The notes under the pieces were generated by a model. That model was not told the DNA's origin. It did no database searches and worked only from the letters and a program-made list of their open reading frames with translations. Source: an uncultured bacterium (GTDB lineage Bacteria; Zixibacteria; MSB-5A5; GN15; FEB-12). Taken from it: a stretch of DNA of 64,000 nt. The translations under genes were made by a program, and so were the position numbers. The DNA lies in NCBI GenBank assembly GCA_965372795.1, contig CBDVDR010000010.1, positions 1 to 64,000 of the forward strand, given 5' to 3'. Of the stretch, positions 1 to 64,000 are shown in pieces (the first letter of the stretch is position 1; every line of letters begins with the position of its first letter).

Positions 1-56
1 GGCGAAGCGAGTTTAGATTTTCTTATCCCTGAGCGAAGCGAACGGGGTTAGAAAAA
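1..56. repeat. REP-like GCGAAGC-containing hairpin(s)
   Basis: ggcgaagcga at the window start, then ttttct..tccct-gagcgaagcgaa-cgggg..agaaaa, an imperfect stem-loop. A similar GCGAAGC hairpin occurs at 1964-1985. Confidence 0.4.
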
Positions 57-431
57 TGTTAGAAAGAAGTGTATGTTAGACATGGATAGCAATCATACTG
101 TCTGTATCTAAGTTTAAATGGGTTCGCACAATATTTGTGCAATTCTATCTTAAGAAAACTGATTTTTCTTCTGTTTCCGCTGCCAGGCTTTGGCATGCTT
201 GTTTGCTATCTTCGTAAAGGCAATTATACTCTGTATCATCTTGATAGGACGACTTAGACGGTTCACACTCCAGCACTGAGGCTAGAGTCCCCTAGCTTAG
301 GAAGAGTATCTACTCGAACCTGACTGAGCGTTCTGCCTTCGCGTTTATCTACAACTGCTTAGGCCAGCTTCGTCTATAACTTTCAAGCATTGGCCAACTA
401 ACTTGTCCCGAACAACAGCCAGCTCCGGAGC

Positions 432-478
432 TGTAGCATAATCGGCTACGGGAAAATTGTAATATCGACTACAGCGCC
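432..478 (+). promoter_or_regulatory. Bipartite operator-like motif, copy 1 (upstream of isochorismatase)
   Basis: TGTAGCATAATCGGCTACG-N14-TCGACTACAGCGCC; the same architecture and spacing is seen at five other sites in the window. Confidence 0.7.
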
Positions 479-663
479 AGTTCAAGTAAAGCGTGACATT
501 ACATATAAACGAAAGAATAGAAACATTTGTGAAGTTATACTATGAGCAATCTAGATGAAATAGACCGTTGATTTCACTAATTAAAATCTAGAAGCGGTCA
601 CAGATAACTCTGATAATGCTCTATTAACAAATGATCCAACTAACGAATGAAAGGAACGAAATT

Positions 664-1473
664 ATGAAATTACAAACTGTTTCCCTGATGGGCGTACTCG
701 CGGTCGTTATCATGGGCGTGGCGATGAACGAGAATACGACGTTCGCGCAGAGCCAAGACGTGGTCGTTGCCACAGCTCACACTCCGCCCTTAAACGACGG
801 GCTGCCAATCCCTGGCTTCGAGATAACTCGCGGCAACACAGCACTGATGTTCACCGATCCACAGAATGATTTTCTGTCGCCCAAGGGTTCCGCCTGGGGT
901 GTCGTCGGCAAGAGCGTCACTGAGAATGGGACAGTTGCAAACATGTTAGCATTGTTCAAGGTTGCCGACGAAACAGGATTGCCGGTATTCATCTCACCGC
1001 AATACATGTACCCACTTGACCACGAATGGAAGTTCGAGGGTACCCTTGAGCTGATAATGCACTCACTCCCGATGTTCGATCGTGTTGGTGCGCTTGATCT
1101 CACAGGATTCGAAGGCTCAGGGGCTGATTGGCTTGAGGTGTTCAAACCCTATATCAATAATGGCAAGACGATTATAACCAGCCCGCACAAGATCTATGGG
1201 CCAGAGACGAACGACCTTGTTTTGCAGATGCGCAAAGCGGGCATTGACAAAGTGATCTTGGCTGGGATGTCGGCGAACCTATGTGTGGAATCACATATGC
1301 GAGAACTGATTGAGCAAGGCTTTGAGGTAATGGTTGTCACTGATGCAACCGCTGCGGCCATAACCGAGCATTACAACGGCTATGAGGCCGCACTAGTTAA
1401 CTTCCGTATGATCGCAAGTGCTATGGACAATACCAAAAACACCGTCAAGGCGATTAAAGCCGCGTACAGATAG
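664..1473 (+). CDS. Isochorismatase-family cysteine hydrolase with N-terminal signal peptide
   Basis: Motifs TDPQNDF (Asp), SPHK (Lys) and AGMSANLCVESH (Cys). Hydrophobic leader. ATG at 664 follows AAGGAA; the ORF track start is 631. Confidence 0.85.
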   Translation: MKLQTVSLMGVLAVVIMGVAMNENTTFAQSQDVVVATAHTPPLNDGLPIPGFEITRGNTALMFTDPQNDFLSPKGSAWGVVGKSVTENGTVANMLALFKVADETGLPVFISPQYMYPLDHEWKFEGTLELIMHSLPMFDRVGALDLTGFEGSGADWLEVFKPYINNGKTIITSPHKIYGPETNDLVLQMRKAGIDKVILAGMSANLCVESHMRELIEQGFEVMVVTDATAAAITEHYNGYEAALVNFRMIASAMDNTKNTVKAIKAAYR

Positions 1474-1587
1474 TGGGGTATCATGCCAGACTGCATAGGA
1501 TCAAGAAACTAAAACGAGTGCCCAACCTTTGGATCGTTTGGAGTTTGGGCAATGATCGAGCACAATGCTTGGTCGTACACAGGGGTT

Positions 1588-1867
1588 TGATCTTCCCCAA
1601 AAAAGGTGAACACATTTTGTAGGTCATGTTAGATTGACTGAAGAGGTGTTCATTATGTCTCGTCATGATTTTGATCGTGAGTTTAAGCTATCGGCTGTTA
1701 AGTTAGCTGAGAGTTCCAATCTTCCCTTGGCGCGGATTGCCCGTAGTTTGGGCATTCATAACAGCATGCTTTGTCGGTGGCGAACTCAAGTGCGTGCTAA
1801 AGGGTCAGTTGCTTTCAATGAGTCAGGCAAAGCTGAACATTCGTTGGTAGTCAGGCTTCGTCGTTAG
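1588..1867 (+). mobile_element. IS3-family remnant: left inverted repeat plus truncated orfA (1655-1867)
   Basis: TGATCTTCCCCAAAAAAGGTGAACAC resembles the IS3 IRL. MSRHDFDREFKLSAVKL...IARSLGIHNSMLCRW is an IS3 OrfA HTH. No OrfB follows. Confidence 0.8.
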
Positions 1868-1906
1868 AATCGTCGGTTTAATGCCTGACATTTGCGTCAC
1901 TGCAAT

Positions 1907-1932
1907 AAAAAAGCCAACTTTTCAGTTGGCTT
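1907..1932 (-). terminator. Rho-independent terminator
   Basis: A-run then AAGCCAACT-TTTC-AGTTGGCTT hairpin, immediately 3' of the tRNA pseudo-half on the minus strand. Confidence 0.65.
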
Positions 1933-1938
1933 GAAATT

Positions 1939-2051
1939 TGGTAGCGGGGTGGGGATTTCATCAGTCCCAAAGCGAAGCGTGGGACCAAGTCCCGAAACGG
2001 AGTGAGGGAAAACCCCTTACAACCACACTATGTGTGTTTCGGGTTATGAGC
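1939..2051 (-). pseudogene. Degenerate 3' half of tRNA-fMet (att-like relic) interrupted by palindromes
   Basis: tggtagcgggg...ggattt and ttcgggttatgagc match the tRNA at 2152-2228. Inserted hairpins gtccc-aaagcgaagcgt-gggac and cacac-tat-gtgtg lie between them. Confidence 0.75.
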
Positions 2052-2151
2052 TTGCTTAGTTTATTATATAATTTATAGAAAATCCGGTATCTGAAGGAAA
2101 TTCCGCTCAAAAAGAAACTCCCGAAGTCGTTAGACCTCAGGAGTTTAAATT

Positions 2152-2228
<77 letters not shown>

Positions 2229-2239
2229 GACGTTCAGCC

Positions 2240-2267
2240 AATATATACCCCATAACCCGCATGTCAA
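2240..2267 (-). promoter_or_regulatory. Sigma70-like promoter of tRNA-fMet
   Basis: TTGACA-N16-TATATT, 11 nt upstream of the tRNA. Confidence 0.65.
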
Positions 2268-2276
2268 GCGATATAA

Positions 2277-2516
2277 TTAACTTGAAATATTCTCTTTTAA
2301 ATATCTTCTGCCTTGACCTGTTTTTAACCATTTTTCACGCTTCATTGCATCTCCACGAGTTGAAAATGATTCATAATATACCAACTTCCAATCCCTGTCG
2401 ATTTTGGTTGTTTTGCAAAGTTTATTATTATGTTCTGATAATCTTCGTTGAAGATCAATTGTATGGCCGGTATAAATTTTCTCTGAGTTAGATTGTATTA
2501 CGTAGACAAAATACAT
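2277..2516 (-). CDS. Small stand-alone GIY-YIG nuclease (79 aa)
   Basis: MYFVYVIQS...IYTGHT.DLQRRLSEHN...W.LVYYE...A.KREKWLK. The true start is likely ATG 2516 rather than 2585. Confidence 0.85.
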   Translation of the reverse strand: MYFVYVIQSNSEKIYTGHTIDLQRRLSEHNNKLCKTTKIDRDWKLVYYESFSTRGDAMKREKWLKTGQGRRYLKENISS

Positions 2517-2535
2517 ATTTGCGTTTCTGCGTTTT

Positions 2536-2593
2536 CGACGAGCTACTCCGCCTTGGCGGACTCCACCCCGCGGACGTTCAGCCAATATATACC
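2536..2593 (-). pseudogene. Duplicated 5' part of tRNA-fMet plus its upstream leader, D-loop replaced by a palindrome
   Basis: cgacgagctac-[tccgccttggcgga]-ctccaccccgcggacgttcagccaatatatacc versus the tRNA locus cgacgagctac-[cgaactg]-ctccaccccgcggacgttcagccaatatatacc. Confidence 0.85.
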
Positions 2594-2655
2594 ATTTAGA
2601 AGCAAGTTAAGGACTATCCTGCTCTATTTGTAATATATAACCCAGATTAGGATAA

Positions 2656-2769
2656 AAAACACACTTCGTGTGTCAGCCCCTGCCAAATGCTTCCAATATT
2701 ACTCAACAAATAATAAATGAGATTGAATATTTTTATTAAATTTAATAAAACACACTTCGTGTGTCAGCC
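2656..2769. repeat. 23-bp exact direct repeat (2656-2678 and 2747-2769) containing an ACACAC-TTC-GTGTGT hairpin
   Basis: aaaacacacttcgtgtgtcagcc occurs twice, 91 bp apart. The second copy overlaps the GNAT stop codon. Confidence 0.85.
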
Positions 2770-3630
2770 TTTGCCGGGGCAGCCTAAGGATAATATCCCC
2801 TGTGATTCGATGCTGTATTCCCTGCCCAAAAACATCCGGTATGTAAAATATCCCGTCGGCTGAGCCCCTAATTTCATCAAAAAATCATAATAATGAGTTT
2901 TCAAAGAAGGCGTTCGAAAATATAACTGTTTAGAGTTTTTCTGAAATGCATTCTCAATCAATGCTGATGCAATTTCCTCAGACTCTGGCAAAGTCAAATC
3001 AATAACCATCGGCATAACATTCTGGTTTCTTCGGGCTTCATTCAGAAATATAAAACCGACAACTTTGCTGTCTTTCAAAGCTACATATCCGGAAAAGTTT
3101 ATATTTCTTTTGATAATCTCAAACAGTCGAAGTCTGTTTTGGTGAAAATAATGCTCATCAAAAGTGGCAACATCCTCAAGCAGACTATCTTCAAATTCAA
3201 CAATATTAATATTAGAATTTTTTGCAGATTGTTTAAAGTCCGATTGTTTGAGAATGAAGTGATGGGTTTCAAATTGCTTTTGAAAACCAATTCGTTCATA
3301 AAGAGTCACCGCCTCACGGACAGCCTCAATAGTGATCGAATATTTTTTTTTGGAGTTTATATATTCAATCCCATGACGCATGAGTCTCTCCCCTAATCCC
3401 AGCTTGCGGTCTCTTAGATCAACATAGAGCCAGCCCATCCAGGCATGATCTTTATACAACGTCGTTGTAACCACTCCAACGATTCGCCCTCTGTTTTCCA
3501 TCGCAAAACAACCATCCGGATTGTATTCAATGAGATCACTTATATGAGGAACAAACCATTCCGGAACAATTTCTTTTTCCTGTTTAAGCTGAAAGTCCAG
3601 ATCATTTATAGTTAATCTCTTAAACTGCAT
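2764..3630 (-). CDS. GNAT family N-acetyltransferase (tandem GNAT domains)
   Basis: WMGWLYVDLRDRKLGLGERL motif A; AVTLYERIGF motif B. Confidence 0.8.
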   Translation of the reverse strand: MQFKRLTINDLDFQLKQEKEIVPEWFVPHISDLIEYNPDGCFAMENRGRIVGVVTTTLYKDHAWMGWLYVDLRDRKLGLGERLMRHGIEYINSKKKYSITIEAVREAVTLYERIGFQKQFETHHFILKQSDFKQSAKNSNINIVEFEDSLLEDVATFDEHYFHQNRLRLFEIIKRNINFSGYVALKDSKVVGFIFLNEARRNQNVMPMVIDLTLPESEEIASALIENAFQKNSKQLYFRTPSLKTHYYDFLMKLGAQPTGYFTYRMFLGREYSIESQGILSLGCPGKG

Positions 3631-3649
3631 AACTCATAATCAATAGTGC

Positions 3650-5014
3650 CTAATCTTTTTTATCTTTATCTCCACGAAGCATCGAAATCTTCAAAGCCGG
3701 GGGTGTTATCAGGGTTGTAATCATCACCATAATAACAACCGCCGAATAGGTGCTGACTGAAATTACCGGATGTCCATCAATCATCAGTTTTGCGCCAATA
3801 CCGGCAAAGATCAATCCGACCTCTCCCCTTGGAATCATACCTAAACCAATAGCAATCCGGTTGGTAGTTTTATCAAAAATACCCAGTGAACAGACTTGTT
3901 TTCCAATAATAGCAGCAATAGTTAAAACAGCTGCAAATCCTAAGATAGAGACATCACCAAAAGTAGTAATATCAACCATCATTCCCATTCGGACGAAGAA
4001 AATCGGGACCAGAAAAATGGCTATCGGTTCGATTAACTCTTCAATATGATGATCTCCGCGTTCACGGAATTTTGTGAAATGAATATCCTCAAGAATTAAT
4101 CCGGCGGCAAAGGCACCTACAATTGGAGCCAACCCGATTTTACCGGCTAAATATGATAAAAAGAAACAGACCAGCAATGAAAACGATAAAAGCATACCCT
4201 TGCCTTTTAGGCGTAGAGCAACTTTAAAATAATGCGGTAATATATAAGCCCCGATAACAATTGCTCCTACGATAAAGAGAACAGCTTTGCTGATTATCCA
4301 TAAGACAGCACCGGAACTGACACCTGCTGTCGAACCGCTGTTTAACGCTGTAATAATTCCTGCAATAACCGCTAAAATAACCAAGCCCAGAATATCATCA
4401 ATCACAGCCGCACCCAAAATAATTTTTGACTCTCGAGTTTTTATCTTTCCGATATCTTTAAGAACCCGGGCAGTAATCCCCACCGATGTAGCGGTCAAAG
4501 TTGCGCCGATAAAAACATGAACATAGATTGATTCATGTGGCAAAAACCAATATGCGACACCCCAACCTAAGAAAAACGGAACCACAACCCCAAGGATTGC
4601 TACCATGAAGGAAGCCAGCCCGACTTTCATCATCTCTTTTACCGTTGACTCAAGCCCAACCTCAAAGAGCAAAATAATTACACCAAGCTCTGCAAGAACT
4701 TCCAAAATTATATCATGCTTAAAAGCTTCAAATTCAGTGAATCCGATAAGATGAAGATTTCCGATAATCATTCCAATTACAAGCTCACCCAAAACTGCCG
4801 GTTGTCCAAACCGTTCAAAAACATCACCGCCAAGTTTTGCAGCCAGTAGAATTACGATAATTTCTATAAGAATAAGCAGAACCGGACCACCGTGGCCGTC
4901 AGTTCCTCCGGAACCGGAATCTCCTCCTGATGAGGCAAAAACCAGACCATAGAACAGATAAACAACTGCAAATATTGAAAAGAGAAATACTCTTTTATTA
5001 TTTAAAAATCTCAC
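3650..5014 (-). CDS. Cation:proton antiporter (CPA2/Kef-type)
   Basis: Many TM helices; ATSVGITARVL, AAVIDD and GMIPRGEVGL motifs. Confidence 0.9.
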   Translation of the reverse strand: MRFLNNKRVFLFSIFAVVYLFYGLVFASSGGDSGSGGTDGHGGPVLLILIEIIVILLAAKLGGDVFERFGQPAVLGELVIGMIIGNLHLIGFTEFEAFKHDIILEVLAELGVIILLFEVGLESTVKEMMKVGLASFMVAILGVVVPFFLGWGVAYWFLPHESIYVHVFIGATLTATSVGITARVLKDIGKIKTRESKIILGAAVIDDILGLVILAVIAGIITALNSGSTAGVSSGAVLWIISKAVLFIVGAIVIGAYILPHYFKVALRLKGKGMLLSFSLLVCFFLSYLAGKIGLAPIVGAFAAGLILEDIHFTKFRERGDHHIEELIEPIAIFLVPIFFVRMGMMVDITTFGDVSILGFAAVLTIAAIIGKQVCSLGIFDKTTNRIAIGLGMIPRGEVGLIFAGIGAKLMIDGHPVISVSTYSAVVIMVMITTLITPPALKISMLRGDKDKKD

Positions 5015-5216
5015 TTGATCTCCCTTTAATTATTCTTCTTTAGCAAGGAATGAATTATTTTTTTTGCGAAAATACAAGTTATTTCTACTTTATTAGATGA
5101 AATCAAAATAAGAAATTCTTCCTTTTCAATTCAGTATTTATCCAAATCTGACGAAATAAATAATAGGTAGAGAATTGGTAACCTTTTAATAAAAATAGAG
5201 ATTACGGCAGGAATTT

Positions 5217-6074
5217 ATGTTCATATTTATTGGTGCAGCTGTTGTACTTGGTTCAGTTATAACAGGATTTGTCCTTGAAGGCGGACATATCTTAGCCTTA
5301 AATCAACCTTTGGAGTTACTCATTATTGGTGGCGCGGCAATAGGGAGTATGATTATAGCTACACCTATGACGGTACTGAAAGACATGATGAAGCAATTGA
5401 TGGGAATTCTTAAGCCGGGGATGGTAAAAAAAGACTATCTCGATCTTCTCGTAATGATGTTTGAAATTTTTAATATTGCCCGTAAAGACGGTTTGGTCGG
5501 ACTTGAAAATCATGTCGAACATCCCCATGAAAGCGATATATTTCAAAGATATCCCAAATTCCTAAACAATCATCATGCGCTATCATTTTTCTCAGATACT
5601 ATGAGAGTTATTATTTCCGGTGCCGTTCAACCCCACGATTTGGAAGATCTGATGGACAGTGATATTGAAATTCTTCACGAAGAAGAAATCCGACCCTCAG
5701 ATGCTTTAAACAGTATGTCTGATTCTCTGCCGGGACTCGGTATTGTTGCCGCTGTTTTGGGGATTGTAATAACTATGGCTTCTATCGACGGTCCTCCGGA
5801 AGTGATTGGTCACAAAGTCGGGGCTGCTCTGGTTGGAACATTTTTGGGAATCCTAGGCTGTTATGGTTTTGTAGGACCGATTGCTGCAAACATGAAACAT
5901 AGGTTGAATGATAATCATCAGTATTTAATCTGCATGAAAAATGCTCTTCTTTCTTTTAATAAAGGTGTCGCCGGAGTCATAGCTGTTGAGTTTGCCCGCC
6001 GTTCTCTTTTTATCGAAGTTCGTCCTGACTTTTTGGAGCTGGAAGCCGCTTGTAACGAAACTAAACGGAGATAG
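5217..6074 (+). CDS. motA: Flagellar motor stator protein MotA
   Basis: ARKDGLVGLE, PGLGIVAAVLG, IGHKVGAALVGTFLG and AVEFARR motifs. Confidence 0.92.
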   Translation: MFIFIGAAVVLGSVITGFVLEGGHILALNQPLELLIIGGAAIGSMIIATPMTVLKDMMKQLMGILKPGMVKKDYLDLLVMMFEIFNIARKDGLVGLENHVEHPHESDIFQRYPKFLNNHHALSFFSDTMRVIISGAVQPHDLEDLMDSDIEILHEEEIRPSDALNSMSDSLPGLGIVAAVLGIVITMASIDGPPEVIGHKVGAALVGTFLGILGCYGFVGPIAANMKHRLNDNHQYLICMKNALLSFNKGVAGVIAVEFARRSLFIEVRPDFLELEAACNETKRR

Positions 6075-6931
6075 TGACTGTGAGCGAAGAGAACCAACAA
6101 CCAATAATAATAAAAAGAATAACAAAAAAACATGTCGCTCATCACGGAGGAGCCTGGAAAGTTGCTTTTGCCGATTTTATGACAGCAATGATGGCCTTCT
6201 TTTTAGTGTTGTGGCTGGTAGGTCAAAAGCCGGAAGTTCGTGAATCGGTTGCCGGATTTTTCAGAGACCCCGGTAATTTTAACAAGCAAGGTAAAGTAGG
6301 GATTCTACAAGGCTCTAGTTCTGTGATCCCAAGAAATAATCCACAGATGAGCATTACAAAAACTACTCCTGAACAAGGGATGGGCAAAAGTAAACAAGAC
6401 AAAGAGAAACTCTCGTTAGCTGCAAAAAAAATTCTTAAAAAATTAGAAGAAGAAGAGGCATTTAAAAAATTTAAAGATAATATAAAGATCCAACTCACCT
6501 CTGAAGGATTAAGAATAATCCTTAATGAATCAGAAAACTCACCAGCCTTTTTTGAACCCGGTTCGGCGAAATTACTGCATGAATCAGCTACTATTCTAAT
6601 TATTATAGCGAGTGAATTGGGTAAACTTGATAATAAAATTGTGATCGAAGGACACACCGATGCTTCGTATGCGGGAAATCGAGATTATACAAACTGGGAA
6701 TTATCAGTCGACCGTGCCAATTCAGCCAGACAGTTACTATCAGCATCAGGATTATATAACGGACAGGTTCGCGAGGTTCGAGGCTTTGCAGATAGTTTCC
6801 CGATGATTATTAATAATCCGAATGATGCCCGTAATCGAAGAATTTCTTTAGTGGTTTTATATAAAGCACGAGAATCTCAATACGACAGAATAGAGGTCGG
6901 TGATGACCTCCTGGAAGAAATATATAACTAA
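6074..6931 (+). CDS. motB: Flagellar motor stator protein MotB
   Basis: HGGAWKVAFADFMTAMMAFF plug/TM segment; OmpA-like domain GHTD...NWELS..RAN...NRR. Confidence 0.92.
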   Translation: MTVSEENQQPIIIKRITKKHVAHHGGAWKVAFADFMTAMMAFFLVLWLVGQKPEVRESVAGFFRDPGNFNKQGKVGILQGSSSVIPRNNPQMSITKTTPEQGMGKSKQDKEKLSLAAKKILKKLEEEEAFKKFKDNIKIQLTSEGLRIILNESENSPAFFEPGSAKLLHESATILIIIASELGKLDNKIVIEGHTDASYAGNRDYTNWELSVDRANSARQLLSASGLYNGQVREVRGFADSFPMIINNPNDARNRRISLVVLYKARESQYDRIEVGDDLLEEIYN

Positions 6932-6961
6932 AAAAAAGAACCGGAAAATCCGGTTCTTTTA
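6931..6961. terminator. Bidirectional rho-independent terminator
   Basis: AAAAAAAGAACCGGA-AAA-TCCGGTTCTTTT between convergent genes. Confidence 0.75.
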
Positions 6962-6980
6962 TTTCTTTATTAAGAAATTT

Positions 6981-7151
6981 TTATTTATCCCTTAATTCAA
7001 GCATTTCTTTACGAATATCCTGAGCTATTGCTTTGATTTCCTGCATAGATTTCCGAACCCGGCCGGTCGCAGCTTTGTTGCCTGCTTCAGCCTTTTCCAC
7101 ATCTGATTTAACTACTTCGATCACTTCGACTAATTTGGTGTAGCTTGACAT
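6981..7151 (-). CDS. Histone H1-like (Hc1-family) small protein, 56 aa, absent from the ORF track
   Basis: MSSYTKLVEVIEVVKSDVEKAEAGNKAATGRVRKSMQEIKAIAQDIRKEMLELRDK; GNKAA..RVRK signature; AGGAG RBS. Confidence 0.8.
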   Translation of the reverse strand: MSSYTKLVEVIEVVKSDVEKAEAGNKAATGRVRKSMQEIKAIAQDIRKEMLELRDK

Positions 7152-7338
7152 TTTTGTACTCCTAATAGATAAATGTTATTCATGACTTGTTTTATGGAAT
7201 TTTAGGGCTGTAAAGCCTCTCTGGCAATAAAAAAACTGGAATTTTTAAAACTTTTTTTTATATTGGTCAAAATAAATAAAACACCCCCCGGCAAAAATTT
7301 GTCGGGATTTTTGTGTTTTACAAAATTAGCGGACAATT

Positions 7339-10300
7339 ATGAAAAGTACTTCTGTATTTCCAATCACAAATCGCTTAGAAAGCATCGTTGAACGCTTTGC
7401 TGCCGGCGAAGCCTATCAAAACCTCCAAAATCGACTGCAAGACAACAACATACGCAAAGTTCACGTGGCTGGATTAAGCGGTTCTGCTGGATCAATTTTG
7501 ATTAAAACCCTGTCGGAAACTCAAAATAAAATAATATTAGCCGTCACAACCGGTCCTGAAGATGCCAACGATCTATTTGATGATCTTTCATATCTGGTTG
7601 GCACTGATAAGGTTGGCTTTTTTCCCTCAAGACAGATCCTGCCGTATGATTTCAGAGCCCCGATTGGAGAAATTATCGGGCAAAGGATTTCTACCCTTTC
7701 AAATTTATTAACCAACAAATTAAAAATTGTTGTCTGTCCGGTTCGGTCACTGATTGAACCAACAATTACAAAAGAACTGCTTGAGCAAAATCAGATCGAC
7801 TTACAACTTAATATTGAATATGATTTGGATAATCTGGTCAACCGTTTGATCAAACTTGGTTTTCGAAGAGTTTCGGTTGTTGAAGAGGTTGGTGATTTTG
7901 CCGTTCGAGGCGGACTTATTGATTTCTTTTCACCCGGATCAGAAGCTCCGGTCAGAGTTGAATTCTTTGGGGATGAAGTTGATACTATCAGACATTTTGA
8001 AGTAGCAACCCAGAGAACAATTAAAAAAATTGATCGTGTTGCCCTGCTCCCGAAAAGAGAAACACCGATAACCCAGGAATCACTCGAAAAATATTTGGAT
8101 GCTTTACCGGAAGAAGATGCCGACTATATTCGCACCCGATATTTAAATGATCCGGAACTGCCCGGTTTAGAGTGGCTTTCGGTTATGTTCAAACTGCCCC
8201 AGGGATGCCTCCTTGATTATATATCCCAATCCGGAATTGTTTATTTCCAAAGCGAAGGCACTATTAGGTCTGAGATAGAATCAATTCATGATGAAGCCGA
8301 AAGTTTACATAAACGATTAAATAAACAATTGATCAGCCTTCCTAAAGCAAATGAGTATTATCATCAAACCGATCAAATTTTTTCCGTTTTAGAAAATTAC
8401 GATCAAATTGATAAACTCCCTTTTAAAGGCGGTCATTCAGATATAATAGATTTTCATTGTCAGCCTCACCCCTCATTCGGTTCACGACTTGATCTTCTGG
8501 GAGACACCCTCAAAGAATACGTAGCGGAATCAATAACTTATTTTATTGCAACCGACACAACGGGACAGGCGAATAGAATGGATGAGTTGATTGCTGAAAA
8601 GAGCAATCTTGCGTTCACTCCGCCGATTGAAATAGCTGATTTAAAAAGCGGATTTGTTTGCAAATCTGCCGGCGTTGCTATTTTAACCGATCATGAAATT
8701 TTCAGCCGCTACCACCGCCGAGTAAGGAAGAAAAAATATAAAGAAGGCGTGGCGATTTCTGATTATTCTAATCTGACCAAAGGCGATTATGTGGTTCATA
8801 CCGATTATGGTGTTGCCCGTTTCCTTGGATTAGAAACGCTCCATGTTGACAACCGAAATCGTGATTGTCTGCTATTGCAGTATGCTAACAAAGATAAACT
8901 GTTTGTTCCCATAGAAGAATTCAACCGGGTTTCAAAATATTCCGGTAAAGATAGCGCCCCGACTTTAACGACCCTGGGCGGACTCGCCTGGGAAAAACTT
9001 AAGATAAAAACCAAAAAAGCTATCGAGGATATGGCTGAGGAGCTTCTCAAACTCTACGCCCAAAGAAAAAGCGCTCCCGGTTTTTCATTTGGTGAAGATA
9101 CGGTCTGGTTAAAACAACTCGAAGCATCGTTTATTTTTGATGAAACACCCGATCAATTAAAAGCGATCAACGATGTAAAAAAAGATATGTCCGAAGAAAG
9201 ACCGATGGATCGGCTTGTGTGCGGTGATGTCGGCTATGGTAAAACCGAGGTTGCTATCCGAGCCGCATTCAAAGCAGCTGAACAGGGAAAGCAGGTTGCG
9301 GTACTGGTACCGACAACAATTCTTGCCCAGCAGCATTATCAAACCTTTTCTGACCGCTTGGCTGACTTCCCGGTCAGAATCGAAATGCTATCCCGTTTCA
9401 GAACCCGTAAAGAACAGCTTAAAACTATTGATGGTCTTGCCGAGGGTAAAGTTGATCTGGTTATCGGAACTCAAAGGCTGCTTTCAAAAGATGTGGTTTT
9501 CCGCGATATCGGTTTGTTAATTATTGATGAAGAACATAGGTTCGGTGTAAAACATAAAGAGAAATTGAGACAGATCAAAGGGAATGTCGATACGTTATCA
9601 TTAACTGCCACACCAATTCCAAGAACCCTGCATCTTTCTTTGATGGGTGTCAGAGATATGAGTATTATCAACTCATCTCCCAAAGATCGATTGCCTATTA
9701 TAACGGAAATTACAAATTTTGATCCGATAACCATTGCAACAACGATTCTCAGAGAGATTGACCGAGGCGGGCAGGTCTTTTTTGTTCATAATCGGGTGCA
9801 GACTATTGACGCCATGTATCACTATTTAAAAAAACTTGTGCCACAGGCAGAAATCGCAATTGCACATGGACAGATGCATGAAAAATCGCTTGAAGGCATT
9901 ATGCTTGGATTTTTAACCAAGCGGTACGATGTTCTGCTTTGCACCTCAATTATTGAATCCGGTCTGGATATCCCTTCGGCTAATACGATCATAATAAATC
10001 GTGCTGACCGGTTTGGATTAGCGCAACTTTATCAAATCCGCGGACGGGTAGGAAGAAGCTCCCGTCGGGCTTTTGCTTATTTGTTGACCCCGCCAATAAA
10101 ATTATTAAAAGCTGATGCGATTAAACGGCTTAGAGCCATAGAAGCCCACTCTGATTTGGGGTCTGGATTTGCGCTTGCGATGCGTGATCTGGAAATCCGA
10201 GGCACCGGAACAATTCTAGGAACCAGACAATCAGGTTACATTGAAGAAATCGGGTTCGATTTATATAACAAACTTCTCGATGAAGCTATACATAATCTAA

Positions 10301-10764
10301 AAGGGATCGAGATAGATAAACCGCCGGATACTAAACTTGAGATTGACATCGAAACTCATCTTAGCAGTGATTACATTAATATACGACAACAAAAAGTTGA
10401 TATTTATCGCCGGATTGCCGATTCACGAACTCTTGACGATGTTGAAAATATTCGGGATGAAGTTATTGACCGTTTCGGAAGCATGCCTGACTCGGGTGAG
10501 AACTTATTTAACGCCGCCGGTCTTAGGATCGCTGCGGCAATGCTTGAGATTGAAAAAGTTTCGATCAAAAAAGGGAAAGCCAACCTTTTCTTTAAACTAA
10601 GTAGAAATTTGAAACGATCGGAAGTAGAAGCATTGCATAAAAACACAGACTGTCCGATGGAATTTTCAATTCTTGATCGTACACAAATTATTATTAATAT
10701 GACGAGCTACAACAAAAAATTGCAACTGCTTCATCTTCGCTCTCTTTTAGGAAAGGTCGGATAA
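7339..10764 (+). CDS. mfd: Transcription-repair coupling factor
   Basis: UvrB-like N-terminus, RID domain (GDYVVHTDYG), CGDVGYGKT, DEEHRFG, QIRGRVGR and TRG motifs. Confidence 0.97.
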   Translation: MKSTSVFPITNRLESIVERFAAGEAYQNLQNRLQDNNIRKVHVAGLSGSAGSILIKTLSETQNKIILAVTTGPEDANDLFDDLSYLVGTDKVGFFPSRQILPYDFRAPIGEIIGQRISTLSNLLTNKLKIVVCPVRSLIEPTITKELLEQNQIDLQLNIEYDLDNLVNRLIKLGFRRVSVVEEVGDFAVRGGLIDFFSPGSEAPVRVEFFGDEVDTIRHFEVATQRTIKKIDRVALLPKRETPITQESLEKYLDALPEEDADYIRTRYLNDPELPGLEWLSVMFKLPQGCLLDYISQSGIVYFQSEGTIRSEIESIHDEAESLHKRLNKQLISLPKANEYYHQTDQIFSVLENYDQIDKLPFKGGHSDIIDFHCQPHPSFGSRLDLLGDTLKEYVAESITYFIATDTTGQANRMDELIAEKSNLAFTPPIEIADLKSGFVCKSAGVAILTDHEIFSRYHRRVRKKKYKEGVAISDYSNLTKGDYVVHTDYGVARFLGLETLHVDNRNRDCLLLQYANKDKLFVPIEEFNRVSKYSGKDSAPTLTTLGGLAWEKLKIKTKKAIEDMAEELLKLYAQRKSAPGFSFGEDTVWLKQLEASFIFDETPDQLKAINDVKKDMSEERPMDRLVCGDVGYGKTEVAIRAAFKAAEQGKQVAVLVPTTILAQQHYQTFSDRLADFPVRIEMLSRFRTRKEQLKTIDGLAEGKVDLVIGTQRLLSKDVVFRDIGLLIIDEEHRFGVKHKEKLRQIKGNVDTLSLTATPIPRTLHLSLMGVRDMSIINSSPKDRLPIITEITNFDPITIATTILREIDRGGQVFFVHNRVQTIDAMYHYLKKLVPQAEIAIAHGQMHEKSLEGIMLGFLTKRYDVLLCTSIIESGLDIPSANTIIINRADRFGLAQLYQIRGRVGRSSRRAFAYLLTPPIKLLKADAIKRLRAIEAHSDLGSGFALAMRDLEIRGTGTILGTRQSGYIEEIGFDLYNKLLDEAIHNLKGIEIDKPPDTKLEIDIETHLSSDYINIRQQKVDIYRRIADSRTLDDVENIRDEVIDRFGSMPDSGENLFNAAGLRIAAAMLEIEKVSIKKGKANLFFKLSRNLKRSEVEALHKNTDCPMEFSILDRTQIIINMTSYNKKLQLLHLRSLLGKVG

Positions 10765-10765
10765 T

Positions 10766-11299
10766 ATGACCAATAATAATGCCGTAAATATTATAGCAGA
10801 AACAGACCGATTAATAATCCGTACTGTCACCCTTGAGGATGCCACTGATTCTTTTGAAATCTATGGTGACGCCGAGGTCATGAAATTTGTTGATGGTTCC
10901 CCCCCCTATGAAAACATCGAACGGTCAGAGTTAAATCTGAAACGAGGTATGGAGTATCAGAATATTCATGGTATTTCCCACTGGGGAATGATCGAAAAAA
11001 GTTCAAACAAATTTATCGGGCATTGCGGGTTTAATCTTTTTGAAAATGGTCCCGAGTTTGAACTTGTTGCTCATGTTAACAGGAAATATTGGAATATGGG
11101 GTTTGCCACCGAAGCGGCAAAAGCCTGTATCGACCATGCTTTTTCCTGTTTGAATACTCAAACAATTGTCGGACTGGTAGAGCCTGAGAATATTGGTTCG
11201 GTTCGTTTACTGGAAAAACTTAAGATGGTTTATGATTCGGAGGTTGAAGAAGACGGCATCCAACTGAAGCTTTATAAACTTCACAATCCCTCAGAGTAA
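10766..11299 (+). CDS. RimJ/RimL-type GNAT acetyltransferase
   Basis: ETDRLIIR...FIGHCG...YWNMGFATEAA...N.GS.RLLEKL. Confidence 0.85.
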   Translation: MTNNNAVNIIAETDRLIIRTVTLEDATDSFEIYGDAEVMKFVDGSPPYENIERSELNLKRGMEYQNIHGISHWGMIEKSSNKFIGHCGFNLFENGPEFELVAHVNRKYWNMGFATEAAKACIDHAFSCLNTQTIVGLVEPENIGSVRLLEKLKMVYDSEVEEDGIQLKLYKLHNPSE

Positions 11300-11974
11300 T
11301 TTATTTTTCTTTGTTCTGGCCAAAGCCTTTTTGATATAAGCAACCGCATCAGGGGTTTTACAAGATGTATCACCATGGTCAACTTCTACTTTTCCAATTC
11401 TTTTAGCCGCTTCAAAAACTTCTTTTGATAAGTTTGGTCTAAAAACACCAATAGCAATCATCGCCCCATTCATTGCATGTCGGGCTCTGTTTGGTGATGA
11501 ATGAATATCTCTCTCGATGACCCTTAGAATCGACAAACATTCTTTATCAGTAATCTCGGCTTTCTCTTTTAAAAGAGATGCTAAAGTTGCAAACCCGCAT
11601 TGTTTTATAAATTCATTCCTTGATTTAATCCACTTATTCATTCTTGAAATACCGACCTTGCTCTTGGAGAGCAGCCCGGCAAATAAATCGGCGAGTAGAT
11701 AATAATTTATGTCCTTGACCCATTTATCAGCCTGTGAGATTGTGAGGGAGTTTGGATCTGCAATCATAATACCTAATGTTTGGGCATCAGTATTATTAGT
11801 TTCCCAGAGTTTTAAAGCTAAATCATGATTAATTTTAATTTTTTTTCGCAGTTGCCCGAGATTTGAAAAGCTTACACCAAAAAGATTATTACAGGCGCCA
11901 TGCCGTTTGTATATTTTTACATTCTGAGCCGTCCCCATTTTTTTCAGCTCTGCCATAGTCTCTTTAAGATTCAT
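11291..11974 (-). CDS. DNA alkylation repair protein (AlkD-like HEAT repeat)
   Basis: FGVSFSNL..L.KKIK.NHDLALKLW; C-terminal IGKVEVDHGDTSCKTPDA. Confidence 0.8.
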   Translation of the reverse strand: MNLKETMAELKKMGTAQNVKIYKRHGACNNLFGVSFSNLGQLRKKIKINHDLALKLWETNNTDAQTLGIMIADPNSLTISQADKWVKDINYYLLADLFAGLLSKSKVGISRMNKWIKSRNEFIKQCGFATLASLLKEKAEITDKECLSILRVIERDIHSSPNRARHAMNGAMIAIGVFRPNLSKEVFEAAKRIGKVEVDHGDTSCKTPDAVAYIKKALARTKKNKLL

Positions 11975-12130
11975 ATTAATACTCTTTACTATTTTTTATA
12001 TTTATTATTTAACACAACCAATTAACAATTGTTCAAGAATTAATCGCTATGAAATTTAAACTGTACTTGGAATAATCAACTCATGATTTAGTTATTTGAG
12101 ACGCAAGCGGATAATTAAAAAGGGAAATAA

Positions 12131-12718
12131 TTAATTTGAATTTTCCCAGTCTTCCCGGTAGACGATATACAATATAAAGTTAACATCATTCGTAAAATCT
12201 TTCATATGTTCTAGAAATTTATGACAACCCTCTCGAATTTTTCTTCCCCCAACAGCTTCCTGCATTTTGATTGAGGCAATGTTCATCTTGTTAGGATCAC
12301 CTTGAACCCCATGACAATCAGTATTATTAAATAAATATTTGATAAATGCTTTTTTTATTTCAATTCCGTAATGATTGCCCCAATAATCAGGATTCAATTT
12401 AATATCAGTTTTAGCGATGTTGTCTTTATTAGGACGGTCAATTTTGCATTCTCCGATAATGTCACCTGTACTTCTTAGAGTAGCAACCAACACCCGACCA
12501 TATTCATCGCCACTGTAATTGCTCATTTGTTTTTCAATCTGTTCAAAATTCAACTTTAGTCCATTTGGAAAGCCTTGAAAAGTAGTTACTTTAGGATTAT
12601 TCCAAAGTTTGAATAGAAAATTAATATCTTTGTCATCAGTAGTTGCGAATCTGATCAATAAGCGATCAGTATTTATCTGCCATTTATTGATATCAGGAAT
12701 TTGCTTTTGGGGATCCAT
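12131..12718 (-). CDS. RimJ/RimL-type GNAT acetyltransferase
   Basis: TDRLLIR...IIGEC...YWGNHYG...N.ASIKMQEAVG. Confidence 0.75.
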   Translation of the reverse strand: MDPQKQIPDINKWQINTDRLLIRFATTDDKDINFLFKLWNNPKVTTFQGFPNGLKLNFEQIEKQMSNYSGDEYGRVLVATLRSTGDIIGECKIDRPNKDNIAKTDIKLNPDYWGNHYGIEIKKAFIKYLFNNTDCHGVQGDPNKMNIASIKMQEAVGGRKIREGCHKFLEHMKDFTNDVNFILYIVYREDWENSN

Positions 12719-12736
12719 AAAATTTGTCTTAAATAT

Positions 12737-13420
12737 TTATTGTGACTTATTCACCCTATATACAACCATCCATCTTTCCAATGGTTTAAACTCAAAGTAA
12801 TCAACCTCATTGCTGAATTCTTTCAATGTTGATAGCAGGTCATTTTTAGATGGGAAATTTTTTATAACTTCAGAAACAGAGCCATCCGGAAGGGTTCTTT
12901 TGTAGATTCGATTACCGGTTTCATCTTCACCAAAAAACTCTTTTTCAATTTCTACTCGCGGAGTCATGTCGATTAAAATAACTCTACCATCAGCTTTTAG
13001 ATTTGAATGTAAATTAATGAGAAATTCCCTAATGGCTTTTATAGGAATATGTGAGTAAAAATCTGATGCAAAAGCGGTATCGCATTTTTCTTCATTAACA
13101 AATTCATAAGCATCGGCATTTACAAATTTAACGTTACTGTAGTTTTTTAATTTTGTTTTTGCAATCTCAAGGGCGCTATCACTTGAGTCAACGGCTACAA
13201 CCTGTTTGGATCTTTTAGCAAGGACTTCAGTTCAGTTACCGGTTCCACAGGCTATTTCAATTAAATCTTTATTATCAAGAAGTTGCGTTATAATATCAAT
13301 TATCGGTTTTTGATAGCTTTCCATACTTTCATTGGTAGTATAATTCATATATTCATCATGCCAGATCGCACGACGCTCGTAATATGCTTTCATGGTATTT
13401 ATATATTTATCTGATTTCAA
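12737..13420 (-). pseudogene. Class I SAM-dependent methyltransferase interrupted by an in-frame TGA (13232-13234)
   Basis: IEIACGTGN*TEVLAKRSKQVVAVDSS...FVNADAY...SHIP continues in frame into ORF 12737..12967. The stop lies at the usual Trp of CGTG.W. Confidence 0.8.
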
Positions 13421-13585
13421 TTTATAACTCCGGAAAAATTATATATGATCTATAAATACTATGTTACGCTAAACAAGTCAATAGGCGGGAATTTTGATAC
13501 AAAAAATGGAAGAACTATTATAATTATAGTTCTCCCATATTCAATAAATAACAATAGTCAAAAGTTTTACAATTGACTTAAACTT

Positions 13586-14080
13586 TTAGAATGACCAGTT
13601 TACAATCGGGAATATCGGAAATTGACCGCCCTGCTTAATTATATTTATCAGACCGATCTGAAGCCCTTTCATTGTAACCGCATAGTTAACAAGCCCTAAC
13701 TGAAAGCCATTGGCATGATTAGCATAGTTGACAACTCCCCACTGGAATCCCTCAAAATTACCTTTGGTGATATTTACCACTGTGCTTTGAAATCCAAGAT
13801 AATCAGCATCCACAATTCCAACTAAGCCAAACTGGACGCCTTTGGACAATCCGGTTGTCGTATGACTGACCAAGCCCCAGTCAAAGCCGGTTACCGTTGT
13901 ATTGCGACCGTACAGTAAACTAAGGCGAACACCCTTGATAGGACTGCCTTCCGGGACTATTTGGATCGGATTAAACAGCGAGAGCTGGATCGGTTTTTCC
14001 TGGGCGGCTGCCGGCGGGGCTGTGAATATCATTGCGAGGATAAAAATCACGAACAGTAAACCACATTTTTTTAACATCAT
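13586..14080 (-). CDS. Secreted surface repeat protein (GxQxGxVN repeats, LA_2272-like)
   Basis: Signal peptide AAA-Q; repeats GVQFGLVG, GFQWGVVN, GFQLGLVN, GLQIGLIN; C-terminal F. Confidence 0.75.
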   Translation of the reverse strand: MMLKKCGLLFVIFILAMIFTAPPAAAQEKPIQLSLFNPIQIVPEGSPIKGVRLSLLYGRNTTVTGFDWGLVSHTTTGLSKGVQFGLVGIVDADYLGFQSTVVNITKGNFEGFQWGVVNYANHANGFQLGLVNYAVTMKGLQIGLINIIKQGGQFPIFPIVNWSF

Positions 14081-14238
14081 TTACTCCTGTTATCTTTTAT
14101 TGTTAAAGTTACAACTATAAACTAACATGCAATTACAAATTTCAAGTTTTAAAATAAATAAATTATAAATGAATATATTTGATTTTAGATGGTAGATTTT
14201 ATTATATATTATAATAATTAACAAAATTGGGAGCCAAT

Positions 14239-14547
14239 ATGAAAAATGTTTGGGTAAAGAAAATATTGGTATCTATCTTTATATCAATACTAATTGCTAC
14301 AATAGCTTTAATGTTTATTTCAAAACCGCCCGTATGGCTGATTTTTTCAGTGATTTTTAGTTCATTCTGGTTAACTATCACTGTACTAAGACATTCCTAC
14401 AATACGAAATATCTGTGTCCGGCTTGTCGGCATGTTTTTAGAATTTCACCATTATCAGATTTTTTCAGTCCCCAAAGTCCTGAAAAAAAACTGCTTAAAT
14501 GCCGTAAATGCAATACTACTGATTGGTGTAAAGTATTTGACGGTTAA
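14239..14547 (+). CDS. Small membrane protein with C-terminal Zn-ribbon
   Basis: Two TM segments, then CPAC...CRKC. Confidence 0.6.
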   Translation: MKNVWVKKILVSIFISILIATIALMFISKPPVWLIFSVIFSSFWLTITVLRHSYNTKYLCPACRHVFRISPLSDFFSPQSPEKKLLKCRKCNTTDWCKVFDG

Positions 14548-14564
14548 CTTAAAATAAATTAAAC

Positions 14565-15005
14565 TTATGCAAATTCGGTTGGATTAATAATATGGTTGAT
14601 TCGGCTCTTATTAAAATCCAACTGATCTCTTAATTTGATTTCTCGGTAGTAACCGGCATTACCGAACGGATGATGCTGCAAATCATCACGAACCCGAAGT
14701 CGTTCTCTTAAAAGATCAACCAAATCCATATGAGTTTTACAAATCCGATTTAATGTAAATTGGATTCTTTCCAGTTGTTCTTTTTGAGCGACACATTCCC
14801 GATGATTAAAAGTCATTCCATCAATGCAATTTTGGGTATCAAAAATTTGGCGTTTAAGTTTGCTTTCATGTAATAACAGTTGCAGGACATAATGTATCAG
14901 ATTAAGAAACGAATTCTTATCTCGTTTGTTCATTAGTTTCCTCCTGAATTTCAGGATATTTGATTCAAGGGTTTTTAGGCAAAATCTAAGGCTGTCTGAA
15001 TGCAT
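14565..15005 (-). CDS. Hypothetical protein
   Basis: 146-aa ORF, helical/coiled-coil character, no recognised motif; start uncertain. Confidence 0.4.
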   Translation of the reverse strand: MHSDSLRFCLKTLESNILKFRRKLMNKRDKNSFLNLIHYVLQLLLHESKLKRQIFDTQNCIDGMTFNHRECVAQKEQLERIQFTLNRICKTHMDLVDLLRERLRVRDDLQHHPFGNAGYYREIKLRDQLDFNKSRINHIINPTEFA

Positions 15006-15189
15006 TCTTCTCTATATAATTACTACGCAAATAAAACCATTTTGTAGTAATTTATTTTCATCGTAGATAAAAATAACCAAATACTTTTTGAGATTATTAG
15101 TGAGAATTATTCAGCCCCTACATTGGTTAACCATAACCAATATTACCGCAACACGTTAGAACGTAACAATAAAAGAATGAATTATCCAC

Positions 15190-15246
15190 TTGACAATTTA
15201 TAGATATTCAAATAAAATAAGACTAAACTTGTGAAGTTTTTCACTA
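15190..15246 (+). promoter_or_regulatory. Sigma70 promoter followed by a Rex-like operator
   Basis: TTGACA(15190)-N17-TAAAAT(15213). TTGTGAA-GTTT-TTCACTA at 15229-15246 is one mismatch from the Rex consensus TTGTGAA-N4-TTCACAA. Confidence 0.7.
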
Positions 15247-15291
15247 TATGTACCGATTTTGGATGAGTCACTAGCATAAAAGGAGGTCATT

Positions 15292-17181
15292 ATGAATAAT
15301 TTAAAATTAGCATCTGTCTTCATTATAATCATAATTGCTGTTTCTCTGTCTGGCTGTAATATGTGGTCAGGGATGATTAATCAAATGATGCCCGATATTA
15401 ACCAACCCGGCGAAGTTAATTTTGATTCTGATACTCTTACTGCTGATCAATTTGAAATAACAGCTTCAGAACTAAATCAAAATTACACCGATAGTTTTAA
15501 TCATATTAAACGATTCAAAGAAAACAACATTCTCTCCTACAATGGTCCTCAAACTTGTCTTGGCTGTCACCAGGAAATCGAATACAAAGATCTCCAAAGC
15601 GGCGAAACCAAAAAAGTTGATCTGATGACCAATCTCACGACCTCCTCCCACTACCGTTTTTATACAACCGAGCATCCCAATGTTTATGGTTTTAATGGCG
15701 AACTGGCTGACAATTTCCGAATGGGAAAAATCAATCGCCCCTGCCCCAAACCGGGTTCATTTGCCATGACTGCCTGGGCGGCTCAAATTGTTCTGGAGAG
15801 TGGCGACACTTTGTCCGAAGGCTGCGGGCAATGTCATATCGGTGGACAACCGACGGCTCCTCTTGGTGAGATGATGCCGGGCTATACCACTTTGGATGAA
15901 GAAAAAAATGCGATTGACTGTTTAATCTGCCACGCTGTTGCCTATGACATGAATAAGAAACAGGTTGTCGCTGATGATCAGGGTCGCTGGTACTGGGGTC
16001 AGGATCGGTCAATGCGCGCCGCAATGTCGATCACTTCTCCGACTGCCCAAGCCTGTTTGAGATGTCACCAGCATAATTTCGGCGGAGATATTTATATTGA
16101 TGAAAAAGACCCTTCCTATATGGAAAGCCTGACAAACCTTGGTACAACCCGTCCGAGAGTGCAGCATCCGGGAAGTAAACGCGGCACCCCGTACTCACCG
16201 AGTTGGGATGTTCATGCGGCGGCAGGTCTTAGCTGTATCGAATGTCACCAGACTCAGGGGCATTACATCGCCAAGGGAACTCATACGACGACCATGATGG
16301 CTAACGATCTCCCCTACACTGAAGTTGCCTGTGAAAATTGTCATACGTCCGAACCTCATTCTGAAAATGAAGAATTATCAGAATACTATAATAATCATAT
16401 TGAAAAAATCGCCTGTCAAACCTGCCATATTCCAAGTTTGCAGGAAGACAACGCCACCAGACGGGATTTTGCCACACCGATGTATGAAGAACATCCGGGT
16501 ATTCATGTTTATACCGACACCCACAAAGAGACCGAACCGGGCAAAGGGATAATTTATACCTGGTGGAATGGTGACGGCACATTTTTGGGCAACCCAATCG
16601 GTGACAATCCCAATAATAAGAATCTGTTCAAATTTTATAAACCGACTAATATCTGGCCCGAGTTTAAAGATTTTGATTATGATAAATGGTATGAGGAGGT
16701 TATGCGTCCGATAGCCAAAAACGGCAGAGTCTCAAAAATTTATCCGATGAAATTATTCAACGGCCGTCAGCATATTGATTTGCAAAACATCACTCCGTTT
16801 GGCGGGATGTATCTGCCTTACAATCTTCCAACCTATTATACAACCGGTGATCCGGATAAAGCTGCCTCAAAAGAGATGGAACATCCGATGATGGGTATGA
16901 TGTATGGCTGGATGTTTAAATATTACATGATGGATAAATTCATGACCTTCATGGATGCTGATAGTTGGAACATGGATTCGTATGAAGATGCGAAGAATAT
17001 TAAACAGGTGGAACCGCGTTGGATTCCTCAGGATGCTTTGCTTGAGATGAGCCATGCTGTTCGTTTGGAAGGCGCCTTTACTTGTAACCGTTGTCATACG
17101 GCGACTGATGGTGTGATTGATTTCAAAGCTTTGGGCTATGATGCCGAAGAAACTGAATTTTTGCAGGAAGCGAAGTTGTAG
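15292..17181 (+). CDS. Octaheme c-type cytochrome lipoprotein (OTR/tetrathionate-reductase-like)
   Basis: Eight CxxCH motifs (CLGCH, CGQCH, CLICH, CLRCH, CIECH, CENCH, CQTCH, CNRCH); lipobox LSGC; AAGGAGG RBS. Confidence 0.85.
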   Translation: MNNLKLASVFIIIIIAVSLSGCNMWSGMINQMMPDINQPGEVNFDSDTLTADQFEITASELNQNYTDSFNHIKRFKENNILSYNGPQTCLGCHQEIEYKDLQSGETKKVDLMTNLTTSSHYRFYTTEHPNVYGFNGELADNFRMGKINRPCPKPGSFAMTAWAAQIVLESGDTLSEGCGQCHIGGQPTAPLGEMMPGYTTLDEEKNAIDCLICHAVAYDMNKKQVVADDQGRWYWGQDRSMRAAMSITSPTAQACLRCHQHNFGGDIYIDEKDPSYMESLTNLGTTRPRVQHPGSKRGTPYSPSWDVHAAAGLSCIECHQTQGHYIAKGTHTTTMMANDLPYTEVACENCHTSEPHSENEELSEYYNNHIEKIACQTCHIPSLQEDNATRRDFATPMYEEHPGIHVYTDTHKETEPGKGIIYTWWNGDGTFLGNPIGDNPNNKNLFKFYKPTNIWPEFKDFDYDKWYEEVMRPIAKNGRVSKIYPMKLFNGRQHIDLQNITPFGGMYLPYNLPTYYTTGDPDKAASKEMEHPMMGMMYGWMFKYYMMDKFMTFMDADSWNMDSYEDAKNIKQVEPRWIPQDALLEMSHAVRLEGAFTCNRCHTATDGVIDFKALGYDAEETEFLQEAKL

Positions 17182-17217
17182 GGGTGGGGATATAGTAAGA
17201 TTATTGAACAAGAGTTG

Positions 17218-17598
17218 CTATTCCACTATATCACTAACACCATGACCTTTTCTACAATTTATACCTCGACGTTTTGAGTTTGGTCCATAGCTGTAGAGTT
17301 GTGGTTCTATCCTAAGTACTATCTTATCAATTTGCCAGCATATTGGACATATAGCAGTATTGGATTTATCCTTTTTCATTTCATCTTCTATAATCCAGCA
17401 TATTCCCTTTTCATAAATTATCTTTGATTTTAATTCAAGTTGTTTCTTAATATTACTATTTTCTTCTATGACTTTAATATTTTTCTCTTTGATTGTTACT
17501 AATTCTTCTCTTAACGAAGTTATTTCTTCTGCGAGATCAAGCCTATTTGCTTTCTTTAAAATTTCATTTAAGGCTTTAATTGTATCAACATTAATCAT
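17218..17598 (-). CDS. Hypothetical protein (coiled coil plus Cys-rich C-terminus)
   Basis: N-terminal heptads; CPICW...CRKGH; AT-rich. Confidence 0.55.
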   Translation of the reverse strand: MINVDTIKALNEILKKANRLDLAEEITSLREELVTIKEKNIKVIEENSNIKKQLELKSKIIYEKGICWIIEDEMKKDKSNTAICPICWQIDKIVLRIEPQLYSYGPNSKRRGINCRKGHGVSDIVE

Positions 17599-17619
17599 TA
17601 TTTTCCTTTCTTTTTAATT

Positions 17620-18675
17620 CTAGTTATATTTATCTATCTTCATTAGAAAGGCAAACCAACTGCTCTTATCTGCCAAATAAGAGTCAATTGTGTTTACAGT
17701 TTCTCCTGCTTTTAATATAGCTCCTACCACTGGAATATTTGAGACAATTCCAGAAGCTATGTCAAAAGTTAAAGATAAACCTGTTTTATGTTTTCTTTTT
17801 AATTTATCAAACATTTTATTTTTTAGATAAGATTCTATATAGCTTAAATACTTTTCCTTATCATAAAGATTATCAGGATCAGATTTTACCTCTAAGATTA
17901 TACTATTTATAAAATCTCGAAAATCAACCCAAGTTTTATCCATCCGAAGATCTAAAATTTGATCTATTGTTAAATCTTCAATATTTGGAGTTACAAAACT
18001 AAGTAGGCTTTTTGCAGCAAAATCTTTTCCATCTGGGAATGAAGAAATTTCTCGTTGTGAGCTAATACTCTTTTTATTTAATAATTTGGTATGATTATGA
18101 TCGAAAATTATAGAACTTTGTAAAAGTATAGAAGTTACTAAATCAAGATTCAAATTTTGAATAAAACTATCTCTCATAAAAGTGTTTGCGTGCGAATCTT
18201 TAAGTGTAGTTTTATCTCTATGGTTCAAAGTTCTTATGATTTTCTGAGTCTCTTTTGGAAAATTCGATTTATTTTTGATATTTATATACCTTATAAAGTC
18301 ATATTTGCTAAGATCAATTTGATTTAATATCTGATAATAATCAATTTTGAATCTTTCAATTGTTTTCCCTGAATTAATTTCAGTGAATTTCTCAGAATTT
18401 GCAATTGATATTCCTACTGATATATTTCCAGGTTTAATATCTCTATCGTAATCAATGAATCTTTGATCCACAGGAAAAAATCCAGGAGGCCAAAACCATT
18501 CTGGCCCTCCATTTTCAGTGAATTCAGCTATGTAAGTTCCTTCTTCAAATATGATAACATCATAAATTAATAGCGCTATTTTGATACGGTTAACAATTGA
18601 TTGCTGCAATTTATCTGATTGAAACCAACCAATATTTGATCTTAAAGGGAAATATATCGAATTTACATTTTCCAT
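17620..18675 (-). CDS. Hypothetical protein
   Basis: 351-aa AT-rich ORF, in tandem with the 126-aa ORF. Confidence 0.6.
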   Translation of the reverse strand: MENVNSIYFPLRSNIGWFQSDKLQQSIVNRIKIALLIYDVIIFEEGTYIAEFTENGGPEWFWPPGFFPVDQRFIDYDRDIKPGNISVGISIANSEKFTEINSGKTIERFKIDYYQILNQIDLSKYDFIRYINIKNKSNFPKETQKIIRTLNHRDKTTLKDSHANTFMRDSFIQNLNLDLVTSILLQSSIIFDHNHTKLLNKKSISSQREISSFPDGKDFAAKSLLSFVTPNIEDLTIDQILDLRMDKTWVDFRDFINSIILEVKSDPDNLYDKEKYLSYIESYLKNKMFDKLKRKHKTGLSLTFDIASGIVSNIPVVGAILKAGETVNTIDSYLADKSSWFAFLMKIDKYN

Positions 18676-18891
18676 AATACAATCGCAAGCATCGTATATT
18701 GCGCTCCTATCTCTTTATCTCTTAAAACTTTCCTACCACGCGCTTCAAAGATACTCCGATCTACAATTTTAGTCAACCAATCAATTCCATTGCTTGACAA
18801 CCATATTTCACCTGCCCTTCAATAATCTCTTGGAAGAGAACGTATATATATTAGGTTATATTGTGATTATAAATTCGATAACGGGTGCAAA

Positions 18892-19782
18892 ATGAAAAAC
18901 TTTTTAAAACAATTCTGCTTCATAATCAGCCTGTTTGCTATTGTCATCTGTGGATGTGACGACTCGCTTCAAATATTGACCGATGACAGCTCCTCCCCCG
19001 AAACCGAACATAGAGCCAAAACAATCAGAGTCCCCTCCGATGCCAGCAGTATTCAAAATGGAATCAATCAAGCCGGTTTTCTTGACACCATTCTGGTTGC
19101 CGACGGTGAGTATGTTGGATATAATAATTCAGATCTTGATTTTCTTGGTAAAACGATCATCCTCAAATCAGAAAACGGCGCCGGTAAAACATTCATCGAC
19201 TGTCAAGGAAATTCAACCTCGCAGCATCGCGGATTTACCTTTCATAACAATGAAACCGATTCCGCTATAGTTGACGGCTTTACAATTTTGGGCGGCTATA
19301 TCGGCAACGGCGGAGCCGTCTATTGCCTGAATTCCTCGCCTACTATAAAGAACTGTGTTTTCATCGGGAACCATGCGACCGCAAGCGGTGGGGCGATCTG
19401 GTGCAAAAGTGCCCAGCCGAAATTTATTAATTGCACCATTGTAAAAAATTCATCAATGGCGGGGTCGGCGCTGTTTGTCAGTGCGGAAGCAACTCCAATC
19501 CTTGAGAATTGTATCATCGCCTACAATACCGAGAGCCGTTCGGTGTTTGTTCGCACCAATAATTTCCCGGAGTTTCTTTGCAGCAATATTTTTGGCAACC
19601 CGGGTGGTGACTGGTCGGATGAAATTGAGAATCAGCAGGATATCAATAATAACTTGGAGGTTGACCCTCAATTTTGTGATATGATTTCAAATAATTATCA
19701 ACTGCAGGAATCATCAATTTGTACAGCCGAAAACAACAGTTGCAAAACTCTTATCGGAGCCTTGGGTTCTAATTGTAATTAA
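18892..19782 (+). CDS. Right-handed parallel beta-helix lipoprotein
   Basis: Lipobox ICGC; IRVPSD.SSIQ.GI; GGA.yC..SSPTI.NC.F..N repeats. Confidence 0.8.
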   Translation: MKNFLKQFCFIISLFAIVICGCDDSLQILTDDSSSPETEHRAKTIRVPSDASSIQNGINQAGFLDTILVADGEYVGYNNSDLDFLGKTIILKSENGAGKTFIDCQGNSTSQHRGFTFHNNETDSAIVDGFTILGGYIGNGGAVYCLNSSPTIKNCVFIGNHATASGGAIWCKSAQPKFINCTIVKNSSMAGSALFVSAEATPILENCIIAYNTESRSVFVRTNNFPEFLCSNIFGNPGGDWSDEIENQQDINNNLEVDPQFCDMISNNYQLQESSICTAENNSCKTLIGALGSNCN

Positions 19783-19806
19783 AATTATAATTTTATAATA
19801 TTAAGA

Positions 19807-20226
19807 CTATGGATTAGAAACGGATGGGTTTGTGATTTTATAAGGATCAATTTCCTTGATGAGCCAGTTCATAGCTATTTCTTCCCAATCGGGATTAGTC
19901 GAAGCATTTATATATCTTTCCCACTCATAAATGCCTGTCTTTTTTGCAACGATCTTTGTCTGCATCACAGCTATATCAGTAGCTAAAATGAGCACGGAAC
20001 GCTGCATACCGTTTGCTTTGCAAAAAGACTCAACATCTTCAATGATTGGTTTACATTCAGGTGGCAGCAAAACACATTTACGGAGATCTACCAAAACATG
20101 AAATTCGTCATTCAGTTGAGTGACAGCTTCTTTGATTTTCTTCCTCCACATCTGAGTTTCATCCAATCTCATTGGATTTATGAAGGTGAAATGGAATCCG
20201 TAATTTGTTTTTTTCCAATGTATCAT
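19807..20226 (-). CDS. Hypothetical protein, possible STAS/SpoIIAA-like fold
   Basis: FHVLVDLR...G..RS..I pattern; family assignment is tentative. Confidence 0.5.
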   Translation of the reverse strand: MIHWKKTNYGFHFTFINPMRLDETQMWRKKIKEAVTQLNDEFHVLVDLRKCVLLPPECKPIIEDVESFCKANGMQRSVLILATDIAVMQTKIVAKKTGIYEWERYINASTNPDWEEIAMNWLIKEIDPYKITNPSVSNP

Positions 20227-20681
20227 AGTATAACTATTATCGGAGTATATATGATAAAGTTAAGTTACTGCAATATGTTAATACTCACTCACAATTACGC
20301 TATATCGTGATGAAATTCAATAATTTACGTCTTATATTTGGTTGTAACTGTTTTTATTTGATTTGGTCTGTTTTGACTCCAATGTGATACAAATATGGCA
20401 CTAGTAATTGTCTCAAATCTAAAATATTTATTTTTTCTAAAATGTAAAATAATAATATTATTTAAAAATAAGCGTAGGTTTTTCAAGTATAACCCGATAT
20501 ACTTAACAGAAATCATTATTTGAGTCCTATCTTTTTTGAAGTTTTGTCTTAAACTAACAACACACCTTTAAAGCTTAATCTCGAATAAACCGCGCAATAA
20601 AGCGCAAAATACCTATTATTTTGAGGTATCTGACATCTACAAAATTCAGTTTCTTCAAGATAAGCTAAAACGGAGTGTAGA

Positions 20682-20963
20682 ATGAATATCTACGTAGGAA
20701 ACATGTCGTTTGAAACGACTGAAGATCAATTACGTCAAGCCTTTGAGGGTTTTGGTGAAGTTTCAACAATCAAAGTTATTATGGACAGAGACAGTGGCCG
20801 ACCAAAAGGATTCGCTTTTGTGGAAATGTCTTCAAAAGAAGAAGCAGTTGCTGCCATCAGTGGTCTCAATGGTCAGGACCTGAACGGACGGGCATTGAAT
20901 GTAAATGAAGCGAAACCGCGTAACGATAGTGGAAATCGCAACGGTGGTAATAGCTACCGCTAG
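20682..20963 (+). CDS. RRM (RNP-1) RNA-binding protein
   Basis: IYVGNM (RNP2), KGFAFVEM (RNP1), VNEAKPR. Confidence 0.95.
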   Translation: MNIYVGNMSFETTEDQLRQAFEGFGEVSTIKVIMDRDSGRPKGFAFVEMSSKEEAVAAISGLNGQDLNGRALNVNEAKPRNDSGNRNGGNSYR

Positions 20964-21020
20964 ATGTATTAACGACATCTAATTAAAATCCATTTTTTTA
21001 TTAATATGGAATAATATTTG

Positions 21021-21057
21021 AAGGAGACTGTATTATTAACAGTCTCCTTTTTTTATT
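21021..21057 (+). terminator. Rho-independent terminator
   Basis: AAGGAGACTGT-loop-ACAGTCTCCTT followed by a T-run. Confidence 0.8.
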
Positions 21058-21438
21058 GCTCTTCAAATTTCATTAAAGTTATAATCGTATAATTTTGATA
21101 AATTACTTCAAATAAAAATTTTCTGTAATTACCACAAGTCAATGTTCTTAATTTGAAATTAAGAATATAATTTCATTGTTTATCTATTCAGCAATTTGAA
21201 TAACATAAAATAAAATCGATCGGGAATACGGATGAAGAACTATTATTGACCTTATAGGATTTAATAAATGAAAAATCAATATAAACATGATGTGTTTATA
21301 ATGATCACCCGAATCAATCTAACACTATTAGATTGATTACTATTGATAACAAGATAATCTTAAATAAATTTATAAAGAGGATAATTAACTTAAAGAAAAA
21401 TTGTCCCTCAAGTTTCAATCTCTGTCTTTAAATGTTCA

Positions 21439-21552
21439 TTAAGGATTTTTTTTCGGTAGCTTATCTTGTTTCTTTTTTTCCTTTTGCGTGTCTTTGCTTT
21501 TTTTCTGTTTGTCACTCTTATGCTTGTCTTTTTTTCCGCCTTTGTCACCCAT
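21439..21552 (-). CDS. Small lysine-rich protein (37 aa), absent from the ORF track
   Basis: MGDKGGKKDKHKSDKQKKSKDTQKEKKKQDKLPKKNP with AAGGAG RBS. Confidence 0.6.
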   Translation of the reverse strand: MGDKGGKKDKHKSDKQKKSKDTQKEKKKQDKLPKKNP

Positions 21553-21800
21553 ACATGTCTCCTTGTTTGAGTTTATATACTTCGATTATGATAATTTTTA
21601 CTTCAACGCGATTAAGATACCACCACTAATTGAATAAAACTACATACTATTTGTTATATATGCAAAACAAATGACACAAGCGAGAATTTAACATTCATAA
21701 CCTCTTACTTAATTAAGAGAAACTCAATTTCTCTGGAGGTTGATACACCGAACCTAACATCATTATAACTAATTGTAATGCAGCTATTTATGGAATCATG

Positions 21801-21886
21801 GAAGAGGGGAAAATCGAACTAACCATCACTATAACTACCTGTGTAACAACAGGTTTTATCAATGCGGGCTACTTGGGATACGTATC
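21801..21886. repeat. Left att-like repeat of the island
   Basis: gaggggaa..tcgaa..cactataactacctgtgtaaca-N12-aatgcgggcta matches 46597-46664; aatgcgggctacttgggatacgtatc matches 46366-46391. Confidence 0.65.
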
Positions 21887-21974
21887 AATGTATTGACATT
21901 TAAGGCACAGTTTGTGCGCTGGCAATAGCTTTTTGTTGTTTTATTATTTCAGGTCCTCTGAATCTATTTTCAAC

Positions 21975-22853
21975 TTAGATCGGAATCGAGATCCTGAATA
22001 ATGTCTGTAAAGTTTTTAGACCGTTTGAATCATTATTTTCTAAATCATCACTAAACGAGTAGAACAACTCTGCTAACAACCATCCTGCCACTGCACCAAC
22101 TACAACATCCGAGAGGTAATGACGATAAGCGTGAATCCGGCTCCAGCCAACTATTGAGGCCCAACTGTACAGCAGAACAGGGGAAGCCCATCGCCAATCA
22201 TGATATTCACTACGTGACATTTTCAGACGCATCGTTTCTCGTACTCGCAGATTGAGGAAAGTGACGGCAAAAAAGGCGCTGGATGTGTGGCCTGAAAAGA
22301 ATGAACTGTTCTTGGCTCGAAAGTCTCCAGTGTAGCGCTTGTACTCAAAGTTCAAATCATTCCTAACATACGGGCGCGGACGTGCAACAAAACCTTTTGT
22401 GAGAATAGTGACACCTACAGTCGCTGCCAAGCCTGATGTGAATAGGAATAGATCTTGTAGAACACCTTTTGAAGTAGTGCTACGTGGATAGGTTATATTG
22501 ACCATCGTTAGGACGACACCTGCTCCAACCGGTGTGACTGCCGAGCCGAGATGGCTATCGAAGAAATTCGACTTTCCAACGTAGTATTTGCCTCCCAACC
22601 ATGATTGAATAGTATTTTCCAAGGGGAATGGGTTGATTATTAGCGAGCTCTTGCAGCTGTCAAACTTTCTCACGTGATTTCCTAAAAATAGAGTCACCAG
22701 CGAAGCAGTTCCGATAGCTCCGACCTCTTCAGCAGACAAATATTCCTCGGCAGAAACGCAGCAAGGATTGACTGCCATTGCCAGAAAAAATATTCCCACT
22801 TGAATACTTCTTTTAAACCAAAGAAGAAGCAATTGAATTTTCGAATTCAACAT
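21975..22853 (-). CDS. PAP2-family phosphatase
   Basis: K...ARPRP, SFFSGH and SRI..YRHYLSDV motifs; start uncertain. Confidence 0.88.
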   Translation of the reverse strand: MLNSKIQLLLLWFKRSIQVGIFFLAMAVNPCCVSAEEYLSAEEVGAIGTASLVTLFLGNHVRKFDSCKSSLIINPFPLENTIQSWLGGKYYVGKSNFFDSHLGSAVTPVGAGVVLTMVNITYPRSTTSKGVLQDLFLFTSGLAATVGVTILTKGFVARPRPYVRNDLNFEYKRYTGDFRAKNSSFFSGHTSSAFFAVTFLNLRVRETMRLKMSRSEYHDWRWASPVLLYSWASIVGWSRIHAYRHYLSDVVVGAVAGWLLAELFYSFSDDLENNDSNGLKTLQTLFRISIPI

Positions 22854-23401
22854 ATTGCTTTAACCTTTCCTCTTTCACTGTATATTCTGTATACTACAGC
22901 TGTGTTTCTTCATTTGGCTCTCCTTACAAGACTCATAATAGTTTGTATACGATTTCCTATAAACACAAAGCTACTTCATCCTCAGAACTTGAGCAGAACA
23001 ACTTCTTTCCTCCAGGAATTCTTTGTTGATGTCAGGTTGGACTACTTTCTTATTTCGTGATCGGGAAGTCTTGAGAAATTTCAATAAAAATATTGGCGAT
23101 TAACAAGTATATTTCCTCATATTTGATGCTCCCCTAATAATTCATTTAAACGCAAGGACACTGGCTGCCGGGTCTGCACTATACCCGATTTTCCGCTGAT
23201 ATAATACAAAAGGAATTCCAGATGAAGACATGCCAATTTTCCCTGTTCATAATCAAAGTTACCTATAGCCTCTTCTGAATTATAAATAATGAATCAGGGG
23301 GTAATTTCGTTAGGTTTGCTCATAGAATAATTCCTATCATGTTTCTAATCTTTCGTCTGATACATGTTCTTTCTAATTGGAATAAACACTTTCACCTGGA
23401 C

Positions 23402-23448
23402 GGTGCTGTAGCCGATACAACAATGTTTCCGTAGCAGATTTTACTACG
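23402..23448 (-). promoter_or_regulatory. Bipartite operator-like motif, copy 2
   Basis: Reverse complement CGTAGTAAAATCTGCTACG-N14-TCGGCTACAGCACC, facing the PAP2 gene. Confidence 0.7.
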
Positions 23449-23645
23449 GTTCTAAGGCTGACTGTTATTCTAACAAGTTAGCTGGCCTAAACAGTTTGGG
23501 ATGCTCTTAATAACCTTCACCCCAGTAAGTACTCACCGGCAGAGAATTCTATGGGACATGTCCAGACCACGTTAGATTTTGTGTCAGGAAAAACCTGTAG
23601 GGAAAATAACAAAAGATTTCTTGTCCAATCAGCGAAATAGCAGAT

Positions 23646-23692
23646 TGTAGCAGAATCTGTGACAGTAGATTCATGGCTTCGGCGACATCGCC
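23646..23692 (+). promoter_or_regulatory. Bipartite operator-like motif, copy 3
   Basis: TGTAGCAGAATCTGTGACA-N14-TCGGCGACATCGCC, facing the 24025 gene. Confidence 0.7.
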
Positions 23693-24024
23693 GACATAGG
23701 TGAAAGTGCTAAATTTCTAATCAGATAACAAAAAGTAACAACACTTAATTGGACAGTGTATGATCAAAAGTTTTAATAATAAAACATCTGTTGAAACAAT
23801 AATGAATTTAATAGTCCTACTTATACCAAACCGATTTTATAGGCACAGTGCAGCCAAGAAGTAAACAAAGAAAACGAGAGATGAACATGATGATTATAAT
23901 TCTGAAATATCCATTGCCGCATTTCTATTTACAAGAAGATGAAGTCGATGGCGGCGGGAGTAATCATATCAAATCGAGAACATTAAAATTGTGTAAATTA
24001 TAACCACGTAGAAGGAAGAGTCAA

Positions 24025-24720
24025 ATGCTTCGAAATGCTGCCGTTATATTAACATTTTTAATCCTGACTTTGGCGAATAGCTCGGAAGTCCAGGCACAGT
24101 ATGAAATCAGATTATCCAGTGGATACCGAGTTGGTGGTTCGTTTGTCAACTCCGGGTACAGTAGCAACTCATTCCTGGACGATTTGGACATCGCTTCCGG
24201 TCCTCAATTCGGAGGTAGTTTCTATTATCATAGAAGAACTCCTCTTAATGTGGAAAACACAATTATGTATGGGGTATCGATTAACTTCCAGAGATCAGAC
24301 TTGCGGTTCAAGCCTGCTAATATATCTGAAATCCCTGATTCGATATTGGAGAAATATGAAGTGGATGGCGACAAACTGATCCTTGGTGAAATCAATGTGA
24401 CCTATTTCCATGTTGGCATACTATACAAATTCGGCAGTAGTTCCAGTTGGGATCCACACCTCAATTTTGGAATTGGTGCAACAATTTTTAAAGCGGAAGA
24501 CGGGGATCTGAAAGAAACAGAGTTATCTTTCACTTTCGGTGCCGGAGTGACTAAAATGTTTTCTGAATCTATTGGTACCCAAATCAAATTAACTAGCTAC
24601 CTGACTTCACTTCCTTCGGATGTGTATTGGCTTGGCAATAATGGCGGTACTTTTAGATCGATTAATAACACTATGTTCTTCCAAGGTGCAATTTCCGGCG
24701 GACTGGTTTTTGCTTTCTGA
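24025..24720 (+). CDS. Outer-membrane beta-barrel protein
   Basis: Signal peptide VQA-Q; alternating beta strands; C-terminal GLVFAF. Confidence 0.75.
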   Translation: MLRNAAVILTFLILTLANSSEVQAQYEIRLSSGYRVGGSFVNSGYSSNSFLDDLDIASGPQFGGSFYYHRRTPLNVENTIMYGVSINFQRSDLRFKPANISEIPDSILEKYEVDGDKLILGEINVTYFHVGILYKFGSSSSWDPHLNFGIGATIFKAEDGDLKETELSFTFGAGVTKMFSESIGTQIKLTSYLTSLPSDVYWLGNNGGTFRSINNTMFFQGAISGGLVFAF

Positions 24721-24825
24721 TAAATGATATTCGAAATATGATATTGTATTGCCTGTTTCGGAACATTACAAGTCGATCGCTTTGTAAACCAACTTACAAA
24801 GAAGAATAGTTCAAGGAGTAAAATT

Positions 24826-25983
24826 ATGCTACGATTGATACTTAGCCTTTTGGGCAGTGGTTCAAATAGTTACCTGCTTTTGAAACAATGTCTAATTATT
24901 ATTAGTACTATCGTGACTGGCGTAACATGCTTCGCTGGCTCAAATAGATCGACTGAGGATACAGCAAGTTCAATTGTAAGCGTTGAATTGTTGAAGTCTC
25001 ATAACACCAGTGTCAATATCTACCCATACGCCTTCTACAATCCGGAGATCGAATTGGCCTTTGGAGCCGGAGGGGTTATCACATTCTATACCTCAGAGGA
25101 TAAGAACCTGAGACCGTCAAAATTAGGTTTGTCTGCCTACTATTCTACCAGCAAACAGTATAGAGCAGGTATATCTTCAGATGTTTATCTTCCTGGAAAT
25201 TTCATTTTTGCTTCTGTAAAGTTATTCTTGCAGGACAAGATTGTCTTTACACCGGATACTCTTAACCCGGAAGTTGATGCAAAAATCTGGGGCACAAAGT
25301 TAGAATTACAAGTCCCTGCTTTATTGGGATTTAATACAAAAGACAAAAGGAGAAAGCTGGGGATTATTTTCGACTACCAGCACGTGGAACTAACGTTTGA
25401 GGAGGAGAACTCATCCAATGACGACCCACCCCATACTCTCGGTTTGGGGCTGGGGTGGATATGGGATACGCGGGATAATATTTTTTATCCCATTAATGGA
25501 TACCTCTATCGAATAGAATTTACGGCTTTTGCCAAAGACTTGGGAAGTAGCTACGATTTTAATCGGTATGAAGTGGACTTAAGACGCTATTTCAGCCTGA
25601 ATCCCCAGAAAAAACAACTAATAGCAACTCAATTTTACACAGAAATTGTTCGCGGAACTCCTCCTATCTACAGACTCCCGGCACTTGGCGGGTCCAATTT
25701 AATGAGGGGCCACAAGTCAGGAAGTCTTCGAGATAGAAACTACATTGCTGGTCAAATGGAATACCGTACCCACCTGTGGTGGCATGTCGGTGCAGTCGCC
25801 TTTTTTGGCTTGGGGAATGTGGCACATGAGTTTTCTGATTTCAAAATTAAGGATTTAGAGTACTCTTACGGAGCCGGAATTCGATTTGCCTTTAATAAAA
25901 AAGAAGGAATCAATTTACGAGCCGATTTTGGTTTCGGAGAAAATACTGATGGTATCTACATCTCTGTGGAAGAAGCATTTTAA
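24826..25983 (+). CDS. BamA/TamA (Omp85)-like outer-membrane protein
   Basis: WDTRDNIFYP..G, LGGSNLMRG, SYGAGIRF, NLRADFGFG and terminal EAF. Confidence 0.85.
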   Translation: MLRLILSLLGSGSNSYLLLKQCLIIISTIVTGVTCFAGSNRSTEDTASSIVSVELLKSHNTSVNIYPYAFYNPEIELAFGAGGVITFYTSEDKNLRPSKLGLSAYYSTSKQYRAGISSDVYLPGNFIFASVKLFLQDKIVFTPDTLNPEVDAKIWGTKLELQVPALLGFNTKDKRRKLGIIFDYQHVELTFEEENSSNDDPPHTLGLGLGWIWDTRDNIFYPINGYLYRIEFTAFAKDLGSSYDFNRYEVDLRRYFSLNPQKKQLIATQFYTEIVRGTPPIYRLPALGGSNLMRGHKSGSLRDRNYIAGQMEYRTHLWWHVGAVAFFGLGNVAHEFSDFKIKDLEYSYGAGIRFAFNKKEGINLRADFGFGENTDGIYISVEEAF

Positions 25984-26297
25984 GTATTTGAGAAGTGAAT
26001 ACTTTGACTTGATCTTTTTTACCTTGCAAATTTTCCTGTTAAAGTTAATCAACATCTCTGAAACAGCCGAACAATTTGATAAGTATTGAAGACAACCAGT
26101 TTTATTTATGGTTCCATAAGTAGCCGATCAATTGTGACTGCTAATTAACAAGACATTTGATAAGCAATCGCCTGATAATTTCAAAACCACTTCGCTATAA
26201 CTAAATCCGAAAGCTATCTATTCCTGTTGTGATAACTGATTTGCAGTTAATCTTTAATACATAAATAAATAACCGGTAGGGATGTTACACATCCCCA

Positions 26298-26933
26298 CTA
26301 TTTCAATATGGTAATTAAGCCATCTTTACTCAAACGTTTCACAAGCGACTTGCTGAGATCTTCAATGAGCTTCATGAATTTGTCAGGATTCACGGCTTTG
26401 GAAACACCACGCCAAATTATTTTACCATTAGATGTTTTGTAAAGTGTTGATTCGATTAAGTATTCTCTTGTTTCCTTAAAATACCCCGGTTCATGGTACA
26501 TTCCCCAATGAGAATGATAATAACCATAATAATCACGATAATAATATCCTGTAGATGCAGAATACATCCTTCCGGGCACGTAAGTTTCAGTAGTGTCTGC
26601 CCTAAGTAAGCCTGTAATCAATACAGCATCTATATTGAGACCTGTGAAATATTTTTCGAACGCTTCCTTGGAGATTTCTTCATCCTTTGGCATTCCATCA
26701 AGCGATGCTAAGGCATCGACTCCGTTAATAATAAACTCGTTTTTGAGTTGATATTCAAAGACGGTCCTGGTTTGCTCACGAGGAGCCATACCAATTACCA
26801 GTATTTTCTCCAAATTGTCTCCATGATATCCCGGATCAGTCCACACATTTACAAGCGACACACTTCCCCCGCATCCGATAAAAAAGCAGGTAATCGTAAT
26901 GATTGTAGTAAGCTTTATAAATTTAATTATCAT
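26298..26933 (-). CDS. Lipoprotein (DUF4136-like)
   Basis: Lipobox FIGC; Tyr-rich loop; ESTLY....KIIWRGVS. Confidence 0.65.
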   Translation of the reverse strand: MIIKFIKLTTIITITCFFIGCGGSVSLVNVWTDPGYHGDNLEKILVIGMAPREQTRTVFEYQLKNEFIINGVDALASLDGMPKDEEISKEAFEKYFTGLNIDAVLITGLLRADTTETYVPGRMYSASTGYYYRDYYGYYHSHWGMYHEPGYFKETREYLIESTLYKTSNGKIIWRGVSKAVNPDKFMKLIEDLSKSLVKRLSKDGLITILK

Positions 26934-27091
26934 TTGTATCTCCTAACAAATTCGAGAGATGGATTCAATTACTCTTTTGAGTAAGAAGGGGCTTGGCACT
27001 TAACGGGATAAAGCCAATTCATTGCCCAAGACCCAAACTCTCTGTATTTAAAGTTTGTTTAATCACTATAACTCGCAGGATTTTAGCCTGA

Positions 27092-27865
27092 CTAATTCCA
27101 TATAAATTTAAACCCAAATTCGATATTCCATTCATAAGGACGATCATTGCCTATGCCTATACCCGGTTTAATAAAACTGCTAATAGGACCGAACATTAAC
27201 TGGCCATAATTAGCTTTGATGGTTCCATATTCCTCGTCATTTTCATGATCAATCACCGCCGTTGCATTAATATTAACCCATCTTTTCTTGCTTGGAGCAA
27301 CTACTACAAAGAATACATCAATACCGGACCTGCTTATATCAGACCGGTCATCATCTCCACCAATATCAAAAGTATATTGATAAGCAGGAGCAAGAATAGA
27401 ACCTTTTATCCCAAACGGATTGAAGAATACAAGGAAAGCCTGTGGTCCGAGGGTTGTTTTTCCAGAACCAAGAATTGGTTGAGAAGCGGTGCTAAATGTA
27501 GCCTCAAGACCAATAGCAAGAGCTCCCTTCTGGGTAACTTTAGGGACCCATAACAATCGTGTGTCCATATCACCAAAACCACTTGTTGTTGAAGCAGAGG
27601 GACCACTGCCAAAACTCATATCAACTTTATATCCTCTATACCTAAATGATATTGATTGGTTCAAAGGTACGGAATATGTGAAAATTGTTTTTGTGAATGA
27701 ATTTTCACCTTCAAGCGAATTCATTTCCATCGACATGCTAAAATCATAGGTAAAATTCACCGGATTGGTGCCCGTATTGTCATCTTCCTGACCAGCCGCT
27801 GGCTGTATGGTTAGGCAAATAAGAGCCAGACCAATTACAATCTGACTTAGTATTGTTTGTTTCAT
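27092..27865 (-). CDS. Outer-membrane beta-barrel/transporter-like protein
   Basis: Signal peptide; GTNPVN, SGFGD and LGSGKTTLGP motifs; terminal GFKFIWN. Confidence 0.6.
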   Translation of the reverse strand: MKQTILSQIVIGLALICLTIQPAAGQEDDNTGTNPVNFTYDFSMSMEMNSLEGENSFTKTIFTYSVPLNQSISFRYRGYKVDMSFGSGPSASTTSGFGDMDTRLLWVPKVTQKGALAIGLEATFSTASQPILGSGKTTLGPQAFLVFFNPFGIKGSILAPAYQYTFDIGGDDDRSDISRSGIDVFFVVVAPSKKRWVNINATAVIDHENDEEYGTIKANYGQLMFGPISSFIKPGIGIGNDRPYEWNIEFGFKFIWN

Positions 27866-27949
27866 ATTCTTTTCCTTTTATTAACATCCATATTAATTTA
27901 ATTTTTTATTACATATTTTTGTTTAATAGATTATCAAAACAATGTTCTC

Positions 27950-29233
27950 TCATTTAACTGGAACAAATGGTGGAGGAATATATGAGCCGATTTTTTTAGG
28001 ATCTGCCTGATAAACACGAATCACTATTCCCATCTTCTTACCCGGTGTGTAGAGCCAATTACCAGCCTCCGGTTTAGAGGAAAAGTTGAAAATAATTGAG
28101 CCATCATCCTCAAAGACCATTTTGTCAGTGGTCAATACATAGGAATCATATTCATTTTTGTGAACATACATATTTTCATCATGAGCCGTGATTGACCAAA
28201 AGCCTATATCACTTAGTGGTGGGAATTCATCTTTTAAGAAAACAATTTGTCCTTCACCTTCGACAGTGGATAAAAAATAATTGGCTTCTTCTTTTGAGTT
28301 TCCCCATAGTCCGAAGTGTGCACCTGTTGCCCGTCCGATATAATTACCTTTCAAGAACTGGCGTGTTCCAAAAACCTCAGTTGCTCCTATATAACCGTTA
28401 CCTATGAGTAAGCTGTTAGAACCCAACTTGATTTCTTCAAAACCTGCATCAATTCCAGCTTGCACTTCAGTTTTTTCTTTATCCGTAAGACTAACTTTGC
28501 TAAGGATGCCAATTTTCGCAAATCTTTTAAAGAGTTCAATTTCACTTTCAGGTGGTTTTGAGAGAAGTGTATTGAGATATTCCACAAATTTTGGAGATTT
28601 AGCATTCTCTTCATTATATGATGGATAATTCAATTTAGATTTGGGTGGATCAATAAGATGAATTGAATTTTGTATTTCTCTCACTCGGTCTAATTCATCG
28701 GCAGTTGTAATATCAATTCGATTGATAATAATCACATGATTACCTTCGACTTTAACTGGTTTTACATTGGGATCAGTTACTACTTGTCCTTCGGTATAGA
28801 AGGCAAAGCGTCCTCCTTCTCCATTGTTTGCCCGTGTTCCCATATAAAAGAAATTGTGTGTAAATACATCGACGCATTGATAAACGATATAGCGGTCTTT
28901 TACTTCTGGTATTTCAAGTATCACCGGTCCATTCGAGAGATCAATGGCTACCCCACCGGTCATAGACGTAAGATTAGGTGCCACGATCGGCTGTCCAACA
29001 TTGTCCCAGGGCAATTTTGGATTCATTGCTACTGCGTTGAATCTCAATCCCATAAAATTCATCATGCCGTTTACTGTCTTGACCTGTTCCATCATTGGGT
29101 AGGCATAAATGAATGCCTCCCGAGCAATTTCCTTTAGATTTGATTTGTTAGTTTGTGAACACGATAATTGGAACAAAAAGATAAATGCTGTGAAAATCGC
29201 CATTAACAATCTAACAGAGTATAGTTTTTTCAT
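27950..29233 (-). CDS. DUF1254/DUF1214 lipoprotein
   Basis: AREAFIYAYP, VAPN, DLSNGPV and FWSIT motifs; lipobox LSC. Start moved to MKKLYSV (AGGAAGG RBS) because the ORF-track extension runs through the 60-bp duplication. Confidence 0.8.
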   Translation of the reverse strand: MKKLYSVRLLMAIFTAFIFLFQLSCSQTNKSNLKEIAREAFIYAYPMMEQVKTVNGMMNFMGLRFNAVAMNPKLPWDNVGQPIVAPNLTSMTGGVAIDLSNGPVILEIPEVKDRYIVYQCVDVFTHNFFYMGTRANNGEGGRFAFYTEGQVVTDPNVKPVKVEGNHVIIINRIDITTADELDRVREIQNSIHLIDPPKSKLNYPSYNEENAKSPKFVEYLNTLLSKPPESEIELFKRFAKIGILSKVSLTDKEKTEVQAGIDAGFEEIKLGSNSLLIGNGYIGATEVFGTRQFLKGNYIGRATGAHFGLWGNSKEEANYFLSTVEGEGQIVFLKDEFPPLSDIGFWSITAHDENMYVHKNEYDSYVLTTDKMVFEDDGSIIFNFSSKPEAGNWLYTPGKKMGIVIRVYQADPKKIGSYIPPPFVPVK

Positions 29234-29347
29234 ACTTTCCTTCCTAACAACAATTGGTTTAGTAGTTGCATTATTGATTGATCGTATATTCATCTTCTGT
29301 TCCTTTTTAAATAATTTTGACAACACTATAACGGTGTCAATTCGATT

Positions 29348-30975
29348 TACATCTTTTGCATTTGTGGTTCTTTCCATTGCCCACTCATAGCTTCCTCTTT
29401 TGGCCAGCACAGACGCAAGACAAAATAAATGAGTAAGCAACAATTTTAATTTTCTCTTTCTATATCCGGTAGCACGAAGCTTTTATCAAAATATGCTTCT
29501 TCCGGACCATAAAACCGGAACAACAAGAAGAAATCGTCGCCTGCTGTCGGTATCCAATTCGATTTTAGCCCTTGAGGATACTTTTCGCCAAAGTAAATAT
29601 CGATTGATCCATCGTCATTCACTTTTAATAATGATTTATCATAAGACGACAGCCCTACTATGTCAGCATCGTTGTAGATGAACGACTTGGTCTTTTTTCC
29701 ATAGGCAATAACAGACCAGAAATTTGTAGCCGGAACGTTGTCAGGTACATTGAGTTTGTAATTCTGTTTACCGGATAACAGCTCGCCATTGGCATCGTTT
29801 ATGCCTAACAAATACGCTGACGCTTTACCGAGATGCCTGGGAATAAATGTTATCCAATGAAACAGGCTACCTCTTTGGTCTAAAAGCAGGAATTCACCTT
29901 CATCATAAACAAAACCCTCTTCTGATGGTTGTTTGATACTCAACCACTGGCGATTAGGCCAATAGATTTCGTGAGAGTAACCAGGTGTTTCAAATGTGTA
30001 TTCCAAGTAGTCAAAGCCATCTTTTGCCGCTTTCTCCAAAGCACGTTTCACCTTACCTTGAGGTGCAAAAGGTTTTCCCTTTTCAATGCCAATTGAAGCA
30101 AGCATTCCACCCATCACTTTGTCACGTTCAAGTAGTGGCTCATCATTTAGGAGTTCAGCGATGTCTTCAAAGAAACTTAAATCATATACTGGTAATGTTG
30201 GTAAATGTCTCTCCGCCATGTCAATGTATTGCCCCGCGGGCGGATTACCAGCCTGACTTAACGGATAGCCATTAATATTTTTCGCATATTCAGCCGCTTC
30301 ACCATAGCTGGCATCTTCCAAAGGGATAAGACGCAATGCAACAAAGACATCATACAAATCCGAAGATACAGTGAAGTATCCCTCGGGGACTTCCCCATCA
30401 TAACCTGGTGGTAAAAACAGATATTTACCCCCTCTTCCTTGATCTATACCAGCCGGGCCAATATCAGCAATCGGGACCTGCCAGATATCGGTGGCACTTC
30501 CAAAAATGGCAGTTCGCTTTGAAGCAGGCGGAATTTCAAGCACTACTGGTCCATTCTTTGTACTTAGATGAATCGTCGCATACGGTGTCTGATTGTTGGG
30601 GGTGATTGCTTCTGCTAAAGCTGTTGGTACTTTGGTTATGTAATAGACTACGTTGTAACCACCACCAAGAGTGAAATTACCTTTACGCAGATTGATCATA
30701 CTGACCGCGGGCAAAGCCCAGTTCATCGCTTCAATGCCACGCTGATATGCTTTTTGATACTCCCAGTCTATCTGTTCATCCGCTTTTAGCTTTGTACCAC
30801 CTACTAACAATATTATGATCAGTAGGCTTGTGACACAAAATGTTAAATATACTTTTTTCATTTTTCACCTTTCGTAGGTATTTCAGGAAGACAACAAAAC
30901 GTCATCTACTCGTTCTACATCTTTTGCATTTGTGGTTCTTTCCATTGCCCACTCATAGCTTCCTCTTTTGGCCAG
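29348..30975. repeat. 60-bp exact direct repeat (29348-29407 and 30916-30975)
   Basis: tacatcttttgcatttgtggttctttccattgcccactcatagcttcctcttttggccag occurs twice and is the 3' end of CDS 30915..32321. Confidence 0.92.
29446..30861 (-). CDS. DUF1254/DUF1214 secreted protein
   Basis: TPNNQTPY, GPAG.D.G.GGKYL, FWSV..Y, NWIPT and FRFYGP motifs. Confidence 0.85.
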   Translation of the reverse strand: MKKVYLTFCVTSLLIIILLVGGTKLKADEQIDWEYQKAYQRGIEAMNWALPAVSMINLRKGNFTLGGGYNVVYYITKVPTALAEAITPNNQTPYATIHLSTKNGPVVLEIPPASKRTAIFGSATDIWQVPIADIGPAGIDQGRGGKYLFLPPGYDGEVPEGYFTVSSDLYDVFVALRLIPLEDASYGEAAEYAKNINGYPLSQAGNPPAGQYIDMAERHLPTLPVYDLSFFEDIAELLNDEPLLERDKVMGGMLASIGIEKGKPFAPQGKVKRALEKAAKDGFDYLEYTFETPGYSHEIYWPNRQWLSIKQPSEEGFVYDEGEFLLLDQRGSLFHWITFIPRHLGKASAYLLGINDANGELLSGKQNYKLNVPDNVPATNFWSVIAYGKKTKSFIYNDADIVGLSSYDKSLLKVNDDGSIDIYFGEKYPQGLKSNWIPTAGDDFFLLFRFYGPEEAYFDKSFVLPDIEREN

Positions 30976-32321
30976 TAGAGTCTTAATACAACTGAAAAAG
31001 GACCCTCAGGTGAAGGTAACCAGTTGGATTCTTTATCTTTTCCAGGAGACTCATTCTGGAAATAAAATGTTATTCCACCATCGTCATCTTTTTTGAATTG
31101 CGGCAACATTGGCGAGTTGAGCAGGTAACGGTTGAGCGGATTTTCTATAAGCAAACTCGCTGGTAATTCATACATTGTAAGTGACCAAAATGCATGAACA
31201 GGCGGTAGCTGTCCCGGTGCAAAGCGCATAGTGTATTTATTTGCTCCGTCAAGTTCTTGTCTGTCTGAATCTACATAATATGATGGATATATTGCTTCCT
31301 GAATCGAATTTCCCCAAATGCCGAGAACAGCCGCACCCATTCGATATAGGTAATTGTTTTTCAGAGATTCTCTTGTTCCGAAGACATCTCCTGATGAAAT
31401 TTCACCTGTATTAGCCTGTTCCAATAATTTGCTAAAATCAGCCCATGCATCAGCAATTCCATCTCCAATTGCTTTCTTCAATTCGGGCGAGAACTTATCC
31501 ATGTCGAATGTCTTACCCGCACCGATTTCAATTTTAGCAAATTTCACCATGAGCTCTTTTTCTGAGGGATGGGTTGGGCAGAATTGCAACAGGAAGTTTA
31601 TGACTTTGAAGGCATCGGTAGATGTTCGCAAATTTTCCTTAGTGGGAGGAGTAACGAACTTTATTGCAGGCTGAGCTTTTGGTGCAGGCTGGCCGAGAAA
31701 CTCAGAGAGCGGCTGTACCAGGTAGCCGTTCATAATCTTTTTGACATTGCCTATATCATTTGGATTAAACAATTGTGTGCGATAAATAGCAAGTACTAGA
31801 TCAGTTTCTGAATTGATTACTTTTTTTATACCGTTGGGAGTTTCCCCATTCCAACTTGGTCCGGCAATAAGGTAGCTAGCTCCATCATTGCCTGTGACAC
31901 GGCTTCCAATATAGTCGAAATTATGAGTGTACAGATCGATAAGCTGGATACTAATATATCTACTTTTCTCTACAGTAGGCACAGTCAGCACGATTGGTTC
32001 TCTGCGTAGATCCAGACCTACAAAGGAGTAGGGTGTATCCGAGTTAGGAGTTTGCACGGCTTTGTCTTTGGGGGTGTAAACCCGCGGGACGTTGTGAATC
32101 TTATTCCATTCCCCTTTGTATTCGGGACTCTCGCTATTTACAAAATAATCGTGCATGATGCGGTAGCCATCCACCATCGGATAGCCGTAGAGATAAGCTT
32201 CCTTGGCGATGGATCGTACTTCATCTGGTGTGATAGAATTCTGTCCACACGAGAACTGGGACGAAATCACCAGCACCACAATCAACATCATGAATATTTT
32301 GAATGAACGTATTTTCTTCAT
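30915..32321 (-). CDS. DUF1254/DUF1214 lipoprotein
   Basis: AKEAYLYGYP, TPNSDTPYS, FWSLTMY, NWLP.P and RLYWP motifs; lipobox FSC. Confidence 0.88.
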   Translation of the reverse strand: MKKIRSFKIFMMLIVVLVISSQFSCGQNSITPDEVRSIAKEAYLYGYPMVDGYRIMHDYFVNSESPEYKGEWNKIHNVPRVYTPKDKAVQTPNSDTPYSFVGLDLRREPIVLTVPTVEKSRYISIQLIDLYTHNFDYIGSRVTGNDGASYLIAGPSWNGETPNGIKKVINSETDLVLAIYRTQLFNPNDIGNVKKIMNGYLVQPLSEFLGQPAPKAQPAIKFVTPPTKENLRTSTDAFKVINFLLQFCPTHPSEKELMVKFAKIEIGAGKTFDMDKFSPELKKAIGDGIADAWADFSKLLEQANTGEISSGDVFGTRESLKNNYLYRMGAAVLGIWGNSIQEAIYPSYYVDSDRQELDGANKYTMRFAPGQLPPVHAFWSLTMYELPASLLIENPLNRYLLNSPMLPQFKKDDDGGITFYFQNESPGKDKESNWLPSPEGPFSVVLRLYWPKEEAMSGQWKEPQMQKM

Positions 32322-32410
32322 CTTTTCTCACTCCTAAAGAGATTCTTTTTTGCTTCATCTACTTACACAATGTATATCAGATTGGTGAATTACAGTCTCT
32401 ATCCTGGTCA

Positions 32411-33232
32411 TTAGAACAGAACCAGAACTGAAATTCCCACGCCAAATTCATCGACATCGTAAAGGTACCAGTCAGTATCACCTTTTTCTTCATTTTCATA
32501 TTCAATTATAGAGTATTTGAAGTTGGGACTAATTGTCCAGCTTTTTGATGGGTTCCAGGACAAACCAGTCTTAAAAGTGTAGGTACCTTCTGAGCCGCCA
32601 AAACCAGCATCAGCTTGAAGGCTCCAAGTAACACCCGGAGAAATGACTAATCCCATTGAAGAGCCAATAAGAACATCAAACCATTTATTATCAACATCTT
32701 CCTTTACCTCAATGGTGCTGGTCCCTTCGGTTATAGTTAAGTTTGTACCAAAATCATGTTTCATAAAGCGACCACCAACATAAGGGGTAACGACGAAGTT
32801 TCTATCTTCGGAGCGGAAGGCTGTGTATCCTACAGTAGCTTCAGCAACAAAAGTTTTAAAAAATATTTCAGCTGTATATTCTCCATCTCCATCTCCATCT
32901 TCATCAGTTAAATCACCTTCGACATCGTCACCTAGTTTAAGACCACCAAACGATCCTGCTATCATCCAACTGCCATCGGTTGCATAACCGCCCAATCCAA
33001 AAGCAGATTGAGTAAAGTCATTAAAATCTTCTGGACCCATATCGACTTCAAATTCAATAGTACCGGTTGAACTGAAATATAGACCTTGATCTCCTTCGGC
33101 ATTCATGAATGTAAATCCAGTACCGACACCATAAAACCACTTCTTCTGTGCATTTACGCTCGACACCCCAATGAGGCTTACTATGAAGACAGTCAACAAA
33201 GCAGCTTTAGTTCCTTTTAATAGTTTGTTCAT
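32411..33232 (-). CDS. Outer-membrane beta-barrel protein
   Basis: Signal peptide VNA-Q; amphipathic strands; terminal VLF. Confidence 0.7.
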   Translation of the reverse strand: MNKLLKGTKAALLTVFIVSLIGVSSVNAQKKWFYGVGTGFTFMNAEGDQGLYFSSTGTIEFEVDMGPEDFNDFTQSAFGLGGYATDGSWMIAGSFGGLKLGDDVEGDLTDEDGDGDGEYTAEIFFKTFVAEATVGYTAFRSEDRNFVVTPYVGGRFMKHDFGTNLTITEGTSTIEVKEDVDNKWFDVLIGSSMGLVISPGVTWSLQADAGFGGSEGTYTFKTGLSWNPSKSWTISPNFKYSIIEYENEEKGDTDWYLYDVDEFGVGISVLVLF

Positions 33233-33253
33233 GGTTGTTATTCTCCTTTTTAA

Positions 33254-33616
33254 TTACTTATTTATTTGTTCTTCTATTATTTCTACTACTTTTTCAAATT
33301 CCGTAGACTTGTCAAAGAAGTGGTCAGCGCCGTCCTTAGCAGCCTCCTTTCTAAACTTATCAGCGGAGTACTTGCTCAACATTATGGTAATCGGTGGCAC
33401 CTCAAATTTTTTCACCACTTGCAGAACATCAAACCCAGACCCTCCCGGCATCATGATATCAATGATGATCACGTCGGGTAGAATCTCCTTCGCCATACGA
33501 ATGCTTTCCGGCACATTAACAGCTTCGGATATTTGGAGATCGCCACGGATTCGATCTAATAATTTGATCAAGCTTCTTCGGACCAAAATTGAGTCATCGA
33601 CTATCAGTATTTTCAT
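33254..33616 (-). CDS. Single-domain response regulator (receiver only)
   Basis: ILIVDD...PDVIIIDIMMPGGSG...GAD.FFDK. Confidence 0.88.
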   Translation of the reverse strand: MKILIVDDSILVRRSLIKLLDRIRGDLQISEAVNVPESIRMAKEILPDVIIIDIMMPGGSGFDVLQVVKKFEVPPITIMLSKYSADKFRKEAAKDGADHFFDKSTEFEKVVEIIEEQINK

Positions 33617-33685
33617 TTTTTCCTCTGTGTAAAAAAAATGGTCATCCAATAAATATATTCACTTATATTCTGTCGTTTTGGCATG

Positions 33686-34411
33686 TCATTGATTCACTTG
33701 AAGGGGTTGAGTCATTCTAAATGATAGAAGCGATCTGACTGGAATAGAAATTTGATTTCCCGGGGTCAATACAGCGGCGGCAACTCCAATCTTAGCTCCA
33801 GTACGGGCACCTTTATTTTTGTCCATAGCGGCTCCAACGGCGGCTCCAGCAGCAATTTTTTTAAGCGCTCCAGATCGTTCGCCATCATAATTGATTTGAT
33901 CGGTCACGATTGGATACATTTGACCATCAATATTGATGTCTGTTACTTCAAGGACAAGTTTTGCCTTGGAAAGTCTCTTCCCTTCTTTAGCCTCTACAAC
34001 ACGACCATACACCTTGCTTCCCTTAGGGGCAATTACCTGCCCATCGACAACAAGATTAGCCTCAAGTGCCGTAGTAAATCGGTCTCCTTTCTTTATTCTC
34101 CCGGTAACAAGATTCGATTCATTACGTACCATCAACTGTGTTCCGGCGTTGATTGTTAGAGGACCTGTAGTGGCGGAGGCTGGCTTCGGACTGACCGATG
34201 GCACCGACCTCTGGAAAGTCAGTGAAATAATCGACTCCAATGGGTAAGTGTTTATAACTCCGTCAACTTCAAACTCAATGACGCTGACCGATCCGCTCAT
34301 ATACTTACCTGTTAACTCTCTGCCGTCTTTGAGTAGCAGGGTGTCCGCGCTTACAACCATCGCCATCAGAACTATTGTCCCGCCGATTATCCATAAAATT
34401 GATTTTGACAT
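33686..34411 (-). CDS. Secreted hypothetical protein with glycine-zipper
   Basis: Signal peptide VSA-DT; AAGAAVGAA..GA..GA motif; AGGAG RBS before ATG 34411. Confidence 0.65.
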   Translation of the reverse strand: MSKSILWIIGGTIVLMAMVVSADTLLLKDGRELTGKYMSGSVSVIEFEVDGVINTYPLESIISLTFQRSVPSVSPKPASATTGPLTINAGTQLMVRNESNLVTGRIKKGDRFTTALEANLVVDGQVIAPKGSKVYGRVVEAKEGKRLSKAKLVLEVTDINIDGQMYPIVTDQINYDGERSGALKKIAAGAAVGAAMDKNKGARTGAKIGVAAAVLTPGNQISIPVRSLLSFRMTQPLQVNQ

Positions 34412-34493
34412 TTTATAAGTACTCCTAAGCATTAAGCGTTTGATTAGTATTTTCTTCAATCATATAACAAGAATTTATAGATCGCATTGAAAT

Positions 34494-34540
34494 GGCGATG
34501 TAGTTCAAGCCATGAATCCGCCGTCACAGATTCTGCTACA
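34494..34540 (-). promoter_or_regulatory. Bipartite operator-like motif, copy 4
   Basis: Reverse complement TGTAGCAGAATCTGTGACG-N14-TGAACTACATCGCC, heading the eight-gene minus-strand run 34411->26298. Confidence 0.72.
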
Positions 34541-34720
34541 ATTATCACGTATCATAACCGGTCTCAGCAATTTAGCCTTAGGAAAGCCGAGCAGAGGAAG
34601 GCATTCAGGATGATGTTAAAGAATTATTCAAACTGGTGGAGGCAAGGTTTTGACAAGAGCGATAAGGGAAATAAGTTTTTTTTGGACTTGAATGGTCCTG
34701 GCGGATCAATGCCCATGGGT

Positions 34721-35353
34721 TCAGTTTACAAGTTTACCCTTAATGCAATATCGAATGAGTTCTTGATTGGATGACATGTTCATTTTCTGAAGGATTCTTT
34801 GTCGGTAGGTACTAATCGTACTCGGGCTTACTGAAAGAGTCTTCGTCATGTTCTGAGGAGACTCCCCAGATCCGATTAAAAGTAACACCTGGAACTCACG
34901 ATCCGACAGTTTCTCGTGCAGAATTTCGAATTGAGGCGACTCCAGTTCAAGTGCGAGACAATCAGCCACCATTTCACTAATATATCGACCACCCCTCCAA
35001 ATTCTATCAATTGCTTTGATTAATTCGGTTGATGCGGTTGATTTTGTCAAGTATCCCGCAGCCCCTGATTTTAGGGCACGCAAGGCGTACATTCGCTCAG
35101 GATGCATACTCAGGATAAGAACTTTCAAGTTCTTGTGTACTGCCCGAAGCTCTTTCAAAAGATCAAGTCCATTTTTATCGGGGAGATTGATATCTAAAAC
35201 CAGAACATCACAATCCACTTTCTTAACGGCGTCAAAGACTTCGAATGCTGAAGAGCACTCGGCAGTTACCTGCATGTCCATCCGTCCTTCGATAAGTTTT
35301 TTTAGACCTTCTCTTATTAAAGCATGATCGTCGGTTATTATTATATTGATCAC
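34721..35353 (-). CDS. NarL/LuxR-family response regulator
   Basis: DDH..IREG receiver, VLDINLP, C-terminal LSDREFQVL...HTH TISTYRQRI..KM. Confidence 0.92.
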   Translation of the reverse strand: MINIIITDDHALIREGLKKLIEGRMDMQVTAECSSAFEVFDAVKKVDCDVLVLDINLPDKNGLDLLKELRAVHKNLKVLILSMHPERMYALRALKSGAAGYLTKSTASTELIKAIDRIWRGGRYISEMVADCLALELESPQFEILHEKLSDREFQVLLLIGSGESPQNMTKTLSVSPSTISTYRQRILQKMNMSSNQELIRYCIKGKLVN

Positions 35354-35363
35354 TATTCTATCC

Positions 35364-37478
35364 TCAAGATTTTATAGGTATTGTAATACGTATGGTTAAT
35401 CCTTCGCCAGAAGTTGAATCTATTTGTACGTTGCCATCGAGGGCGCTAGCCCTTTCTCTTATACCCAGCAAGCCGAATCTGTTTGTAGAGGTAAGCGCAT
35501 CCTTAGCTAAGCCAACTCCGTTGTCACTCACCTCAATAATCACAGTATTGTCATTCAGAATCAATTTTACTGTGGAGTTGCTTGCTTTAGAGTGACGGGA
35601 TATATTGGTTAAACACTCCTGAACAATCCGGTAGACAGCAATGGCAATCTCGTCGTTGATGGTTATGTGGTCTAACGCGCAAACGAAATCACACTTAATC
35701 CTGTGGGACTTGAAGAACTCTTCTGCTTGGTACTCAAGAGCAGCAATCAAACCAAGATTATCCAAAATTTCAGGTCTCAGTCTTCTCACAAACGCATGCA
35801 GCCTTTCGCTGGCTTTTTCCAAAGTCTCGCTCATTGCGGCCAGGTCTTCTGAAATAGAATCGGAATTGTCTGTGTCTTCTGAGTTGTGTACTTGACGCTC
35901 TACAATCGCAACGTCAATTTTCAATGAAGTAAGAACTTGTCCCAAATCGTCGTGCAAATCTCTGGCAATTGATTTTCGTTCTCGTTCGGTTATCTTTGTC
36001 ATGTGGTTCGTCAAATCACGCAACCGCTGTCTTGAGGCACTCAATTCATCAATGTACTTCTGATGCTCCCGAAGATCAGAAATTCCCACAAGGTATCGGT
36101 TTCCGAACAGCGTCTCCTGCAAATTCAAGCTGACATCAATAGGAATCTCCGAACCGTCTTTCTTCCGTCCTTTGATTTGCAGCCCGGAACCCATAGGTCT
36201 GGGCAAGGTTTGTTTTCTAATATTATCACGGAGCTTTCTATGCTTTTTATGCAAACTTGCAGGCACCAGCACTTCGATAGCACTTCCGATTAATTCTGAA
36301 TCGGTATACCCAAAGAGTCTGGAGCAGGTATTGTTTTGCATTTTGATTGTGCCATCTTCTAATGTAATGAGCATTGCACCAGGCGCCGCTTCTATAAGAT
36401 GCTCAAAAGTATTTGAGACGTGCAAGCGGTCAATGGCCAAAGCCGCCTGTAGTGTGATTGCTGAGATCAGTTCAATGTTTTCATCGCTCATCTCTTTTTT
36501 ATTAGGTGAATAAAAACAAAATACAGCCATTAAAGCACTATTCGTTTTTAATGGCACGCCCAGAGCTGTTTTGATTCCTAACCGGTGAAACACCTTGTCA
36601 CGAGGAATAACCAAGTTACTCTGCCAGTTTTCATTGGAATGCCACTCCAAATCTCCGGTGCTCCAAACGCTGCCCGCCACATCTTGTCCTTTTTCAAGAG
36701 TAAGGCCGACACTACAATCAGCAAATTGCTTCAAATCTTTAGTTACTGAACTCCATTGGTAATAAGCTTTGAGATTATTAGTGTCTTCCTGAGGTATCCA
36801 TATTTCAGCATACCGGTACTCAAAAAACTCAGAAAGTTCAATTAAGCATATTCTTAGAGCTTGCTCAATATCCTCAGCAGCAACAATATAATTTAACAAC
36901 TGGTGCTCAATTTGAGATGACAGATTGCGTGCTTGAATTTCAGAAGTGCGCTCTGCTACCAATGCTTCCAGGTGATTGTGATACTGTGAAAGTTCCTCTT
37001 TACTCTGATGGCGCTCAGTAATGTCCTCGATAAAGCAACTTACACCAATAACCGTTCCATCTTGCAGTTTATTTGGATAATAATTGTGTTCGAATAGCCT
37101 TTTTTCGCCTGGATGAGCGAGGGTTGCGGCATATACATGCCCTTTGATAATTGGATTACCTGTGTCGATGACCTGTTGAAACTGCGGCTCAATAGAGTCT
37201 GCCAAGTCCGGAAATAACTTGCGTATGGATTGTCCGATATGCTTTTCCGCAGGTAACCCATTGATGTCAGCAAGCCAATCATTAATATATGTATAGCGCA
37301 ATTTTGTATCCAAGTAGCAAAAACCCACTTTCGCAGTGCTCATTATATAAATGAGATTCGCTTCCCTTGCCTGCATATTTGTAATCTGTGCCTTGAGTGT
37401 TCTTAAAACTTCATCGCTAACATTGATATTCGTTTTCAAAATTTCCTCGTTACAAAATCTCTTGAATGTTCGTCTCAT
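35364..37478 (-). CDS. PAS-GAF-PAS sensor histidine kinase (HisKA_3, NarX/UhpB type)
   Basis: ERKSIARDLHDDLGQ H-box, LRP..LD.LGL, E.LTN..RH, DNGVG, FGLLGIRERA; no obvious TM helix. Confidence 0.92.
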   Translation of the reverse strand: MRRTFKRFCNEEILKTNINVSDEVLRTLKAQITNMQAREANLIYIMSTAKVGFCYLDTKLRYTYINDWLADINGLPAEKHIGQSIRKLFPDLADSIEPQFQQVIDTGNPIIKGHVYAATLAHPGEKRLFEHNYYPNKLQDGTVIGVSCFIEDITERHQSKEELSQYHNHLEALVAERTSEIQARNLSSQIEHQLLNYIVAAEDIEQALRICLIELSEFFEYRYAEIWIPQEDTNNLKAYYQWSSVTKDLKQFADCSVGLTLEKGQDVAGSVWSTGDLEWHSNENWQSNLVIPRDKVFHRLGIKTALGVPLKTNSALMAVFCFYSPNKKEMSDENIELISAITLQAALAIDRLHVSNTFEHLIEAAPGAMLITLEDGTIKMQNNTCSRLFGYTDSELIGSAIEVLVPASLHKKHRKLRDNIRKQTLPRPMGSGLQIKGRKKDGSEIPIDVSLNLQETLFGNRYLVGISDLREHQKYIDELSASRQRLRDLTNHMTKITERERKSIARDLHDDLGQVLTSLKIDVAIVERQVHNSEDTDNSDSISEDLAAMSETLEKASERLHAFVRRLRPEILDNLGLIAALEYQAEEFFKSHRIKCDFVCALDHITINDEIAIAVYRIVQECLTNISRHSKASNSTVKLILNDNTVIIEVSDNGVGLAKDALTSTNRFGLLGIRERASALDGNVQIDSTSGEGLTIRITIPIKS

Positions 37479-37733
37479 GGATAGAGCATGGTTGTTTCGT
37501 TTTAAATTCGCTATTGGTCTCTATTTTATATTTGTTACAAAACACAAGAAACTCTTCTCACTGAGGTACGCCATATAGAAGAAAAGATATACATGCTCAC
37601 CTTTGTCCAGTTCTTTTCAACATACGAATTGTATCCTAATTTGAGCAACTAATTGTGAAAACAGCTCAGGAAAATACTCTTAGGTGTTCTTCAAAGTGAT
37701 TGATAGCGACGCAGTTACACTTACAATGAAATC

Positions 37734-37780
37734 TGTCGCAATTTTTATGACATCACTTACATAATTTCTACGACATCCAG
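37734..37780 (+). promoter_or_regulatory. Bipartite operator-like motif, copy 5 (most divergent)
   Basis: TGTCGCAATTTTTATGACA-N14-TCTACGACATCCAG, facing the symporter gene. Confidence 0.55.
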
Positions 37781-38110
37781 TCATATCTCCAACCCGTTAT
37801 CATTTATATACAAACGTGGAGCCAGATAGTCATTGGAAATTCACAAAGATTTGACCGATAGTCTGACTTCTGGCATACAGTATAAATAATCAAAAGGTTG
37901 TCTGTGTTACATAGTCTTCACATATCAAGATTCGTATTTATTATAACAGTTGTATGCTTTGGATTAGGTCCGGGGATTTTTGCCAACGATGGATATTGGA
38001 TGTCGCGTCGACATTCTAATGAGCCAGTGGAGCTGTAGTATGAAAATGAATCACCATTTCAGGCTTTATGTAATGCGGTATCCCGAAGAAACTCGGAATT
38101 GTAGCGACTG

Positions 38111-39889
38111 ATGGGTATGAGCCTCTCAGCATGGATTCTAATAGGTGCCGTCATGGGACTTGCCTGTGGCTTGTTCTTTGGTGAGTATACCGCCCTGTTG
38201 TCAGTTGTTGGTGACGCCTGCGTGGGACTGCTTCAAATGACGGTGCTTCCCTATATCGCTATTGCTATCATCGCTAATATTGGAAAACTGTCGCCTAAAG
38301 TCGCTCTGCGATTTGTCCTCTATGTCTGTGGTTCCCTGTTAACCTCGGTCATCATAACGTTTGCAGTTGTTGTGTTCCTGCCCTTGTGCCTGCCGGATAA
38401 AGAAACAGCTTCTTTCTTCAGTTCAAGCACTCTCGCAGAATCAAGCCAGATTGACTTCCTCCAATTATTCATTCCCTCTAACCCTTTCTATTCATTGGCT
38501 AATAACATCGTACCCGCCGTGGTCCTGTTTTGTATTGCAATCGGGACTGCCATTATGACTATGGAAACCAAGAAACCTGCTCTGGAACAACTCGACTTTC
38601 TGTCAAAAGCTCTAGCTCGTATCAATCATTATCTCGTAAGATTAACTCCGATAGGCGTGTTTGCCTCCTGATTTGTTGACATTCCCATATCGATAAGTCA
38701 GTATCCTTCTTTTCTCGCCGCCGGAATGTTCAGCTTGTTCGGTAGTCCTCATGTCACCATACCTTTTCTACTGGATATGCTCCGACTTCCTGCTGACATG
38801 TTTCAACTGTATCTTGCCTCAGGCATTCTCGTAGATCGGATGGGAAATTTCCTGGGGGCGATCCATCTGCTGTTTGTAACGGTGCTGACGACCGCAGCCC
38901 TGTCTGGCAAACTGATTTTCCAATGGCGCAAGCTGATTTTCTCATTTGTTTTCATCATTGTATTTATAGCCGTAGCAACGATTTGTACAAAAGCATATTT
39001 GTCCGGCACACTTTCTGAGGAGTACAACAAGGATCAGACTGTTCGGAACATGCACTCGGCTATACATTCATCACAGGCTGTAATTCATCGATCTTTGCCT
39101 TCGGACTTTCCTGCTCTTGAGGTTTCAGCCATGCAACGCATATCAGAGAATGGCGTAATTCGCATTGGCTACAACCCGGACAATCTGCCAATGAGCTTCT
39201 TCAATGCATCTGACAAACTGGTCGGTTATGACATCGACATGGCTCACTTGTTGGCTCAACAGATGGCATGTCAGTTGGAATTTGTACCATTTGAGTTATC
39301 CACTCTTGTTGAACAACTAAACCGTGGGGATTTCGATATTGCAATGTCAGGTATTGTTATGCCACCGCCTCGTCTGACCCAAATAACCTTCTCTGAGCCT
39401 TACGGGCAGACAACCGCCGCCATAGTGATTCAGGATCATAGGCGCGATGAATTCATCCGGCGGCTATCAGAGGGAGACTTTCAGGGTATCCGACTTGCAC
39501 TCACAAACTCCAAAGATGCAGGCAGGATCGTAGCGAATCTCTTGCCCGGAGCAGTTTTCGTAGAGGTTTCTTCGCTCCGAGAATACTGTGAGTCCAGATA
39601 TAAAGAGGTTGATGGAATGATTTGGAGTGCAGAGAGCGGTTCTGCTTGGACACTGCTTTATCCGAATTTCAGTGTCGTACCGATACGCCCCCTTTACCGC
39701 GTACCAATCGGCTACGCAGTATCATACAATAACACCAGGTTAGCTGACTTCGTGAGCCAATGGATCAAAGTCGTTCAAGCCAGTCCGACTGATGAACTGC
39801 TATATGAACACTGGATTTTAGGGAAGAGTACGGAAGTGCATTTGCCTCGATGGAGCGTAATAAGGAACGTTCTGCACTGGGTAAAATAG
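38111..39889 (+). pseudogene. Dicarboxylate/amino-acid:cation symporter fused to a periplasmic-binding (SBP_bac_3) domain; in-frame TGA and apparent internal deletion
   Basis: ORFs 38111..38671 and 38726..39889 are in frame across TGA 38669 (PIGVFAS*FVD...). SDF motifs LLQMTVLPY, FIPSNPF, PIGVF; SBP motif LVGYDIDMA. The symporter core looks shortened. Confidence 0.75.
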
Positions 39890-40007
39890 GCGTGACGTGT
39901 ACTGAAGAAGCCACTAAGCTCTTCTGATGACTCTCAACATATTCCTGATTCTCACTTCCTGCCTTATTGCCAAGGTGATAGTAAACTGGAAATTGTAATC
40001 GCAGCAT

Positions 40008-40880
40008 TTACTGCCATCCGGCGAATCGTCCCGTTATCCAAACCGGATGATGGTCGCTCGCCTTGGTACCGGTCAGAACCCCGCTGCCCGTAATCATGAA
40101 CCCTCTTGTGTAAATATGATCAAGGTGCAATCTTATAATTCCTAACGGTCCGACATCGGAAGTCGATTCCACACCTTCAGAAGCGCGTATCAAGCCAATT
40201 CTCTCAAAAGAGCTATCGAACCTTTCCAGTACCTGGTGTAGCACAGTATTGAAATCTCCTCCCACGACAACATGTTCAAAGTTGGTGTCGATTGCTGATG
40301 CCAGCGAATCAATCTGATCGAGGCGAGACCGAAACCCCATGCGATACATTTCAGTGTGTGCCGAGATAACCCGAATTTCTCGTTCACCGATTACAACGGT
40401 GGCGGCAGTGCCTATGCGATTTTGTCGCCTAAGAAAATCGAGATGGGGAAGCACAATTTTAGTCGGCTCATTAAGCGGCCACGGTGAGAGTATAGCATTG
40501 CCAAAAGCAGACTTCCGTTTGGAATGTACCGCCGATGGGTAGTAAACATAATTAAGCCTGCGACTCCGGGCAATCTTCTCGACTCCCGGCAAATCCGCTT
40601 CCTGAAGTAGTACTATATCAGCCAAAAGCCAGATTGAATCCTCTCCCAACTCATGAATGACCAGGTCTAATTTCTCGCCAAGATGAATATTGTAAGAGAT
40701 TACTACAATTTCCTGCCCGTGATATGTGGGTGACTCTGTTGAAACATGCCAGTATAACGGACCATAAGGGTCTTCGTAATTCGTATAAGTTCCGCAGGCA
40801 CATAGACTACCGATAGTAGCAGTCGCCATGACAACTAATAGCGTATATCTGATATATCTCATTTGATTGAACTTGTGCAT
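40008..40880 (-). CDS. Endonuclease/exonuclease/phosphatase (EEP) family lipoprotein
   Basis: SYNI, LLQE, GNAILS, GGDFN, LDHIY and SDH.PV motifs; lipobox LCAC. Confidence 0.9.
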   Translation of the reverse strand: MHKFNQMRYIRYTLLVVMATATIGSLCACGTYTNYEDPYGPLYWHVSTESPTYHGQEIVVISYNIHLGEKLDLVIHELGEDSIWLLADIVLLQEADLPGVEKIARSRRLNYVYYPSAVHSKRKSAFGNAILSPWPLNEPTKIVLPHLDFLRRQNRIGTAATVVIGEREIRVISAHTEMYRMGFRSRLDQIDSLASAIDTNFEHVVVGGDFNTVLHQVLERFDSSFERIGLIRASEGVESTSDVGPLGIIRLHLDHIYTRGFMITGSGVLTGTKASDHHPVWITGRFAGWQ

Positions 40881-40986
40881 AATATTAGATCTCTCGTTGC
40901 ATCGTGCGGACTCTGTATTTCATTTATTAATTCAACCTGCATCAATATCATTCGCCACCATAAATGTGGATATAAGGCACCAGTCA

Positions 40987-43900
40987 TCATAGCAGAAGCT
41001 TAATAAAATCCGCAAATTTTCTCTTTATTGCTCCCGGTGGAGTGATATATTGATCCAGTTCCTCCGTAGTTTCTATCCAGGTGCAAAGCCTGGGCAAAAT
41101 TATGAAATCAAAAAAACCGATTGTACTTAGCCAACCGCCCAATAGAATCATTACTTCACCATCTAGCAACATACTCCGGTAGTCTAAGTTAATACTGCCA
41201 ACGGTAAGGAAAAAAATGAGACGCTCACGATCCTGAGGCGAAGTATCTTCAAGTATGTCCTCCACTAATTGACGCCACGCTTCCAGTAGATCTTCGGGTA
41301 CATCCTGAACATCTGGCGTACGATCACCGGAGACCCCACCTGTGCTTTGCTTAGCGAGGTAAGCAATATATCTCTTGAATAGATCTGCCAGACCAGGGTG
41401 GCTGCAAATTTTTTCCCAGGCAATCGATGACGCCATAAAGTTCGCTTTAAGATGCAATTTCGGTTTGATATCACTGCTGTCATTGCCCAAGTACGAAACT
41501 GAATAGCCAATGGAATCAAGCAACGCAGAGATATTGGAGGCAACAGCAAGTACTTCCGGACTAAGTGGCCAGAGACGGTTCATCCATGGAGCCTTTGGAT
41601 CCGCAACATGTTTAACCCGGCCGGCTATATCTGCTACCCCCTGCTGAGGGTTATACAAACCAACCTTAAGTAATCCATCTATAGATTCTAACTCGGAGTG
41701 CATGATATTGGAAAATTCAACGAGCCTGCTCATCAATCCATGAGCACGAGCCATTGTGAGAGTACTGGAGCTAGGCGACGATTTGTTAGTCGGGTTGATT
41801 ATCAGCACCCGGCAACCACGTAGAGAACTACCTGCTAATAATGATGCATAAATATAGCTTTGCCAAAGAGAACTCGGTACAGTCAAGACTGATCCTTCGG
41901 GCATCAAACTGTACAATATCGCCTTGCCTATAGTCGCCTTCTTGTGTTGAAATCCTGTGCCGTTGTGCAGTTGTACTACCTCGCCCCAGTTAGGAATCCA
42001 CGATGGTGTTGTCTTATCATGCTCAGCTTTTATCTTGCTTTGGTAGTCTGCTGAATATGGTAACGGACGTAATGGAAACGGAATTTCATCCTCGGTCATA
42101 CCATTTGTAAGCAGTACTTTGCGACCGGCCTCCTTGATCGCCAGAGCAGCTGGTCCCTGAATTATAATCGCTCGATCCTCCCAGTTTGTTCCAACATAAT
42201 GCTCACCTATACCCATCCCTGTAAAAAGAGCCATCCCACGGTATGGATCTTCTTCTGTTAAATCATAAAAAGCAAGTTTTCTATGATCTCGCATATAATT
42301 GTCGGTAACGGGAAACACTCCCACTACATGGAAGCTATAAAAAGACGGGTCTGCTGGATAGGTTATGTTGACATTGACCCTTATCCGATCATTCAACCAC
42401 TTCTCACCATACTGTGATTTTTCAATTGCCAGAAGTGTTGAACTGTCAACAGCCATGCGAAGTCTGTCCTGTGCTTTTTTAAGTTGTATTGACCATTCTT
42501 CATATTCGGAGGGCAAATTAATCGTTTTTGTAAGAGGTTCTTGAAGAATACGAAGCCATCGCCTGGCTTTGTTAATTTCAAAATAATGCTGGTCAAGAAA
42601 TATGAAGTACGCCGGTAATTTGCCAGTCTGGTCATAAGCCTCGACTCGCTCTGCCAGAACCTCTAAATAATTTAAAGTGTGGCGAAAAGCGATTTTATCC
42701 GGTTTACCATTATCATTAACTCCGGCAATATCGTGTACCCACAAGACGTGATAATCCTCTGCAAGACGTACAGAACGAGCCAACTCCCACTGAAATTGCT
42801 CGTTGATAACATACCAAACCCTGTTATCAGCCGAAAAGGATTGTTTTGTTGCTCGTTGGATTATCTCGTTGATCTCCGATTGCTTATCATGTTGCTCAGG
42901 TTTCAATGCGAACTGCAATGGAAGCCATACGAATCTTGAATCTCTCCAACGCTTTCTAAGTTCACTACGATTTTCTTCCATTATATCACAAAGACTCTGA
43001 AAAACCCAATACACCCGACGAGCTTGTAAGATACTAATATCAGTCTGTGAGAGTAACCAACGAGCAAATTCGGTTCGAGCCACGGCGATCAGCCCGCTTA
43101 ATTTGTCATTCTTTTTACGTTGACCAAGCAGGTTGTTGTACGGTAAGATAACTTCATCCAGCAGGAGCGCACGAGCTTTTGCACTCAGGCGTCGTCCGAA
43201 ATCATCCCCTTCTTTGCCGAAATAGAGATGGGAAGAACCTGCTAAACTGAAAGCATGATCCAAGCTCTCGTGATAAACACGAATTTCTTCGTTCAAGCTG
43301 AGCCCCTTAGGGAATCTTATATCCGTACTGCCAATATGCTTTTTTAGATCTGAGAGATCTGATTCCATAACGACTGCTGTCTTACCGCCTTGATCTACAA
43401 ATGGCTGACTCATTCGGGTAATCCACATCGCTCTCTCTTGCACATCGGAAATTGCTTCAGATAATTTTAGTTCAGGATTTGCCAACACCAGACGTACAGA
43501 ATTTGGGAGCACTTTGAGTTGAACATTGTCATTTTGCGGGCGCGTCTTTCCCAATTTGGATCCCCACATAGGAACCGTTACACCAACTCCAATTGACTGA
43601 CCTCGAGACGGTATCCAATTTATTGAAACAGTTGAACCACGACCAAAAATGCCTGATCGCCTGATGGGAATGTCCAGCCTTAGCATGAAATTAAAATCAT
43701 CATCGGGAATATTGTAATCAATGCCAACACCAAAATCAAAAGTTGGTATCGATATTTCAGCTCGGACACCACCGTCCAACGCTTTGGATCGTATTCCAAA
43801 GTAACCCCTAAGTCCAATCGCGGTTAAACCCTGGATGGGACTACTGATGTTCCTGAAGACACCACCTATAGCAAGTATCGTTGGATCACTCGAGTCGGTC

Positions 43901-44109
43901 GAACGATACCATTGTAATTCTCCCCCAAGAAATCCTTTGTAAACTGGCGGCAGTCCCAGAGTTGAAAAGGTACCACCCTTATTTGGTGGAACGATCTGGG
44001 CAAGACCTACTTCACCCACTAAAACGATCATTATCAGAAGGCACCAGATTGCCCAAGACCAGATACCGAAAATTCGTTGTAATTTCCTTGTCACTCTAAA
44101 TAGCTCCAT
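40987..44109 (-). CDS. Large secreted phospholipase-D-superfamily protein with N-terminal beta-rich domain
   Basis: Signal peptide; HRKLAFYD (HxKxxxxD); second HLK; GSINLDYRS..LDGE. Confidence 0.65.
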   Translation of the reverse strand: MELFRVTRKLQRIFGIWSWAIWCLLIMIVLVGEVGLAQIVPPNKGGTFSTLGLPPVYKGFLGGELQWYRSTDSSDPTILAIGGVFRNISSPIQGLTAIGLRGYFGIRSKALDGGVRAEISIPTFDFGVGIDYNIPDDDFNFMLRLDIPIRRSGIFGRGSTVSINWIPSRGQSIGVGVTVPMWGSKLGKTRPQNDNVQLKVLPNSVRLVLANPELKLSEAISDVQERAMWITRMSQPFVDQGGKTAVVMESDLSDLKKHIGSTDIRFPKGLSLNEEIRVYHESLDHAFSLAGSSHLYFGKEGDDFGRRLSAKARALLLDEVILPYNNLLGQRKKNDKLSGLIAVARTEFARWLLSQTDISILQARRVYWVFQSLCDIMEENRSELRKRWRDSRFVWLPLQFALKPEQHDKQSEINEIIQRATKQSFSADNRVWYVINEQFQWELARSVRLAEDYHVLWVHDIAGVNDNGKPDKIAFRHTLNYLEVLAERVEAYDQTGKLPAYFIFLDQHYFEINKARRWLRILQEPLTKTINLPSEYEEWSIQLKKAQDRLRMAVDSSTLLAIEKSQYGEKWLNDRIRVNVNITYPADPSFYSFHVVGVFPVTDNYMRDHRKLAFYDLTEEDPYRGMALFTGMGIGEHYVGTNWEDRAIIIQGPAALAIKEAGRKVLLTNGMTEDEIPFPLRPLPYSADYQSKIKAEHDKTTPSWIPNWGEVVQLHNGTGFQHKKATIGKAILYSLMPEGSVLTVPSSLWQSYIYASLLAGSSLRGCRVLIINPTNKSSPSSSTLTMARAHGLMSRLVEFSNIMHSELESIDGLLKVGLYNPQQGVADIAGRVKHVADPKAPWMNRLWPLSPEVLAVASNISALLDSIGYSVSYLGNDSSDIKPKLHLKANFMASSIAWEKICSHPGLADLFKRYIAYLAKQSTGGVSGDRTPDVQDVPEDLLEAWRQLVEDILEDTSPQDRERLIFFLTVGSINLDYRSMLLDGEVMILLGGWLSTIGFFDFIILPRLCTWIETTEELDQYITPPGAIKRKFADFIKLLL

Positions 44110-44239
44110 TATGTGGTTTAGACATGTACGGAATCTGTCGGTTCGTCTGGTTTGCTCTTAACTAAACTGCTTTAGTGCTACTTGTTTTCGTTTGAAACAT
44201 CATTCCGATTATTTGGAAAGATGTTCTTTCTTCGACCGT

Positions 44240-44286
44240 GGGGCTATAGTCGATAATACAATGTTCTTGTAGCAAATTATGCTACG
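44240..44286 (-). promoter_or_regulatory. Bipartite operator-like motif, copy 6
   Basis: Reverse complement CGTAGCATAATTTGCTACA-N14-TCGACTATAGCCCC, facing the PLD-EEP genes. Confidence 0.7.
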
Positions 44287-44729
44287 GATCCGGAGTTGAA
44301 TGTAGCAAGACAAGTTAGGTGGCTAATGCCCGAAGGTCACAGACAAAAGCGGCCTGAGCAGTTGTAACATTCCCCCCATAAATCGGTTCAGTTTAAGAGA
44401 TAGTTTTTTGTTCCATGTTCCACTCCCTATCTTTGGTCAAGTTCCAGAAGGGTAAGCGTTTTTTAGAGTGTGGTCAGGTTTGACACCATCGAATGCAGTT
44501 TTAACTCGATAGAGAGCTATCTAATGTTTTGGTATGATTCAATTGTATCGCGTGAAATCTGAGATAGATGTTTCAATTTAGGATAAAACATTTTAAGAAA
44601 GTTATCAGCATACTCCTGAAAAAACTTATCAATCCGTTTCTTATTGTCAGAGAATCTGAGCTTCTCTAAGTGAATTCATTAGACGAATGTGCGCTTGTTT
44701 ATGAGTTAGTACTTGAATATTTTAATAAT

Positions 44730-46079
44730 TTACGGACATATATGACAATCAACAGGATTGGGACCACTATTAAACATATAATCTACAAAATAAGTCAAAT
44801 CTGATATACCTAATGTACAGTTACCATCAATGTCAAATTCTTCTTCACAGACAGGAGCAGGACCACCAGTAAACATATAGGCAACGAAGTAAGTCAGGTC
44901 TGAAATATCAACATCAGCATCATTGTTACTGTCGCCTGGCGAATTGCAACAATTTGATGGAGAAGGATTAAAAATTGCCAACCCCTCATTGATTAGGCGG
45001 GTATGGCTGAAAATAGAAGTGTCATTTTCTGGAAGGTTAATAGGTGTAATCACACTTATAAGGTTGGTGTCTGAATACTGTGGCATTGCCCAGCTCTCAA
45101 AGATAAGATGATCTGGCTGTCCAATTGCTGAATTAACCTCGTTAATCCAATCAATCGCGCCCTCATAATAGACTTCATCAGTATACTGTCCATACAGAAA
45201 AAGTTGAGTAGTGAACGAAAGATCAATCAAGATGGGGGCAAAGGATATGTTATGGGCATGAAGAAAGGTCTCCAGTTCCAGCAGGTCTGCCTTTAGTTGG
45301 GCGAGGGTTACCCTGCCATAGATTGGTCCCGCATAGTCGATAATCCTGAGTCCATGTATATCCAGATGTATGAATGGAAGATTAATACCCAGGTTTTCCA
45401 ACTCTGCCACATATGTTTTAATTCCTTCAACATCCATCTCGGGATAGAGAATAATTTGTCCAACAATGATGGAGGGAGCTGCATTATTCATCCGGGTGAT
45501 AAAGTCCGCAACCATAGCAGCAATTTCAGCTAAACTTTCAGTTTTACATTCAGGGCCATCTAAAGGAGGGTAGATGGGAGAATACCATCTTCTGATTGGT
45601 TCATCTATAGCTACATAGCGGACTGTTCCCCCATTATCCTGAACATTGATAATTGCATCCACTGTCCAGTTGAAAGCATTTTGTGCGGCAATTTGCCTCT
45701 CTAAAATACAATCCACAGGTGTTCCTAATGGCGTTTGCGGTAAGATCCCTGCTCCCTCAATGCAAATATCAATTCCCCAGTCATCTAATTTTTTGAACGC
45801 CTGAACTTGAGCAAGATTGGCAAGGGTGTTTGAGTTGCACAAGCCACCCATGCAAGGCCATGAGTTAACATGGTGAGTAAGAAACTGAAAGACATCAATT
45901 CTTGATCTGGCAGAATCCCACTGGGCAGGGTTGGTGAATAACTGCAGCATATCGGTGCTCCCTAAGCTGGGTCCGTACCATACTTTGCTGCTTTCTGCAG
46001 GTTGGCTGCGGGTAACGGGGCAAACAATTGTGATTGCAAGCAGAAACAGCATGGCTGTTCGCGAAAATATTGTTTTCAT
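44730..46079 (-). CDS. Secreted protein with putative TIM-barrel/glycoside-hydrolase-like domain and C-terminal dockerin-like domain
   Basis: Signal peptide; IDEP motif; CC..GD.N.D..VDISDLTYFVAYMF.GGPAP.C, duplicated. Confidence 0.7.
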   Translation of the reverse strand: MKTIFSRTAMLFLLAITIVCPVTRSQPAESSKVWYGPSLGSTDMLQLFTNPAQWDSARSRIDVFQFLTHHVNSWPCMGGLCNSNTLANLAQVQAFKKLDDWGIDICIEGAGILPQTPLGTPVDCILERQIAAQNAFNWTVDAIINVQDNGGTVRYVAIDEPIRRWYSPIYPPLDGPECKTESLAEIAAMVADFITRMNNAAPSIIVGQIILYPEMDVEGIKTYVAELENLGINLPFIHLDIHGLRIIDYAGPIYGRVTLAQLKADLLELETFLHAHNISFAPILIDLSFTTQLFLYGQYTDEVYYEGAIDWINEVNSAIGQPDHLIFESWAMPQYSDTNLISVITPINLPENDTSIFSHTRLINEGLAIFNPSPSNCCNSPGDSNNDADVDISDLTYFVAYMFTGGPAPVCEEEFDIDGNCTLGISDLTYFVDYMFNSGPNPVDCHICP

Positions 46080-46365
46080 CTCTTCAAACTCAATTCATAG
46101 TCCCGTCGTTCCAAACACAGGAGAGAACTTCCCACAAAGATACGAGCAATGAAGTAAGTGACATCTGCTATGTTGAGAGTGTTATTCCCTCCAGGTGGAC
46201 CACACTTTGGATGGGTTATTCTCATGTCACTAAGATACAATGATTCGATAGATTTACAAGAAAGGAAATATCAGGCAATTAAACCAATTTTTTCAAATCG
46301 GTGGAAAAAGTTCGAAAGTTAGATAGGTATGCAATTGTAAGGTATTAGTAGGTAACGAATTAAAA

Positions 46366-46702
46366 AATGCGGGCTAGTTGGGATACATATCGAACCAACA
46401 TAGTTGGATTTATTTAAAAAAAATAGCATCATCAAAATGCCGTCAGGTCAAGCCATTTAAAATGGCGGGCCATCGTGGACTATTTTAGAACTGCGGCTTA
46501 AGTATAATTGATATAGTGAATTTTGAAATCAAGAATAATTTATTTGATTTCCAATTTAATCTCTTAGATTTTTGTCATTTTTTTCTTAAAATGTTTGAGA
46601 GGGGAATCGAAAGCATTGCCACTATAACTACTTGTGTAACATTGGATTATAATAATGCGGGCTATCGTGGACAATTTTGGAACTGCGGCATAGTAGATAA
46701 TT
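46366..46702. repeat. Cluster of three att-like repeats (46366, 46461, 46654)
   Basis: aatgcgggctagttgggatacatatcgaacc; aatggcgggccatcgtggactattttagaactgcggc; aatgcgggctatcgtggacaattttggaactgcggc. Confidence 0.7.
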
Positions 46703-46754
46703 AATATAGACGAAAGCAACTCTTAATACTCTAAATTTGAATATGTTATCTGGA

Positions 46755-49700
46755 TTATCTAAAAGAAATCTCTTGTAGAAATTTCTTAACTGTTTGAGTA
46801 TGTGGATGTTTCTCACCAAAAACACTGAGAAGAATATCATAAGCTCTTTTCCACAGTTCCCTCGCTTTTTCAAGTTGACCCAAAGCTTGATATAACAAAG
46901 CTAAATTGGACTGACGTATTGCGACAGCGGGATGTCTGTCACCGTAGTTTTTAATATCTGTCTGCAAAACTTGTTCTAACAACTCTCTTGCTTTTTCATA
47001 TTCACCCAAATCTTTATATACCAAAGCTAAATTGGACTGACTTGATGCCATAGAAGGATGTTTGTCACCGAAGTTTTCAAAACTTGTTTGCAGAGCTAAT
47101 TCTAACAACTCTCTTGCTTTTTCATATTCACCCAAATCTCTATATACCAGCGCTAAATTGGACTGACGTATCGCAACAGTAGGATGCTTGTCACCATAAT
47201 TTTCGATATCAAGATGTAAGGCTTGTTCTAAAAGATCCCTTGCTTTTTCTAAATGACACAATTCTTGATATATTAAAGCCAAATTGAATTTATCTATTGC
47301 TACAGAAGGATGTTTTTCACCGGATATTTCTATTCCTGTACGTAAAGCTTGTTCTAATAACTCTCTTGCTTTTTCAAATTCACCCAAATCCTTATATATC
47401 ATCGCTAAATTGGACTGACTTGTTGCTACAGAAGAATGTTTTTCACCGTGTTTTTCAATATTTGTTTGCAAAGCTTGTTCTAACAACTCTCTTGCTTTTT
47501 CAAATTGACCCAACTCTATATATACCATAGCTAAATTGGACTGTAGACTTGCTGTTATATCAGTATGGTCACCCCTGAGTTGCTTTAAAAGAGCCTCACC
47601 AAAAGGAATGAAACGAAATTTATCTATTGGATTATCATTTGATTGTTCATAACTAAGTAGTCCTGCAACACTTTTGGAAAGAAGCTTCAAATCATCTATT
47701 GTAATATCCAGCCTAAAAATAAGTGCCTCAACCAGCACCGGGTGCATTTTGTAACTGTCGGTTTTATTATCCTTTAATACAAAACCTTGATCGCAAACAT
47801 TCTCAAGCATCCCCCCGAATTCATCACTCCAGTCAAGCTTATTCTTATCTAATAACCTTGATAAGAATTCAAAATCTATCCATTGATTAGGCAGGGCACT
47901 GAACTGTTTTAACAGATAAACTTCCTGCTCGCTAAGCCCGCTAATATCAAAAATACTCGTTATATATGATTTGATGCGATCAATTTTAGCAATTTTATTA
48001 ACATTATGTTTTACTTTAATCCCCGCTTTGGCATCTTTCGTGAAGGCACTTCTAACTGTTTCATATTTCCAGTGATTTCTGTGTGCCGACTTTGCCAGTA
48101 TTTCAATGGTAAGTGTGTGAAGCTCCACTCCCTTAACAATAGACCGTATTTCTTTAGTAGAAAAACTACTATGATATTTGTTAAATAATTCTATTGCTTC
48201 ATCTTCAGGAAGAAAATCCAAATCTATTATTTTGAAATTCTCGATACGTTCCCGCGATGTTACCAGAAGGTGCCATTCTGGTGCTTTAGGCAGCATGTCA
48301 AAATGTTCTGCCAGACTTTCATGAGCGTTATCTATTATAAGGAGTTTAGGTTTTTTACTTTGTAAAGTACGCAATTTATTCAAGCAGCTAATTAACGGTT
48401 CGCTCAGTTCTTCCTCTGCTATTTTTAAATTCTTTATAAGTGATGTATTTGCAATTATTGCTTCTTCCAAACTGTTCTCTATTGTCAGCAATACTATATG
48501 GTCATATTCATCATAAAACTCTGTCAGGTAGACAGCCGCTAAAGTTGTTTTACCAATTCCACCCATCCCATTAATAAGAGCCGTATCGTGGTTTTGCATA
48601 AGTGATTCACGCAGATTTTGCAAATCTATTTCTCTGCCCACAATATCTTTTTTGGGAATGCGTACCAATGCCGTAAGTTCTTTGGGATAAGAATTATCTG
48701 ACCCTGCAATAGCATCATCTAATTTATCAATAATTATCTTCGTATCTTTTTTAATTTCTGAAGTATCTACTTTTATTGCTTTTGAAAGATTGAACAGATC
48801 AAAAACATTATCTGAAATTGTAAATATTTCTTCTTGATAGTTTTCCCCAAAAGCGAGTTTTTTTAGTTCCTCATCTGCTTCGATATTTTTTTCAAAAATG
48901 TTAAAAAAATCGTGAATCTGCTCTTTTTCAGGTACTTTGATTTTGTCGTTATTTTTTAATTCAGACAAAATTATTTCATTTGTTTTATAACCTGCTTTAC
49001 AGAAAAAACGATGTTTTAAAAGTTCTACCAAAAATATCTTTGACTGATAGAACAAGAGCTTATCATCGAAATCGGCCACGGGATTTGCTCTGCTGTATTC
49101 TTCTATTGTATTGTCAATAATCTCTGTAAATATTGACTGAAGTTTATATCTATTCTCTTTTGTTATCCAGCCTATGCCTTTTTTTATACCATATGAAACA
49201 AATGTATTTGCTCCATTTTCTGAAAGTGTCATATAATTAGAGGATCGCTTACTATGAACTTCAGTATAATTTTCTGGGAAAACTGATAATTTCTCTTTCT
49301 GATTAACATTTAAATACAATTCATTGTACATTATATTTTTTGATTGATCATTGGTTGCTTTTAGAATTGTTTTTTCAATACGAGACAAATCATCAATCAA
49401 ATCATATACTCTAACCATTTCATAAGATTTAGGACATTGTAATTCTTTATAATTTTCTCTAAATCTCATCAAATCATCATATTTATAAAAAGTTGGTGAT
49501 TTAGATTTCAAACATACAACACATTTACAAGGTAAAAGTTTATTATATTTCAATCTGGAATAACTGTTATGTATTTCATCTAAAATAAATATAACTTCTG
49601 TATATAATTCTTTCCTACCATGCCCAGACACTTTGATTGACAATTCTCCCTTGCCCTGTTCTTCTATGATCTCAGCCCTATTTCCTTCACTCTCTAAGAC

Positions 49701-52193
49701 TACTCCTTCTCGCCATACTAATGCTTGATTCACTATGTAGTTATGCATACTGATTATAAATTGAGTTATGATCCCTTTTGGCATAAACTCATAAGAATAT
49801 TTCAACTGTAAATTATCTTGATAATTCCAATTATAATCTGGTTGTTCCCTACTTAATAACTGAGGTACAATATATTTTTTATCAGAAGAAGGAATTTCAT
49901 AACACAACATAAAATTCTTCATCAATTGCAACAACTCAAGATATTTATTATGTAATTTAGGTTCACTCCAAATCTCTTTAAGTTCGGCAAATGCAAAGTG
50001 TCCTTTGTTTGCTAATAAATACTTATGATCAAGAACTTTATACATAGTATTAATACACCATATAGGATTTAAAATAACAAACTCACTTAATATAGAGTCT
50101 TCTTGAAAATGGATAATAACACCAAGATCTTGTAAAAATTGACTGAAAAAAAGTTGATCTCTCTTTCCAGTTAAACCATTTTTATCACAGATAGTTAAAA
50201 ATTCATCTAAACTGATATAATTTCTATTATCACTATTCAATATCTCACGTACATTTTTCCAAGTTTTAGGTATAATAATTCCAATATGAGGAAGTTTTTG
50301 AATATTAGACTTGATTGCATTTATGATTTCTGATAAACCACGATTATTTTCTAAATTTGTTGAAAATGAGTTTTTGAAATTAGTAAACTCTTTATGAAGT
50401 ACAGATTCGTTGATATCTACTTTTCTATCACTCTTTTCATTCTTGATGATTAAAATCGGACTATCCGCACTGAATAATTTAATAGTATTCAACCAATAAT
50501 TAAGATCATTATCCTCATTCCGGCTATCAATCACAAGAAGAAATAGTGATCGATTGGTTAGAAAAAGCTGGTGAGTTTCATGATAAATCGGTTGGCCACC
50601 AAAGTCCCAAATATTAACACGTAATATCTCACCATCATCACTTTTAATAATCCATTTTAAATTGTTGATTCCTTTAGTAGGACTTTGATCTTGTTGTAAT
50701 ATCCAATCAGTATTTTCAATTTTTTTAGCAAGCGATGTTTTACCTACCCCTGCTTCCCCTAAGATAAATAAATTTGCTTCGTTTATATAATCAGATCCTG
50801 TTTCATTAAGTTGACGATAATACTCTTGAAGTGATTCTATTCCTTTAGATGCCACTTCATAAGGAGGATCTACAAGTAGATTATTCACGCAGTTAAATAC
50901 ACACAATGAATGAAGATTCACTATTTGTTCAGATATCTTTTCAATCGCATTGTGACTAATATCTAATTCTTTCATATTTGTTAATAAAAACAATGAATCT
51001 GGTAAAGTTTTTATTTTATTATTTGAACAATTTAAAGAAATAAGAGATTCTAATTTTTGTATTAAGTCTGGTATTCTTGTAATCAAATTATTACTAATAT
51101 TTAATGATCTTAGGTTTTTTAGTTGAAATATTTCTTTAGTTAATTCTTCTATGTTTGCATTACTTATATCTAATTCTATTATATTATTATGATTATCTGT
51201 TCTACATTTAACAAATCCCTTTCCTAACTTCTCCTCTAACACTTCAATTATTGATAAATCTTCTCCTGGCTTGCTCAAATTACATTCTTCAAATATGTAT
51301 TTTGTAAGATTGACTAATTCCTTCCCAACCATTCTTTTAGGATCTTTTTGGGGTGGTATTTCTTCTCCAAAACCATATTCAGGTTTATATGGAATTGACT
51401 GACTAATAATATATGTTAAAGCATCATTTTGATTCTCAACAGGTAAATAATCAAATAATTTTTCAGAGGCGTTCTGTTGCCATTTGATCAACAAATTTCC
51501 TTCTGCAGCTTGTTCAACTCTTGAAGGAAGAACAATAAGCTGAGGTGGATTTTTTTCTACTCGATAATTAGGTGAAATCTCATTTATATTATGAGCAATA
51601 TTTTTAATACCTTCTATATTTTGTTCATTTAGTGCAAACAACATTACGACTGCATCAGGTATTTGAATTGTACATATTCCACCTATATCAGTTGTGCCTG
51701 TTCGGCTGTCTATGAGACAAATATAATATTTCTTCTTTATTTCATTTTTTAAATACTCAATAAAATTGAAACCTTGCCAATTTTCGTATAGATCCTGCCA
51801 ATCAAAATCATTAACTTTTGAAGCATAATCGCTGTCAAATCTTCCACTTGGAAGTAAAGATATACTGCCCCCACCTTTAAATTTTTCTATATTTGGGAGA
51901 ACATACTTATCTAAGTTGATTAATTCATCTTCTTTAATAGGTTCATCACTTGTAAGTAATTTTTTATACTCATAAAATAAATCAATTAAACCAAAATCAA
52001 TATTATCATTTTTGATATCAAAAAAACGATGAATCCCAGGTGCTTCAAGATCCCAATCAATAACAAGTACATTTAAATTATAATCTTTAGCAAGTACCCA
52101 AGCTACACTTGCAAGAGACATACTTCGCCCTACTCCACCTTTATATGAATAAAATGTAAATATTTTTGAACTTTGCATTTTTAAACTAACCAT
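46755..52193 (-). CDS. 1812-aa multidomain protein: ParA/MinD-like (KGGVGR) + LRR + Roc GTPase + COR + NB-ARC/STAND + TPR
   Basis: YSYKGGVGRS/IDWDLEAPG/DSRTG; LxxLxISNNxI repeats; GEAGVGKT/WDFGGQ; GMGGIGKTT/LLIIDN/LLVTSR/MHP; six 42-aa TPRs. Confidence 0.9.
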   Translation of the reverse strand: MVSLKMQSSKIFTFYSYKGGVGRSMSLASVAWVLAKDYNLNVLVIDWDLEAPGIHRFFDIKNDNIDFGLIDLFYEYKKLLTSDEPIKEDELINLDKYVLPNIEKFKGGGSISLLPSGRFDSDYASKVNDFDWQDLYENWQGFNFIEYLKNEIKKKYYICLIDSRTGTTDIGGICTIQIPDAVVMLFALNEQNIEGIKNIAHNINEISPNYRVEKNPPQLIVLPSRVEQAAEGNLLIKWQQNASEKLFDYLPVENQNDALTYIISQSIPYKPEYGFGEEIPPQKDPKRMVGKELVNLTKYIFEECNLSKPGEDLSIIEVLEEKLGKGFVKCRTDNHNNIIELDISNANIEELTKEIFQLKNLRSLNISNNLITRIPDLIQKLESLISLNCSNNKIKTLPDSLFLLTNMKELDISHNAIEKISEQIVNLHSLCVFNCVNNLLVDPPYEVASKGIESLQEYYRQLNETGSDYINEANLFILGEAGVGKTSLAKKIENTDWILQQDQSPTKGINNLKWIIKSDDGEILRVNIWDFGGQPIYHETHQLFLTNRSLFLLVIDSRNEDNDLNYWLNTIKLFSADSPILIIKNEKSDRKVDINESVLHKEFTNFKNSFSTNLENNRGLSEIINAIKSNIQKLPHIGIIIPKTWKNVREILNSDNRNYISLDEFLTICDKNGLTGKRDQLFFSQFLQDLGVIIHFQEDSILSEFVILNPIWCINTMYKVLDHKYLLANKGHFAFAELKEIWSEPKLHNKYLELLQLMKNFMLCYEIPSSDKKYIVPQLLSREQPDYNWNYQDNLQLKYSYEFMPKGIITQFIISMHNYIVNQALVWREGVVLESEGNRAEIIEEQGKGELSIKVSGHGRKELYTEVIFILDEIHNSYSRLKYNKLLPCKCVVCLKSKSPTFYKYDDLMRFRENYKELQCPKSYEMVRVYDLIDDLSRIEKTILKATNDQSKNIMYNELYLNVNQKEKLSVFPENYTEVHSKRSSNYMTLSENGANTFVSYGIKKGIGWITKENRYKLQSIFTEIIDNTIEEYSRANPVADFDDKLLFYQSKIFLVELLKHRFFCKAGYKTNEIILSELKNNDKIKVPEKEQIHDFFNIFEKNIEADEELKKLAFGENYQEEIFTISDNVFDLFNLSKAIKVDTSEIKKDTKIIIDKLDDAIAGSDNSYPKELTALVRIPKKDIVGREIDLQNLRESLMQNHDTALINGMGGIGKTTLAAVYLTEFYDEYDHIVLLTIENSLEEAIIANTSLIKNLKIAEEELSEPLISCLNKLRTLQSKKPKLLIIDNAHESLAEHFDMLPKAPEWHLLVTSRERIENFKIIDLDFLPEDEAIELFNKYHSSFSTKEIRSIVKGVELHTLTIEILAKSAHRNHWKYETVRSAFTKDAKAGIKVKHNVNKIAKIDRIKSYITSIFDISGLSEQEVYLLKQFSALPNQWIDFEFLSRLLDKNKLDWSDEFGGMLENVCDQGFVLKDNKTDSYKMHPVLVEALIFRLDITIDDLKLLSKSVAGLLSYEQSNDNPIDKFRFIPFGEALLKQLRGDHTDITASLQSNLAMVYIELGQFEKARELLEQALQTNIEKHGEKHSSVATSQSNLAMIYKDLGEFEKARELLEQALRTGIEISGEKHPSVAIDKFNLALIYQELCHLEKARDLLEQALHLDIENYGDKHPTVAIRQSNLALVYRDLGEYEKARELLELALQTSFENFGDKHPSMASSQSNLALVYKDLGEYEKARELLEQVLQTDIKNYGDRHPAVAIRQSNLALLYQALGQLEKARELWKRAYDILLSVFGEKHPHTQTVKKFLQEISFR
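46797..47552 (-). repeat. Six tandem 126-bp TPR-coding repeats
   Basis: gctaaattg(g)a-type anchor at 46900, 47026, 47152, 47278, 47404 and 47530 (126-bp period). Confidence 0.92.
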
Positions 52194-52204
52194 AATTTCA
52201 TATC

Positions 52205-52870
52205 CTACCCAGGAGGACGAAGATTTTTGCTTTTAATCTCATTATGATTAAAGTATTTATCAGAAGTTTCCAACATTCTCACATTAGTAGGAGCATCTTT
52301 TCTATCCTTTAGATATTTATCTAATAGTGATAGCTCCATGAAGTTATGAAGATCATCCTCTCTTGTAACAATTCTACATTTCAACCCATTGAAATATTTT
52401 TTGGGAATTGATTCTAATTGTTGAGTATACAATTCATATAATGCTCCTTGAATGCCTGTAGGTTTTTTAGAACAGAATAAAAAACAAGAACAATGAGATT
52501 CAGAATCACAACAAGTATCAATAGTAGGTATTAGCTTTGAATACTTTTCATGAAGTAGAGCAAAATTATCAATTATATATAAGGATGCTCTTTCTAAAAA
52601 AGAAACACGATTACGATCATCATCAAAATCAACATCTTCATTTGCGCATATAAATTTATTTTCTTTTGATTTTAATATTTCTATTATAGATTTGTCAGAA
52701 AAAGGTTTCCAATCTTCTGATACATTTCCATAAAGAGTGTCCTTATTTCGATCAAGCCATATAGCTATTGACGATTTCCCCTTCCCCTTTAGTATTTCAC
52801 ACACTTCTGCAACTTCACTATGCCTAAGTGCAACAATAATGTAATTTAATGTCTTTTCAGTATTTTCCAT
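52205..52870 (-). CDS. FxsC C-terminal-domain-like protein
   Basis: IIVA...LYG...DWKPF...YIIDNFAL...Y...I..ID resembles the FxsC C-terminal pattern (by eye); directly upstream of a KGGVGR-ATPase/TPR gene. Confidence 0.5.
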   Translation of the reverse strand: MENTEKTLNYIIVALRHSEVAEVCEILKGKGKSSIAIWLDRNKDTLYGNVSEDWKPFSDKSIIEILKSKENKFICANEDVDFDDDRNRVSFLERASLYIIDNFALLHEKYSKLIPTIDTCCDSESHCSCFLFCSKKPTGIQGALYELYTQQLESIPKKYFNGLKCRIVTREDDLHNFMELSLLDKYLKDRKDAPTNVRMLETSDKYFNHNEIKSKNLRPPG

Positions 52871-53702
52871 TACAAAGTCTATTTATAGATTCTAATTTTC
52901 CGATTACATCTTCTTGAGATCTCCTAAATTGATTATCTTCACTTAATTTTTTTATAGGGTAAAAATAGAAGCGCCATTTAATTTCAATATCATCGACACT
53001 ATCATAATTGAGAATCTTTTTAAAAATTTCAATCAAACCATTTAAATCTTCAAGTAATTTTGCAATATCATAATATAGTATTTTACTGTAATTATTTAAA
53101 TCTTCATTTTGTATATTTTCTATCGTCTTTAATGCTACTGAGTAAATCCCTGATAATTCATCTTTGTTAAATACATTATTAATGTTTGATTTTTTTATCT
53201 TTATAAGAAGGTGATTAACTTGCCTTGTAATTTGTAAAAAACTTGATGCGGGAAATGCAGGCAAACTATCTCTATATTTAATCAAAAAACTCAGAAATAA
53301 AGTAGATGGAATTAACAGTATAATTAAAATCTTAAATAATAATTCTGCCACTACTTCTAATAAACCTTGAAAAGATGTTAAACCAAAGATGTAGATATCT
53401 TCTTGAATACCTATATATCCACACATCAATAAATTTATAGTTAAAATAATAAACAACATTAACAAAGGTCTCATTATTTGACCTCTGAATGCAAAATAGC
53501 AATCCCTTTGAAAATGATTTATCAAAATATAGACAGTAAATAAAAAAATTATTGTAAAAGGAAGACTTAATGCAGGATTTAGATTGAATATCTCAATTTT
53601 TGAAATACCATAATAACTCATCATCACTGTTACAAGGCTAATTAAATATAGTCCCCACAACCGAAATCCTAAGTAGTAATCTAACGTAAGAAGTTTACCC
53701 AA
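52857..53702 (-). CDS. Hypothetical membrane protein (about 4 TM plus C-terminal helical domain)
   Basis: Four hydrophobic segments; overlaps the next gene by 14 bp. Confidence 0.65.
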   Translation of the reverse strand: MGKLLTLDYYLGFRLWGLYLISLVTVMMSYYGISKIEIFNLNPALSLPFTIIFLFTVYILINHFQRDCYFAFRGQIMRPLLMLFIILTINLLMCGYIGIQEDIYIFGLTSFQGLLEVVAELLFKILIILLIPSTLFLSFLIKYRDSLPAFPASSFLQITRQVNHLLIKIKKSNINNVFNKDELSGIYSVALKTIENIQNEDLNNYSKILYYDIAKLLEDLNGLIEIFKKILNYDSVDDIEIKWRFYFYPIKKLSEDNQFRRSQEDVIGKLESINRLCNGKY

Positions 53703-53915
53703 AGTATATCCCTGATTTCCTTTAAATAAAAATGAGTAATTTATTATTAACCTAAAATGGCATAATATGTCAATATATTAATAATTTTTAAAAACTGCAA
53801 TATTTACTAATTCTTATGTAAATCATGATAGATGCTGGTTAGTTGTATAGAAACGCACTCTAAGTCTCCCACAATTCTTAAGTAAACCTAATTCATATAG
53901 TATTTTTTATACTCG

Positions 53916-56318
53916 TCATATCACTGCCCTACTCTCATATAAAGATGCTTGGAAGCCTATGAATGTATCCCGAATTGAACTAATATCACCCAATTCTCGT
54001 TTCGCATCAGGAATCGCTTTGTATTTTAGAATCAATAGATCAGGAAGTTTCTTTACATCAAGCTCACTTACGCCAGATTCCACATACTGCTTTAAAACAA
54101 AATCCAAAAATATTCGCTGTTTGGATTCATAACCATCATAATGTGACTTTGCAAATTCCGCTCTTTGACTTCGTTTTACAGGATTGGTACTAAATGCCAC
54201 AAAAGACAACACATCATACAAATCACTATCTTCCGCATGAATCATTTGTTGTAAATCTTGTAATTGGTTTGGAGTAAAGCCATGCTCATTCAATTCTTGT
54301 AAGAGTTGTTTTCGAGTATCTGGGTTGCTCCAAATAGCACGTAATTCATCTTCATCCTTGAAAAAATCAGGCAAGGCATCAAACATTGACTTTAAAAATT
54401 CTTCTGCTGAGATAGGTTTCCCATCAGGACTCCAAAAAGATGTCTGCACCATAAAATCTAATTCACGTACTTTATTATCTGATAATTTAACTTTTATCAT
54501 CTTTCGAGGTGGCTGTTTATCACATTCACAAGGTGCTTTTCCGCAAAACTCACATCGTTCAGGTGGGTCAGTATCGCACACACAAGGTCTCTCACCACAT
54601 GTTTGGCATACTTTTGGAGGTTCGTCTACACAAATACATACAACCTTTCCGCATTTTTCACAGGGTAAAGCATCGCCATCCCATTCAGGATCAAAAAAAT
54701 GATAATGCGCTCCGACAAAATCATATATTGTAAAATAATCCTTACCCTCAAATAAGCGGGTTCCACGACCAATAATCTGCTTGAACTCGATCATCGAATT
54801 TACTTTACGCATGAGAATAATATTTTTAAGCTCAGGAGCATCTACACCGGTACTTAATTTCTGTGACGTTGTTAGAATCGTAGGGATGATTTTCTCGTTA
54901 TCCTGAAAATCCCGTAAATGCTGTTCACCCCGCTTGGCATCATCAGCTGTAACTCTATGGCAATAGTTAGGATTGGTGCTGACAGACTGTTGGTTGATCA
55001 AATTTCGAACCCCAAGAGCATGTAGCTGGGTGTCACAAAACACAATCGTCTTTTGGTTTTGATTCATCATTTCCAAAAACAGTTTTACCCTATACTTTTC
55101 CCGTTCCATTATTTCAATCACACGATTCATTTCATTCTCGGTGTAAATCTTTTCCTTATCAATCTTACCCTCTAATATTATATCATCAGAAGTATAGATA
55201 TAATCATCAACTGTCGTACGTATCTGCTTCACTCTAAATGGTGTCAGAAAACCGTCATTGATTCCTTCTTTGAGAGAATAAATATAGACAGGTTCACCGA
55301 AATACTTATAAGTATCAATATTCTTATCCCGCTTTGGAGTTGCCGTAAGACCTAACTGCACTGCGGGACTAAAATATTCCATAATCGCTCGCCAGGTGCT
55401 TTCATCATTGGCACCACCACGATGACACTCATCTATAACGATAAAATCAAAATAATCTTTTGGGTATTCTCCAAAGTATGGTTCGCCATTATCACCGCTC
55501 ATAAAGGTTTGGAAGATTGTAAAGAAAATAGAACCGTTGGTAGGCACTTTCCCTTTTTTACGAATATCGTCTGGGCGGATTCGCACCAAAGCATCTTCTT
55601 CAAAGGAAGAGAAAGCATTAAAAGCCTGGTCTGCTAAAATATTTCTATCTGCTAAAAACAATATACGAGGAAGCCGCTTACCATCTCTTCGTAAATTCCA
55701 TCTACTATGGAATAATTTCCAGGCAATCTGAAAAGCAATTGCGGTTTTTCCTGTTCCGGTAGCAAGAGTAAGCAGTATACGATTTTCACCTTTAGCAATA
55801 GCTTCCAATGCTTTTGTAATGGCATTTTCCTGATAGTAGCGAGGTTGCCAGGTGCCACCCCGATCTTCAAAGGGAACCGTATGTAATTTATCCCGCCATT
55901 CTCCTGCTTCTTTATTGATGCTATCTTCTTCGGCAAAGGTCATCGCCCACAATTCATCTGGTGATGGAAATTTATCTACATCCGCTTCTTTACCTTCCAG
56001 CATATCGATACCATAAATCTTCAACCCGTTACTGCTGTAAGTATAGCGTACCTGTAACCTGCCAGCATAATCTTTGGCTTGCCCAACCCCTTCGGTATAA
56101 GGTTTTTCATCAGACTTAGCTTCAATAACTGCAAGATTACGGTTTTTATATTGTAAGACATAGTCGGCAAAGTCAGGTTTACTTCGTTTCCCGTTTCCGA
56201 TTAAACGACCCTTTGAGATAGGGAACTCCATGCGGATACGAGATCCATCCACAACACCCCATCCTGCTTGTTTTAAGGCTGGGTCAATATAGGTTGCTTT
56301 AGTTTCCGCTTCGTTCAT
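53916..56318 (-). CDS. hsdR: Type I restriction endonuclease R subunit (EcoAI/EcoEI-like)
   Basis: ADY.L...IEAK nuclease, ATGTGKT, DECHRG, TATP, QIIGRGTR. Confidence 0.93.
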   Translation of the reverse strand: MNEAETKATYIDPALKQAGWGVVDGSRIRMEFPISKGRLIGNGKRSKPDFADYVLQYKNRNLAVIEAKSDEKPYTEGVGQAKDYAGRLQVRYTYSSNGLKIYGIDMLEGKEADVDKFPSPDELWAMTFAEEDSINKEAGEWRDKLHTVPFEDRGGTWQPRYYQENAITKALEAIAKGENRILLTLATGTGKTAIAFQIAWKLFHSRWNLRRDGKRLPRILFLADRNILADQAFNAFSSFEEDALVRIRPDDIRKKGKVPTNGSIFFTIFQTFMSGDNGEPYFGEYPKDYFDFIVIDECHRGGANDESTWRAIMEYFSPAVQLGLTATPKRDKNIDTYKYFGEPVYIYSLKEGINDGFLTPFRVKQIRTTVDDYIYTSDDIILEGKIDKEKIYTENEMNRVIEIMEREKYRVKLFLEMMNQNQKTIVFCDTQLHALGVRNLINQQSVSTNPNYCHRVTADDAKRGEQHLRDFQDNEKIIPTILTTSQKLSTGVDAPELKNIILMRKVNSMIEFKQIIGRGTRLFEGKDYFTIYDFVGAHYHFFDPEWDGDALPCEKCGKVVCICVDEPPKVCQTCGERPCVCDTDPPERCEFCGKAPCECDKQPPRKMIKVKLSDNKVRELDFMVQTSFWSPDGKPISAEEFLKSMFDALPDFFKDEDELRAIWSNPDTRKQLLQELNEHGFTPNQLQDLQQMIHAEDSDLYDVLSFVAFSTNPVKRSQRAEFAKSHYDGYESKQRIFLDFVLKQYVESGVSELDVKKLPDLLILKYKAIPDAKRELGDISSIRDTFIGFQASLYESRAVI

Positions 56319-56319
56319 G

Positions 56320-57213
56320 TTAAAATAAATCCATTAGTTCTTTTGCGGATATTAATTTCTCATAAGTAGTATATTTTATGCTTTGCATCAATCCTTTTGG
56401 TGCTTTGCTATATTCTAATGGTCCAATTGGTTTTGCTGGAGCCACAAAATTCAATCGATATTTCCCCCCATCACCATAAGGCTCAATCGATTCGACTTCA
56501 GCAAAATGAGTAACTGCAGATATTGGTGCGGTCTGATATACCGCTATATACTTAATTTCACCAAGTCTACCACCACCAATTCTAATTGCGTACCAACAGT
56601 GTTCCCTAAGAAATACTTCTTTGAATCCATCTTCTTGAGCGGGTACTACAATTGTATCCTGAATACTTTTTTCTTCAATCGGCAGATTAGGTACCACATC
56701 TATTTTCGTGGCTTTTTCAAATACTCTTATTTCAACCAATGGTAATATACTCAAAATTTCATTTAGAAATTCTTGTGTATCAGCCTTTTCAGACTCAGTA
56801 AGAATTGGTTCATTTGGTGTAGTTGAGTTGTTTAATTTACATCGACTTGCATTTTTTGCTTGTTGAATAAGTGCCCATTCAAGCCAAGTAATGTGCGCTC
56901 GGTTTAGACCACCATTGCTTGAAACGAATACCAGAACTTTGTTCCAAAATTTCTTATTCTTACTGTGATCTTCTATTCGTTTCTTAATTCCATCACCTTG
57001 CCCCACATAAATAGTTGGGAAGTCATCCTCTTCCTCATAGCCAGCTAAGATATAGATACCCGCTTCATCAAGCTCTTTTCTATTCTTATATTTATCCCAT
57101 GCTGCACGAGATATTTCCAGACCGATACCTGTCCAGTTCATCTTGGTAATCATCTTGAAATCTTGCGGGTCTCCATCGGGTACAAATAAACGAATAGTAT
57201 AAGGTTTAGCCAT
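56320..57213 (-). CDS. GIY-YIG domain protein (DUF4357-like N-terminus) with C-terminal putative PUA-like domain
   Basis: AGIYIL...IYVGQG...RI..H...FW; C-terminal DTIVVPA..GF...F....WYAIRI...YIAVYQ.AP.SAVTH. Confidence 0.75.
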   Translation of the reverse strand: MAKPYTIRLFVPDGDPQDFKMITKMNWTGIGLEISRAAWDKYKNRKELDEAGIYILAGYEEEDDFPTIYVGQGDGIKKRIEDHSKNKKFWNKVLVFVSSNGGLNRAHITWLEWALIQQAKNASRCKLNNSTTPNEPILTESEKADTQEFLNEILSILPLVEIRVFEKATKIDVVPNLPIEEKSIQDTIVVPAQEDGFKEVFLREHCWYAIRIGGGRLGEIKYIAVYQTAPISAVTHFAEVESIEPYGDGGKYRLNFVAPAKPIGPLEYSKAPKGLMQSIKYTTYEKLISAKELMDLF

Positions 57214-57268
57214 GCGTCTTAATCCTTTCTTGTTTCCTAAGAGCCAATTGCTCTGGTTCCCGCATCGT

Positions 57269-57793
57269 TCATTTCGGCAATTTCCGATCGCCATTCACAC
57301 AGAGTATGGGGTTATGAGTTGTCAGTCTGAAATCTTTCCAGCGTATCTTTTTTGGTATTGGTAGTTCTATATTTAGATATTTCTCGTATGTGTTTCTCGC
57401 ACGAAGAAAAATCCATTCCGATTCAGCCAATTCGATTCCCATTGTTCTAACTTTGTCTCTTAACTTGGGAATGTGGGTTATCAAATACTGTTCGTTTGCC
57501 TGGTTATTTCTAATCCGTTTTGGTTCATCCAATATATCTATTAGGAAAATACCCTGCTGTTTTAGTTCAACCAAGAACTTGTCATACTCCTCTATTGATT
57601 CCGGTCGCTTGTCAAAATAGTGATTAAATATAGTAGAAGGTAAGCTCGTGTCATCTTCAATTTTCTTACCAATAGCAAGCTTTTGTGGAACATAAAAGAA
57701 TGTTCTCCCACTTGATGGCGGAGCTTCACCGATCAACAGAGTTTTAATCACTTCTGGTCTGTATTTATTCCTCTCTCGTTCGTAATCAATCAT
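57269..57793 (-). CDS. Hypothetical protein with uracil-DNA-glycosylase-like motif
   Basis: YRPE.IKTLLIGEAPP...FFY...GIFLID. Confidence 0.55.
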   Translation of the reverse strand: MIDYERERNKYRPEVIKTLLIGEAPPSSGRTFFYVPQKLAIGKKIEDDTSLPSTIFNHYFDKRPESIEEYDKFLVELKQQGIFLIDILDEPKRIRNNQANEQYLITHIPKLRDKVRTMGIELAESEWIFLRARNTYEKYLNIELPIPKKIRWKDFRLTTHNPILCVNGDRKLPK

Positions 57794-57820
57794 ACAATTA
57801 TGATTTCCCCTCAGATAGTC

Positions 57821-58981
57821 TCATGCTACTGCTCCTTCTGCTGTGGTCAGTTCGCCGTTGAATGCTTTTTGCAGGATAGATTTTTTCAAATCGTCTAATG
57901 AATCTAATTCTTTTTCGTATTGAGATTCAAGGACTTCGGTTTGTTTTTTTAAAATTTCAAGTTTTTCAATAATTTTTAATTGTGCATTCACTTTAGGAAA
58001 TGAGATAAAATAATTTTCAATAAACTCTTTTGATACACGTTTATGACCAACAGCACCGGTCATTACCATTTTTCCTTCTACTCTAAACTGATCTCTCGAA
58101 AGAAAGTAAAAAAGAAAATCAGACTTAATATCACCTAATGATCGAAAGACGATATATTCACTTGAACCAAATCCAATCCCATTTACTAAGTTACGTGCCA
58201 CACCAAGTTTTCCATTTTCAAAACAAGGCGTTATTTTTGCCATTAAAACATCATCATCTGCAAAATACGTATAACTTCCTGCAACTTCATTTAATTTTTT
58301 TTGCTGAGCAATAGGGATGTCTTTTTGTAATACCTTTAAATCAGTCATTGGTAGAAATGTCACCATATCTGATTGATTTAGTTTATCTTTTGCTTCTTTT
58401 TTCGGTGGTTTAATGAGAAACACTTCCCCTAACTTCTTTTCCACCCAACCGTCACCTTTTTGGGTGAAGATTTGGTTCAGTTCGCTTTGGAAGAGGTCTT
58501 TAGTGTTTTGCAGGTTGCGTTCTACATTGGCTTTGGCTTTGTCGATTGCTTCAAAGCATCTGTCCAATATGGCAACAATGCGTTTCTGTTCAGGAAGAAG
58601 TGGGATTAAAGTTTCAATTGCATAAACATCATTCCTGTTAATTCCCGGTTTTACACCTTTGGCAAGAGCTGGAAGTTCAAGTAAAGACAGCAGGTGATAC
58701 AAGAAATTAAGATTCAGTTCAGTTTTGTCAAACTTGACAAAGTAGGTAACATCAAGCGGCCAGAACTTTTCTTCTGTATAGTTGATTTCACCTGCTGATC
58801 CTTTTCTTCCAACAATAATGCTTGGTTCATCTGAATAATACTCGTTGGTTCTATCCTTAACACCATTCGCACCATAGACTGGATACAATCCTTCCGATGT
58901 TCGTTTATCTTTTGAAAGAGGCTTCCCATACTCTAACGAGAGGATATCTCCAATCTTTTTGCTTTCCCAACTCTGTTTCAT
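57821..58981 (-). CDS. hsdS: Type I R-M specificity subunit
   Basis: Two TRDs with P..EQKRIV..LD spacer; LKKSILQKAFNGEL. Confidence 0.92.
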   Translation of the reverse strand: MKQSWESKKIGDILSLEYGKPLSKDKRTSEGLYPVYGANGVKDRTNEYYSDEPSIIVGRKGSAGEINYTEEKFWPLDVTYFVKFDKTELNLNFLYHLLSLLELPALAKGVKPGINRNDVYAIETLIPLLPEQKRIVAILDRCFEAIDKAKANVERNLQNTKDLFQSELNQIFTQKGDGWVEKKLGEVFLIKPPKKEAKDKLNQSDMVTFLPMTDLKVLQKDIPIAQQKKLNEVAGSYTYFADDDVLMAKITPCFENGKLGVARNLVNGIGFGSSEYIVFRSLGDIKSDFLFYFLSRDQFRVEGKMVMTGAVGHKRVSKEFIENYFISFPKVNAQLKIIEKLEILKKQTEVLESQYEKELDSLDDLKKSILQKAFNGELTTAEGAVA

Positions 58982-60435
58982 AGCAACTCTTTAATACTTT
59001 CTAAAATCTCTTTGGTCTCGTTGTCCAGCGTTGCCATCTCAGTCAATATTTCCTTTGGACTTCGTAATGGTGCCTCTTCTGGTGTATTTGGGTTTTTCAC
59101 ACTTAGATCATAGGTTTCAGTGTTGATATTGGCAATATTCACGCTCCAACATCTTTCATTCTCCGGTTTACTCTTTTGCAGTTTTACAAACTCTGCCATA
59201 TCATTATCATTGAGCGGATTGGTCTTGCCCATATTGCGACCCGGATCAAGCTGGTAGTACCAAATCTTCTTGGTCGGTTCACCTTTGTTAAAAAACAGTA
59301 CTACCGTTTTCACACCTGCCCCTAAAAACGTCCCACCTGGCATATCTAAAATTGTATGCAGGTTACAGTTTTCCAGTAGATGTTTCCTCAGAGAGATAGA
59401 GGCATTGTCGGTATTGCTCAAGAATGTATTTTTGATAACTATCCCGGCACGACCGCCGGCTTTGAGGGTTTTGATAAAGTGCTGCAAAAACAGAAAAGCG
59501 GTCTCACTGGTTTTAATATTAAAATTCTGCTGAACTTCTTTGTGCTCTTTAGCACCAAAGGGTGGGTTTGCCATTATCACTTTGTATCTATCTTTTTCCT
59601 GAATATCCCGAATGTTCTCACTTAGAGTATTTGTGTGGCTAATATTGGGGGCCTCTATGCCATGAAGAATCATATTCATAATACCGATGATATACGCCAG
59701 ATTTTTCTTTTCCTTACCGTAGAAGGTTTTTTCCTGAAGAGTTTTTAAATCGGTAGTGGATAATGAATCTCTGTCCTTTGTCATATGAGCGAAGGCTTCA
59801 CACAGGAAGCCTGCTGAACCCACCGCACCATCATAGATGGTTTCCCCTATCTGTGGGTTTACAACCTCAATGATAGCCCTAATAAGTGGTCTGGGAGTGT
59901 AATACTGCCCGCCGTTACGCCCGGCATTACCCATATTCTTAATTTTACTCTCATAGAGATGCGAAAGCTCGTGCTTGTCTTTAGTCGTTCGAAATTGTAT
60001 TTCATCGATATGATCTATGATTTCACGGAGATTATAACCGCTTTGTATTTTGTTTTTGAGTTCAGAGAATATTTCACCAATTTTATATTCGATAGTTTTT
60101 GAATTGTCAGCCTTTTCTTTGAATTTTGAGAGATATGGGAAAAGTTTGCCGTTGACAAACTGAACCAAATCGGGACCACTCATAGCTTTGTGATGATCGA
60201 GTTTACCATCGGATGTTTTTGGCATCGCCCAGTTTGCCCAGCGGTATTCTTCATCTAATATGAAAGTGTATTTTTTACCCTTAAGTTCGGCTGAATCTTT
60301 CTTATCGAGTTCCAGATCATCCAGATACCGCAAAAACAAAATCCATGAGGTTTGCCCGATATAGTCTAACTCACTATCGGCACCAGCGTCTTTATAAAGG
60401 ACATCATCAATATTTTTAAAAGTCTGTTCAAACAT
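58978..60435 (-). CDS. hsdM: Type I R-M N6-adenine methyltransferase
   Basis: GQYYTPR, YDGAVGSAGFL and NPPF motifs; ATG 60435 has an AGGAG RBS. Confidence 0.95.
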   Translation of the reverse strand: MFEQTFKNIDDVLYKDAGADSELDYIGQTSWILFLRYLDDLELDKKDSAELKGKKYTFILDEEYRWANWAMPKTSDGKLDHHKAMSGPDLVQFVNGKLFPYLSKFKEKADNSKTIEYKIGEIFSELKNKIQSGYNLREIIDHIDEIQFRTTKDKHELSHLYESKIKNMGNAGRNGGQYYTPRPLIRAIIEVVNPQIGETIYDGAVGSAGFLCEAFAHMTKDRDSLSTTDLKTLQEKTFYGKEKKNLAYIIGIMNMILHGIEAPNISHTNTLSENIRDIQEKDRYKVIMANPPFGAKEHKEVQQNFNIKTSETAFLFLQHFIKTLKAGGRAGIVIKNTFLSNTDNASISLRKHLLENCNLHTILDMPGGTFLGAGVKTVVLFFNKGEPTKKIWYYQLDPGRNMGKTNPLNDNDMAEFVKLQKSKPENERCWSVNIANINTETYDLSVKNPNTPEEAPLRSPKEILTEMATLDNETKEILESIKELL

Positions 60436-60682
60436 TCGATGCAACTCCTAATAGCTTATGATATGATTACTGTCTGAATTATTTCACCCACAGCGTTCAA
60501 TTGTTTACATTTAATTAGATTTCGAGCCTTTCAAAGACCTTTCCCCTAAGTTGTTGTTACGTTTCAAATAATATGATAAATATATCATTGTATGTCAAAT
60601 GAATAAGAATACGATTGATTTTGAAGATTTACATGCCTATTTTTAAAATATTAAGTAAATAGATAAATTAACGGAGGATTTA

Positions 60683-61144
60683 GTGGGCTTGATTGATTCA
60701 AAGAAATTTGGTCTAAATCCAATAATTGATTCAAATACTAAAGTAATGATTTTGGGATCGTTACCTGGAGATGAATCTATTAGATTACAAGAATACTATG
60801 CTAACAATAATAATGACTTCTGGAAGTTAACCAGTCATGCTATTAGTGAAGATATTACTAAATTTAGCTATAAAGAAAAAATACAAAAACTATTAAAAAA
60901 CAATATTGGTTTGTGGGATGTTTTTAAATTAGCTAATCGACCAGGAAGCTTGGATTCAGATATAAATTATGAAGAAATTAACGATTTCAAATGGCTTAAG
61001 AATAATTATCCTAAAATTAAATTAATTTCCTTTAATGGCAAAAAAGCCGGAAAATATACGAGAGCTTTAAATGATATTGGCTATGAAACAATAGTCATCC
61101 CATCTTCAAGTTGTGCAAAAATAAAAATAAAAAATCGTGCATAA
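60683..61144 (+). CDS. UDG-superfamily DNA glycosylase (deoxyinosine/Mug-like), possibly C-terminally truncated
   Basis: ILGSLPG..S....YY....N.FW, IGLWDV, GSLDS.I, FNGKKA, PSSS. After TAA the frame continues IWQSSISLIK to 61177. Confidence 0.82.
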   Translation: MGLIDSKKFGLNPIIDSNTKVMILGSLPGDESIRLQEYYANNNNDFWKLTSHAISEDITKFSYKEKIQKLLKNNIGLWDVFKLANRPGSLDSDINYEEINDFKWLKNNYPKIKLISFNGKKAGKYTRALNDIGYETIVIPSSSCAKIKIKNRA

Positions 61145-61210
61145 ATTTGGCAATCATCAATCAGTTTAATAAAATAATTTCTTAAAATCATAGATATCTT
61201 TAATTGAATC

Positions 61211-62587
61211 ATGGATGAGAAAAACAAAAACAAATCTTCCATAGCTGAATCTGAAAATTACAGACAAGTATACGCATATCTATTAGGTACAGGGGAATCA
61301 CCACTATCATCTGTTAAAAGTGTAGTTATTACTGCAAAACGATTTGATTTAAAGCTTAATATCACAGGTGAAAAAGGATCTGTTTATAATCGAATAATTA
61401 CGCTTCTGAAAAAAAATAAGTTGCAATTTACTGAAATAGAATATTCTCCGAAGATACGAAACAAACCGGATGAGTGGTATTGTGATACTGATAATACAAG
61501 TTTGCATATTTGGGTGCCAGAATCAAAACATCGTATTGCAGACATTGGACTTTTGGTTTCGTTTTATATTAATTATCATCTTACCAAACTTAGAGAGAAC
61601 GTAACTGATTTCCCAAAACCAAAAATTGACATCTTGTACTTATTACTATTAATGGAAATTTTCGCTGATACAAATGAAAAATCTTTGAGCAATAGATTGT
61701 TTAGAGATTTACTTAATTCTGAAAACAATTCTGTTATTTCTGTTTCAAACAATATAGATACTTACTACAACGAAATGCATGCTGTTAATGGCATAGCAAA
61801 AAATTTATCTGAGTACACTCTGTTATATCTTGGATTTACTTCAGATTATGACCTTATGAAAGAACTGATTGCTAATTCTCATTTAAAGGATCATCCTCTA
61901 AATAAAAATTTTAAGTCCTTCATATTACCTGATGTCAAATATGTCTGGTATCTTAAATCAAGCGAATGGGATGTAGATAGCCTTAGGCTGATTCTCCAAA
62001 ATTCAGTTTATCTCAACTCTATTAAGAATCAACAAATCCCCGAGAAACAGAAAGAATGTTTGGTCTTAAGACTCAAAGGATTACCGGAAGATAAAATAGC
62101 AGATCAGTTAGGATTCGAAACATTTGATGAATATCAAACTTGGCTCAATAAGAATCATCTTTCTATAACACCGTTACAAAAAGAGAATCAATATCAACTT
62201 TGGCTTGAAGCATGCGACTATTTTGAGATTGAGCCAGATCTTGTTGATGTAGGAATAGAAGATTCTTGTGCTATAGAAAATCCAATCCAATATGATACAG
62301 AGGGATCTTCCCCAAATTTTAGAATAGGTCTGGGATTTAGCTCATTTTTCATCGAAGGAAAAGGTTCTTTCTCTCTTACACCAAGACAATCTGATGTTTT
62401 AAGAATATTATATGAAGGATATTTAGATAAAACATATGACATACACCAAAGTATTATAATCCAAGAAGTTTATGGTGAGGTTTCTGAAACCAGCTTAAAA
62501 AAACTATTTGGTTATAATACTGTTTGGGATTTATTGATTGAACCTGGTAAACGAAAAGGCCAGTTTCGTTTAAAAGATCTATTCTAA
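61211..62587 (+). CDS. Hypothetical protein with internal HTH and C-terminal winged-helix-like region
   Basis: PEKQKECLVLRLKGLPEDKIADQLG; LTPRQSDVLRIL...GQFRL. Confidence 0.55.
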   Translation: MDEKNKNKSSIAESENYRQVYAYLLGTGESPLSSVKSVVITAKRFDLKLNITGEKGSVYNRIITLLKKNKLQFTEIEYSPKIRNKPDEWYCDTDNTSLHIWVPESKHRIADIGLLVSFYINYHLTKLRENVTDFPKPKIDILYLLLLMEIFADTNEKSLSNRLFRDLLNSENNSVISVSNNIDTYYNEMHAVNGIAKNLSEYTLLYLGFTSDYDLMKELIANSHLKDHPLNKNFKSFILPDVKYVWYLKSSEWDVDSLRLILQNSVYLNSIKNQQIPEKQKECLVLRLKGLPEDKIADQLGFETFDEYQTWLNKNHLSITPLQKENQYQLWLEACDYFEIEPDLVDVGIEDSCAIENPIQYDTEGSSPNFRIGLGFSSFFIEGKGSFSLTPRQSDVLRILYEGYLDKTYDIHQSIIIQEVYGEVSETSLKKLFGYNTVWDLLIEPGKRKGQFRLKDLF

Positions 62588-62679
62588 ATAAGTAAATCAC
62601 CTACTAAACTCCCTTATTATTTTTAAAATCACTATATATACCCCCACTTAGCTCCCAATAACAATTCATTTATTGGAGC

Positions 62680-62892
62680 ATGCTATATAAGACAACTGAT
62701 AATCCAAGTAACAAAGAACAACAGACTGATAGAAGTGAGCATTGCATTGAGTCTAAGAAAATAATATTTCTTGGTAAGAAAATGACTACTAATGAATATC
62801 AGGAATCATGTCGTAATTTAGAAGAATTTTTTAAGATTCTCATAAAATGGCAAAAGAAGGAGGGTCTTAATGAAAAAGAAACGAACTTATGA
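62680..62892 (+). CDS. Small hypothetical protein
   Basis: 70-aa ORF overlapping the next gene; NL..FFKIL..W. Confidence 0.4.
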   Translation: MLYKTTDNPSNKEQQTDRSEHCIESKKIIFLGKKMTTNEYQESCRNLEEFFKILIKWQKKEGLNEKETNL

Positions 62893-63415
62893 TCTTCGAT
62901 TGATAAAAAAAAGACATTCCTACTCAACGTCTGAATTATCCAAAAAAATAAGTGTACACCCTCGAACAATTCAAGAATGGCGCAAACAAGGGATGAAACC
63001 AATTGAGATAAATAATAGAAATTTTTTATTTATGGGATATGATATAGTTAGATTCATTTCAGAAAAGCAGCAGAAGAGGAAGCAAAAATTAGAAGTAAAC
63101 GAATTTTTCTGCCCAAAATGTAAATCACCTCAAACTTCTACTTTAAATAATATAACTATATTAGTAACTAATAAAAAAATTGGAAAAGATAATCTCTCCA
63201 TCCACATAAAAGGTGTTTGCACAAAGTGCAGATGCATACTCACTCGTTTTTCTTCTAAAACAATGCTCAAAAACTCCTATTGGGGGCTGAAGTTAAAAGA
63301 AGGTCATGTAAGATTAAAGGGTTATCCACCATCTGCTTTAAACACTGACATCAAGCAGGAGATTTTAGACTCTTTAAAACTTATAAAAGAAACTGAGGGA
63401 AATAATGAAAACTAA
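62870..63415 (+). CDS. HTH (excisionase/MerR-like) protein with Zn-ribbon
   Basis: YSTSELSKKISVHPRTIQEWRKQG; CPKC...CTKC; overlaps the integrase start. Confidence 0.7.
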   Translation: MKKKRTYDLRLIKKRHSYSTSELSKKISVHPRTIQEWRKQGMKPIEINNRNFLFMGYDIVRFISEKQQKRKQKLEVNEFFCPKCKSPQTSTLNNITILVTNKKIGKDNLSIHIKGVCTKCRCILTRFSSKTMLKNSYWGLKLKEGHVRLKGYPPSALNTDIKQEILDSLKLIKETEGNNEN

Positions 63416-64000
63416 TTCAAAAAACGAAAGTGTTAAAAGGAAATATTTTAAATGGTTAAAAGAAGCCAGAGGATATGCAGAATCTACAATAGATATTATT
63501 GAAAAAAGTATATTACTGTATGAGGATTTTACACATTTTGAAGATTATTCCGCTTTCACTCAAAAAAAAGCTATTGGATTCAAAAAATGGTTACAATCAA
63601 AAACTTATAAGAATAAACCGGTCTCGGTTACAACAAATTATCATTACTTGAGACATTTAAAGGACTTCTTTATTTGGTTATCGGGACAAGCAGGTTATAA
63701 ATCAAAAATTGATTTGGATACTGTTTCATACTTATCACTGGATAAAAAACAAGTCAGATTGGCTACAGCACCTAAACCTGTCAAATTCCCATCATTGGAA
63801 TATGTTAAAAAACTAACAGATTCAATTGAAATAATAACAGAGATAGATAAAAGAGACCGTGCTTTGATCGCATTCCTATTATTGAGTGGAATGAGAGATA
63901 AAGCAATTTGCACTTTACCAATATGTTGTTTTGATAGAAATACGCTTGAAATCAACCAAGACCCAAAATTTGGAGTTGAAACTAAATTCGGAAAAGCTAT
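63405..64000 (+). CDS. Tyrosine recombinase/integrase, 5' part (truncated by window end, absent from the ORF track)
   Basis: Open frame MKTNSKNESVKRKYFKWLKEARG..STI...LRHLKDFFIWL...RDRALIAFLLLSGMR...TKFGKA, including the catalytic R of box I. Confidence 0.9.
   Translation, partial: MKTNSKNESVKRKYFKWLKEARGYAESTIDIIEKSILLYEDFTHFEDYSAFTQKKAIGFKKWLQSKTYKNKPVSVTTNYHYLRHLKDFFIWLSGQAGYKSKIDLDTVSYLSLDKKQVRLATAPKPVKFPSLEYVKKLTDSIEIITEIDKRDRALIAFLLLSGMRDKAICTLPICCFDRNTLEINQDPKFGVETKFGKA

Follow-up and report, generated by a model that had tools for sequence, protein, structure and literature searches.

The window, a stretch of 64,000 nucleotides from contig CBDVDR010000010.1 of an uncultured bacterium of the Zixibacteria, carries six 47-bp modules together with the genes of a sensor kinase and a response regulator. 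As described in the earlier note, the sequence contains all six modules without a single differing letter, and they share one geometry of a 19-bp palindrome, a 14-nt spacer and a 14-bp second box. The modules, cited by a site number that on the minus strand is the high coordinate, and the features relevant to them are listed here.

432..478, + strand: module 1, lineage A; palindrome 432-450, third half-site 468-473, -10-like hexamer 495-500
631..1473, + strand: isochorismatase-family cysteine hydrolase, predicted target; signal-like N-terminus by eye, likely start near 664
2152..2228, - strand: tRNA-Met (Rfam match)
21975..22853, - strand: PAP2-family protein, predicted target, 549 bp from module 2
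23402..23448, - strand: module 2, lineage A; weakest -10-like hexamer of the six
23646..23692, + strand: module 3, lineage B; -10-like hexamer 23710-23715
24025..25983, + strand: outer-membrane beta-barrel gene and Omp85-superfamily gene, predicted targets
26298..34459, - strand: eight co-directional genes, predicted module 4 operon
33254..33649, - strand: stand-alone receiver-domain gene within the eight-gene run
34494..34540, - strand: module 4, lineage B; -10-like hexamer 34477-34472
34721..35353, - strand: NarL-family UvrY/GacA-like response regulator, predicted binder; REC and LuxR HTH, Ser178
35364..37478, - strand: sensor kinase, PAS-GAF-PAS-HisKA_3-HATPase (Pfam)
37734..37780, + strand: module 5, lineage C; -10-like hexamer 37798-37803
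38111..39889, + strand: broken dicarboxylate/amino-acid symporter and solute-binding-domain gene
40008..44109, - strand: 1040-aa protein and EEP-family hydrolase, predicted module 6 targets
44240..44286, - strand: module 6, lineage A; -10-like hexamer 44223-44218

The eight-gene run encodes a secreted protein (likely start 34411), the stand-alone receiver, two proteins without a Pfam family, three DUF1254/DUF1214 proteins and one lipoprotein-like protein. In the symporter, the first open reading frame ends at 38671 and spans only positions 1-187 of the 387-position profile, and the middle of the protein is missing. The 1040-aa protein belongs to no Pfam family and shows two PLD-like His-x-Lys motifs when read by eye; it matches only 'hypothetical protein' clusters in the ESM Atlas and was found in none of 40 relatives, one of which has the DUF1254 gene. 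Judged by eye, the predicted targets look secreted or membrane-located. The single island that had been proposed is not supported: site 432 sits in a separate accessory patch, beyond the 3' end of tRNA-Met and adjoining degenerate tRNA pieces, about 21 kb from the other modules and with the core gene mfd between.

In a weight matrix scan of both strands of the 3.35-Mb genome (6.69 million positions), the modules score 31.8-49.6 bits and the next best position 18.5 bits. With leave-one-out matrices, five modules still reach 37.1-44.4 bits with zero rivals outside the set, while module 37734, when left out of training, scores 12.9 bits with two chance rivals. All six modules are real; five are unmistakable and 37734 is weaker. 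Neither the genome-wide matrix scan nor a homology comparison found copies outside the contig. The six-module pattern matched none of the 284 other genomes of the phylum, and a DNA search of these genomes with module 1 plus its flanks likewise gave no hit. A GTDB-wide exact scan returned one match, in Gloeocapsopsis, directly upstream of an ABC1-kinase gene in a locus without the regulator; at 0.7-2.2 matches expected this is chance level and was discarded. Viral contigs gave two weak loci only, which are uninformative. The search of article listings and passages found no description of the motif, which supplements or databases such as RegPrecise may still hold; as far as their accessible text goes, PMC4264754 is unrelated to it, as is PMC5715377, where the matches are primers. 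The modules do point towards genes, as had been claimed, but this is weak evidence, because at three sites, located between divergent genes, a module would face a gene in either orientation.

The palindrome half-sites follow YGTMGY-N7-RYKACR and are of the TGTAGC type in this genome. What had been taken for a second box, and hence a separate operator, is a third half-site 23 bp from the right arm of the palindrome, running into the -35 region. It is followed after 21-22 nt by a -10-like hexamer, a distance that forms the score peak among 28 offsets tested with an approximate -10 matrix. The same -10 spacing is seen in relatives with Lys-type (TGTAGG) sites. The -10-like hexamers of 432 and 23448 are poor. 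The -35 hexamers of the module promoters are far from consensus and a consensus promoter scan lists none of these promoters, which fits activator dependence. The predicted layout is that of an activator-dependent promoter with the activator site overlapping the -35 element.

The copies differ in how far they resemble each other. Sites 432, 23448 and 44286 (lineage A) have 130-243 bp in common at 68-77% identity, and 23646 and 34540 (lineage B) have 49 bp in common at 86% identity; 37734, the weakest module, stands alone (lineage C). The 14-nt spacers are identical at 10-12 of 14 positions within a lineage and at 2-6 of 14 between lineages, whereas lineages A and B share 13-15 of 19 palindrome positions and 9-11 of 14 positions of box 2. 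As the spacers diverged while the boxes were kept between lineages, the alignments indicate three promoter lineages with selection on the boxes: the six copies are not independent and were partly spread by duplication.

The regulator combines a receiver domain (PF00072, E 3.7e-27) with a LuxR-type HTH (PF00196, E 2.7e-13) and matches the structures of NarL, VraR/LiaR and DosR over its full length. Its gene is separated by 10 bp from that of the kinase, which carries PF07730 and HATPase_c. The second PAS domain of the kinase matches FixL (E 1.6e-11) and DosP, and one of its histidines aligns with a FixL histidine that we take to be the heme ligand; this second PAS domain is absent from the kinase of L017, the closest related locus. 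Autoregulation of the kinase operon is unsupported, as module 5 faces away from it. One other LuxR-type HTH was found genome-wide, on contig C3, and its recognition helix differs. Among 40 relatives, the best match to the regulator is 36% identical. The regulator group as such is very common, with 3251 of 3865 scored candidates at E <= 1e-40.

Orthologues of the regulator exist at 70-84% identity, and L017 is the locus that represents them here. Of 80 metagenome loci it is the nearest; its regulator is 71% identical and its kinase homologous. It contains three modules (26.4-37.9 bits) within 6.4 kb, and the promoter of module 3 can be aligned with its site at 6069. The proposal that the motif should accompany orthologous regulators is thereby borne out in one close locus and, at family level, in 30 of the 79 more distantly related loci, which have the N7 palindrome at most 320 nt downstream of the regulator gene (22 clusters at 90% identity). 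In 200 dinucleotide shuffles of the 79 loci, a mean of 0.98 and a maximum of 4 loci carried such a palindrome; in 50 of 80 loci the N7 site is absent from the downstream zone. The layout inverted half-site, 7 nt, half-site, 17 nt, half-site gave 15 matches in the 80 loci, all on the regulator strand and including two from L017 and two identical pairs, compared with at most two for each of 104 other spacings. Both patterns were written after viewing matches in the same loci, which the controls only partly offset. Module 4 follows the regulator gene by about 180 bp, where sites of this family are typically found, and the receiver gene behind it is 36% identical to the one following the site in another relative, L033; this stand-alone receiver gene is probably the ancestral target. 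The L017 modules precede genes unrelated to the window targets, for example those of a ZnuA-like binding protein and a metallo-beta-lactamase-fold protein. Since they precede other gene types and the symporter target in the window is broken, the common envelope-remodelling programme suggested earlier is unsupported. Genome G221 has two complete Lys-type modules, both with the same -10 spacing, and a UvrY-like regulator was not found in this 74% complete genome. A looser Lys-type pattern occurs at background in 285 phylum genomes (6 matches versus 9 for the control).

Position 178 of the recognition helix appears to be linked to the bases of the half-site. Relatives with Lys/Arg178 have TGTAGG half-sites, while the window regulator has Ser178, TGTAGC and no Lys-type site. 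All 26 rows with Lys/Arg178 have G at base 6 together with C at base 14, as opposed to 1 of 14 rows with other residues. This link would point to the window regulator; it comprises about four changes on the tree and two independent pairs on well-supported branches, and does not reach significance in a sign test once phylogeny is taken into account. In the alignment, position 178 falls on the first lysine of the LiaR recognition helix, which we take to be Lys174, and its counterpart in RcsB is presumably K180. According to the accessible text of PMC4482077, LiaR Lys174 contacts DNA, and RcsB K180 contacts a G (PMC5829831). Co-occurrence in L017, the family-wide geometry and the link between helix residue and base strengthen the earlier prediction of a NarL-type binder, and the adjacent regulator very probably binds the modules.

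BarA and GacS, the sensors of the UvrY/GacA systems, are hybrid kinases with receiver and Hpt domains; unlike these, the window kinase has neither in Pfam. DosR-type promoters have primary plus secondary sites. The UvrY/GacA box is an 18-bp TGTAAG-N6-CTTACA with extra half-sites nearby (accessible text of PMC4682653 and PMC4950607), for UvrY near the palindrome at csrB/csrC (PMC4682653, same portion). The UvrY/SirA/GacA group, as far as described there, resembles the window in its NarL-family regulator, the palindrome polarity, a nearly identical half-site and the extra half-sites. It differs in its N6 spacer and TGTAAG, compared with N7 in all six modules and TGTAGC, and in having a far-upstream extra site rather than a fixed third half-site 23 bp on that overlaps the -35. 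Its targets are Csr/Rsm RNAs, whereas those predicted here are protein genes; no Csr/Rsm small RNA was found in the window, where only the tRNA reaches the Rfam gathering score. The window system would work like the UvrY/GacA box. It is not a UvrY orthologue by family score, because it reaches 155.3 bits against NF007018, level with its top NCBIfam match, where the family cut-off is 280. LiaR/VraR share the NarL-family HTH, a HisKA_3 kinase, a consensus plus adjoining secondary site near the polymerase and, by our alignment, the helix positions contacting DNA (contacts and sites from the accessible part of PMC4482077); however, their recognition sequence is another, the secondary site in the window keeps a clear half-site, and the window is without LiaF or a membrane sensor. 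The closest named relatives, at 39-41% identity, are lxa-like PAS-kinase/NarL pairs in universal-stress-protein clusters of Burkholderiales. In two of five such loci, Lys178 goes with TGTAGG-N6-CCTACA just downstream of the regulator and before a receiver gene; spacer (N6 rather than N7) and targets differ from those of the window. The published lxa motif, in the portion of PMC3721108 available, is an Fnr-like TGA-N6-TCA, unlike the TGTAGG box.

We consider it likely that the modules are activator-dependent sigma-70-type promoters under the adjacent two-component system, copied before acquired genes. The kinase, judging by gene adjacency and domain types, would phosphorylate the UvrY-like regulator, a dimer of which would bind the palindrome; a further subunit or dimer would occupy the third half-site over the poor -35 element, and the bound regulator would recruit RNA polymerase to the -10, as geometry and analogy to NarL-family activators suggest. 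From the ancestral receiver-gene target, copies of whole promoters may have come to lie in front of further genes gained by horizontal transfer, most of which encode secreted or membrane proteins. The signal could be O2 or redox, sensed through the heme-like PAS domain. The same regulator and sites might instead serve repression, or several copies might be remnants of promoter duplication without influence on the genes now beside them. A third half-site overlapping the -35 could block polymerase, the promoters share homology far outside the boxes, three targets have UTRs of 330-550 bp (549 bp separate 23448 from its gene) and the target of 37734 is broken; this is nevertheless unlikely, given the off-consensus -35 hexamers, the conservation of boxes but not spacers between lineages, and the fact that UvrY and GacA activate from their boxes (accessible text of PMC4682653 and PMC4950607).

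Binding by the window regulator is a prediction, and in G221 no cognate regulator was detected for its family-type modules, so the modules could be bound by something else: the LuxR-type regulator on contig C3, for example, or one left behind in a donor. We regard this as quite improbable: the motif lies just downstream of the UvrY-like regulator family and tracks residue 178, whereas C3-type regulators are common in relatives that lack the motif. A mobile repeat, an attC-like site or a structured RNA leader copied around the island would agree with the extended homology of three copies and with two of six 150-nt stretches folding better than shuffles (z -2.5 and -2.9). The other four stretches range from z +0.8 to -2.0 with no common structure, Rfam matches nothing except the tRNA, no inverted repeats of at least 14 nt flank modules 2, 3 or 6, no copies lie outside the contig, and conservation resides in helically spaced half-sites and not in paired stems. 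The RNA-structure and mobile-repeat readings were rejected on the Rfam, folding and flanking-repeat results, and are highly improbable.

Activation of promoters by a two-component system is textbook mechanism, and the predicted regulon is solid, mechanistically ordinary and, to a specialist, useful rather than surprising. For a very common, unstudied regulator group it predicts an operator, a promoter geometry and a specificity residue, and it ties the orphan DUF1254/DUF1214 families and the 1040-aa PLD-like protein of an uncultured lineage to one predicted switch. More tentatively, and less likely than not, a large uncharacterised UvrY-like subfamily might read half-site arrays stepped by 23 bp down to the -35, with a one-residue code, a portable Ser178 cassette and heme-PAS control by O2 or redox. 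Under such a code, Lys178 would read TGTAGG and Ser, Thr, Asn or Gln other bases, and the Ser178-branch promoter would be a cassette copied before newly acquired secreted-protein genes, giving another regulon in each host. The version in the present host would then be controlled by O2 or redox, and would offer a first regulatory handle on DUF1254/DUF1214 proteins.

The six 47-bp modules reported in the earlier note, at 432(+), 23448(-), 23646(+), 34540(-), 37734(+) and 44286(-) (modules 1 to 6), are all present as described, each consisting of a 19-bp palindrome with seven nucleotides between its half-sites (N7), a 14-nt spacer and a 14-bp second box (box 2). Their gene-ward orientation is informative for three of them only, the other three being placed between divergent genes. 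The window forms the start of contig C10 in a 3.35-Mb genome of 38% GC, and a weight matrix built from the six modules scores them at 31.8-49.6 bits, compared with 18.5 bits for the next best of 6.69 million genome positions. When each module was left out in turn and the genome scanned, five still scored 37.1-44.4 bits with no rivals outside the set, and 37734 dropped to 12.9 bits, with two chance rivals. A looser family pattern has nine matches genome-wide, six of which are the window modules, and the pattern fitted to the six modules matched none of 284 other genomes of the phylum.

The copies are related by descent and form three lineages, with the boxes under selection. The modules at 432, 23448 and 44286 (lineage A) can be aligned over 130-243 bp at 68-77% identity, and those at 23646 and 34540 (lineage B) over 49 bp at 86%. 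Inside a lineage the spacers are identical at 10-12 of 14 positions, and across lineages at 2-6 of 14; lineages A and B agree at 13-15 of 19 palindrome positions and 9-11 of 14 in box 2, and 37734 (lineage C) agrees with the other modules at 9-13 and 7-9, respectively. A 14-nt block is also conserved ~27-40 bp upstream of 432, 23448 and 44286, and a second block recurs in the 5' leaders of these lineage-A promoters, two of which have 9-codon frames; the shared blocks possibly reflect a co-regulator site or merely common ancestry.

The product of 34721-35353(-) is a REC-LuxR regulator adjoining a PAS-GAF-PAS-HisKA_3 kinase. It is UvrY/GacA-like yet stays under the family cut-off (155 vs 280 bits), the best of its matches in 40 related genomes shares 36% identity, and the one further LuxR-type HTH found in the genome differs in its recognition helix; metagenome proteins match it at 70-84% identity. 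The metagenome scan used the best 80 of 586 confirmed stretches, the closest of which, locus L017, encodes a 71% identical regulator and a homologous kinase. L017 carries three modules (26.4-37.9 bits) preceding a ZnuA-like binding protein, a metallo-beta-lactamase-fold protein and an unassigned frame that the contig end interrupts, and one of its promoters can be aligned with window module 3 past the boxes. The second PAS of the window kinase resembles the heme-PAS domains of FixL and DosP; as the middle region of the L017 kinase is different, the signal sensed may vary from host to host. Among named relatives, those closest to the regulator (loci L099, L100 and L101) are encoded in universal-stress-protein clusters carried by Burkholderiales plasmids; L100 contains an annotated fnr gene, and in both L100 and L101 an N6 palindrome comes directly after the regulator.

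Among the best 80 of 586 loci, a layout with spacers of 7 and 17 gave 15 matches, all on the regulator's strand, versus at most 2 at each of 104 other spacings. Of the 79 loci whose downstream DNA extends for 60 nt or more, 30 (22 clusters at 90% identity) have an N7 palindrome no more than 320 nt past the regulator, against a mean of 0.98 and a maximum of 4 in 200 shuffles. Both search patterns were drafted after a first look at the same loci, so that the weight falls on the spacing and shuffle controls. The N6 form occurs in eight of the 80 loci and in two of five fetched Burkholderiales loci, and the downstream zone holds no N7 site in 50 of the 80. In loci other than L017, 8 of 16 scanned downstream frames are stand-alone receivers; in the window, such a gene is the second one of the run that follows module 4, its product 36% identical to the receiver of metagenome locus L033. 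Judged from sequence, we regard the predicted regulon signature of a UvrY-like two-component system as real, and as extending to a family-wide geometry.

Box 2 holds a third forward half-site (module positions 37-42), 23 bp from the right arm of the palindrome. Scored over 28 offsets with an approximate matrix, the -10 maximum falls 21-22 nt past this half-site in the six window sites, also with the three L017 sites added, and exceeds 2 bits in five of these nine. In the alignment of 18 distinct Lys-type relatives (Lys or Arg at position 178 of the recognition helix and TGTAGG half-sites, the query form being TGTAGC), a fourth half-site often follows 23 bp further, then a near-consensus -10 at ~21 nt. 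Given this distance of ~21-22 nt, the last half-site is predicted to overlap the -35 position. A consensus promoter scan listed none of the five window promoters that it covered (432 lay outside), as expected with weak -35 elements, and we infer that the modules are activator-dependent promoters. A near-consensus sigma-70 promoter (11/12) at 24024-23997(-) faces modules 3 and 2 and the PAP2 gene and could drive antisense or regulator-independent transcription. Lys-type-like half-sites at ~23520-23610, between divergent modules 2 and 3, are possibly remnants of another site.

Where the regulator has Lys or Arg at position 178, base 6 is G and base 14 is C in 26 of 26 rows, versus 1 of 14 for other residues (nominal Fisher p 1e-9), the rows being the query and those loci in which a site was detected. 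A first count had given 22/22 vs 1/8, and eight N6 sites added later gave 4/4 vs 0/4. In a tree built without the helix columns, residue 178 changes about four times, with two independent pairs on supported branches and none opposite, and a sign test does not reach significance. In alignment with LiaR, position 178 falls on the first Lys of the recognition helix, and the available text of PMC4482077 names Lys174, Lys177 and Thr178 as DNA contacts in LiaR. Ser178 of the query agrees with the TGTAGC form, and a role as specificity residue is plausible but statistically unproven.

Some results tell against this reading. Across the 285 genomes of the phylum the Lys-type pattern stays at background (6 matches vs 9 control matches), and a GTDB-wide exact scan gave one match, within chance expectation. 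In genome G221, two matches also possess the fourth half-site and the -10, features outside the search pattern, and a receiver gene follows one of them; yet this genome, 74% complete, yielded no UvrY-like regulator. The two matches amount to complete Lys-type promoters of four half-sites each, spaced 1.3 kb apart (L115:9478 and 10746, both -).

According to the available text of PMC4682653, UvrY targets an 18-nt inverted repeat, TGTAAG-N6-CTTACA, with partial half-sites nearby, and that of PMC4950607 gives the same box for GacA. The module would work like this box, and like the consensus-plus-secondary sites of LiaR. Four membership tests nevertheless set the system apart from UvrY/GacA: the family cut-off, the N6 TGTAAG box, a hybrid sensor and Csr/Rsm RNA targets. 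The lxa motif of Burkholderia, Fnr-like in the available text of PMC3721108, is distinct from the N7 module, and literature searches, with supplements outside their scope, found no publication describing the N7 motif.

The sites had been assigned to one envelope-remodelling island. The assignment to the local two-component regulator, here classed as UvrY-like, survives as a regulon signature; the single island gives way to two patches, with site 432 set apart from the 21.9-44.4 kb cluster by mfd (present in 12 of 12 relatives). GC content is 41.5% in the cluster, 45.7% in the first 2.15 kb and 37.0% between them. The cluster is consistent with acquired DNA, because its DUF1254 genes occur in 1 of 40 relatives and the 1040-aa gene in none of 40. 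Most predicted targets have signal-peptide- or lipobox-like N-termini, judged by eye. Among the targets are hydrolases (PAP2, EEP, PLD-like, cysteine hydrolase), barrels and a transporter, the symporter gene being broken, with its middle missing. The set would fit a putative role in cell-surface scavenging as well as one in remodelling. Features in and beside the cluster are:

40987-44109 (-), 1040-aa protein, possibly barrel-like at its N-terminus, in which two His-x-Lys motifs are PLD-like
44730-46079 (-), 449-aa secreted protein that has no Pfam family and carries a dockerin-like repeat at its end
46755-60444 (-), low-GC block with a 1812-aa Roco/NB-ARC/TPR gene and a type I restriction-modification system

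The 1040-aa protein occurs in unnamed Atlas clusters, with Gemmatimonadota commonest among the few taxon-bearing members, and the dockerin-like motif has 10 matches in the genome, which may point to Zixibacteria. Site 432 is located past a tRNA-Met 3' end, next to degenerate tRNA pieces. A short stretch at ~1650-1900, read by eye and single-copy in the genome, resembles what we take to be a decayed IS3-type transposase start. The contig start (1-90) and the degenerate tRNA-Met pieces to the left of the tRNA (1931-2051) recur on contig C26 in several similar copies (70-100% identity), which suggests repeated insertions at tRNA-Met; C26 may continue the patch.
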